Shown: positions 1 through 36,739, numbered from the stretch's first letter. The stretch is DNA of 36,739 bases from Oscillospiraceae bacterium (GCA_020025395.1 JAHHSE010000001.1:1-36739); one strand, 5' to 3'. Notes: generated by a model not told the origin, from the sequence alone. A program made the numbers and translations.

Positions 1-52
1 CCCCGACCTGCTGATTACAAATCAGCTGCTCTACCAACTGAGCTACACCAGC
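1..52 (-). tRNA. tRNA-Thr (anticodon UGU), 5' part only; the T arm and 3' end lie beyond the window start
   Basis: The reverse complement reads GCTGGTG-TA-GCTC-AGTTGGTA-GAGC-A-GCTGA-TTTGTAA-TCAGC-AGGTC-GGGG. This gives an acceptor strand, a D arm, and a 5-bp anticodon stem with a 7-nt loop whose positions 34-36 are TGT. Confidence 0.85.
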
Positions 53-88
53 ATTTCGTATCCACGACAGCGAAGTTTATTTTAACAG

Positions 89-310
89 ATGAGTGGAGGA
101 TTGTCAAGAAAAAGCTTGTATATTTTTAAAAGGAATTTTTCAGGTCCTTGTGTGTACCCGCTCCGGGACATTCAGCTGGAGTCTCCGGCTGCCTGGTGCG
201 AGGAGTGTGGAGGAGAAATTTACCGGATGGATCCGGTGATCTGGGATCAGGCTTTTGTCCTCTGTCCGGCCTGCCTGGTCCAAAAAATGAGAAAGGAACG
301 GAACAAATAG
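89..310 (+). CDS. small zinc-ribbon protein (two CxxC pairs: CEEC...CPAC), unknown function
   Basis: 73-aa ORF with four Cys arranged as CxxC-(x21)-CxxC. It is immediately followed, after a 4-nt gap, by two co-oriented small ORFs. Confidence 0.55.
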   Translation: MSGGLSRKSLYIFKRNFSGPCVYPLRDIQLESPAAWCEECGGEIYRMDPVIWDQAFVLCPACLVQKMRKERNK

Positions 311-314
311 AGGA

Positions 315-548
315 ATGACCTTGTTGGAGCTTTCTGCGCAATATGACCTTCAGGCCCAGATTTTACGGGAGCGGATAACGGAGCTTCAGCTCCGCTGGGC
401 CAAGTGTAAAAATGAGTCCCTCCGCTCCGCCCTGGCGGAGCGGATTCGGACCCTTACCGTTATGCGGCGGGAGGCCCGGGAGCTTGCCGTCCTGTGCGCC
501 CGCTATTACGAAAGGGGGTACCGCCGAAATGAACGATACACGATATAG
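315..548 (+). CDS. small helical hypothetical protein (77 aa), partner of the downstream sigma-region-4 protein
   Basis: ORF rich in heptad-like L/R/E. Its 3' end overlaps the next ORF's start (529) by 20 nt, suggesting translational coupling. Confidence 0.5.
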   Translation: MTLLELSAQYDLQAQILRERITELQLRWAKCKNESLRSALAERIRTLTVMRREARELAVLCARYYERGYRRNERYTI

Positions 549-852
549 GCGCGGGACCCGGTATGCCGCGGATATGGCGGCCTACTCCCGCGCCATGAGT
601 GAGGAGAATACCAATACCAGATCTCTAAATCGGATGAAGCAGAATCTGATACGGGCACTGAAACACGATGTGACCCCCCGTCAGCGGGAAATGCTCACCC
701 TGTATTACGCCAAGGGACTCAATATGCGGCAGATTGCCGATCTGCTTGGTGTGAATAAGTCCACCGTCTCCCGGACGGTGAAGCGGGGAGAGATTCGAAT
801 CAAGCGCTGCATCCGATACGGGGCGGATGTTTTTCTCCGGGAGGAGGAATAA
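529..852 (+). CDS. sigma-70 region-4-type helix-turn-helix DNA-binding protein (107 aa, no sigma region 2)
   Basis: The translation LTPRQREMLTLYYAKGLNMRQIADLLGVNKSTVSRTVKRGEIRIKRC matches the sigma region 4 / YlxM-like HTH pattern. I chose the internal ATG at 529 because the upstream part of track ORF 412..852 is Pro/Gly-rich and overlaps the previous gene. Confidence 0.7.
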   Translation: MNDTRYRRGTRYAADMAAYSRAMSEENTNTRSLNRMKQNLIRALKHDVTPRQREMLTLYYAKGLNMRQIADLLGVNKSTVSRTVKRGEIRIKRCIRYGADVFLREEE

Positions 853-856
853 TAGA

Positions 857-905
857 GCCGGACCGGGGAGGCGCTTGCTTTCCGGTCCGGCCCCTTTTCT
901 TTTCC
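857..905 (+). terminator. rho-independent terminator of the three-gene cassette
   Basis: GCCGGACCGG (857-866) pairs with CCGGTCCGGC (882-891), followed by CCCTTTTCTTTTCC. Confidence 0.7.
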
Positions 906-953
906 ACAGAACCATGATAAAATGGGAAAAACAATTTGTGAAAGGAAACCGTT

Positions 954-1604
954 ATGACCTACCAGGCTGTATTTTTTGACTTTGACTATACCCTGGGAGA
1001 TGCCACCGATGCCATTTTGGCGGGATTTTCCCACGGAATGACCCAGCTGGGTCAGCCTGTTCCGGATCGGGAGACCATCCGCAGGACGGTGGGTCTCCCT
1101 TTGGAGCTGGCCTATGAGCGGCTCACCGGGGATCAGAACCCCGCGCATAAGTCCCAATTTCGGGATGCCTTTGCCTCCGTGGCCCGCCCCATGCAGCTCC
1201 AGGGGGTGCCCCTCTTCCCCGGCGGGGCCGAACTGCTTCACGCCCTCCACAGGGCGGGGGTCCATCTGGCCATCGCCTCCACCAAACAGCAGTCCACCCT
1301 GGAAACCATTCTGCACGGACACGGCCTTTTGGACCTGCTGGATTTTGTCATCGGCGGGGACAGCGTGGACCACGCCAAACCAGCCCCCGACTGTCTTCTG
1401 CTTGGGATGGAGCGTCTGCACCTCAAGCCGGAACAGCTGCTCTTCTGCGGTGACACCACCATTGATGCCGCCACCGCTCAGGCGGCTGGCTGTGACTTTG
1501 CCGCCGTCCTCAACGGCACCACCCCCAAGGAGGCCTTTGATTCCTATCCCAAGGTATTTACGGCCCCGGATCTCCCCGCCCTCCAGGCCTTTTTGGGCCT
1601 TTGA
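954..1604 (+). CDS. HAD-IA family hydrolase (phosphoglycolate phosphatase / PpaX-like)
   Basis: HAD motifs are present: motif I FDFDYTLGD at the N-terminus, ASTK (motif II-like), a KPAPD lysine motif and GDTTIDAATAQAAG (motif IV). AAAGGAAA RBS precedes the ATG at 954. Confidence 0.85.
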   Translation: MTYQAVFFDFDYTLGDATDAILAGFSHGMTQLGQPVPDRETIRRTVGLPLELAYERLTGDQNPAHKSQFRDAFASVARPMQLQGVPLFPGGAELLHALHRAGVHLAIASTKQQSTLETILHGHGLLDLLDFVIGGDSVDHAKPAPDCLLLGMERLHLKPEQLLFCGDTTIDAATAQAAGCDFAAVLNGTTPKEAFDSYPKVFTAPDLPALQAFLGL

Positions 1605-1620
1605 TCCCCCCAAACAAACC

Positions 1621-1669
1621 AAAGCACCCTCTCTTCGGGCCGATAACCCGGAAGAGAGGGTGCTTTTTA
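1621..1669. terminator. bidirectional intrinsic terminator between the HAD gene and the end of the tail module
   Basis: AAAGCACCCTCTCTT (1621-1635) pairs with AAGAGAGGGTGCTTT (1652-1666), with an extra GC-rich inner stem. An A-run lies 5' and a T-run 3', so the hairpin can act on both strands. Confidence 0.8.
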
Positions 1670-1695
1670 CCGTTCAGGGATGGTTTCTCCCTTTT

Positions 1696-2292
1696 TCATC
1701 CCTGTGGACCTTTCACCGTTTTCGTTTCCGCTACAGATTTTTCCAGTTCCTCCCAGCTCATCCCTGTCCCCTCTAATTGGGCCCAGGTTCGGTACCGCTG
1801 CTCCATCAGCGCCCAGGTGACATACCAAAACAGGTATTCAATCCCCAGATGACAGGGAAGGATATCCTCAATGATCTTCCGCATCTCCTCATATCCCTCC
1901 GGGATACCGGGTACCTCAGGGAAGTGGATGGACACCGTCTGGGTCTTTTCCCCCTCGCTGGCCACCGCATTCAGACCGCAGCCGGCCAGGTTGTCATTAA
2001 TGGCTTCCAGGGTAAAGCTGTCTCCTCCCACCCGAAGGAGGGCGGCGATGGCTGCCCTCCGCCGCTCCTGATCCTTGGTGATGGGGCGGCGGGAAAAAAG
2101 GCGCTCGATAGCGGTCAGCCCCTCCTCCCCCGCTGTGGTCAGATCCGCCTGACGATGGATTTCATCCAAAAAGCGGTGGATCTCATCCATCGCCTCCCCC
2201 AGACTCTCCAGCTCAGCACCGTTCAAGGTCCCCTCCAACCGATAGACCCCCAAAGGGCGGAGAAGCTCTTTCATGTAGGTTCCATAGCTCAC
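1696..2292 (-). CDS. XkdU/YmfQ-like tail protein (DUF2313-like), last gene of the tail module
   Basis: 198-aa ORF directly downstream of the baseplate-J gene with a GTGA stop/start overlap. Position and size match the DUF2313 gene that follows baseplate J in PBSX-like tails. The start could alternatively be the ATG at 2274. Confidence 0.65.
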   Translation of the reverse strand: MSYGTYMKELLRPLGVYRLEGTLNGAELESLGEAMDEIHRFLDEIHRQADLTTAGEEGLTAIERLFSRRPITKDQERRRAAIAALLRVGGDSFTLEAINDNLAGCGLNAVASEGEKTQTVSIHFPEVPGIPEGYEEMRKIIEDILPCHLGIEYLFWYVTWALMEQRYRTWAQLEGTGMSWEELEKSVAETKTVKGPQG

Positions 2293-3341
2293 AGGGCGGT
2301 CACCTCGATTCCGGCGGACTGGGGCAGCTCATCCGGCCCCAGCTCCACATCGGCTGCGGGACTCAAAATGGCGTAATTTTCCACGCCCGGAACATCAAAG
2401 ACAGCCTTTCCCAGCTCGGCCCGCAGAAGATTTTTCCCCAGCTGCCCGCCTTGAAAGAAGACGGAAAGGACTTTTTGGACCTCCTGCCGCACCTGGCTGG
2501 CATCAAAGGAGTCTTTGGCCTTCACCGCCGCCTGGATTTTGACCTCCTTCCGTGTGGGACCTTTGACCTCCACATCCACAGCGATCTCCCGGCGGCTTTC
2601 AAAATAGGACTTTACCGCTTGAATCAGGTCGGGTTCCGGTGTCCCGGCATGGGTGGCAATGATGACATCCACCGTACCGATTCCCCTTTTTCGGGGAATG
2701 ACGCTGGCAGCCGCCACCTGGGGAAAGGAGAGGGCGCCCTGTTGATAAAAGGCGGCGTTGGCCCCGTTGGGCAGACGCTTGTATGTCTCTAAAATCCGTT
2801 TCCGCAGGGCCTCATCCTCCTCCTGGTCCACCCCGCCTATAAAGGGCTGCGGGTTGGTGCATCGGCTCACCCCCACCGGGGCCACCGCCATGGAGAGGAT
2901 GCTCCCCTCCGCCACATTTCCCACCAGGCCCGTCTCCACGGCCTGGGCGGGGACATCCACCTGGGTCTGCCCCGCCTTCAGCGTCCCCGTCTGGCTGGTT
3001 TCAAAGCGCACCAGCCCCGCCGTCATGCAGATGGTTCCCGCCGGGATCGTCAAATCGGTGGAAAGGGGCTCATCCACAGAAAAGCGGAGATTTCCCTTTG
3101 CCCTGGCCGCCTCCCGGCGGCTCACCCCCCGCAGCAACGCGTGTCGATCCAGATATTCCCCCATGGCAGACTGGGGAAAGCATTGCCGCGCGGTCCACTC
3201 CGCCTGTGTATAGAGACTGACCAGCTCTGCCGCCACCGTATAGAGCCGTACCGCCAGATCTCCGGAATTGGAGGCCTGGATTCCCGTTTTTTCGGTGAAG
3301 GCCGCCATCATCTCCCCATAGATTTCCTCAACTGATTTCAT
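2289..3341 (-). CDS. baseplate J-like protein (XkdT-like)
   Basis: 350-aa ORF with GGGAGGAAA RBS. The N-terminal region (IYGEMMAAF...LVSLYTQAEWTARQCFPQSAMGEYLDRHALLRGVSRREA) looks like the Baseplate_J family, and it follows a gp25/W-like gene. Confidence 0.8.
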   Translation of the reverse strand: MKSVEEIYGEMMAAFTEKTGIQASNSGDLAVRLYTVAAELVSLYTQAEWTARQCFPQSAMGEYLDRHALLRGVSRREAARAKGNLRFSVDEPLSTDLTIPAGTICMTAGLVRFETSQTGTLKAGQTQVDVPAQAVETGLVGNVAEGSILSMAVAPVGVSRCTNPQPFIGGVDQEEDEALRKRILETYKRLPNGANAAFYQQGALSFPQVAAASVIPRKRGIGTVDVIIATHAGTPEPDLIQAVKSYFESRREIAVDVEVKGPTRKEVKIQAAVKAKDSFDASQVRQEVQKVLSVFFQGGQLGKNLLRAELGKAVFDVPGVENYAILSPAADVELGPDELPQSAGIEVTAL

Positions 3342-3353
3342 CCGTTTCCTCCC

Positions 3354-3698
3354 TTACAGATCCATTTTGATCTCCATCGCCTCCCCCTTCCAGTCCAGCA
3401 GCAGGGTCAAAAGAAGGTTTCCCCCCTCCTCTTCCACCAGCGCCTCCGTCACTGACAGATCCGCCTCTTCCGCCAGGGCCTCGGCGGCATACTGCCGAGC
3501 CAGTCCCGGCCTTGCGGAGGGTTTTTCCCGGTTCAGGGTGTAGAGGCGGCTCCCCAGACGGGGCAAAAAGGGGAACTGCCCCCGACGGGCGGTGAGCTTC
3601 CACAGAACCCGCTGAAGCAGCTCCTCCCGTCCCTCCACCCGAAGCAGTCCCCCTTTTCCATCGGGCTGATAGTCCCCATTCTGTAAAAAAAGTTCCAT
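3354..3698 (-). CDS. gp25/GPW-like baseplate wedge protein (XkdS-like)
   Basis: 114 aa containing FPFLPRLGSRLYTL, reminiscent of the GPW/gp25 G-S-x-L motif. It sits between the XkdR-like and baseplate-J genes. Confidence 0.65.
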   Translation of the reverse strand: MELFLQNGDYQPDGKGGLLRVEGREELLQRVLWKLTARRGQFPFLPRLGSRLYTLNREKPSARPGLARQYAAEALAEEADLSVTEALVEEEGGNLLLTLLLDWKGEAMEIKMDL

Positions 3699-3701
3699 CT
3701 C

Positions 3702-4088
3702 TTACTTGTCCCCTTCCAGCTGCCGAAGAATGAAATCCTCCAGCCGTTCTCCATTGACGGTGACTGCTCCGGTCAGCTCCACGGTCTCCTCTCCGCAGGT
3801 TACTCCGGCCTCTCCCGTCCCCAGACGAACCTCTCCGGGATTTAGATCTCTCTCCTTCATCTCACTTCCCAGGATAAAGGTCCTCTCCCCGGCCAGACCG
3901 GTTTTCAGAACCAGCACCTCCTGTCCCACCTGGGGACGCCAGGCATAGCCTCCGGGGGTGCAGAGGGCCACATTTCTCCGCTCCCCCGAAAGATAGACCG
4001 CCATCTCTGTTCCCGACACCGTCACGGGACCGCTCTCGGCGGAGACCTCCTCCACTGTTTTTTCCTCTCTTCCTCTGGACAGCCACAT
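3702..4088 (-). CDS. XkdR-like small baseplate/spike protein (gpV/DUF2577-like)
   Basis: 128-aa beta-rich ORF with AAGGAGGGGAGGG RBS. The call rests on synteny between the XkdQ-like and gp25-like genes. Confidence 0.55.
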   Translation of the reverse strand: MWLSRGREEKTVEEVSAESGPVTVSGTEMAVYLSGERRNVALCTPGGYAWRPQVGQEVLVLKTGLAGERTFILGSEMKERDLNPGEVRLGTGEAGVTCGEETVELTGAVTVNGERLEDFILRQLEGDK

Positions 4089-4111
4089 AGGCCCTCCCCT
4101 CCTTTTCCCCT

Positions 4112-5053
4112 CTAAAAGATTCCCTCCGGCGGACCCAGCACCAGAGTGGTTTCGCTTCCTCTTTCATCCAGGGTAACCACACTCTCCCGCACCCGCCAGG
4201 TTCCGCTCCACCCGGTCCTCTCCATTCGGATCAGGTCGCCGGGCCAGGCAAAGAAGAGGGTGGGCACGGCAATGGTCAGGCTGCGCCGGGTTCCCCAGGA
4301 TTTGTCCAGCTGAAACCGTCCACTGTAGCGCATGGCCTGTGTTCCCAATTTTCCGTTGGTGGTGATGACCCGGCGGCATCGTCCCCCCTCCGCCACAAAG
4401 GCGGGATTTTCCACCCGCTCGATGGTTTTTCTGCTTTTGTTTCTCACCAGAATCTCTGAAATGACCCCATACCGCCGCTCGGTCTGGGTCAGACGGGTCA
4501 CCGGAACCCGCTCCCCCAGGATTTTTTCCGTCCCCTGAAAGGGAGCCAGCAGCAGCCTTCCCTCCTGGTCAAATCTGGGCTGAACCCCTCCGTGATAGCG
4601 GCAAAACTGATACAAAACCTGCCATTCACTCTGTCCGGCAGACACGGAAAAGCCCTGACAGGGAGGAATGCTCTCCTTCTTAACCACCGAGATCCCATAG
4701 GGGGTCACATGATTGCGCAGGATATCCTCCAGCGTGGCGGTGCTGTAATCTGCGGCCTCCGCCTCATTGTCCAGCAAAAGGGCAGCCATGCTTCGCCCGG
4801 TGAGGATTACCCTTCGGCCCTGCTTTCCCTGGGTCCACTCCACCTCGTCCAGGACCCCGGTAAAAACCCGTTTTCCCCGGTCCACTGCGTAAAACCGCAC
4901 TGCCTTCTGATAGGCCCTCTCATCCTCCGGACGGAACAGACACTCCACCCAAAAGCTGTCACAGGGGACGCCGCAGGCATACTCCATCCGCCAGGCCAGC
5001 AGCTCCGGCAATTCATAGTGGATCCCCTCACAGGTAATAATGGCTCCCTTCAT
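4112..5053 (-). CDS. XkdQ-like baseplate hub protein (late-control-D-like)
   Basis: 313 aa starting at the internal ATG 5053, which overlaps the stop of the LysM gene (ATGA). The longer track ORF 4112..5380 would overlap the LysM gene by 330 nt. It occupies the position after the XkdP-like gene. Confidence 0.65.
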   Translation of the reverse strand: MKGAIITCEGIHYELPELLAWRMEYACGVPCDSFWVECLFRPEDERAYQKAVRFYAVDRGKRVFTGVLDEVEWTQGKQGRRVILTGRSMAALLLDNEAEAADYSTATLEDILRNHVTPYGISVVKKESIPPCQGFSVSAGQSEWQVLYQFCRYHGGVQPRFDQEGRLLLAPFQGTEKILGERVPVTRLTQTERRYGVISEILVRNKSRKTIERVENPAFVAEGGRCRRVITTNGKLGTQAMRYSGRFQLDKSWGTRRSLTIAVPTLFFAWPGDLIRMERTGWSGTWRVRESVVTLDERGSETTLVLGPPEGIF

Positions 5054-5634
5054 CCAGACACCTTGATTCTTTCTCCCACCCGAATGAGGTTTGGGTTTTT
5101 GATCTGTGGATTCAGGGCGATCAGCCTGGAGAGGGCCAATCCATATTGCCGGGCCAGATCCCAAAGGGTATCCCCCTTCACCACAATGTGATAGGCTGCG
5201 GTTCCGCTCTGCGCCCGGGTCTCGGCTCCCCCTGTCCCCGTCTGGGGAGAGGGGACCTCCTTCAGCCCCTCCTGACTGGGCGGGGGGCACTCCCAGAAGG
5301 TGAATCGGTAACGGACATAGTCTGCCCGCGGCTCCTGGGCCAGGGCCAGCTCCACAAACCAGACCTTTGCCGCCTGCCACACCGGATGGACCAGCATCCC
5401 CGGCGTATTCTCATAGTAGATGGAGGCCAGGGCCTGAAAGGTCCGATAAGCCTCCGGACCCACAAAGACCCCTTCCCCCCGCATCACACGGTAGCCCTGC
5501 CCCAGAGATTCCAGCTGGCAGTCGCCTCCCGGCATGGGATGGGCGGCCACCCGCCGCTCATAGTCGATGGAGTAGGTGTAGGGATTGTGAGGCCAAACAA
5601 AATTTTTATACCGCATGGGTGCCAAACGACTCAT
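5050..5634 (-). CDS. XkdP-like tail protein with C-terminal LysM domain
   Basis: The C-terminal YHIVVKGDTLWDLARQYGLALSRLIALNPQIKNPNLIRVGERIKV is a clear LysM repeat. ATGA overlaps occur at both gene borders. Confidence 0.8.
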   Translation of the reverse strand: MSRLAPMRYKNFVWPHNPYTYSIDYERRVAAHPMPGGDCQLESLGQGYRVMRGEGVFVGPEAYRTFQALASIYYENTPGMLVHPVWQAAKVWFVELALAQEPRADYVRYRFTFWECPPPSQEGLKEVPSPQTGTGGAETRAQSGTAAYHIVVKGDTLWDLARQYGLALSRLIALNPQIKNPNLIRVGERIKVSG

Positions 5635-6482
5635 TGCCAGGAAAACCCCCCATCATATCTCCGTGCGTCCCGCTGGAAGATTCGATCCAGGGCCGCCGCC
5701 TCCCATACCGCTCCCTCTGATCTGTTCTCCCTCCCCTCCGGGGAGGGGAAGAAAAGTTCTTTTTGAGGCCTTCGATAGTCGGCCTCCTGGCGGGTTCGCA
5801 CCATCCGTTCATAAAACTGCCGGGGAAAGGATCGGACCTTCGACTCCCCCATGGCGCTCATGGGGGCGGCATACATTCCGCCTTCCCCCCGCACGGTCTC
5901 TCCCAGGGCTTCCATGGGATCGATTGTCTCCCGTGGAAACACCCCCTCCTGCCGGACCAGCCCATCCAGCGGACTTTCCTTTTCGCTCCTGGTCCTGACC
6001 GTCTCCTCTGTCTGCGGAATCGTTTTTCTTTCTCTCTGCGGAGTCTCCGCTCCACTCTCCGTCCCCCTTCTGGAAAGGGCCGGAAAAGATCCGGGGGCTT
6101 TCCATGAAAGGAGCCGATTCCAGAAGGTGTCCCAGGTCATGCCCTTTCCCTCCCGGCTTTTTGGGTTGGAGAACACCCCTTCCTGCCGGATTAGCTCTCT
6201 TCCCTCCGGGGAAAAAAGCGCCTCCTTCTCAGGGGAGTTGCCCACTTTCCCCTCCGTGCCGCTCTGCCGGTACCGGGAGGGAGGGTCATCCCCTTCCCTC
6301 CGATCTCTCCTTGAGGAATGCTCCTCCCTCTCCTTCTGCAAAGGCCCCTGATTTCCCTGTTTCTTCCAAGGGGAGGAGGGCCTCCCTCTTCGACGAATCG
6401 GCTGAATGGAGGTGAGAAGCCCCTCCGGGATCTCCTCACTCTCCTCTTCCCGATCCAACAGATGTTCAAGCCAGTCTGTCAT
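5631..6482 (-). CDS. protein in the tape-measure slot: short (283 aa), charged, low-complexity
   Basis: The ORF lies between the chaperone and the LysM gene and is coupled at both ends by ATGA overlaps. It is rich in E/R/G/P/S and has internal repeats (RQEGVF twice, SPEGRE twice). I saw no recognisable tape-measure domains. Confidence 0.55.
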   Translation of the reverse strand: MTDWLEHLLDREEESEEIPEGLLTSIQPIRRRGRPSSPWKKQGNQGPLQKEREEHSSRRDRREGDDPPSRYRQSGTEGKVGNSPEKEALFSPEGRELIRQEGVFSNPKSREGKGMTWDTFWNRLLSWKAPGSFPALSRRGTESGAETPQRERKTIPQTEETVRTRSEKESPLDGLVRQEGVFPRETIDPMEALGETVRGEGGMYAAPMSAMGESKVRSFPRQFYERMVRTRQEADYRRPQKELFFPSPEGRENRSEGAVWEAAALDRIFQRDARRYDGGFSWQ

Positions 6483-7107
6483 GCTCCTCCCCCTTCCTTC
6501 ATCCGCTGATACCTCTCCCAGTCAAAGGATGGGTTGTCCTCTCTCTCCCTCTCCCCCGCCGGATTGCCGCAGGCGGGGCACCGCCCCTCCTGTGCCTCCG
6601 CCCGACAGGCGGGGCAGAGGGCCTCCAGGGCCTCCTCCTCATCCAGCATCATGTTCAGAAGACACCAGAGGTAATCCCTGTCCATCAGTTTTTTGACTCG
6701 TTCCTCCGAGGGAAGCGCCCCAAAGGCTCGGAGCACACGCCATTTAAGGCGCTCATAGGGCGTATGCTCCAAGCTTTTTTTCTGGCATTTACCTCTTGCT
6801 CTCCCATGAGGATGGAGGGATTTTCCCTCTGATTGAAGGCACTCCATTGCTGCGCCAGCCGGTCGATTTCCTCCACCCGCAGGGCCTGTAATACCGCCTG
6901 CCCGTTTGGATAGAGGGGGCCGCCCTTTTTCTCCATGGCCCTGGCGAGCAGACAGGCGTTGGAGCAGAGGGGCTTCTCCCTCTCCTCCTGCCACAGCTCT
7001 GCCGCCTCCCGCCTGGCCTCCAGCACCTCCAGCGCGGTGAGAAGGCGCAGTGAGCGTCCCTCACCCAGCTCCAGCCTTGGGCCGGATCTCACTCCACTCT
7101 TTCTCAT
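6479..7107 (-). CDS. tail assembly chaperone, -1 frameshifted long form (gpGT analogue) with a C-terminal double-CxxC extension
   Basis: A -1 slip on A AAA AAA (6775-6781) joins ...NARKK to SLEHTPYERLKWRVLRAFGALPSEERVKKLMDRDYLW...CPACRAEAQEGRCPACG. This -1 frame stays open to 6479 and ends in an ATGA overlap with the next gene. Confidence 0.6.
6685..7107 (-). CDS. tail assembly chaperone, short form (XkdN-like, gpG analogue)
   Basis: 140-aa ORF immediately after the tube gene, using the ATG at 7107 (a GTG at 7113 is also possible). It contains an A AAA AAA slippery heptamer 91-97 nt before its stop. Confidence 0.7.
   Translation of the reverse strand: MRKSGVRSGPRLELGEGRSLRLLTALEVLEARREAAELWQEEREKPLCSNACLLARAMEKKGGPLYPNGQAVLQALRVEEIDRLAQQWSAFNQRENPSILMGEQEVNARKKAWSIRPMSALNGVCSEPLGRFPRRNESKN
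6775..6781 (-). promoter_or_regulatory. programmed -1 ribosomal frameshift slippery heptamer A AAA AAA
   Basis: Seven T on the plus strand equal seven A in the mRNA, phased as X XXY YYZ in the chaperone zero frame (aga aaa aaa gct). Confidence 0.6.
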
Positions 7108-7109
7108 GG

Positions 7110-7499
7110 TCACACCCTTGTCTCAATTCGTCTTGCGGCCACAATGGTGATTTTCTCCACCACCATGGCGCCCAGATTTCCGGTTTCTCCGATGGTGCTC
7201 CACTGGCAGCCGGAATAGATGATCTTCCGGTCCGGCTTGCAGATGACCAGACTGAAGTCCTCCAACTCGTGGAAATTAATACCGTCCCGTACCGCCTCCT
7301 CGGTGGCGTAGAGCCGGGTCAGCTCCACAATATGGTTTCTTGGCCCCGGAATGGTGGCTACGGGCTGTTCCTCGCCAAAGGCCTCCACCACGCTGCTGGT
7401 CTTGGTGGTCTTGGCAAAATAGCTCTGGACCACCGCCACCTTCCGTCCGTTTACCTCCAGATAAATGTCACTGCTTGTGGGAAATCCTGCTGCTTTCAT
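7110..7499 (-). CDS. tail tube protein (XkdM-like)
   Basis: 129-aa ORF directly after the sheath gene with AGGAGGAAG RBS. Size and position are typical of contractile-tail tube proteins. Confidence 0.75.
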   Translation of the reverse strand: MKAAGFPTSSDIYLEVNGRKVAVVQSYFAKTTKTSSVVEAFGEEQPVATIPGPRNHIVELTRLYATEEAVRDGINFHELEDFSLVICKPDRKIIYSGCQWSTIGETGNLGAMVVEKITIVAARRIETRV

Positions 7500-7511
7500 T
7501 CTCTTCCTCCT

Positions 7512-8552
7512 TTACACAGTAATGTGAGCGGTCAGCCAGATCTGGTTGAGACCATGGGTCACGGTAAAGGAAAAATCCACCAGACAAACGGTGGGGTTAT
7601 CCGCCTTGGGCAGAACGGTCACATTTTCGTACCCGGTGATAATCTCTTTTGCCAGCTTGTTCTCCAGTTCCAAAATGACCTGGGAGCGGATGGCCCCCCG
7701 GCTCTGCTCCGTATTTTTCGCCCTGGGGAATTTGGCCCGCAGGCTGTTGCGGATGGTGGGAATCACATCGTCCGCAATGAGGATGGTGGTCAGCTCCCGC
7801 CAGGTAGAATCGGGGCTGGACCCGTTTTTGGTTCTGGTGGTGACCCCTCGCACCACGGAAACCGTCCCCCCCACGGACTCCACAGGGGTGACCCCTCCCC
7901 GGACCAGAAGATCGATCTCACTGTCCTGATACCGGGTGGTCAGGCTGGTGATGCCTTTGAGCTCGGCTCCCCCCAGTGGGACAGCCGGGTCCCGCTCTCC
8001 TGCGATGGCTCCGGCCACAGCGGCTGCCACCGCGGTGGTATCCTGAGTGGATTCAGGGGGAGCCACCAAAATCATCCGGGCCTCATTCAGGGCCTGGGCA
8101 CGCTCCACCAGCTGGGCCACCGTCTCGTCCGCCGGGCCGCCCACAAGGGCAATTCTCTCCCGACGGGCCGCTGAGGCGGCCTTCACGCTGTCTCGCAGGG
8201 CCTGCTGAACGGTGAGGTTGGTGCTGTCACAGACCACGATGCTGATATCCTCCCGCTGGGCGACGGCATCAAAGGCCGCCTGATAGTTTTCCTCTGCCGC
8301 CACAGGGACGGCCACCACAGCCGCCGCCCCATTGAGGAAGAGGAGCCGGATCATCCGGGTCAGCTTTTCCTCTGCTCCCAGGGCCTCTGCGGCCTGTTCA
8401 AACCGGGTAAAGTTGTAAATCTTCCCACTCTGCCCGCTTTTATGGATGGTGATGACCGCCACTGTCTTTGCTCCGGCGGCGGCACTCACCACCGAAGACG
8501 CGGTATAGGAGGAATAGACTCCCGGCCGCTCATGATTTGTCCCTTTGCTCAT
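7512..8552 (-). CDS. contractile tail sheath protein (short, 346 aa)
   Basis: The N-terminal ...ERPGVYSSY... is typical of sheath proteins, and a conserved-looking C-terminal region is present (GVTPVE...VVRGVTT). It is followed by the tube gene. Confidence 0.8.
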   Translation of the reverse strand: MSKGTNHERPGVYSSYTASSVVSAAAGAKTVAVITIHKSGQSGKIYNFTRFEQAAEALGAEEKLTRMIRLLFLNGAAAVVAVPVAAEENYQAAFDAVAQREDISIVVCDSTNLTVQQALRDSVKAASAARRERIALVGGPADETVAQLVERAQALNEARMILVAPPESTQDTTAVAAAVAGAIAGERDPAVPLGGAELKGITSLTTRYQDSEIDLLVRGGVTPVESVGGTVSVVRGVTTRTKNGSSPDSTWRELTTILIADDVIPTIRNSLRAKFPRAKNTEQSRGAIRSQVILELENKLAKEIITGYENVTVLPKADNPTVCLVDFSFTVTHGLNQIWLTAHITV

Positions 8553-9049
8553 TTCTTTCGTTCCCCTCTCACTTCAAAGTCCACAAATGTTCCCCCCTCA
8601 TCTGCCACCGCATAGAGATAGGTATCACATACCGCCTGTGCGGGGCAGTGAAACAGGCCGGTCTCCCGCTCATACCGGGTCTCTCCTCTGGAAAGCTCGG
8701 CCAGGGTCAAGCCTGTGGGGGCCGTCTGCTGCAAGGCGGTGGAGATTTGGTCAAAGACGATCTGACAATCTGCGGCTCCATCCCGTCCGGGGGCATAGAT
8801 CTCCAGACCGAAAACCACCTGGGCTTTCTTTCCGTAAAGCTCCTCCCAGCGGTCCTTTTCCCGGTTGTACCGCTCTCCCAGATAGTCCCGAAATCCGCCG
8901 GGCTCCTCCCTGCAGCTCCGCAGGGTCACCGCCACCACCGGCCCCTGCCGTCTGACCCTGTCTCCCCTGTCCCAGGCGGTGACCGCCTGAATCCCCTCCT
9001 GGGTAAGACATCCGGTCATGCAGGTGCGGATCACATCCAGTCCTGTCAT
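8549..9049 (-). CDS. head-tail joining / tail-completion protein (XkdJ-position)
   Basis: 166 aa from the ATG at 9049, which overlaps the upstream stop (ATGA); its own stop overlaps the sheath start. The function is inferred from position only. Confidence 0.5.
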   Translation of the reverse strand: MTGLDVIRTCMTGCLTQEGIQAVTAWDRGDRVRRQGPVVAVTLRSCREEPGGFRDYLGERYNREKDRWEELYGKKAQVVFGLEIYAPGRDGAADCQIVFDQISTALQQTAPTGLTLAELSRGETRYERETGLFHCPAQAVCDTYLYAVADEGGTFVDFEVRGERKK

Positions 9050-9375
9050 GCCTCCTCCTCTCTGGGCAGAAGAATGGCCCACCAGTGACAGGTCTCTTTT
9101 CCCAGATCCACCCGTCTGGCGGAGTAGACCTCAAAGGTGGATTCACCCGCCTTTAAAAATCCTTTTTCCCCGATGTCGAGGGATACCTCCGGCTCCCCAA
9201 GATAGAGCCAGCGCTCCTTCCGTTCCCATCCCAGATGGCCCGCCACCACCTGGCGCTCTCTGTCCCGAATTGGCTGGAGGAGGGCGGTGGCCAAAAGCCC
9301 CGGCTCCTCCCCGTTGGGGAAGACCTCCACCGTCTGTCCGTACCGGGCCAGCACCCGCTGAAATCCGGTTGCCAT
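9046..9375 (-). CDS. head-closure / head-tail adaptor protein (XkdI-position)
   Basis: 109-aa ORF with a TGATG overlap with the upstream gene. The function is inferred from position only. Confidence 0.5.
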   Translation of the reverse strand: MATGFQRVLARYGQTVEVFPNGEEPGLLATALLQPIRDRERQVVAGHLGWERKERWLYLGEPEVSLDIGEKGFLKAGESTFEVYSARRVDLGKETCHWWAILLPREEEA

Positions 9376-9725
9376 CAGCTCCTCACCTCCTGAAAGAAAA
9401 AGGTGTTCCTCTTCAAATAGGGGGCCAGCTGCTCCAGCGCCTGACGGCGGAGCAGGGAGGGGTCTCCCTTTCCCCGCTCCACCGTCACATCTCCCGCCGT
9501 AAATCGCTCCGGCTCACTGGCCTGACGGAGGATCAGCCAGTCACACAGACCTATTTTGGCCGCCGCCAGGGAAAAGATGGGTGCGCAGTCCTCTGGCAGG
9601 ATCTCCGGCTTTCGCTTTCGATCCAGCTCCTCCCTGGCGAGCCGGCAGCAGAGGAGAAGCCCCTGCTCCTCCCCCTCTTTGATTCCGCCCAGCTCCATGG
9701 CCAGGGCCAGAATCTCTTCCTCCAT
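9375..9725 (-). CDS. gp6-like head-tail connector (XkdH-position)
   Basis: 116 aa from the ATG at 9725, preceded by GGAAGGAGG with a 7-nt spacer. The track ORF start at 9761 is a TTG without an RBS. It is a helical acidic protein directly after the capsid gene. Confidence 0.55.
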   Translation of the reverse strand: MEEEILALAMELGGIKEGEEQGLLLCCRLAREELDRKRKPEILPEDCAPIFSLAAAKIGLCDWLILRQASEPERFTAGDVTVERGKGDPSLLRRQALEQLAPYLKRNTFFFQEVRS

Positions 9726-9757
9726 GGCGCCGCCTCCTTCCGGTGTCTCAATGAAAC

Positions 9758-10774
9758 TCAAACGGCCAGCACCTTGGAGGCATCGGGATAGATCTTGGCA
9801 AAACCGGCGATGGAGGTGATGGCGGCCCGTTCCAGCTGTCTATCAATGAGCTTGTCATACTCCACCGACACGCCGCCTCCGGTGACCATCTCCATGGCAT
9901 AGCGGCTGTCCAGTCCGATGAGCTTCCCGGCGGGCACGGCGGCGGTGCGGAGGAGCTTGGCTCCCAGGGGTGTGGAAAGCTGACCCGTTCCCTGGAAGTT
10001 AAGGCCTGTCATGGGGTTCTGGAATTCAGGCAGTTTGAGGAGCTTTACCATCACATCGTTGGGGACCAGGATGGTGTTCAGGGTGTAGGGGTCGAACTTG
10101 GCCCAAAAGGCCACCAGATCATCATAGGTCAATGTACCGGAGGCTTTCACATTGGTTACTTCGGCAGGATTTTTGTTCCCATCTCCTTCCATCAGGACCT
10201 TGACTCCGTCCTCCAGCTGAGTCCTTGCGATGTGGGCGCCGATTTGCCGGAGGGTCACGGAGAACAGGTCCAGCTTCTGATAGCGGATCGCCTCATAGGA
10301 GGCTACCAGCATACGGCCCCGCTTGTGGAGACGGACCAGATTTTCCTGTGTCTTCACTGTGGTGGCGGGGATGGCGGCGCCCTCCTCCACCCGGCGGAGC
10401 TTTTTGCTCTCTCCGTCCGGAACGGAGGTGATGGAGCGATAATCCATCCCCTGAATTTCTGTGGTGGAGGCCAGCAGATTGGGAAGGAGGTCAGCCTCCT
10501 CCATCCCCTGCCTCACGCTGCGGGCAATGTACTCCGGGAAGAGGACGGCGGACTGACTGGTGGAGAAGAACTTGTCCACCACATCGCTCCCCATTCCTCT
10601 CACTTTGATGTCAAAGCGCTTCAGCTGACGCTGAAAGGGGTCCAGTCCCTCCAATGCCGTCCCCTGATAGGCCTCATCGGGGTCCAGCCGGGCCAGGGTC
10701 TCGGTAAAGGACCGCCCGCTCTCCTGGTACATTCCTTTTTCGAGCTTCAAGTGTTCAAACGGATAAGCCATCAT
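9758..10774 (-). CDS. major capsid protein (HK97-fold type, XkdG-position)
   Basis: 338-aa ORF with AAAGGAGAGGG RBS. The call rests on its position after the protease and decoration genes, plus sequence features such as ...LFPEYIARSV... and a C-terminal GFAKIYPD. Confidence 0.75.
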   Translation of the reverse strand: MMAYPFEHLKLEKGMYQESGRSFTETLARLDPDEAYQGTALEGLDPFQRQLKRFDIKVRGMGSDVVDKFFSTSQSAVLFPEYIARSVRQGMEEADLLPNLLASTTEIQGMDYRSITSVPDGESKKLRRVEEGAAIPATTVKTQENLVRLHKRGRMLVASYEAIRYQKLDLFSVTLRQIGAHIARTQLEDGVKVLMEGDGNKNPAEVTNVKASGTLTYDDLVAFWAKFDPYTLNTILVPNDVMVKLLKLPEFQNPMTGLNFQGTGQLSTPLGAKLLRTAAVPAGKLIGLDSRYAMEMVTGGGVSVEYDKLIDRQLERAAITSIAGFAKIYPDASKVLAV

Positions 10775-10789
10775 TCACCCTCTCCTTTC

Positions 10790-11131
10790 TTACAGGAAGA
10801 GAACGGCACGCTTGCCGTCCGCCTCCATGACCAATGCCTCACCGCCGGCGGCGGAAGCCTTTTTCACGCCTCCCTTGCCGTCTCCCGCCAGCGAAACCCA
10901 GCCGGGCTTTACGGCGGCGTCGGTGCAGACCACCGTGGCAAATCCCCGGACCTGAACGGCGGCAAAGCCGTCTCCCGCCACGCTGACCGCCTGTCCGCAG
11001 AAGCGCTCCCCATCCCCGCAGGGGGCCGTCTTGCCGTCCTCCCCCATTTTGACCATACCGCCCTCTGTCACCGTTTCGGCGGCGGGACAGGTCACCAGCA
11101 CCTGCCCGATCTCTTCATAAGATACCTTCAT
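10790..11131 (-). CDS. small Gly/Ala-rich head protein (DUF2190-like decoration/cement candidate)
   Basis: 113-aa ORF with AAGGAGGAAG RBS, located between the protease/scaffold and capsid genes. Confidence 0.5.
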   Translation of the reverse strand: MKVSYEEIGQVLVTCPAAETVTEGGMVKMGEDGKTAPCGDGERFCGQAVSVAGDGFAAVQVRGFATVVCTDAAVKPGWVSLAGDGKGGVKKASAAGGEALVMEADGKRAVLFL

Positions 11132-11147
11132 ACGCTCTTCCTCCTTT

Positions 11148-12041
11148 TTAAATCATGAATGCGCCGTCCAGCGGCCCGCTCTGACTGTGTTTCCCCCGCT
11201 GGGGAAGCTGACCTGCCACGGGGAACCGCTCTTCCGTCTTTTTGGCGTAGCAGGCGCTCAGGGCCAAAAGCTCCGGCTCATCCAGCTTATCCATGATGGA
11301 TTTCAGCGTCTCCACCGCCAGCTCCGGCTCTGCCGCGGCCCCCAGGCGCACCGCCTCCTTCCGCAGACCGGACAGATAGCGGCGTCCCAGCTCGGCCTGT
11401 TTTTCCAGCTCTTCCATGCTCTCACCTCCTCTGGTCCGATGTTTCATCACCCCCGCTCTGGTCTGGGCCGGGACCGCCACAAAGGAAAACTCATAGGCAT
11501 CTGTGGCCTCTGCCAGTTCATGCACACAAAGTCTCCCCTCATACTCCCGGCCCGGCCTGTGGGGACAGCTTTCTGTTTGGAGCTCCTTCCCGCAGATAGA
11601 GCACACCTTTTTCTGAACGGCGCAGCCCACGGATACCTCCCGCTTGATTCCCCCTTCGATTTCCCGGATCAGGTCCCGATTTTTCTCGTTTCGGAGCATA
11701 TAGGCATATCCCTTGAGGAAACAGTAACCCTCTCCCCCTCTGGTCAGATTTCCATCCTCCCGCACCACTTCGGTGCGATAGATACGGGCGGTCTGGCCCT
11801 GGGCGGACCACTGGTGGTCAAAGATCCCGCTCTTTCCAACAAAGAGGGGGGCAAGCTCCTCCAGGGTCTTGGCCCGAAACCGCTCATAATCCCGATCCAC
11901 CTCGTTGTCGCAAAGCCTGACGGAAAAGGCGTATACCTCCTCTGTGGTCAGGCTGCCCTTTGCGAATCGGTTGATCTGCTCCAGCTCCTCCTCTGTGGGG
12001 ATGCCTCCCCCTCGAATACCGGCCTCTTTGATGACTTCCAT
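11148..12041 (-). CDS. prohead protease with C-terminal scaffold-like helical region (XkdF-like)
   Basis: 297 aa. The N-terminal ~190 aa include GIFDHQW and a CSICGKELQTESCPH cysteine/histidine cluster. The C-terminal ~100 aa are helical and charged. It lies immediately after the portal gene with AAGGAGGAG RBS. Confidence 0.65.
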   Translation of the reverse strand: MEVIKEAGIRGGGIPTEEELEQINRFAKGSLTTEEVYAFSVRLCDNEVDRDYERFRAKTLEELAPLFVGKSGIFDHQWSAQGQTARIYRTEVVREDGNLTRGGEGYCFLKGYAYMLRNEKNRDLIREIEGGIKREVSVGCAVQKKVCSICGKELQTESCPHRPGREYEGRLCVHELAEATDAYEFSFVAVPAQTRAGVMKHRTRGGESMEELEKQAELGRRYLSGLRKEAVRLGAAAEPELAVETLKSIMDKLDEPELLALSACYAKKTEERFPVAGQLPQRGKHSQSGPLDGAFMI

Positions 12042-12042
12042 C

Positions 12043-13176
12043 CTACTCCTCCTTTTCCATCTCTCTGATCTGTGCCCGACACAATTCCGCTCTGGCCTCT
12101 TCCATAAGGTCCTGAAGATTCACATCCTCCCAGTCCACCAACACCTGATCGTCCTCTCCCTGACTTCTCAGCCAGAGGCGGCATATTTTGGCCACCACCG
12201 GGGTCAGGCTCCGGCGGATGGCGGTGATCTCGCTGGTAAGGAGATCGGCCTGCTGACTGCTCATCCGTTCGGTGGAGGTCCAGGAGAGGCCCAGCAGAAA
12301 GGGGGGAAGACCGGTTTTTGCCACCAGCTGCTCCATGATCTGACGGATGGGTCCCTGGCTGTCCGGGATCTGTCCCTCCCCTCCAATCACCTTGATCTCC
12401 ATCTCTCCGGCTGCCACGAAATCGCTGACGCTTCCATCCTGGGTGTGCTTCATGGCTCTGGCCCACTCCTGGGCCACCTGCTGACAGCGCTCCTGGACGC
12501 TGTCCTCCTCTCCCTCCGGCTTGCACAGGATGGCAAACCTGGGATTTCCCACCCGCTCCCAGTTCACCCCAATGGCCTGATAGATGTTCAGCAGGATCCC
12601 TGCCAGGAAGGGCATACTCCGCATGAGGGAAACTCCATAGGGGTGTTCTGCCTCGGGCTGATAGGGGGTAAAGAGGAGAAGCTGCTGATAGGGCAGCGCT
12701 TCCACCTTTCCATTCTCTCTTCGGACGCAGATGGTGATCTCCAGGGGACTGGCCCCTTCTTTGATTTCAATATCCTCCACATTGCCGCAGAGGAGGGCGG
12801 CAATTCCCCGGCCATTTCTGCTGGGGACAATCTCTCCCACCGCCCGTCCGCAGGTGAGCATAGAGTCCAGATAACAGTCCAGGAAGGACTGGATTCCCTC
12901 CTGTCCCCGTCCTGTGGGAACCGTCTCCAAAAACCGGTCCAGCCCCTTCTGGGCAGAGGGTGCGCAGGTCACCTTCACCCCTCCGCACAGCCGGACCAGC
13001 TTAACCAGAGCGGCATCCACAATGGGGACCCCCTCCCGAATGGCCCGATAGAGGGCCAGCTCTCCCCGCGCCAGGGGGACATAGTTCTCCATGGCCCGAA
13101 ACGGATGTCCTTCTCCTTTTCTTGTCTGTACCAACCCTGGGACCGGGGCAGGTTTTTTTTTGTCAAAAAGTCCCAT
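12043..13176 (-). CDS. portal protein (XkdE-position)
   Basis: 377-aa ORF between the terminase large subunit and the protease, with AGGGAGGGAG RBS. Confidence 0.7.
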   Translation of the reverse strand: MGLFDKKKPAPVPGLVQTRKGEGHPFRAMENYVPLARGELALYRAIREGVPIVDAALVKLVRLCGGVKVTCAPSAQKGLDRFLETVPTGRGQEGIQSFLDCYLDSMLTCGRAVGEIVPSRNGRGIAALLCGNVEDIEIKEGASPLEITICVRRENGKVEALPYQQLLLFTPYQPEAEHPYGVSLMRSMPFLAGILLNIYQAIGVNWERVGNPRFAILCKPEGEEDSVQERCQQVAQEWARAMKHTQDGSVSDFVAAGEMEIKVIGGEGQIPDSQGPIRQIMEQLVAKTGLPPFLLGLSWTSTERMSSQQADLLTSEITAIRRSLTPVVAKICRLWLRSQGEDDQVLVDWEDVNLQDLMEEARAELCRAQIREMEKEE

Positions 13177-13194
13177 GTTCTCCCTCCCTTTTTC

Positions 13195-14424
13195 TCATCG
13201 TCTCACACAGCCTGCGAAAAGGCCGGCAGATCGTCCTTCTCTTCCCGCCACGGTGGCGGCAAAGTAGCGGATCTCGTCCATGGCGTGGTCATGTTCTTTT
13301 ACCACTCTGTCCTGGGTGCCTCCCTCCTCCCAGCGGTAGAGTCCGAACTCTCTGGCCGCCGCTTCGCACCCGGCGCAGATGACCAGCTTTCCCCTCCGCA
13401 GAAGCTCTGCGGTGAGGCGGATTCCGCTTAGTACATCGTTTCTGGCTTTCCTCACCCTCCATCCCCGGCGGCGAAGAAGCTCCAGGAAACTGGCCGCCGA
13501 GGGGTCCACGATGACAGCCTGAATGGGTCTTCCCCCTGCCAGGACTGCCAGGGCATCGGCATACTCTCCGTCGGTTTTCTGCTCTCCCTGGGCCCTGGAG
13601 TCGTAATAGTATTCCCGCACCCGGTACCAGACCCCATTCTTCTTCCCCCACAGGCCCATGGAGGTGGGGTTGACCGTTCCGTAGTCGCAGGAGATGTACC
13701 ACTGCTCCATCTCTCCTTCCGGGGGCTGGGGCCGGGGAAGCTGGGCAAAGAAGTCATAAACCAGCCCTTGGGCAGCCACCCATTCCCCCAGTACAAACCG
13801 CTGATAGAACGCCCCCTGAAAAGTCTCCCGATACCGTTTTTTCACCCGGTCAGAGAGAGAGGGGTTATCTTCCATGGTGAAGTGAATGTGGAGGACATTT
13901 TTCTCCTCCGCCTTTTGGATCCACTCTTTGTAGAACCAATGCTCCGGGGTATCCGGATTGCAGGAGAACCAGAGTCTGGCCCCCTCCACGGAGCAGCGGG
14001 CGCAGGTCTGCTCCACAAAGGAGCGGGGCATAAGGGCCGCCTCATCCATCAGGGCGCCTGCCAGGGTCATCCCCTGGATGAGGGAGGCGCTGGATTCATC
14101 CCGTCCGCCGAACAGGTAAAAGGTATTGATTCGGTTTGGAAGGCCCACCTGCAATACTCCCTGGCTCACCTTTTCGGTCCAGAGGAAGCCCATCTCCCGC
14201 AGGAGGGCACCCACCTGGCCCAGCAGATTTCTCCGCACCCCTCCCACTGTTTTGCCGCAAATCGCGAAGTCCCTGCCCTGAAATCCGGCGGTGGCCCAGA
14301 GGAAGAAGCCCACCCCCATGGCCAGCGTTTTTCCGGAGCGCACGGCCCCGTCACAGATGAGAGCCTGCCTGTCGCTTTTCCGCCACCAGGTCATGGCCTC
14401 TTTCTGTTTTTGGGAAAACTTCAT
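13195..14424 (-). CDS. terminase large subunit (PBSX XtmB-like)
   Basis: Walker A is CDGAVRSGKT and Walker B-like is GALMDEAA. C-terminal nuclease-type acidic motifs are present (SCDYGTVNP, AVIVDPSAA, ARNDV). Confidence 0.9.
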   Translation of the reverse strand: MKFSQKQKEAMTWWRKSDRQALICDGAVRSGKTLAMGVGFFLWATAGFQGRDFAICGKTVGGVRRNLLGQVGALLREMGFLWTEKVSQGVLQVGLPNRINTFYLFGGRDESSASLIQGMTLAGALMDEAALMPRSFVEQTCARCSVEGARLWFSCNPDTPEHWFYKEWIQKAEEKNVLHIHFTMEDNPSLSDRVKKRYRETFQGAFYQRFVLGEWVAAQGLVYDFFAQLPRPQPPEGEMEQWYISCDYGTVNPTSMGLWGKKNGVWYRVREYYYDSRAQGEQKTDGEYADALAVLAGGRPIQAVIVDPSAASFLELLRRRGWRVRKARNDVLSGIRLTAELLRRGKLVICAGCEAAAREFGLYRWEEGGTQDRVVKEHDHAMDEIRYFAATVAGREGRSAGLFAGCVRR

Positions 14425-14427
14425 GAC

Positions 14428-14709
14428 TCACTCCTCCAGGGACCGGAAAAACTGTTCTGCCCGATCCCCCATTCTCTGATCGGTGAGGACGGCCAGATCT
14501 CTCCAAATGGCGGCCCGATCCACCAGTCTGATTTCAACCACACCCTTTTCACTTCTGCGGAATTCGGTAAGAGCCATCAGATTCAGTCCATCCACCCGCT
14601 CTTTCTCTTCCAAAAAGGCCAGTTTCACCGCATCGTTTACGGGGGCCTGAGCCAGCTCACCCAGTTTTCGGATGGCCATCTCTCTGGATATCTTTTGATT
14701 GCCCGCCAT
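14428..14709 (-). CDS. terminase small subunit-like protein, short (94 aa), matching only the C-terminal part of the Terminase_2 type
   Basis: The ATG at 14707-14709 is preceded by GGGAG. The translation ...APVNDAVKLAFLEEKERVDGLNLMALTEFRRSEKGVVEIRLVDRAAIWRDLAVL resembles the oligomerisation and TerL-binding half of small terminases. No N-terminal HTH is encoded; the upstream DNA is non-coding with terminators. Confidence 0.6.
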   Translation of the reverse strand: MAGNQKISREMAIRKLGELAQAPVNDAVKLAFLEEKERVDGLNLMALTEFRRSEKGVVEIRLVDRAAIWRDLAVLTDQRMGDRAEQFFRSLEE

Positions 14710-14842
14710 ATTCACACTCCCTTCACCCATCCCTGAAAAACCCCATTTTGTTGCACTTTTGCATACACCAAAGAAAAAATTTTTAAAAAACGGCCTTTTC
14801 CCCGGTTTCGAACTCGGAACCGATCCGGCAAAAACGGACCAT

Positions 14843-14890
14843 GATAAAACACCCCCTGCCGCAGGAGAATGAAACCTGCAGCAGGGGGTG
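14843..14890 (-). terminator. intrinsic terminator about 135 nt upstream of the packaging operon
   Basis: On the minus strand, CACCCCCTGCTGCAGG-tttcattct-CCTGCGGCAGGGGGTG is followed by TTTTATC. The stem is 16 bp with one G-U pair. Confidence 0.75.
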
Positions 14891-14980
14891 TGATATTCGG
14901 GGGAACCCATACCGAGATCAAAGAAATGGAGCCGGAGACATGACCGCTCGCTGCATTCATTTCTGCCATAAGGGATGTGT

Positions 14981-15024
14981 CCAAAGATAAAAGAGGAGTG
15001 GCGCCGCGTCAGCGGCGCCACTCC
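14981..15024 (-). terminator. intrinsic terminator downstream of the IS remnant
   Basis: On the minus strand, GGAGTGGCGCCGC-tgac-GCGGCGCCACTCC is followed by TCTTTTATCTTT. Confidence 0.75.
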
Positions 15025-15051
15025 CAGCCTGTCGAAAAACCCCTGTTTTCA

Positions 15052-15529
15052 TTAAATAGTATCTACACAAGTTTGCGCCAAAACAACGCACCAAATAGCA
15101 AAGCAGCGGATATGCACTGCGGCGAGAAAAGATGCTGTATTTTCAGCATATTGTGCAGCAATCCCCCGCCATCGTTTCAGGTGTAAAAAAGCGTTTTCCG
15201 CCAAATGGCGGAGCCGATACAAATAACGGTCGTACTCCCGTTGCTGTTTGCGATTTCATTTTGCTGGAAGGACGACATTCATTCCAGCACCGGCAGCATA
15301 AGCAACAATTCGGCTGGTGACACACCCTCGATGGGCCAGCAGTGTTTCCGCAGCACGGGGACAGATCCCGCCATGATGCTCCGGTGCGCAGGATCCAAAA
15401 CACGCCGTTGAGAAATCGCCGGTTATCCTGCGCTATTCCACCCCATTGCCCTCGTTGTCCCGGCAGATGCGGGTCCAGCAGGGTCCACACCGCATCACTG
15501 ATATCGCAGCGTTGCTGCTCATTCCTCAT
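15052..15529 (-). pseudogene. IS5-family transposase remnant (DUF4096 N-terminus plus extreme C-terminus; DDE core missing)
   Basis: The N-terminal ISDAVWTLLDPHLPGQRG...NRRFLNGVFWILRTGASWRDL is followed, in a different frame, by YRLRHLAENAFLHLKRWRGIAAQYAENTASFLAAVHIRCFAIW, ending at TAA 15052-15054. Only about 160 codons span the two parts, so most of the catalytic domain is deleted. Confidence 0.75.
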
Positions 15530-15768
15530 AGGAACACCTCTTCCTGGGCTGTTCTCCCTATTATATCTCGTTTCCCGTGTAAACATGATTTAGAATGGAC
15601 CTAAATTTTTGGTGATTTAGAGTTGAGTGGATTGACCTTGGTAGAAATATCAGACGCTGTTTCCGCATCTGTCCGCTGCGGCATGATGGGTCAAGGTCAT
15701 CCATGATAAAACGCACCAGAATAATCCTTTCTGCCCTCGTATCCTCCGGGGCGGGATTAGCTGGCCAT

Positions 15769-16106
15769 TTAAAAGGGCCGTTCCGGTTCAGCTGCCTCTC
15801 CTACTGCGGAAGAGTCATAAGGCTGCACTTCTGCTTGAGTCTTGTCCTTATAGAAATCATCGAAGTACACGCGCTCTGCCAGAATCTCAGTTGACCGGCG
15901 AGAGTTCCCCCGTAGTTAGACACAAACTCACTGTTATGCTGCCATGCAGCCACATTGACAAAGTCTGTCGCGGCTTCCCCGGTGCTCTTGTCCTTGCAGT
16001 CTCGGCTGACAGCCAGAGAAAAGGATGCAGCAGGGATGCCGCTCTGTGCATGGCGCAGCTCAGGATCGCGGGTCAGACGACCCATCAGGGTAATGTGATT
16101 CATCAT
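15769..16106 (-). pseudogene. ssb: single-stranded DNA-binding protein pseudogene
   Basis: GGAGGAA RBS precedes MMNHITLMGRLTRDPELRHAQSGIPAASFSLAVSRDCKDKSTGEAATDFVNVAAWQHNSEFVSNY. The frame is then lost. The expected ...STEILAERVYF...PERPF C-terminus is in another frame, and about 25-30 residues of the OB fold (the GRLQxRxY part) are absent. Confidence 0.7.
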
Positions 16107-16259
16107 AAGTAGTTCCTCCATTTTCGATTTAAAAACATATTTGATTTTGGCACATAGCGGTCCATTGATATTCTGATTCTCACTCCGATGGGGTACTGCC
16201 CCATCATTGCGCTCCACGATCAGGCAGTGCCGATTTCTCCAGATATGAGAAAGGCAGGA

Positions 16260-16933
16260 TCAGCGGCATATCTGCTTCTTTAGAATGTCGTTGCAGTCCT
16301 TGGCTGTTTGCGGCATTGCATTAGGAACGGTATCGTCAGATAGCTTTGCGGCAATACCCACTGCGGCCCGTTGCCCAGCAGCATCGTGATCCAGGCCCAG
16401 CGCCACTGTTTCAATGTGGGGATAGTCGGCCAGCTACTGCTCCAGAGCAGCCGGGAGCTTCATACTGCGGTTTTTCCCAGGACCATAGACTCCGTTCAAA
16501 GCTGAGGATTGGCCTGTGTCCAGTTCTTCCCCTAAAGCCGTAAAAGGGTCAAAAAGGATATCGCAGCCGATACCACGGCTCTGTAAATAAGAAAGGACAC
16601 AATGGTTATTGGAATTCCTGACGGGCAGACAGCAGCTTTTGGAGGTCTTCTGTGTTTTGATGTGGAGCAGAGTATTCGTCCGTCAGACTGCAAAGCAATG
16701 CTGCAGCCTCTGGAAACGGCTGGCCTTCTATACGAATCATGTAGTTTAATGCTGATATTCCGTCGATTCCCTGGGGACCACCAATACCATTTCCCGTTAG
16801 AGATTTTAAGGCTGTCGTGGGTGGGTCGTATAGGTTCCTGAACAGAGCCGAATCAGTTTGCCGGGCTGCGTCTGAGATAGATAGGTGTGCAGATCGACGG
16901 ATCTCGCCCGCCGGATCTGTGTTTTTGTGACAT
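16260..16933 (-). pseudogene. DUF3991/Toprim primase-like protein pseudogene (ICE/phage type)
   Basis: Conserved blocks ARSVDLHTYLSQTQPGKLIRL, HDSLKISNGKWYWWS, ALNYMIRIEGQPFPEAAALL and YLQSRGI lie in different frames. The C-terminal LADYPHIETVALGLDHDAAGQRAAVGIAAKL...AKDCNDILKK (Toprim) is preceded by an in-frame TAG. The central part appears deleted. Confidence 0.65.
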
Positions 16934-17200
16934 AAACAGTTCTCACTCCTTGTCTGTCCTTTTAGGTTTGTATGATGTAAAAACGCAGTGACAGAGCGTC
17001 CGATATGGGTCACTCTGCCGCTGCGACCCAATTCAAACCGCAGCTGCCAATCGCACTGCGGTTCCGTCTTTGACCTCCTTACAGGCGGCCGGGCCGGCGG
17101 AAAAACCTGTGATCCGCACAAAATACGGCGTTGCGTCTAACCCTTTTTCAGCCCCGAGACCTTGTGCCAGACTGCGCCGTATTGAGCTGAATTGAGGGGA

Positions 17201-17240
17201 AAAGAAAAACCCCGGAACCATTGCGGTTCCAGGGTTTTTG
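17201..17240 (-). terminator. rpsI terminator
   Basis: On the minus strand, AAAAACCCTGGAACC-gcaat-GGTTCCGGGGTTTTT is followed by CTTTT, about 20 nt after the rpsI stop. Confidence 0.8.
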
Positions 17241-17258
17241 AAAAAATCGCGTCGTAAA

Positions 17259-17663
17259 TCAGCGCTTGGAGAACTGAGGCGCGCGGCGGGCGGCCTTGAG
17301 GCCGTACTTCTTACGCTCCTTCATACGAGGATCACGGGTCAGGAACCCGGCGGTCTTCAGAGCGGGACGGAATTCGGGATTCATGAGCAGCAGGGCACGG
17401 GCCACACCGTGACGGATGGCGCCGGCCTGACCGGTCACACCGCCGCCCTGGACGGTGACATTCACATCCACCTGACCCACCACCCCGGTGGTGACAAGGG
17501 GCTGACGAACCAGGAGCTTCAGGGTCTCCAGGCCGAAGTAATCGTCGATGTCACGGCCGTTAATGGTGATCACACCGCTGCCTCCCTCATAGACATGGAC
17601 ACGGGCAACGGAGGACTTGCGACGGCCGGTTCCGTAAAAATAAGGCTTCTTGCTCTTATACAT
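17259..17663 (-). CDS. rpsI: 30S ribosomal protein S9
   Basis: The translation has [12 protein letters not shown]...[19 protein letters not shown]...[40 protein letters not shown] is present. Confidence 0.97.
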
Positions 17664-17677
17664 ACTTCTCTTCCTCC

Positions 17678-18109
17678 TTATTGAGCGGTCCAGATCTCGG
17701 GCTTCTGAGCCTCATGCTTATGCTCGCCGCCGCGATAGATGTGAAGGCGGACCAGGGAGTCCTTGGTGACAATGTTCCGGGGCATCATTCCCCGGACCGC
17801 CAGCTTCATGGCCAGTTCGGGCTTCTCCTGCATCAGGATGCGGTACTTGGTCTCCTTCAGACCACCGGGATAGCCGGAGTGTGTACGATAGAACTTCTGC
17901 TCCCCCTTCTTACCGGTGAGAACAGCCTTCTCGGCGTTGAGTACGATGACAAAGTCACCGCAGTCGGCGTGGGGGGTGTACTCGGGCTTATGCTTGCCCC
18001 GCAGCAGGGTGGCGGCGACAGCAGCGGTTTTGCCCAGGGGCTTTCCGGCCGCGTCGAGGACATACCACTTGCGGACGATATTGCCCTTATTTGCCATAAA
18101 AGTGGACAT
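17678..18109 (-). CDS. rplM: 50S ribosomal protein L13
   Basis: The translation has [49 protein letters not shown]...[14 protein letters not shown] chose the ATG at 18109 with GGAGG 7 nt upstream; the track start at 18115 is a TTG. Confidence 0.95.
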
Positions 18110-18184
18110 GGTCAAACCTCCAATTTTGCTTCTATTTCCATTTTGATACTTACAAATAGAGTTCCACTCTGGACGAGCGGAACG
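18110..18184 (-). promoter_or_regulatory. structured 5' leader of rplM-rpsI (candidate L13-type ribosomal-protein leader)
   Basis: This ~75-nt leader sits between a consensus promoter and the RBS. It has nested pairing: ACAAAT...ATTTGT enclosing GTTCC-gctcgtccagagt-GGAAC. Confidence 0.4.
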
Positions 18185-18190
18185 ATTTGT

Positions 18191-18219
18191 ATTATAATGC
18201 AGAGGTTTCTAAGTGTCAA
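18191..18219 (-). promoter_or_regulatory. consensus sigma-A promoter for rplM-rpsI
   Basis: The minus strand reads TTGACA-cttagaaacctctgcat(17 nt)-TATAAT. Confidence 0.8.
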
Positions 18220-18331
18220 CAGATTTTGAAAAGTTTTTTATTTATATTTTCATATCTCTGATTTTCTCTTGTTTTCTCTTTATAACACCCGATTTCTTCT
18301 TTTCAATTTCGTTTTTTGAGGAGGCTCTTTT

Positions 18332-19120
18332 ATGCAGAAATTACTCTCTTATGTCCGCAGATGCGTGGAGGACTACGACATGATCTCCGCCGGAGACAGG
18401 GTGGCGGTGGGGGTTTCCGGGGGGAAGGACTCCCTCACCCTTCTGGCCGCTCTGGCCAAGCTCCGGACCTTTTATCCCCTGCCCTTTCAGGTGGAGGCCT
18501 TTACCCTGGATATGGGGCAGCCGGGGATGGACTTTGGGCCGGTGGCCGACTACTGCAAGTCCATCGGCGTTCCCTATACGCTCCTCAAAACCGAGATCGC
18601 TCACATTATTTTCGATGTGCGGAAGGAGAAAAATCCCTGCTCCATGTGCGCCAAAATGCGCCGCGGCGCCCTCCACAACGCCATTTTGGAACGGGGAATC
18701 AGCAAGATCGCCCTGGGACACCATTTTGACGATGCGGTGGAGACCTTTTTCCTCTCCCTTTTTTATGAGGGGCGGATCTCCTGCTTTCAGCCTGTGACCT
18801 ATCTGGACCGCACCGGAGTGACCCAGATCCGTCCTCTTCTGTACTGCGGAGAGGGCTTTGTCCGAGGCACCGCCCAGCGGCTCTCCCTTCCCATTGTAAC
18901 AAACACCTGTCCCGCTGACGGACTGACCCAGAGGCAGGAGGTAAAGGAGCTGATTGAGGCCCTTTCCCACCGGTATCCCCGGCTGAAGGACTATGTCTTC
19001 CGGGCCATGCAGGCCTACCCCCTGCCTGCATGGAAACCCAACAGCTCCCGCAGAGTGCCTCCGCCGGAGGGGGGGCAGGGAGAGAGGGGAGGTGTCCCGT
19101 CCCCCGAAAAGCGGTTTTGA
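18332..19120 (+). CDS. ttcA: TtcA-family PP-loop ATPase (tRNA 2-thiocytidine synthetase-like)
   Basis: The PP-loop is VGVSGGKDS. Also present are CSMCAKMRRG, ALGHHFDDAVETFFLSLFYEG and a TNTCPADG cysteine motif. GAGGAGG RBS is present. Confidence 0.8.
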   Translation: MQKLLSYVRRCVEDYDMISAGDRVAVGVSGGKDSLTLLAALAKLRTFYPLPFQVEAFTLDMGQPGMDFGPVADYCKSIGVPYTLLKTEIAHIIFDVRKEKNPCSMCAKMRRGALHNAILERGISKIALGHHFDDAVETFFLSLFYEGRISCFQPVTYLDRTGVTQIRPLLYCGEGFVRGTAQRLSLPIVTNTCPADGLTQRQEVKELIEALSHRYPRLKDYVFRAMQAYPLPAWKPNSSRRVPPPEGGQGERGGVPSPEKRF

Positions 19121-19246
19121 TGGGGAATAGACGGAAAAAAAGGGGGAAGACGAAATCACAGGTCTGTCCATCCCGGGGTCCGCATATGGTGAGAAGGAGA
19201 ATTCCGATGACGGGAATTTTCTATCTGATACCAGGGATGTGACGAA

Positions 19247-19846
19247 ATGGAAGAAAACCAGATCAGACTGCGGGGGCAGGTGCTGTCTCCCCCGGCCTTT
19301 TCCCATGAAAGCCACGGGATCCGTTTTTATCAGTTTCCCCTTTCGGTCAAGCGGCTCTCCGGCGCGGAGGACGAGCTGAATCTTCTGGGACCGGAAGAGC
19401 TGGTGGGCAGGGTTCGCCCCGGAGAGAGGGTGGCGGTCCTGGGACAGGTTCGGTCCTACAACAACCGCTCCGGCGTGGGCAGCCGCCTGGTGATCACGGT
19501 TTTTGTCCAGACCCTTCTGGCGGAGCCGGGACCATCGGAAAACAGTCTTTTTTTGTCTGGTGTCCTATGCAAAAAACCTGTTTTTCGCAGAACACCCCTG
19601 GGACGGGAAATCTGCGACCTGATGCTGGCGGTCCCCCGGCACTACGGGCGGGCGGACTATCTCCCCTGTATCGCCTGGGGTGCCACGGCGGCCAGGGCCG
19701 CCGCCATGACGGTGGGCCAGAGCGTCAGCCTGGAGGGACGGCTCCAAAGCAGAGGATACCTGAAATCCAATGGGGAGACGCAGATTCCGAAGGTGGCCTA
19801 TGAGGTCTCCATCTCCTCCCTCCGAGAGCAGGAAGCACCCACATAG
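19247..19846 (+). CDS. SSB-like protein with two tandem OB-fold-like halves
   Basis: 199 aa. Both halves show the pattern xLxGxV...P......G......F.L.........D.L......G.....A......G..V.L.G.L.S..Y (first half RLRGQVLS...VLGQVRSYNN; second half FLSGVLCK...LEGRLQSRGY). The RBS is weak. Confidence 0.6.
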   Translation: MEENQIRLRGQVLSPPAFSHESHGIRFYQFPLSVKRLSGAEDELNLLGPEELVGRVRPGERVAVLGQVRSYNNRSGVGSRLVITVFVQTLLAEPGPSENSLFLSGVLCKKPVFRRTPLGREICDLMLAVPRHYGRADYLPCIAWGATAARAAAMTVGQSVSLEGRLQSRGYLKSNGETQIPKVAYEVSISSLREQEAPT

Positions 19847-19914
19847 ACCAAATGGTTTTTGCGTGATTTTTCGCGTAATTTCATCCTTTTTCCAAAAACG
19901 GAAGGCTTTACACA

Positions 19915-19943
19915 GGATAATGTTCTCCGCACTGCTCAAACTA
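19915..19943 (+). promoter_or_regulatory. forespore (sigma-G/sigma-F type) promoter candidate for the SASP gene
   Basis: GGATA (19915-19919), a 17-nt spacer, then CAAACTA (19937-19943). This fits the GnATA / CAnAnTA forespore promoter pattern, about 60 nt upstream of the start codon. Confidence 0.5.
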
Positions 19944-20003
19944 TGCTTGGGTCAAGTACCCGACACAAAAAAACAAATCAATTTGAAAAGGAGAAACATT
20001 ATC

Positions 20004-20207
20004 ATGTCCAGCTCCAAAAACAGCAATCAGCCCGTAGTCGCCAGCGCTCGTGAGGCTCTCAATAAGTTTAAGATGGAAGCCGCCAATGAGGTGGGTGTCA
20101 ACCTGAAGCAGGGTTACAACGGCGACCTGACCAGCCGTGAGGCCGGTTCCGTGGGCGGTCAGATGGTCAAGAAGATGATCGAGGCCTACGAGAAGAATAT
20201 GCAGTAA
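20004..20207 (+). CDS. small acid-soluble spore protein, alpha/beta type
   Basis: 67 aa containing ...KMEAANEVGVNLKQGYNGDLTSREAGSVGGQMVKKMIEAYE... AAAGGAGAAA RBS is present. The longer track ORF 19770..20207 is an upstream read-through. Confidence 0.9.
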   Translation: MSSSKNSNQPVVASAREALNKFKMEAANEVGVNLKQGYNGDLTSREAGSVGGQMVKKMIEAYEKNMQ

Positions 20208-20252
20208 CTTTTCCGTTTGCCTGGGAATCACGCGGGACAGACAGGAAAACAG

Positions 20253-20293
20253 GGAAGGGCAGATCCGGCGGGGTCTGCCCTTCCTCCTTTTTT
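20253..20293 (+). terminator. SASP gene terminator
   Basis: GGAAGGGCAGA-tccggcgggg-TCTGCCCTTCC is followed by TCCTTTTTTG. Confidence 0.8.
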
Positions 20294-20338
20294 GCGCATC
20301 ATGCCTCTCAATTGACATGGGGAATGGGGCGGGCTATC

Positions 20339-21386
20339 ATGCGACTTATAAGGAGGGAGGAACTGGAAACCCTGCGACTCTGGGATCAGGACAACAGAAA
20401 GCCGGAAAACTGGCAGCTCTCTCCCAAGGCGGTCCGCCTCTTCATTCTTGGCTCCAAGGCCCCTGTCCGCTGCGGGGATCGGGAGAATATCATTGAGAAA
20501 AAATATTTGGGCAACGACGCTTTGGTGGAGCGGAGCATCATCACCCTGGCGGGTAATCGGGGCCTGATGCTTGCGGGGGAGCCGGGAACGGCAAAAACCA
20601 TGCTGTCCGAGCTGTTGACCGCCGCCATCAGCGGATGCAGCACCAACACCGTCCAGGGGACAGCGGGAACCACGGAGGATATGATTAAATACAGCTGGAA
20701 CTATGCCCTTCTTCTGGCCAATGGACCCAGCCGTCAGGCCCTGGTCCCAGCCCCTCTCTATGTGGGGATGGAAAAGGGAATCCTGACCCGGTTTGAGGAG
20801 ATCACCCGGACCCCGGCGGAGATCCGGGACAGCCTGATCAGTGTGCTGAGCGACAAGGTGATGAACATTCCGGAGCTGGGGGACGAGGGACTTTTGTTTG
20901 CCCGTCCCGGTTTTAATGTGATCGGCACCGCCAACACCGGAGACAGGGGTGTCAATGAGATGTCCAGCGCCCTAAAACGCCGATTTCATTTCGAAATCGT
21001 CCAGCCGGTGGGGGATGTGGCGCTGGAGAAGCGGATCATCCTCAATGAGGCGGGGGCCTTGGCCCAGGCGTCAGGGATTACCCAGCCTCTGGATGAGGAG
21101 GCGGCGGAGCTGCTAGCCACCACCTATCATGAGCTTCGGACCGGCCTTTTCCGAGAAGGGGAGCGGATTGAAAGGCCTGCCGCCGTCATGAGCACCGCCG
21201 AGGCCATCTCGGTCTGCTATCAGACCTTCATGTCCGCCTGGTACTATGGGGACGGGCGGATGGAGGAAAAAATCTGGTCAAGAACCTGGTGGGAGCGGCG
21301 GCCAAGGAGTCCCAGGAGGATATGGATAAGACCATGGGCTATTTTTCCACCGTGGTCTCCAGAAAAGCGAAGCAGGAGGGCGGCGC
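20339..21386 (+). pseudogene. MoxR-like AAA+ ATPase (AAA_5 type), frameshifted
   Basis: Walker A is LAGEPGTAKT and Walker B-like is LTRFEEITR. After ...YYGDGRMEEK the frame breaks at an A6 run (21268-21273). One extra A would restore ...NLVKNLVGAAAKESQEDMDKTMGYFSTVVSRK... No natural stop is evident afterwards. Confidence 0.7.
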
Positions 21387-22229
21387 ATGGAAACGCTATT
21401 ACGAGGCGAGAAATCAGCTGGGGGGATCCCCTTCTCTCTGGATGCGCCCGTCCTCTATTATCCGGTGCGCCACCACAGCCCGGCCTGCGCCTGGCATTTG
21501 GAGCGGGTTATGGAGTGGTATCGGCCGGAGTGCGTCCTGGTGGAGGGACCGGAAAACGCCAACGATCTCATCCCCGTCCTGGTCCATCCGGACACGAAGG
21601 CCCCTATGGCCCTCTATTACGCCTATTGGGACCGAACCGGTCTTTTGGACCGGGAGAAGGGGGAGGAGGAGCTTCTGGCGGACGGATGCCTGGCCAGAGA
21701 AGCCCACATGGCCCTCCGTATTGAGGAGGCCTCCCGTCAGTATGGGCGGATGTGGGACAGACTGCATCAGGACAGGCTGAAGCAGGAGAGCGCCGCCGTT
21801 CAGCGGGTCATCCTCTCCATCTTCTCTGACCCGCGGCATCGGAACACCAGCCGATTTCTCCATCAGACCGTCTTTTTAAACTGCGGCTTTGCCCGGTTGG
21901 AAAAGGGGCCGGACTGCTGGTCCAGGGCTTTCTCATGGGGATCGGCTCCGTGTCGGACGCCCTTGCGGACGGTCTGGAAGGTCTTCTGCTGAAGGATGGG
22001 GATTTCGCCTCCCTGTGCGAGGCCTGCGCCGCCTTAAATACCCTGGATGAGTGGTAGCTTCAGTATGGGGAGCGGGGGACCTGTGACTATTCGTCCCTTC
22101 TCCGTCAGTGCTATACCCGTTTGCTGCATCGAATCCCCGCTTTAAATCAGGTGGATGACCGCTCGGTCCGTCAGGTTCAGGAGGCCTGTACCCTCCTCTA
22201 TCAGATCACAGAGATCCTCACCGACCGGG
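21387..22229 (+). pseudogene. DUF5682-like protein remnant (N- and C-terminal pieces only)
   Basis: GGAGGG RBS precedes an N-terminus VLYYPVRHHSPACAWHLERVMEWYRPECVLVEGPENANDLIPVL typical of the family that accompanies MoxR/VWA pairs. The full family is much longer. The frame is lost repeatedly and there is an in-frame TAG (...LDEW*LQYGERG) near 22056. Confidence 0.55.
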
Positions 22230-22890
22230 GGGGTGCTTGGAAAGGTGGACCGAACCAGCCGAAGCTCCCTTCCCTCCATCCGCAATCTGGATATTCGGCG
22301 GACCATTCGGAAAAACCTCGCCCACTATGACAGGGCGTCTGAGCGTCTGATCCTGGAACAGGTCTATTTTTACGGAAGGGTGAAACGCCACCACCCCTGG
22401 CGGATCATCCTGGCGGTGGATGAGAGCGGCTCCATGCTGTCCAATGTGATTCACAGCGCGGTGATGGCGGGGATCCTTGCCAAGCTGCCCATGCTGGACA
22501 CCCGTCTGGTGATCTTTGACACCGCCGTGGCGGATCTGAGCGGCTATGTGGACGATCCCGTGGAGGCCCTGATGAGCATTCAGCTGGGAGGAGGGACGGA
22601 CATTGCCAAGGCCCTCACCTACTGCGAAAGCCTGATTACGGACCCCCCATCGGACCATGGTGGTGCTGATCAGCGACCTCTGTGAGGGAAACAGCCGGGC
22701 CAAGCTCTATGGGATCTGCCGGGATATCATTGAGAGCGGGGCCAAGCTCATCGCCCTCACGGCGCTGAACGGCGAGGGCAGCCCCTGCTATGACCGCACC
22801 ACCGGGGAGCATCTGGCGGGACTGGGGGCCTATGTGGGGGCCATGCCCCCCGCCCGGCTCCCCGATCTGGAGCGAGCTCTGCGCAGCCTC
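22230..22890 (+). pseudogene. CoxE-like VWA domain protein, N-terminally truncated and frameshifted
   Basis: DIRRTIRKNL...RIILAVDESGSMLSNV (MIDAS DxSxS)...GGGTDIAKAL is followed by a break at a C6 run (22642-22647). C5 would restore ITDPHRTMVVLISDLCEG. Confidence 0.7.
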
Positions 22891-23745
22891 CACGGGGAAT
22901 ATGCCGCCTATTTCACCCGATCCGCCGCCTATCGGGACACCGCTCTGTTACGGCGGTTCTCCCAGGCCTTTCGTCTGGCCTCCGCCCTGGAGGCTGCGGA
23001 TCAGGACGGGATCCAGGCTCTGGCCGGGATCTTTCGGGAGGAATATGAGCCGGTGGATCGGCTGAAGCTTTCCCTTCTGGGTCTGCGGGACTTTACGGGT
23101 CAAAGCGGATATGCAGGTACCATCTATGATTTCTGGGAGGAGCAAAAGGGGGGCTATTACACCTTTTCCCAAGTGCGCCCCACCTTTTATGAGGAGAACG
23201 CCGGGAGGCTTATGGGGACTGCCCGTCCCTCTCTCTCAGCTTCAGGGGGGTTCCATGGAGCTGAGAGGGGCCAGGGCAACCTGAGGGGGAAACCTCTCCG
23301 CCACCGAGGGCTGCAAGGCCGCCCTTCTGGGGGAGAGGTCCCCTGGCAGCCTCCTGCCCAGGGAGGAGATTTTTTCACGGTTTGACCGACTCCTGGTTCG
23401 GCGGAGCCGTCCCAACACCCCGGAGCAGGACCGACTGGCTCTGATCCGCCCGGACAACTGCCTCCCTCAGACATACGACCGGGCCCGCCAGTGCTTCTCC
23501 ATCCGGCCGCAAGATCCAGAGGGCGGAGCCTGTGGCTGGAGGTTCCGTACAGAAAGGAACGGGCCAAGCTGATGGAGCGACTGGAAACGCTGGTTCAATG
23601 GCTGGAGGGGGGGACTGGCGGATCTTCTCCAATCCGGACTGGATACCTCCGCCTTCGCCCCCAGATTCCACGCTCTGGCCCTCCAATGCGAGGAGAGAGG
23701 GCAGATTGGACTGACCGGCGGTCAGGACAAGGGCCGGGAACTCCT
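22891..23745 (+). pseudogene. remnant of the last gene(s) of the MoxR/VWA operon, multiple frame changes
   Basis: Coding-like segments (HGEYAAYFTRSAAYRD...; RFDRLLVRRSRPNTPEQDRLALIRPDN...; ERAKLMERLETLVQWLEGG / LADLLQSGLDTSAFAPRFHALALQCEERG) lie in three different frames with no clean start or stop. The family was not recognised. Confidence 0.35.
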
Positions 23746-23748
23746 CAG

Positions 23749-23799
23749 CCAAGAAAGAACCCCTGTTTTCGTCAGGCGAAAACAGGGGTTCTTTCTTGG
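23749..23799. terminator. long perfect hairpin, bidirectional terminator between convergent units
   Basis: CCAAGAAAGAACCCCTGTTTTCG-tcagg-CGAAAACAGGGGTTCTTTCTTGG is a perfect 23-bp stem. Confidence 0.75.
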
Positions 23800-23814
23800 C
23801 TGAAACAGAGAATT

Positions 23815-24789
23815 TTAGAGAGGAAGGGCCACCACGGCGGAGACCAGCACCGGCACCGCCAGGGAAAGGACCACACCGGACACGAAGGAATAGACGGTGA
23901 TCCGCTCACTGGTGGAGCTTACCACCATGGGGAGCAGGGTATCCATAGCCGTGGCGCCGCAGGGGGCCACCGCCTCCACATAACCGATTCGTCTGGCGAT
24001 GACAGGAACCAAAAGAATGGAAAAAATCTCCCGCATGACATTGGAGAGGAAGGAGACGGCAGAGACGGACAGGGAGTATTTTTCCAGGAGGGTGGGGGCC
24101 AGGGAGTACCACCCCAGCCCTGCCGAGGCCGCCATGGAATCCTTGATCCCCATGGGGAGAAAGAGTCCGGCCAGAACGGCTCCGGCAAAGGTTCCCGCCA
24201 CCACGGCGACGGGGATGAGCAAAACCCCAAAGCCGGCCTGCCGGATGGAGTCCCAGACCCCGCCCTGCTTGCCCATATCCACCCCCACCAGGAAGAGGAG
24301 GAGGTAGAGGCCAAAGTCGATGATCGTCCCGCAGGCCTCACTTGCCTGAGGCGGGAGGAGAAAGCGCCCGGCCGCCATTCCCAAAACCACCGCCCCCACA
24401 ATGAAGAAGGTGCTGGAATGATCCACCTTTTGGGCGGGTCCCCTCTTCTCCTCTCCTTCCTCCCGGTCTTCGTGATGTCTGCCCCAGCGGTCCAGCTTCA
24501 GCAGGTATTTCCGCACCAGCAGAACACAAAGCAGGGAGCCCGCCATTGCCATGACGGTGAGAAACAGGGCGGAGAGACCAATGCTCCCCAGAGAGGTGAC
24601 TACCTCTTCATTGGCGCCCAGCTTCACCCCCAAAGCGGCAATCAGAAGCATCAGGGCCAGAAATTGGAATTTTCCCAGCCAGGGCAGCTCTCTTTTCTGA
24701 CAGAAGGGGCGGGAGCCTAACAAGACTCCCACCGCAACCAATGCCACATAGATGGCAAGATTCATAAGGGTGCCCATGGTCGCACTCAT
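23815..24789 (-). CDS. lysO: LysO-family (DUF340) membrane transporter, two-domain
   Basis: 324 aa from the ATG at 24789, preceded by GGAGGAGG. The polytopic hydrophobic sequence has two similar halves separated by a charged linker (RWGRHHEDREEGEEKRG). The upstream 97 codons of the track ORF are Arg/Trp-rich non-coding read-through. Confidence 0.65.
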   Translation of the reverse strand: MSATMGTLMNLAIYVALVAVGVLLGSRPFCQKRELPWLGKFQFLALMLLIAALGVKLGANEEVVTSLGSIGLSALFLTVMAMAGSLLCVLLVRKYLLKLDRWGRHHEDREEGEEKRGPAQKVDHSSTFFIVGAVVLGMAAGRFLLPPQASEACGTIIDFGLYLLLFLVGVDMGKQGGVWDSIRQAGFGVLLIPVAVVAGTFAGAVLAGLFLPMGIKDSMAASAGLGWYSLAPTLLEKYSLSVSAVSFLSNVMREIFSILLVPVIARRIGYVEAVAPCGATAMDTLLPMVVSSTSERITVYSFVSGVVLSLAVPVLVSAVVALPL

Positions 24790-24820
24790 GGAAACCTCCT
24801 CCATTCCTATGATAATTGAC

Positions 24821-24844
24821 GGCCCCCCGGTTTCAGGGGGGGCC
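24821..24844 (-). terminator. GC-rich hairpin between thrS and the lysO-like gene (weak terminator/attenuator)
   Basis: On the minus strand, GGCCCCCC-ctgaaac-CGGGGGGCC. The following tract GTCAATTATC is only moderately U-rich. Confidence 0.4.
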
Positions 24845-24850
24845 GTTCCC

Positions 24851-26644
24851 TCACTGCCTGGCCTTTCCGTCCACAACCTTTCGGAGCAGAGCGGTGAAGT
24901 CCTCCTTGGACATGGCGCCCAGATCTCCCTCCGCCCGATGGCGGACCGAGACCGTCCCGGCCTCCACATCCCGGTCTCCCACCACCAGCATATAGGGGAC
25001 CTTTTCCAGCTGAGCCTCCCGGATCTTCTTTCCGATCTTCTCGTTCCGGTCGTCCACCTCCACCCGGAAGCCCTGGGCAAAGAGGGTGTTTTTCAGCTCA
25101 TAGGCATAGTCGTCCGCCCGGTCGGTCACCGTCATGATGCGCACCTGTTCCGGCGCCATCCAGGTGGGCAGGGCGCCGGCGTACTCCTCCAGGAGGTAAG
25201 CCAGGGTCCGCTCGTAGCAGCCCAGGGAGGTGCGGTGGATGATGTAGGGGGTCTTCTTCTGACCGTCCGCATCCACATACTCCATCCCAAACTGCCTGGC
25301 CAGGAGCATATCGATCTGGATGGTGACCAGGGTATCCTCCTTACCGAACACATTCTTATATTGAATGTCCAGCTTGGGACCATAGAAGGCGGCCTCATCA
25401 ATGCCGACTTCATATGCTACATCCAGATCGTCCAGGATTTTGGCCATGGTGTTTTGGGCCAGCTCCCACTGCTCCGGGGTGCCCTCATACTTGTTGTTGG
25501 GGTTTGCGGGGTCCCACTGGGAGAAGCGGAAGCTGCACTTGTCCAGCAGGCCCACCGTGTCCAGGCAGTATTTCGCAAGATCCAGACAGCCCTTAAACTC
25601 CTCCTCCAGCTGCTCCGGACGGAGGATGAGGTGGCCTTCCGAAATGGTGAACTGACGGACCCGGATGAGTCCGTGCATCTCCCCGGAATCCTCGTTCCGG
25701 AAGAGGGTGGAGGTCTCTCCCAGACGCATGGGGAGGTCCCGATAGGACCGGGCGCGGTTCAGAAAGACCTGATACTGGAAGGGACAGGTCATGGGACGGA
25801 GGGCAAAGCACTCCTTGGTCTCATCCTGAGGCTCACCCAGCACGAACATCCCGTCCAGATAGTGGTCCCAGTGGCCGGAGATCTTGTAAAGCTCCCGTTT
25901 CGCCATATAGGGGGTCTTGGTGAGGAGGTAGCCCCGCTCCCGCTCCACATCCTCCACCCAGCGCTGGAGGGTCTGGATCACTCTTGCCCCCTTGGGCAGG
26001 ATGATGGGCAGGCCCTGACCAATCACATCCACGGTGGTGAAGTATTCCAGCTCACGGCCCAGCTTGTTGTGATCCCGCTTGAGGGCCTCGGCCTGTCTCT
26101 CCAGATACTCGTCCAGCTCATCCTTTTTGGGGAAGGCGATGCCGTAAATCCGCTGGAGCATCTTTCGGTTGGAGTCCCCCCGCCAATAGGCCCCGGTGGC
26201 GGAGGTGAGCTTGATGGCGTTTCCCTTCACCCGTCCGGTGGAATCCAGATGGGGACCGGCACACAGGTCGGTGAAGTCCCCCTGCCTGTAGAAGGAGATC
26301 ACGGCATCCTCCGGCAGGTCCCGGATCAGCTCCACCTTATAAGGCTCCTCCTTCTCCTCCATCAGCTTGAGGGCCTCGGCCCGGGGCAGCTCGAACCGTT
26401 CCAGCTTCAGCTTTTCCTTGCAGATCTTCCGCATCTCCGCCTCCAGCTCTCCCAGGTCGTCCGGGGTAAAGGGGACGGGGGTGTCAAAATCATAGTAAAA
26501 GCCAGTTTCAATGGCGGGGCCGATGGCCAGCTTCACCTCGGGATGAAGCCGCTTCATCGCCTGGGCCAGAATGTGGGAGACCGTATGCCAGTAAGTTTTA
26601 CGGTATTGTTCATTTTCAAAGGTGTATCCATTTTCTTCGCTCAT
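24851..26644 (-). CDS. thrS: threonyl-tRNA synthetase (no N-terminal TGS domain)
   Basis: The editing-domain motif HTVSHILAQAMKRLHPEVKLAIGPAIETGFYYDFD sits at the very N-terminus. Class II motifs are present (FRNEDSGEMHGLIRVRQFT, ...GPKLDIQ..., ...HRTSLGCYER). I chose the ATG at 26644 with AGAGGAGGA 7 nt upstream. Confidence 0.95.
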   Translation of the reverse strand: MSEENGYTFENEQYRKTYWHTVSHILAQAMKRLHPEVKLAIGPAIETGFYYDFDTPVPFTPDDLGELEAEMRKICKEKLKLERFELPRAEALKLMEEKEEPYKVELIRDLPEDAVISFYRQGDFTDLCAGPHLDSTGRVKGNAIKLTSATGAYWRGDSNRKMLQRIYGIAFPKKDELDEYLERQAEALKRDHNKLGRELEYFTTVDVIGQGLPIILPKGARVIQTLQRWVEDVERERGYLLTKTPYMAKRELYKISGHWDHYLDGMFVLGEPQDETKECFALRPMTCPFQYQVFLNRARSYRDLPMRLGETSTLFRNEDSGEMHGLIRVRQFTISEGHLILRPEQLEEEFKGCLDLAKYCLDTVGLLDKCSFRFSQWDPANPNNKYEGTPEQWELAQNTMAKILDDLDVAYEVGIDEAAFYGPKLDIQYKNVFGKEDTLVTIQIDMLLARQFGMEYVDADGQKKTPYIIHRTSLGCYERTLAYLLEEYAGALPTWMAPEQVRIMTVTDRADDYAYELKNTLFAQGFRVEVDDRNEKIGKKIREAQLEKVPYMLVVGDRDVEAGTVSVRHRAEGDLGAMSKEDFTALLRKVVDGKARQ

Positions 26645-26675
26645 ACAGAAGTCCTCCTCTTTCATAAGGGATCAT

Positions 26676-26910
26676 CAAAAAAGACCTCACCCCTGACCAT
26701 TCAGGGGTGAAGTCTTCCTGCTCCACGGTTCCACCCTGCTTGCGGCCCGATCGGCCGCCGCTCGATGCCTCTGTAACGGGAGGGCCCGGTCCCGGTTCGC
26801 CGGGACGGCTCCGGAGCGGTATCTGTTCCGCCTGCTTCGCAGGGACCTTTCAGCCGTTGGTCCCCTCTCTGTGCGGCACTGCGGACAAAAACTCCTTCTC
26901 AGCCTTTGAC
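26676..26910 (-). promoter_or_regulatory. T-box riboswitch leader, Thr specifier (ACC)
   Basis: On the minus strand I see a GA/K-turn (GGCTGAGAAGGAG...CTCCGGAGCC), an AG bulge AGAGAG and the distal stem GGGACC-aacggctgaaa-GGTCCC. The specifier internal loop ACAGAUACCG places ACC plus a purine next to the closing helix. The T-box sequence is AGGGTGGAACCGTGG (26723-26737). The terminator is AAGACTTCACCCCTGA-atgg-TCAGGGGTGAGGTCTT followed by TTTTG (26676-26716). Confidence 0.85.
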
Positions 26911-26916
26911 CCCACC

Positions 26917-26945
26917 ACTATATCACCAGAAGAAAGGGTTGTCAA
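26917..26945 (-). promoter_or_regulatory. sigma-A promoter of the thrS T-box leader
   Basis: The minus strand reads TTGACA-17 nt-TATAGT, directly upstream of Stem I. Confidence 0.7.
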
Positions 26946-27030
26946 CAGGAAATCCTCCTCTTTTTCTCCGGCTTCCCACCTCCCTCCATCAAGTACAAAT
27001 TGTAATAAAAGGCTGAATAATCTCTATTCG

Positions 27031-28722
27031 TTATCTTCTTTTCCCCTTCGGACCCCGTTTGGGCGGGCGGTAACGGCCTTTTTTTCGATTGCGCTCGATC
27101 ACCTTTCGGGCGCTGTTTTTTCCTCTTCCCTGGGAGCGGGGGGCTCTCTCCCGGAGGGGGACGATGTTCCCCTCCTCATCCAGCAGGGCCAGGTCCACCT
27201 GTCCCAGGCCTCCATGGGCGGCGGCGCAGAGAACGGGAAGGGTCATGCCGAAGGCGTACCGTGCTTTGGTGCGCTCCCCGATGAGGGCCATGTGGTCCTC
27301 GTCAAATAAATAGAAATCCTCCGGGAGGGCCCGCACCGGAAGAAGGCCGTCCACCCCGTTGGGCAGGGTGAGAAAGAGGCCAAAGGAGGTTACCCCTGTG
27401 ACCAACCCCAAAAAGGCCTCTCCCACATGATCCTCCATATACTCCGCCAGATAGAGCTTTTCAATCTCCCGCTCGGCGGTCATGGCGGCCGCCTCCCGCT
27501 GGGAGCCTTGGATGGCAGCGGTCTTGCAGGCGTTGGCCAGCCTCCGAAGGGCGGTCTCCCCCGTCTTTCCGGTCAGCTCGGCGGTGAGGACCCGGTTGAC
27601 CATCAGATCGGGATAGCGGCGAATGGGGGAGGTAAAGTGGCAGTAATCCTCTGCCGCCAGCCCAAAATGTCCCAGATTTTCGGGGGAGTAGACGGCCTTC
27701 ATCATGGTGCGGAGGACCAGCATATTCACCTGAATCTCCTCCGGGGTCCCCTTGCTTTTTCTCAGCAGGGATTGAAAACTCTTTTGTCCGCTACCCTTTA
27801 CCTCATATCCAAGGGGGGCCAGCATCTGTCTGAGGGCCTTGCACTTTTCCTCACTGGGGGCCTCATGGACCCGATAGACGGCGGGCAGTCCCCGCCGGGC
27901 CAGATGACCCGCCACCGTCTCATTGGCCAGGAGCATCATGGATTCAATGATCTGTTCCGACACTCCCGTCTCCCTGCGGCAGACCTCCACAGGCCTTCCC
28001 TCCGGATCACAGAGGATCTGCCGCTCCCCGGTCTCCAGATCCAGGGCCCCCCGGCGGCGGCGCTTTGCGGTGAGGACCTCGTTTAACTTTTCCAGATCCT
28101 TCAATGCGGGCAGAATCCGGGCATACCGCTCCTCCAGCCCGGTGCCCGCCTCCCCGGAGAGCAGGAGGTTGCACACCCGATAGGTCATCCGCTCGCAGCT
28201 TCGGATCACCGACCGGGAAAGACGGTACTCCCTCACCTCCCCTCTCTGATCCACCGTCATAAAGCAGGAGAGGGTCAGCCGGTCCACCCCCGGATTCAGG
28301 GAGCAGATTCCATTGGATAGAGAGACGGGGAGCATGGGGGCCACCTGATCTGCATAGTAGACCGAGGTCCCCCGCTCAAAGGCCTCCCGGTCCAAAAGGG
28401 AGCCAAGCCTGACATAGTGGCCCACATCGGCAATGTGGACCCCCAGGCACACGGCACCGTCCTCCCGCCGGGTGAGGGAAACCCCGTCATCAAAGTCCTT
28501 GGAGTGATCCCCGTCTATGGTAAAAATGGTTTCCTCCCGAAGGTCCTCCCGGTCTTTCAGGTCCTTTTCCGTGACCTGGCCGGGCATTCGGGCGGCGGCG
28601 GCCTCCACCTCCCTGGGGAAACGGGGGTCAATGTGTTTGTCCTCTAAAATCGCCTTGACGGCGCTTTCACGGGTGGGGAGAAGGGGCGCCTTTTTCCCTG
28701 CCTGTTCCTTTTTTCTTTTCAT
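27031..28722 (-). CDS. rnr: RNase R / RNase II-family 3'-5' exoribonuclease (short form: RNB plus S1, no N-terminal cold-shock domains)
   Basis: The RNB motifs IDGDHSKDFDDGVSL, HIADV, YYADQVAPMLP and HFGL...YCHFTSPIRRYPDL are present. The S1-like segment is GLVTGVTSFGLFLTLPNGVDGLL, followed by a basic C-terminal tail. Confidence 0.9.
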   Translation of the reverse strand: MKRKKEQAGKKAPLLPTRESAVKAILEDKHIDPRFPREVEAAAARMPGQVTEKDLKDREDLREETIFTIDGDHSKDFDDGVSLTRREDGAVCLGVHIADVGHYVRLGSLLDREAFERGTSVYYADQVAPMLPVSLSNGICSLNPGVDRLTLSCFMTVDQRGEVREYRLSRSVIRSCERMTYRVCNLLLSGEAGTGLEERYARILPALKDLEKLNEVLTAKRRRRGALDLETGERQILCDPEGRPVEVCRRETGVSEQIIESMMLLANETVAGHLARRGLPAVYRVHEAPSEEKCKALRQMLAPLGYEVKGSGQKSFQSLLRKSKGTPEEIQVNMLVLRTMMKAVYSPENLGHFGLAAEDYCHFTSPIRRYPDLMVNRVLTAELTGKTGETALRRLANACKTAAIQGSQREAAAMTAEREIEKLYLAEYMEDHVGEAFLGLVTGVTSFGLFLTLPNGVDGLLPVRALPEDFYLFDEDHMALIGERTKARYAFGMTLPVLCAAAHGGLGQVDLALLDEEGNIVPLRERAPRSQGRGKNSARKVIERNRKKGRYRPPKRGPKGKRR

Positions 28723-28763
28723 ATTAATACCTCAAAGCGGAGTTTCTTTTGGGAAAATCAAAC

Positions 28764-28796
28764 AAAAAACGCCCTTCCAAACGGAACGGCGTTTTT
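28764..28796 (-). terminator. secG terminator (hairpin flanked by A- and T-runs)
   Basis: On the minus strand, AAAAACGCCGTTCC-gttt-GGAAGGGCGTTTTTTG (one mismatch) lies just after the secG stop. Confidence 0.6.
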
Positions 28797-28802
28797 GCGC
28801 TC

Positions 28803-29030
28803 TTAAATCAAAGACAGGGCCAGGACCAGCAGGATAAACAGAATGGCCACATATTTGGTCCAGCGGGCCAGCTTGGCATCCCAGCTCTTGGCCTTATTCT
28901 TGGCCAAAAAGGTATCCATACCACCGGCGATGGCACCGGACAGGCCGGCACTCTTACCGGACTGAAGCATGACAACGGCGATGAGGACGAGGGAAACCAC
29001 GACCACCAGGATGGTGAGAGCGAGCTGCAT
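28803..29030 (-). CDS. secG: preprotein translocase subunit SecG
   Basis: 75 aa: a TM helix, then LQSGKSAGLSGAIAGG (the SecG signature Gly-rich loop), then a second TM helix. The secG-rnr order is common in Firmicutes. The ATG is at 29028-29030. Confidence 0.85.
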   Translation of the reverse strand: MQLALTILVVVVSLVLIAVVMLQSGKSAGLSGAIAGGMDTFLAKNKAKSWDAKLARWTKYVAILFILLVLALSLI

Positions 29031-29230
29031 TGTGCATCTTCCTTTCCGCACCCACAGGGCGAATCTAAACGATCTCAGGGCATATCCGCCCAGCGTGGTT
29101 TCCACTATATCACAGAACGGCCCAAAATGCAAGTCCCACTTTTTCCCGTAAAATTTCCAGAAACCCCCATGGTTATTCAGGGGAAAAAGACACATTCTGA
29201 ACATGACATTTGAAGGAAAGGGTTTTTGCT

Positions 29231-30361
29231 GTGAAACGAATTTTTTGCGCCCTGCTGGCGCTGACACTTGGGGTCCTTCCCGCCCGGGCCATTTCCGGCG
29301 AGCCCTCGGTGGAGGCCCCCGCCGCCATTTTGATGGAGAAGGAGACCGGGACCATCCTCTACGAGCAAGGTGCCCACGACCGCTATGAGCCGGCCAGCGT
29401 CACCAAGATCATGACCATGCTCCTTGTGATGGAGGCCGTGGATTCCGGTCGGATTTCCATGGAGGACCGGGTTCAGGCCTCCGCCTACGCCTGCTCCATG
29501 GGGGGCAGTCAGATCTATTTAAAGGAAGGGGAGCAGATGACGGTCCGGGAGCTCCTCAAATCCGTTGCGGTGGCCTCTGCCAATGATGCCGCCGTGGCTC
29601 TGGCGGAGCATCTGGCGGGCAGCGAGTCCTCCTTTGTGGCATGGATGAATGAGCGGGCCGCCCAGCTGGGGATGAAGAATACCACCTTCTGCAACTGCAC
29701 CGGACTTCCCGACCCCGACCATCAGACCACCGCCTATGACATCGCCCTGATGAGCCGGGAGCTGATCCGTCATGAGGAGATCCGCGGCTTCACCACCATT
29801 TGGATGGATTCCGTCCGAGAAGGGCAGTTTCAGCTCTCCAACACCAACAAGCTCATCCGTTTTTACGATGGGGCCACCGGTCTGAAAACCGGGTTCACCG
29901 CCTCCGCCCTCTTCTGTCTCTCCGCCACGGCGGAACGGGACGGAATGGAGCTGATCGCGGTGGTCCTCCACGCCCCCACCTCCGAAAAGCGGTTTGAGTC
30001 CGCCAAATCTCTCCTCACCTTCGGATTTTCCAACTATGCCCTGGTGGAGGCCCGGCCCGACCAGGCTCTCCCCCCCGTTGATGTCTCCCTGGGGGTCTCC
30101 CCCGTGGTCCAGCCTGTTCTCAGGGAGCCGGGCAAAATCCTGGCAGACAAGGGAGAGCTCAATAAGATCACAACCTCTGTCCAGCTCACGGACCGGGTGG
30201 AGGCCCCGGTAGAGCAGGGGCAGAAGCTGGGGACCATGACCATCTATCTGGATGGCGTGGAGCAGAAGAGCATCCCCATTGTGGCAGATGCGGGGGTGGA
30301 TCGGCTCACCACAGGAGACGTGTTCACCCGCTTCCTCCGCCGGCTCTTCATGGCGGATTGA
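29231..30361 (+). CDS. D-alanyl-D-alanine carboxypeptidase (peptidase S11, PBP5-like)
   Basis: A signal peptide MKRIFCALLALTLGVLPARA is followed by active-site SVTK, then SAND (SxN) and KTGFT (KTG). I chose the GTG at 29231, preceded by GAAGGAAAGG. The TTG at 29210 (track start) is the alternative. Confidence 0.88.
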   Translation: MKRIFCALLALTLGVLPARAISGEPSVEAPAAILMEKETGTILYEQGAHDRYEPASVTKIMTMLLVMEAVDSGRISMEDRVQASAYACSMGGSQIYLKEGEQMTVRELLKSVAVASANDAAVALAEHLAGSESSFVAWMNERAAQLGMKNTTFCNCTGLPDPDHQTTAYDIALMSRELIRHEEIRGFTTIWMDSVREGQFQLSNTNKLIRFYDGATGLKTGFTASALFCLSATAERDGMELIAVVLHAPTSEKRFESAKSLLTFGFSNYALVEARPDQALPPVDVSLGVSPVVQPVLREPGKILADKGELNKITTSVQLTDRVEAPVEQGQKLGTMTIYLDGVEQKSIPIVADAGVDRLTTGDVFTRFLRRLFMAD

Positions 30362-30426
30362 TGCCGGGGGGAGACAGGATCGGCCCTTTTCCGAATCTGT
30401 CTCCCCCTCCCGTCGAAAAAAGACGC

Positions 30427-30454
30427 TTGCACCCGTAAAAAAGCAGGGTATAAT
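30427..30454 (+). promoter_or_regulatory. sigma-A-type promoter candidate P1 upstream of the glg operon
   Basis: TTGCAC-16 nt-TATAAT. Confidence 0.45.
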
Positions 30455-30520
30455 GTCAATAGAACCATGGGAGGGCTTTCTTTCCCCTCTCATTCTTTTC
30501 AAAAAAGCCCGTTCTTCTTC

Positions 30521-30549
30521 TTGACCTTCCCCGTTCCATGTTGTATAAT
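30521..30549 (+). promoter_or_regulatory. sigma-A-type promoter candidate P2 upstream of glgB
   Basis: TTGACC-17 nt-TATAAT, about 100 nt upstream of the glgB ATG. Confidence 0.6.
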
Positions 30550-30650
30550 TTATACAAATAAATCACCTTCGTCATTCTTTATATGAGCATCTTTTACAAG
30601 GTTCGACAAATTCTTTTCATGAATTATGTCGAAACCGCAAAGGAGGACCT

Positions 30651-32579
30651 ATGAAAAAGGAGAAAAAGGCCTTTTCCGCCGGGACTTCGGTCCGGGCATG
30701 GACTTATCTGGGCTGTCACCCTGCGTGTGAGAACGACCGGGAGGGGTATCGTTTCCGGGTCTGGGCGCCCAAGGCCAAGGGGGTCAGCCTCATGGGAGCG
30801 TTCAACGATTGGGACCCGGAGGCCAACCCCATGTTCCCGGTGGGAGACGGCATCTGGGAGTGCTTCCAGCCCGACCTCACCCTCTATGATCCCTATAAAT
30901 TCGCCATACATACCGCCGACGGCCGTGTTCTGGCCAAGGCGGACCCCTATGCCTTCCACGCGGAGACCCGCCCCGGGACCGCCTCTAAGGTCTATGATCT
31001 CTCCGGCTACCAATGGGGGGATCGGAAGTGGCTGGCCCGGCGCAGGACGCATCCCATCTACCACAGCCCCATGAATGTCTACGAGGTCCATCTGGGCTCC
31101 TGGCGGCGGACGGGAAGCGGAGAAATCCTCTCCTATCGGGACATCGCCCGCTTCCTGGTCCCCTATGTGAAGGAGATGGGCTATACCCATGTGGAGCTGA
31201 TGCCGGTCACGGAGTTCCCCTATGACGGCTCCTGGGGCTATCAATGCACCGGATATTTTGCCGTCACCAGCCGTTTCGGCACCCCCCACGACTTTATGTA
31301 TCTGGTGGACCAGCTCCACCAGGCCGGGATCGGGGTGATCCTGGACTGGGTCCCCGCCCATTTCCCCAAGGATGCCTTCGGCCTTTACGAGTTTGACGGG
31401 ACCCCCACCTATGAGTATGCCGACACCCGGAAGGGGGAGCATCCCGACTGGGGCACACGGGTCTTTGACTATGCCAGAAACGAGGTCCGCTCCTTCCTCA
31501 TCTCCTCCGCCATGTTCTGGCTGGAGGAATTCCATGCGGACGGCCTCCGGGTGGACGCGGTGGCCTCCATGCTCTATCTGGACTACGGACGGCAGGAGGG
31601 ACAGTGGGTCCCCAACCGATATGGCGGACACGAGAATCTGGAGGCGGTGGATTTTCTGCAAAAGCTCAACGAGGCCGTTTTCCTGGACCATCCCGATGTG
31701 CTGATGATCGCGGAGGAGTCCACCGCCTGGCCCAAGGTGACCCACCCCACCAGCGAGGGGGGGCTGGGCTTTAACCTCAAGTGGAACATGGGGTGGATGA
31801 ACGACCTCCAGCACTACATCAAGCTGGACCCCTATTTCCGCCAGTTTAACCACAAGGATATCACCTTCTCCTTCCTGTATGCTTTTTCCGAAAACTTTGT
31901 TCTCCCCTTCTCCCACGATGAGGTGGTCCACCTGAAAGGCTCCCTTCTCTCCAAAATGCCGGGGGATGACGAGCAGAAGTACGCCGGGGTCCGGGTTTTC
32001 CTCACCTATATGCTGACCCATCCCGGGAAAAAGCTCCTTTTCATGGGGGCGGAGTTCGGTCAATGGCACGAGTGGCAGTATGAGTATTCCCTGGACTGGC
32101 ATCTTCTGGACCAGGGGGATGAGGACGGGGCCCGCCACCGGGCGCTCCACGCCTTTTTCAAAGCGGCCAACGCCCTCTATCTGGCCCAAAGGCCTCTTTG
32201 GGAGCTGGATTTCTCCTGGGAGGGCTTTGAATGGATCTGCGCCGACGACAACACCGCCAACACCGCCGCCTTCCTGCGGAAGGATAAACGGGGGAGCTTT
32301 CTGGTGGTCCTGTGCAACTTCTCTCCCACCTATCACAGGGGCTACCGGATCGGAGTCCCCTGCCGGGGGGTGTATCAGGAGATCTTCAATACCGATGAGG
32401 TCCTTTTCGGCGGCCAGGGCCGTCTCAACCCCGAACCCCTGCACACCAGTGATGAACCCTGCCACGGCAGGCCCCAGCAGCTGGCCGTGGATATTCCCCC
32501 CATGGGCGCTGTGATTTTGAAGTGCGTGAAAAAAAAGCCGCCTCTCAAGCGTCTTTCCAAGCCACAGCAACAGGTGTGA
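30651..32579 (+). CDS. glgB: 1,4-alpha-glucan branching enzyme
   Basis: 642 aa with GH13 motifs (GIGVILDWVPAHF, GLRVDAVASMLY, MIAEEST, FVLPFSHDEV). AAAGGAGGA RBS is present. Confidence 0.95.
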   Translation: MKKEKKAFSAGTSVRAWTYLGCHPACENDREGYRFRVWAPKAKGVSLMGAFNDWDPEANPMFPVGDGIWECFQPDLTLYDPYKFAIHTADGRVLAKADPYAFHAETRPGTASKVYDLSGYQWGDRKWLARRRTHPIYHSPMNVYEVHLGSWRRTGSGEILSYRDIARFLVPYVKEMGYTHVELMPVTEFPYDGSWGYQCTGYFAVTSRFGTPHDFMYLVDQLHQAGIGVILDWVPAHFPKDAFGLYEFDGTPTYEYADTRKGEHPDWGTRVFDYARNEVRSFLISSAMFWLEEFHADGLRVDAVASMLYLDYGRQEGQWVPNRYGGHENLEAVDFLQKLNEAVFLDHPDVLMIAEESTAWPKVTHPTSEGGLGFNLKWNMGWMNDLQHYIKLDPYFRQFNHKDITFSFLYAFSENFVLPFSHDEVVHLKGSLLSKMPGDDEQKYAGVRVFLTYMLTHPGKKLLFMGAEFGQWHEWQYEYSLDWHLLDQGDEDGARHRALHAFFKAANALYLAQRPLWELDFSWEGFEWICADDNTANTAAFLRKDKRGSFLVVLCNFSPTYHRGYRIGVPCRGVYQEIFNTDEVLFGGQGRLNPEPLHTSDEPCHGRPQQLAVDIPPMGAVILKCVKKKPPLKRLSKPQQQV

Positions 32580-32625
32580 CTGCTTCTGACCTGTTTCATT
32601 ACGAAGAAGAGAGGTGTATCCGATC

Positions 32626-33837
32626 ATGAAAAAGGAATGTGTGGCCATGCTCCTGGCCGGCGGTCAGGGCAGCCGATTAAAGGCCCTGACCAGCAAGGTG
32701 GCAAAGCCCGCCGTCCCCTTCGGCGGGAAATACCGCATCATTGATTTTCCCCTTTCCAACTGTGTGAACTCCGGAATCGATACCGTGGGGGTTCTCACCC
32801 AGTATAAGCCCCTGGAGCTCAACGCCTATATCGGCAACGGGCAGGCCTGGGACCTGGACCGCTCTGACGGCGGGGTCCATATCCTCCCCCCTTATGTGAT
32901 TGAGGGGGAGAGGGGGACATGGTACAAGGGGACCGCAAACGCCATCTACCAAAACATCAGCTTTTTAGAGTCCTACGATCCGGAATACGTGCTGATTCTC
33001 TCCGGGGATCACATCTACCGGATGGACTACGCCAAGATGCTGGCCCGCCACAAGGCCGCCCAGGCCGACTGCACCATCGCCGTGCTGGAGGTCACGCTGG
33101 AGGAGGCCTCCCGCTTCGGGATCATGAATGTGGATGAGGCGGACAACATCTATGAATTCGAGGAGAAACCCGCCCATCCCAAAAGCACCCTGGCCTCCAT
33201 GGGCATCTACATCTTCCGCTGGAAAAAGCTCCGGGAGTACCTCATCGCCGATGAGGCCCAGGAGGACAGCTCCAACGACTTTGGAAAAAACATTATCCCC
33301 GCCATGCTGAATGCGGGGGAAAAGCTGGTGGCCTATCGGTTTCAGGGCTATTGGAAGGATGTGGGCACCATCAGCTCCCTCTGGGACGCCAATATGGATA
33401 TGCTCTCTCCCGAATCCGGGATCGCCCTCCACGACAAGGGCTTCCCCATCTATTCCCGCACTCCGGTCCGTCCCCCCCACTATGTGGGTCCCCGTGCCCG
33501 TGTCTCCCACAGCATCATCTCCGACGGCTGTGAGGTGGAGGGTCTGGTGGAAAATTCCGTTCTCTTCCACTCGGTCCTTGTGGAGGAGGGCGCGGTGGTC
33601 CGCTACTCCATCCTGATGCCGGGGGCGGTTGTCAGGGCCGGGGCCGTGGTGGAATATTCCATTGTAGCGGAACACGCCGTCATTGGCGAGAAGGCCGTGA
33701 TCGGGGGGCCGCCGGACAGCTCCCCCAACTGGGGGGTGGCCGTGGTGGCCAACCGGGTCCATGTGGGGGCCTCCGCCACCGTTGCCCCCCAATCCATGGT
33801 CACCCATGACATCAAGGAAGGAGGAGGCACCCCATGA
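32626..33837 (+). CDS. glgC: glucose-1-phosphate adenylyltransferase
   Basis: [45 protein letters not shown] matches the family. I chose the ATG at 32626; the track start at 32614 is a GTG inside the RBS region. Confidence 0.93.
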
Positions 33838-34949
33838 ACAATTTGCACGGAATCGTCTTTGCCTACCGCTCGGACCCCGTCCTTCGGGAGCTGACCGCCA
33901 ATCGGAACACCTCTTCCATCCCCTTTGGGGGCCGTTACCGTGTCATCGACTTTGCCCTCTCCAACCTGGTCAACGCCGGGGTGGGGGATGTGGGCCTCAT
34001 TGTCCAGTCCAATTATCAGTCCCTTCTGGACCATGTGGGTTCGGGCAAGGACTGGGACCTCTCCCGCAAGCGGGGCGGTCTCCGCATCCTCCCCCCCTTC
34101 AGCTACTCCGGCGGGGTCCATGGGGATACCTACCACGGACGGATGGAGGCCCTCGCGGGAGTGGTCTCCTATTTGGAACGCATCCGTCAGGACTATGTGG
34201 TCCTGGCGGGAGGGGATCTGGTCCTCAACCTCCCCCTGGCCAATGTCCTCACCCAGCACATTGACAGCGGAGCGGACATCACCGTGGTCTGCTCCACCAG
34301 GCCCCAGGGGGACCCCTCCAAATGCCTCTATGTCACCGTGGGGGGCGGCAGCCGGGTGAACGATGTCTCCATCCACCCCGCCGCTCCGGTGGGCTACGAG
34401 AGTTTGGATATCTACATCCTCTCCAAATCCCTCCTCCTCTCCCTGCTGGAGCACTGCTCCACCCATGGGATCTCCTCCTTCGGGGTGGGGGTGCTGCAAT
34501 CCATGATCCAGACCCTCAAGATCTGCCCCTATTTCTTTGATGGATTTGCCCCCAGGCTCCACTCCCTCTCGGCCTATTTTCAGACCAGCATGGCTCTCTT
34601 AAATCCCGCCGTCCGGGCCGATCTCTTTGATCCCGGCCGCCCCATCCGCACCAAGGACCGCTCCGATCCCTCCACCTACTACTCCCCGGAGTCCAAGGCT
34701 GTAAACTCCCTCATCGGAGACGGGTGTATTATTGAGGGAGAGGTGGAGCACTCCATCCTTTTCCGAGGCGTCCGGGTGGAGAAGGGGGCCCGCATCTCCA
34801 ATTCCATCCTGATGCAGGGAACCGTGGTGAGAGCCGGTGCCATCACCAACTATGTCATTGCCGATAAAAATGTGACCGTAGGGGCAGGACGGATGCTCAT
34901 GGGGTCTGATACCTACCCCATGGCTATCGCCAAAAACGCGGAGGTCTGA
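33834..34949 (+). CDS. glgD: glucose-1-phosphate adenylyltransferase regulatory subunit GlgD
   Basis: A paralogue of GlgC lacking the GGxGxRL motif (N-terminal [44 protein letters not shown]). It has a 4-nt overlap with glgC. Confidence 0.88.
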
Positions 34950-34992
34950 TCCTGTTTCTCCTCCCCATCTTACTATCGGAAAGGAGCAGTCT

Positions 34993-36423
34993 ATGAATAT
35001 TCTGTTTGCAGCCAGCGAAGTAGCTCCCTTTATCAAAACCGGCGGACTTGCCGATGTGGCAGGCTCCCTCCCCCAGGCCCTGGCCGCTCAGGGCCATGAT
35101 GTCCGGGTGGTCCTTCCTCTCTATGAGGGTGTGGGTGCCCCCTGGAGGGAGAAGATGGACTTCCTCTTTCACTTCCATGCCACCCTGGCCTGGCGCACCC
35201 CCTACTGCGGCGTCTTCTCTCTGAAACGGGAGGGGATCACCTATTACTTCATCGACAACGAGTATTATTTCAAACGGGGACAGATTTATGGTCACTATGA
35301 CGACGGGGAGCGATTTGCCTACTTCTCCCGCGCGGTGATCGAGCTTTGCGGGCATCTGGACTGGAAGCCGGACATCCTCCACGCCAACGATTGGCAGACC
35401 GCCCTGGTCCCCATCTATCTGCTGGAGGCCCGGTATTACATCCCCCAGCTGGCCAACACCCGCTCGGTCTTCACCATCCATAACATCGAGTATCAGGGCC
35501 GGTACGGCAAGGAGATCCTGGTGGATCTTCTGGGCCTGAACCCCAGCTATCTGAACGAGAAAATGCTGGCCTATTACGGGGATGTAAACCTGATGAAGGG
35601 GGCCATCTACGCCGCCGACTTCGTCACCACCGTCTCCCCCACCTACGCCCAGGAGCTGCACTATTCCTTCTACGCCCACGGGCTGGAAGGGGTGATCTCC
35701 GACTGCCAAAGCAAGATCGTGGGCATTTTGAACGGGGTGGACACCTCCCTCTATGACCCCGCCCGGGGCCAGAAAATCGCCGCCTCCTACACCCACAATA
35801 AGCTGGGGGGCAAAAAGACCTGCAAGCAGGCTCTCCAGCAGGCGGTGGGTCTGCGGGAGGACCCCTCCGTGCCCCTCATTGCCTGCGTCTCCCGGCTGGT
35901 GAGCCACAAGGGCTTTGACCTGCTCACGGCCGCCCTGCCCAATCTGATGGACATGGATCTTCAGATGGTGGTGCTGGGGACGGGGGACTGGAAATATGAG
36001 GAGGCCTTCCGAACCGCCGCCGCCCAGTATCCCGGTCGGTTCTCCGCCCAGCTGATGTATTCCGCCTCCCTCTCCAACGCCGTATACGCCGGGGCGGACC
36101 TCTTCCTCATGCCCTCGGTCTCGGAGCCGTGCGGCCTCTCCCAGATGATCGCCATGCGGTACGGCACCCTTCCCATCGTGCGGGAGACCGGCGGCCTTAA
36201 GGACACGGTGATCCCCGTGGGTCTGCCCGATGCCAGAGGCTTTACCTTTGCAGATATCAACGCCAACGATATGAGCCATGTGATCTGGGAGGCCACCCAG
36301 CTCTACCGCAACGACCCCAAGCAATGGAAAAAGCTCCAGATCAACGGGATGACCGCAGATTTCAGCTGGAAAGGACCGGCAAAAAAGTATCTGGATATCT
36401 ATCACCGCTTGACAGGGAAATAA
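34993..36423 (+). CDS. glgA: glycogen synthase (ADP-glucose type)
   Basis: MNILFAASEVAPFIKTGGLADVAGSLPQAL at the N-terminus is the KTGGL motif. The C-terminal SEPCGLSQMIAMRYGTLPIVRETGGLKDTV is also present. Confidence 0.95.
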   Translation: MNILFAASEVAPFIKTGGLADVAGSLPQALAAQGHDVRVVLPLYEGVGAPWREKMDFLFHFHATLAWRTPYCGVFSLKREGITYYFIDNEYYFKRGQIYGHYDDGERFAYFSRAVIELCGHLDWKPDILHANDWQTALVPIYLLEARYYIPQLANTRSVFTIHNIEYQGRYGKEILVDLLGLNPSYLNEKMLAYYGDVNLMKGAIYAADFVTTVSPTYAQELHYSFYAHGLEGVISDCQSKIVGILNGVDTSLYDPARGQKIAASYTHNKLGGKKTCKQALQQAVGLREDPSVPLIACVSRLVSHKGFDLLTAALPNLMDMDLQMVVLGTGDWKYEEAFRTAAAQYPGRFSAQLMYSASLSNAVYAGADLFLMPSVSEPCGLSQMIAMRYGTLPIVRETGGLKDTVIPVGLPDARGFTFADINANDMSHVIWEATQLYRNDPKQWKKLQINGMTADFSWKGPAKKYLDIYHRLTGK

Positions 36424-36437
36424 GCATATGATAAAGT

Positions 36438-36480
36438 AGCCTGCCAAGGGGGCGGTCACGCCCTTTGGCAGGCTGTTTTT
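36438..36480 (+). terminator. glg operon terminator
   Basis: AGCCTGCCAAGGGGGCG-gtca-CGCCCTTTGGCAGGCT is followed by GTTTTT. Confidence 0.85.
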
Positions 36481-36509
36481 CCGTGTGGTGATGGGAGCCT
36501 TTCCGTGTC

Positions 36510-36737
36510 CTATCCCCCGGTCCCATCCTCTGTCCCCTTTTCCTCCCCCGGTCCCAGGGAGAAATTCTGAATCCAGTCGATCAGGCAGGAGGAAATGGTC
36601 ACCGTAATCAGGGAAAAGGCAATTCTCCGGAAGGGGATGTAGGTGAGGGAGAGGAGAAGGACGGTGAGATCTGTGGCCAGATAGGCCCGGGAGATCCGCC
36701 AGCCGGTGACTTTGGAAATACTCAGGGCCAGGGCATC
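36510..36737 (-). CDS. C-terminal part of a membrane protein (YitT/YczE-like?), truncated by the window end
   Basis: The minus-strand frame is open from the window edge to TAG at 36510-36512. The translation is DALALSISKVTGWRISRAYLATDLTVLLLSLTYIPFRRIAFSLITVTISSCLIDWIQNF..., a hydrophobic segment convergent with glgA. It is not in the ORF track because no start lies in the window. Confidence 0.4.
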   Translation of the reverse strand, partial: DALALSISKVTGWRISRAYLATDLTVLLLSLTYIPFRRIAFSLITVTISSCLIDWIQNFSLGPGEEKGTEDGTGG

Positions 36738-36739
36738 GT

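Follow-up and report, generated by a model that had tools for sequence, protein, structure and literature searches.

An Oscillospiraceae bacterium carries a cluster of phage-like structural genes in its chromosome. The question is whether this cluster is the residue of a decaying prophage or a particle-forming operon which the host lineage has kept. The question bears on DNA packaging in the gut. Two studies from 2026 name the Oscillospiraceae as one of the chief sources of the bacterial DNA in gut virus-like particles (VLPs), with patterns typical of gene transfer agents (GTAs) (PMC12946183; bioRxiv 10.64898/2026.07.08.737213). One of them describes GTA-like packaging for an Oscillospiraceae MAG, with reads of host fragments peaking near 5.9 kb, and did not find the genes (PMC12946183). 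In the other the VLP DNA of mice was enriched in Oscillospiraceae and the gene cluster was likewise not found (bioRxiv 10.64898/2026.07.08.737213). We found no published description of the present cluster in the literature.

Gene content of the operon

The window, that is the whole stretch of 36,739 nucleotides which was analysed, carries on its minus strand, between positions 1696 and 14709, 19 contiguous intact open reading frames and one -1 frameshift product. The cluster spans from the small terminase gene to a baseplate gene similar to XkdU and Mu gp48. Gene identities were assigned with Pfam and PHROGs profile searches of the cluster and window ORFs. An earlier note on this DNA had read, at these same coordinates, about 20 reading frames in the order of the PBSX late operon, and the searches uphold this: they recover a head module and a contractile-tail module in PBSX gene order. 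From the first gene to the last, the features are:

14428..14709, minus strand: small terminase, 93 aa, first gene; its orthologues match Terminase_2
13195..14424, minus strand: large terminase TerL, 409 aa (Pfam and PHROGs)
12043..13176, minus strand: portal protein, 377 aa (phrog_30703, E = 1.7e-154)
11148..12041, minus strand: 297-aa head-module protein in the protease/scaffold position (phrog_16951)
10790..11131, minus strand: small virion structural protein, 113 aa (phrog_4588)
9758..10774, minus strand: major capsid protein of an HK97-type family, 338 aa (Pfam and PHROGs)
9375-9761, 9046-9375 and 8549-9049, minus strand: three small genes in the head-completion/tail-terminator position (the third is phrog_25177)
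7512..8552, minus strand: contractile tail sheath, 346 aa (Pfam and PHROGs)
7110..7499, minus strand: tail tube, 129 aa (phrog_27038)
6685..7113, minus strand: tail assembly chaperone (profile match); its -1 extension ends at 6479
6775..6781, minus strand: slippery heptamer A_AAA_AAA, in-frame, opening the -1 frame that ends at 6479
5631..6482, minus strand: mini tape-measure-position protein, 283 aa (from its position and conserved ends)
5050..5634, minus strand: LysM/DNA_circ_N baseplate protein, XkdP/Mu gp43-like (Pfam and PHROGs)
4112..5053, minus strand: baseplate hub, Mu gp44-like (Pfam and PHROGs)
3702-4088 and 3354-3698, minus strand: two small baseplate proteins (the second is GP46/gpW-like)
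2289..3341, minus strand: Baseplate_J wedge protein (Pfam, E = 1.6e-56)
1696..2292, minus strand: XkdU/Mu gp48-like wedge protein, last operon gene in the window (Pfam and PHROGs)

The small terminase of the window gives no profile match when queried alone, and 22 of 30 orthologues match Terminase_2 (PF03592). These orthologues cover only profile positions ~54-134 of 141; the N-terminal half of the model is missing from the small terminase. In TerL both a Walker A (DGAVRSGKT) and a Walker B motif (LMDEAA) are readable. Cys/His residues are conserved in the 297-aa head protein, whose C-terminal part is helical. A search of the PDB with its sequence gave no match, and its position suggests a protease or scaffold role. 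The three small connector-position genes are all kept across the orthologous loci.

Within the tail module the tube is the most conserved gene of the whole cluster (65-89% identity). The recoding signal in the chaperone gene is preserved as had been noted: in most of 69 orthologous loci the in-frame A_AAA_AAA, at 6781-6775 in the window, recurs in the equivalent position 94 nt ahead of the stop, and the -1 extension carries a CxxC-N9-CxxC motif. The earlier reading needs amending at the tape measure, which is not PBSX-like. The XkdO slot holds a low-complexity 283-aa ORF with no family match in Pfam or PHROGs; across loci the protein measures only 143-289 aa, and the slot itself is 450-1150 nt long in all of them. 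Both ends of the protein are conserved (N-terminus MTDWLEHLL, C-terminus LDRIFQRDARRYDGGF) and the charged middle varies.

The genes are tightly packed. At eight junctions neighbouring genes overlap by 1-4 nt, and elsewhere no more than 23 nt separate them; 15 of the 19 starts have a Shine-Dalgarno match of 5 nt or longer, and all 19 genes are intact in the window. The chain of stop/start overlaps, the strong ribosome binding sites and the full-length reading frames described by eye are thereby confirmed, as is the GC content similar to the housekeeping flanks (0.59-0.62 in the cluster, 0.52-0.62 in the flanks). GC3 is 0.71 versus 0.76 in host housekeeping genes, and with an RSCU correlation of r = 0.90 between cluster and host genes the codon usage is host-like. 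By these assignments, a single 13-kb operon codes for a complete head, packaging motor included, and for a complete contractile tail of simple build.

Conservation and inheritance in the Oscillospiraceae

The sheath is encoded in 429 species-level genomes, and the best 80 of the 429 are all of Oscillospiraceae type. The same gene set, intact and colinear, is present in about 70 species-level genomes of several genera, which include Flavonifractor, Pseudoflavonifractor, Lawsonibacter, Intestinimonas and Flintibacter. Cluster length is 12.5-13.6 kb in nearly all loci (14.6 kb in one), and each gene is found as a full-length ORF in 66-81 loci.

We computed dN/dS, a check which the earlier note had proposed, for each gene on close pairs and separately on the window's own lineage. 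Every cluster gene lies well below 1. The lowest value, 0.10, belongs to the capsid protein and the tube; portal and TerL have 0.13, the sheath has 0.20, and no gene exceeds 0.43; the window's own lineage gives 0.07-0.30. At similar dS the flanking genes dacB and glgB show 0.08 and 0.03.

These numbers bear on the null hypothesis of the earlier note, a cryptic prophage remnant in neutral decay which is intact here by chance. The lysis and fibre genes missing from the window genome would suit a remnant, as would the degraded mobile-element DNA which adjoins the cluster at 15.0-17.2 kb. However, all 19 genes have stayed intact in about 70 species, dN/dS is confined to 0.10-0.43, and the frameshift site and the promoter motif (see below) are conserved. 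The remnant is effectively refuted. As to the adjoining DNA, the mobile genes at 15.0-16.9 kb had all been taken for pseudogenes; this holds for a truncated IS4/5 DUF4096 ORF and a truncated SSB, and the remaining ORFs are without matches.

Two host genes of the window belong to a conserved neighbourhood:

29210-30361, plus strand: dacB
30651-32579, plus strand: glgB

In 14 related loci the small terminase gene has the pair glgB-dacB as its direct neighbour; in the window 14.5 kb lie between them. The position between the HAD gene and rpsI, at which the earlier note had proposed to look, is shared by no relative; instead the position is conserved within clades and different between genera. Vertical inheritance was tested by comparing dacB with cluster protein distances and by the shared neighbourhood. 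The two sets of distances are closely correlated (Mantel r = 0.93; 0 of 5000 permutations as high): the operon diverged together with its neighbouring host genes. Among the nearest-neighbour ORFs (119 from 68 loci) the 25 commonest Pfam families are cellular except for the holin and CBM_5_12, and integrase and repressor families are absent from these 25.

A helper-dependent mobile element, that is a satellite or defective phage which still spreads horizontally and borrows replication, integration or lysis from co-resident phages, would explain why the chromosomal position varies between genera and why virus predictors call a provirus. A related head-only module also sits among other phage modules on a 46.7-kb faecal viral scaffold. 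Yet integrase, excisionase and replication genes are absent, as are att repeats, the position is stable within clades, and divergence follows dacB almost one to one. Flavonifractor sp. An82 was suspected of a second copy, but a single locus was found in its genome. We regard such an element as very improbable. The provirus calls in IMG/VR are trimmed to exactly 13 kb, and since the predictors call the element viral (208 IMG/VR entries) prophage counts would be inflated.

The earlier proposal of a selectively retained head and contractile-tail module is thus supported by its intactness in about 70 species, by dN/dS below 1, by the cellular neighbours and by the co-divergence with dacB. Like a GTA or viriform, the locus is a chromosomal structural cluster without replication, integration or lysogeny-control genes, inherited vertically and under purifying selection within its host clade. 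We consider it probable that the locus is a domesticated, vertically inherited operon of myovirus origin, a viriform of the GTA/PBSX type which acts by the mechanism proposed below, and that the operon is a stable chromosomal feature of the Oscillospiraceae.

Regulation and proposed mechanism

Every sizeable ORF of the window was searched against Pfam and PHROGs. In line with the first inspection, no integrase, repressor, replication, fibre, holin or endolysin gene was found in the 36.7 kb, and a search for att-like direct repeats on either side of the cluster was negative. The operon lacks functions of its own for replication, integration and self-regulation. An intact temperate prophage was rejected for want of integrase, repressor, replication module, lysis cassette and att sites. 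A phage satellite (PICI or capsid-forming PICI) was rejected as well, int and rep genes being absent and a full tail module present. At least 13 relatives encode a CBM_5_12 protein and a Phage_holin_4_1 holin after the XkdU gene, and in no relative was an endolysin seen beside the holin; in the window both the CBM_5_12 and the holin gene have been lost from the cluster locus. As the window is without holin, endolysin and receptor-binding protein, its copy could be non-releasing.

Upstream of the small terminase gene we find the following signals:

14994..15025, minus strand: strong terminator-like hairpin upstream of the cluster, 14-bp stem and T run
14852..14868, minus strand: second terminator-like hairpin, upstream of the promoter-like motif
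14744..14771, minus strand: promoter/operator-like motif TTGGTGTATGCAAAAGTGCAACAAAATG, conserved across loci
14723..14728, minus strand: GGGTGA box, 20-21 nt downstream of the motif's CAAC in 36 of 62 loci

Judged from their sequence, the two hairpins insulate the operon from upstream transcription. The motif has the family consensus GGTGTACG-MAAAC-RKN-CAAC-TTTT with an A/T tract before it, and is present in 62 of 62 loci tested, 43-95 nt (mostly 47-71) 5′ of the small terminase start. With a PWM threshold of at least 14 bits there are 82 matches in 2.4 Mb, nearly all upstream of the small terminase gene, and a single match in the window. The GGGTGA box may be a -10-like element; a sigma-70 promoter was looked for upstream of the cluster and not found. 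No regulator gene was found in the cluster or in its conserved flanks. A small sigma-like gene at 412-852 in the window is not conserved near other cluster copies.

The operon might act as follows. Transcription would start at the conserved insulated promoter with its A/T tract, GGTGTACG..CAAC box and GGGTGA box, driven by a dedicated activator or sigma factor whose gene lies elsewhere. TerL and the small terminase would fill the proheads, and because the small terminase is without its N-terminal DNA-recognition part, any cellular DNA could be packaged by headful. The contractile tail would be assembled on the very short tape-measure-like protein with the help of the frameshifted chaperone pair. 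Particles may leave the cell by lysis through the holin, which is operon-linked in some lineages and in the window genome would have to be located elsewhere or replaced. They could attach by LysM or CBM-type glycan binding and deliver their DNA to related cells. This delivery, transfer rather than killing, is the weakest inference of the mechanism.

A PBSX-type killer particle would be released and would package DNA only incidentally, killing competing strains by tail contraction with no DNA delivery, like a tailocin which still holds its head. The PBSX late gene order, the contractile tail with a minimal Mu/P2-type baseplate and the glycan-binding modules (LysM and CBM_5_12) all agree with a killer. 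The protein in the tape-measure position, very short and disordered, might be unable to support DNA ejection, and a killer, too, would show purifying selection and intact genes. Dedicated tailocins, however, have lost their heads, whereas the head and packaging genes are here among the most constrained (capsid 0.10, portal 0.13, TerL 0.13), and the small terminase is remodelled as reported for GTAs (PMC12946183). On balance we judge the killer particle unlikely.

As the machinery by which random bacterial DNA is packed into virus-like particles in the Oscillospiraceae, this operon is so far the strongest candidate. Its link to the published packaging, the MAG with the 5.9-kb reads included, is circumstantial. 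We suggest tentatively that the cluster could be the missing genetic basis of the GTA-like packaging in gut Oscillospiraceae, a family-wide, anciently domesticated contractile-tail GTA. In the same tentative reading the tape measure is miniature, the small terminase does not recognise DNA, promoter and regulon are dedicated, and holin, glycan-binding and other accessory genes are unlinked. If true, this would be the first case in which a myovirus-type GTA is shown to move host DNA between abundant commensals of the human gut, the few known GTA lineages would gain an independently domesticated contractile-tailed phage, and a gene-flow route among prevalent butyrate-producing gut bacteria would be identified. 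A defined 13-kb operon makes the source of the packaging testable with clear knockout targets, and the conserved promoter motif is a handle for finding the regulator and its regulon. Culturable carriers are Flavonifractor plautii ATCC 29863, Pseudoflavonifractor capillosus ATCC 29799, Intestinimonas massiliensis, and Lawsonibacter and Flintibacter isolates.

Comparison with known systems

R-type tailocins (pyocin R2, diffocin) are likewise chromosomal, domesticated contractile tails with a Mu/P2-type baseplate. They have no terminase, portal or capsid genes, which in the cluster are present and its most constrained part; the cluster was rejected as an R-type tailocin on the presence and strong constraint of TerS, TerL, portal and capsid genes. 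With the tails of Mu and P2 it shares DNA_circ_N (gp43), the gp44-like hub, the GP46/gpW-like protein, Baseplate_J (gp47/gpJ) and the gp48/gpI-like protein. Its tape measure is much shorter, and after the gp48-like gene come neither fibre nor fibre-chaperone genes.

PBSX of Bacillus subtilis is also a chromosomal, non-propagating element. It has the same late order of TerS, TerL, portal, scaffold/protease position, capsid, connectors, sheath, tube, frameshifted chaperone, tape-measure position, LysM protein, hub, small baseplate proteins, Baseplate_J and XkdU/gp48-like protein, and a small terminase of the Terminase_2 family. Sequence similarity is, however, seen only at the level of Pfam superfamilies, and the tube, the chaperone and the proteins in the XkdR/XkdS position do not match the PBSX-derived Pfam families. 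XkdO of PBSX is long, about 1300 aa, versus 143-289 aa for the protein in its position in the cluster. The cluster's small terminase is without the N-terminal part, and the window is without an adjacent Xre/Xpf regulatory module, the XkdV fibre and the xhlAB-xlyA cassette.

Like the cluster, the GTAs of the RcGTA type (Alphaproteobacteria, Rhodogtaviriformidae) consist of head and tail structural genes with neither replication nor integration genes, are inherited vertically throughout a family and are under purifying selection. The RcGTA small terminase is without a DNA-binding domain, as is predicted from sequence for the cluster's TerS. In RcGTA, too, accessory genes for lysis and attachment can be unlinked, and there is a dependence on regulators encoded outside the cluster, as we propose for the Oscillospiraceae operon. 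We found no relationship beyond shared HK97-type fold families. The tail of RcGTA is non-contractile, whereas that of the cluster is contractile (myovirus-type), and the cluster belongs to a gut anaerobe of Gram-positive lineage.

FpGTA is known from Faecalibacterium only; it is podovirus-like with ten ORFs and has no sheath or tube (PMC12946183). The Oscillospiraceae cluster differs by its 19-21 genes and its contractile tail, a distinction drawn from the published description of FpGTA. The FpGTA small terminase is also without a DNA-binding domain, and in many strains the lysis and receptor-binding genes are at a separate locus (PMC12946183). Both are GTA-like elements of gut Oscillospirales with a core operon of ~10-13 kb which begins with the small terminase.

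Gene content and distribution of the cluster

The head and contractile-tail cluster lies at 1696-14709, as the earlier note had placed it, and is read on the minus strand from 14709 to 1696.

Genes of the cluster in the order in which they are read, with their Pfam/PHROGs assignments
Gene 1, minus strand: small terminase position, 93 aa; no match of its own
Gene 2, minus strand: TerL; Pfam/PHROGs
Gene 3, minus strand: portal; phrog_30703, E = 1.7e-154
Gene 4, minus strand: 297-aa protein in the protease/scaffold position; phrog_16951
Gene 5, minus strand: 113-aa virion protein; Pfam/PHROGs
Gene 6, minus strand: HK97-type major capsid protein; phrog_3922, E = 1.3e-110
Genes 7-9, minus strand: three small genes in the connector position, between capsid and sheath
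Gene 10, minus strand: sheath; Pfam/PHROGs
Gene 11, minus strand: tube; phrog_27038, E = 7.4e-61
Gene 12, minus strand: chaperone; Pfam/PHROGs
Gene 13, minus strand: 283-aa ORF in the tape-measure position; no Pfam/PHROGs match
Gene 14, minus strand: DNA_circ_N + LysM protein; Pfam/PHROGs
Gene 15, minus strand: gp44-like hub; Pfam/PHROGs
Genes 16-17, minus strand: two small baseplate proteins; Pfam/PHROGs
Gene 18, minus strand: Baseplate_J; Pfam/PHROGs
Gene 19, minus strand: gp48/XkdU-like protein; Pfam/PHROGs

The compact organisation described from the sequence holds up. Adjacent genes overlap by 1-4 nt at eight junctions and the other gaps do not exceed 23 nt, 15 of the 19 starts have a Shine-Dalgarno match of 5 nt or more, and the recoding signal of the chaperone gene is an in-frame A_AAA_AAA at 6781-6775 which opens the -1 frame. 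Genes for propagation and exit are indeed missing, as Pfam and PHROGs searches with the sizeable ORFs of the 36.7-kb window found no integrase, repressor, replication, fibre, holin or endolysin family. No att-like direct repeats were found flanking the cluster. Its GC content, GC3 and codon usage are like those of the flanking housekeeping genes (GC3 0.71 and 0.76, respectively; RSCU r = 0.90). Gene content, absences and composition are as noted before, and we therefore regard the earlier observation as confirmed. The main correction is that there is no normal tape measure in the tape-measure position. A PDB sequence search with profiles of the small terminase and the 297-aa protein gave nothing significant.

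With each GTDB species represented by one genome, a scan found 429 genomes that encode a relative of the sheath, and the best 80 of these are all Oscillospiraceae-type (Flavonifractor, Pseudoflavonifractor, Lawsonibacter, Intestinimonas, Flintibacter, Evtepia and unnamed MAGs). Sheath homologues number in the thousands and share the same length of 340-346 aa. When all window proteins were compared by tblastn with the loci of relatives, all 19 genes were found colinear in essentially every sufficiently long locus, with identities from 65-89% for the tube down to 30-45% for small connector and baseplate genes. The cluster measures 12.5-13.6 kb in all loci except one, and for each gene 66-81 loci gave a complete ORF of constant length. 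In IMG/VR the element occurs 208 times, many entries being proviruses trimmed to exactly 13 kb from the small terminase to XkdU. The cluster is thus a family-wide feature and not a one-off.

A second copy suspected in Flavonifractor sp. An82 (P0038) was not upheld. For P0034 a single locus is present on the contig of An82. No gene on record has exactly the product P0038, which is probably the P0034 gene with a different start. Separately, a 46.7-kb human faecal viral scaffold (L164, MT835508.1) carries at 21600-27700, on the minus strand, a head-only module among other phage-like modules (identity to the window: TerL 50%, portal 40%, 297-aa protein 42%, capsid 58%). It may belong to a capsid-forming satellite or a mosaic phage.

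Genomic surroundings, inheritance and selection

The position between the HAD gene and rpsI, which the earlier note had put forward as a possible common site, is not a conserved insertion site, as none of the relatives (0) carries the cluster there. The flanks consist of host genes, vary among genera and are conserved within clades. In 14 Lawsonibacter-type loci the small terminase gene has glgB and dacB (D-Ala-D-Ala carboxypeptidase) directly upstream of it. In the window a glgA-D-C-B/dacB block lies in the same orientation 14.5 kb upstream of the cluster (29.2-36.4 kb), separated from it by rplM-rpsI, a MoxR/VWA block and a low-GC remnant. The cluster of Flavonifractor sp. An82 is flanked by rpsF-ssb-rpsR/PepSY on one side and by DUF5044 genes on the other. 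Among the 119 nearest-neighbour ORFs of 68 loci, the commonest Pfam families are Peptidase_S11, SLH, RNase J, RecG and 2-hydroxyacid dehydrogenase, and no integrase or repressor family is among the 25 commonest listed.

Features around the cluster in the window
1-52, minus strand: tRNA gene running over the window edge, at a distance of 1.6 kb from the XkdU end of the cluster (Rfam tRNA, 41.5 bits; none by ARAGORN)
15143-15586: truncated IS4/5 DUF4096 ORF, in the low-GC stretch
15801-16217: truncated SSB, in the low-GC stretch
20312-21724: MoxR-type AAA ATPase, in the 20312-29213 block
22657-23385: VWA/CoxE-like protein, in the 20312-29213 block

The stretch 15000-17200, between cluster and rpsI, is low in GC (0.50-0.52) and looks like a degraded mobile-element remnant. 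The earlier note had called the mobile-element genes at 15.0-16.9 kb pseudogenes throughout; this stands for the truncated DUF4096 ORF and the truncated SSB, and the other ORFs there have no matches. The block 20312-29213 also contains five ORFs of 154-652 aa without Pfam or PHROG match and may be a MoxR-VWA conflict-type system.

We compared protein distances of dacB with those of seven core cluster genes in the 15 genomes with dacB. The two diverge almost one to one (Pearson/Mantel r = 0.93, reached in 0 of 5000 permutations).

All-pairs dN/dS values are inflated by saturated dS, and for this reason only close pairs with dS of about 0.1-0.45 were used (51 pairs, mean dS 0.12-0.45).

dN/dS of cluster genes (51 close pairs) and of two flanking genes
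Capsid: 0.10
Tube: 0.10
Portal: 0.13
TerL: 0.13
Sheath, hub, Baseplate_J and small terminase: about 0.20
Small genes: up to 0.43
dacB (flank): 0.08, with dS similar to the cluster genes
glgB (flank): 0.03, with dS similar to the cluster genes

In the window's own lineage (compared with the related locus L001) dN/dS is 0.07-0.30. These values together with the intact ORFs lead us to reject the null hypothesis of the earlier note, a decaying prophage; this reading fits the data poorly and we give it hardly any credence. A helper-dependent mobile element also fits poorly and seems to us quite improbable. The pattern of selection and intactness is the one which defines domesticated phage-derived elements. 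There is good support for reading the cluster as a domesticated particle-forming operon that stems from a myovirus and is inherited vertically. With the tube, the head and packaging genes belong to the most constrained of the operon, which argues that DNA packaging and not the tail alone is maintained by selection. The same constraint speaks against a killer-only role. A PBSX-like killer particle, the main rival to a GTA-like particle, appears unlikely to us.

Packaging genes, tape-measure slot and promoter-like motif

The window's small terminase does not match Terminase_2, yet 22 of 30 orthologues do. Their matches begin at residue 3-10 of the protein and cover profile positions of about 54-134 of 141; the orthologues do not have the N-terminal part of the model, which is the DNA-binding region in that family. 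A small terminase without DNA-binding domain has been reported for the alphaproteobacterial RcGTA and for FpGTA, the GTA-like element of Faecalibacterium (PMC12946183).

The -1 frame of the chaperone runs to 6479, exactly at the start of the next gene, and in most of 69 loci the heptamer precedes the chaperone stop by 94 nt. Some loci without heptamer (L018, L027, L041, L068, L069 and L076) have chaperone and extension fused in frame (211-216 aa). In others (L056, L058, L061, L064 and L070) a single ORF of 170-281 aa spans chaperone and tape-measure slot and keeps the RDARRYDG end. The extension (window 6479-6640, minus strand) carries a zinc-ribbon-like CxxC-N9-CxxC motif with a weak DZR_2 match (E = 0.0024). 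This motif is not known from other tail assembly chaperones.

From the chaperone to the LysM gene, the tape-measure slot measures only 450-1150 nt in every locus. Its ORF (143-289 aa) has a variable, charged middle between a conserved N-terminus (MTDYLExLLEEQ) and a strongly conserved C-terminus (LDRxFxRDARRYDGGFxLY). We read it as a putative miniature tape-measure-like protein, from which the tail length is not deducible.

Upstream of the small terminase gene no sigma-70-type promoter was found; still further from the gene there are two terminator-like hairpins. Each of the 62 loci whose upstream sequence is long enough has the motif GGTGTACG-MAAAC-RKN-CAAC-TTTT, preceded by an A/T tract and located 43-95 nt (mostly 47-71) from the start codon. 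A GGGTGA box follows exactly 20-21 nt after CAAC in 36 of the 62. With a threshold of 14 bits, the motif PWM gave 82 matches in 2.4 Mb of sequence, almost all being the site before the small terminase gene; the single match in the window is at 14771-14744. The motif does not behave as an RNA terminator or attenuator hairpin: all six inner pairs form in just 11 of the 62 instances, and the right arm of the Flavonifractor type is unpaired. It has no match in Rfam. Sigma-54, sigma-F/G/E/K, ECF, TcdR-type and P2 Ogr sites differ from it in spacing or sequence, and we assign it to none of these classes. As the dyad symmetry is partial, we take the motif for a DNA element recognised by a protein, a candidate site for a dedicated activator or sigma factor encoded outside the cluster.

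A small sigma-70 region-4-only protein is encoded at 412-852 on the plus strand (likely true start near 529, MNDTRYRR...) and matches PHROGs annotated as phage 'RNA polymerase sigma factor'. A late-gene activator for the cluster is one possible reading of it, a conjugative-element remnant another. As a conserved regulator it was rejected, since no homologue is found near any other cluster copy.

In a scan of viral contigs for further regulon members, three motif matches appeared, none informative. In the metagenome scan only seven matches preceded a small terminase gene, and besides these there was one small family of unlinked genes. The scan was overwhelmed by a very abundant low-GC locus of the human gut (L168-L287, e.g. 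L168 787-808), which is unrelated to the cluster and carries tandem look-alike repeats (GTGTACGAAAACGAGCAATTTT GTGCACGATAACGACCAATTT...). The unlinked gene (about 150 aa, MSTNYT...YxLCQWEPxDKVxRxDFNxDN...) stands behind the same A/T tract, motif and leader as the small terminase gene in a few high-GC contigs (L194, about 7477-8018; L202, L203 and L229), has no Pfam, PHROG or phage match, and has homologues near the cluster in L064 (1693-2154) and L013 (142-330). These thin hints point to a regulon with dispersed members, the MSTNYT gene being a candidate.

Particle release and relation to known elements

At least 13 genome loci carry on the same strand after XkdU a 150-aa CBM_5_12 protein (Pfam E = 9.5e-15) and/or a Phage_holin_4_1 holin (3.9e-35), among them Pseudoflavonifractor, an Intestinimonas MAG, L. 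celer and L. hominis. No endolysin is seen beside the holin in these loci. Both genes are absent at the locus in the window and in the Flavonifractor and Lawsonibacter clades. With no linked holin or CBM gene, any particle release by the window's copy would depend on genes outside the window. In a few loci the XkdU-like ORF as extracted is much longer than the usual 190 aa (343, 407 and in one case 536 aa; L018 16053-17084, L024 15932-17155), and the additional part of the L018 ORF overlaps the CBM_5_12 gene. Some of these ORFs may be read-through or extraction artefacts; otherwise they could represent a distal receptor-binding extension (the phrog_521 profile has 534 positions).

A literature search found no published description of the cluster. 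One study (PMC12946183, Nat Commun 2026) reports that Ruminococcaceae and Oscillospiraceae stand out for GTA-like packaging of short, random pieces of host DNA, and it identified the podovirus-like FpGTA only in Faecalibacterium. The same study lists the Oscillospiraceae MAG Onthomonas sp900545815 as GTA-positive, with a main read-length peak near 5.9 kb in a supplementary table and no gene cluster reported for it. In a 2026 preprint (10.64898/2026.07.08.737213) mouse VLP DNA is enriched in Oscillospiraceae (Pelethomonas, NSJ-51), and for Pelethomonas a GTA cluster could not be found. Lawsonibacter hominis strain NSJ-51 (L014) carries cluster and holin, and the genus label of the preprint presumably derives from this strain. 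We regard the tie to the published packaging as a lead.

A GTA-like particle is the best reading of the cluster's function, and we hold it with somewhat better than even confidence. The operon would be expressed from a dedicated promoter in a subpopulation of cells. TerL and a small terminase without DNA recognition would pack arbitrary cellular DNA by headful, and a contractile tail would be assembled on the mini tape measure. Release could proceed via a holin encoded at the locus or elsewhere, and attachment via glycan-binding modules. The cluster makes the open question of what encodes the GTA-like activity of gut Oscillospiraceae directly testable, with culturable carrier strains and defined targets available.

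In gene order the cluster is like PBSX of Bacillus subtilis. It differs in having no long tape measure, Xre/Xpf module, fibre or xhl/xly cassette, and its tube, chaperone and small baseplate proteins match no PBSX-derived Pfam families. From the characterised RcGTA and FpGTA it differs by a contractile tail. In its evolutionary behaviour the cluster resembles the alphaproteobacterial GTAs and FpGTA.
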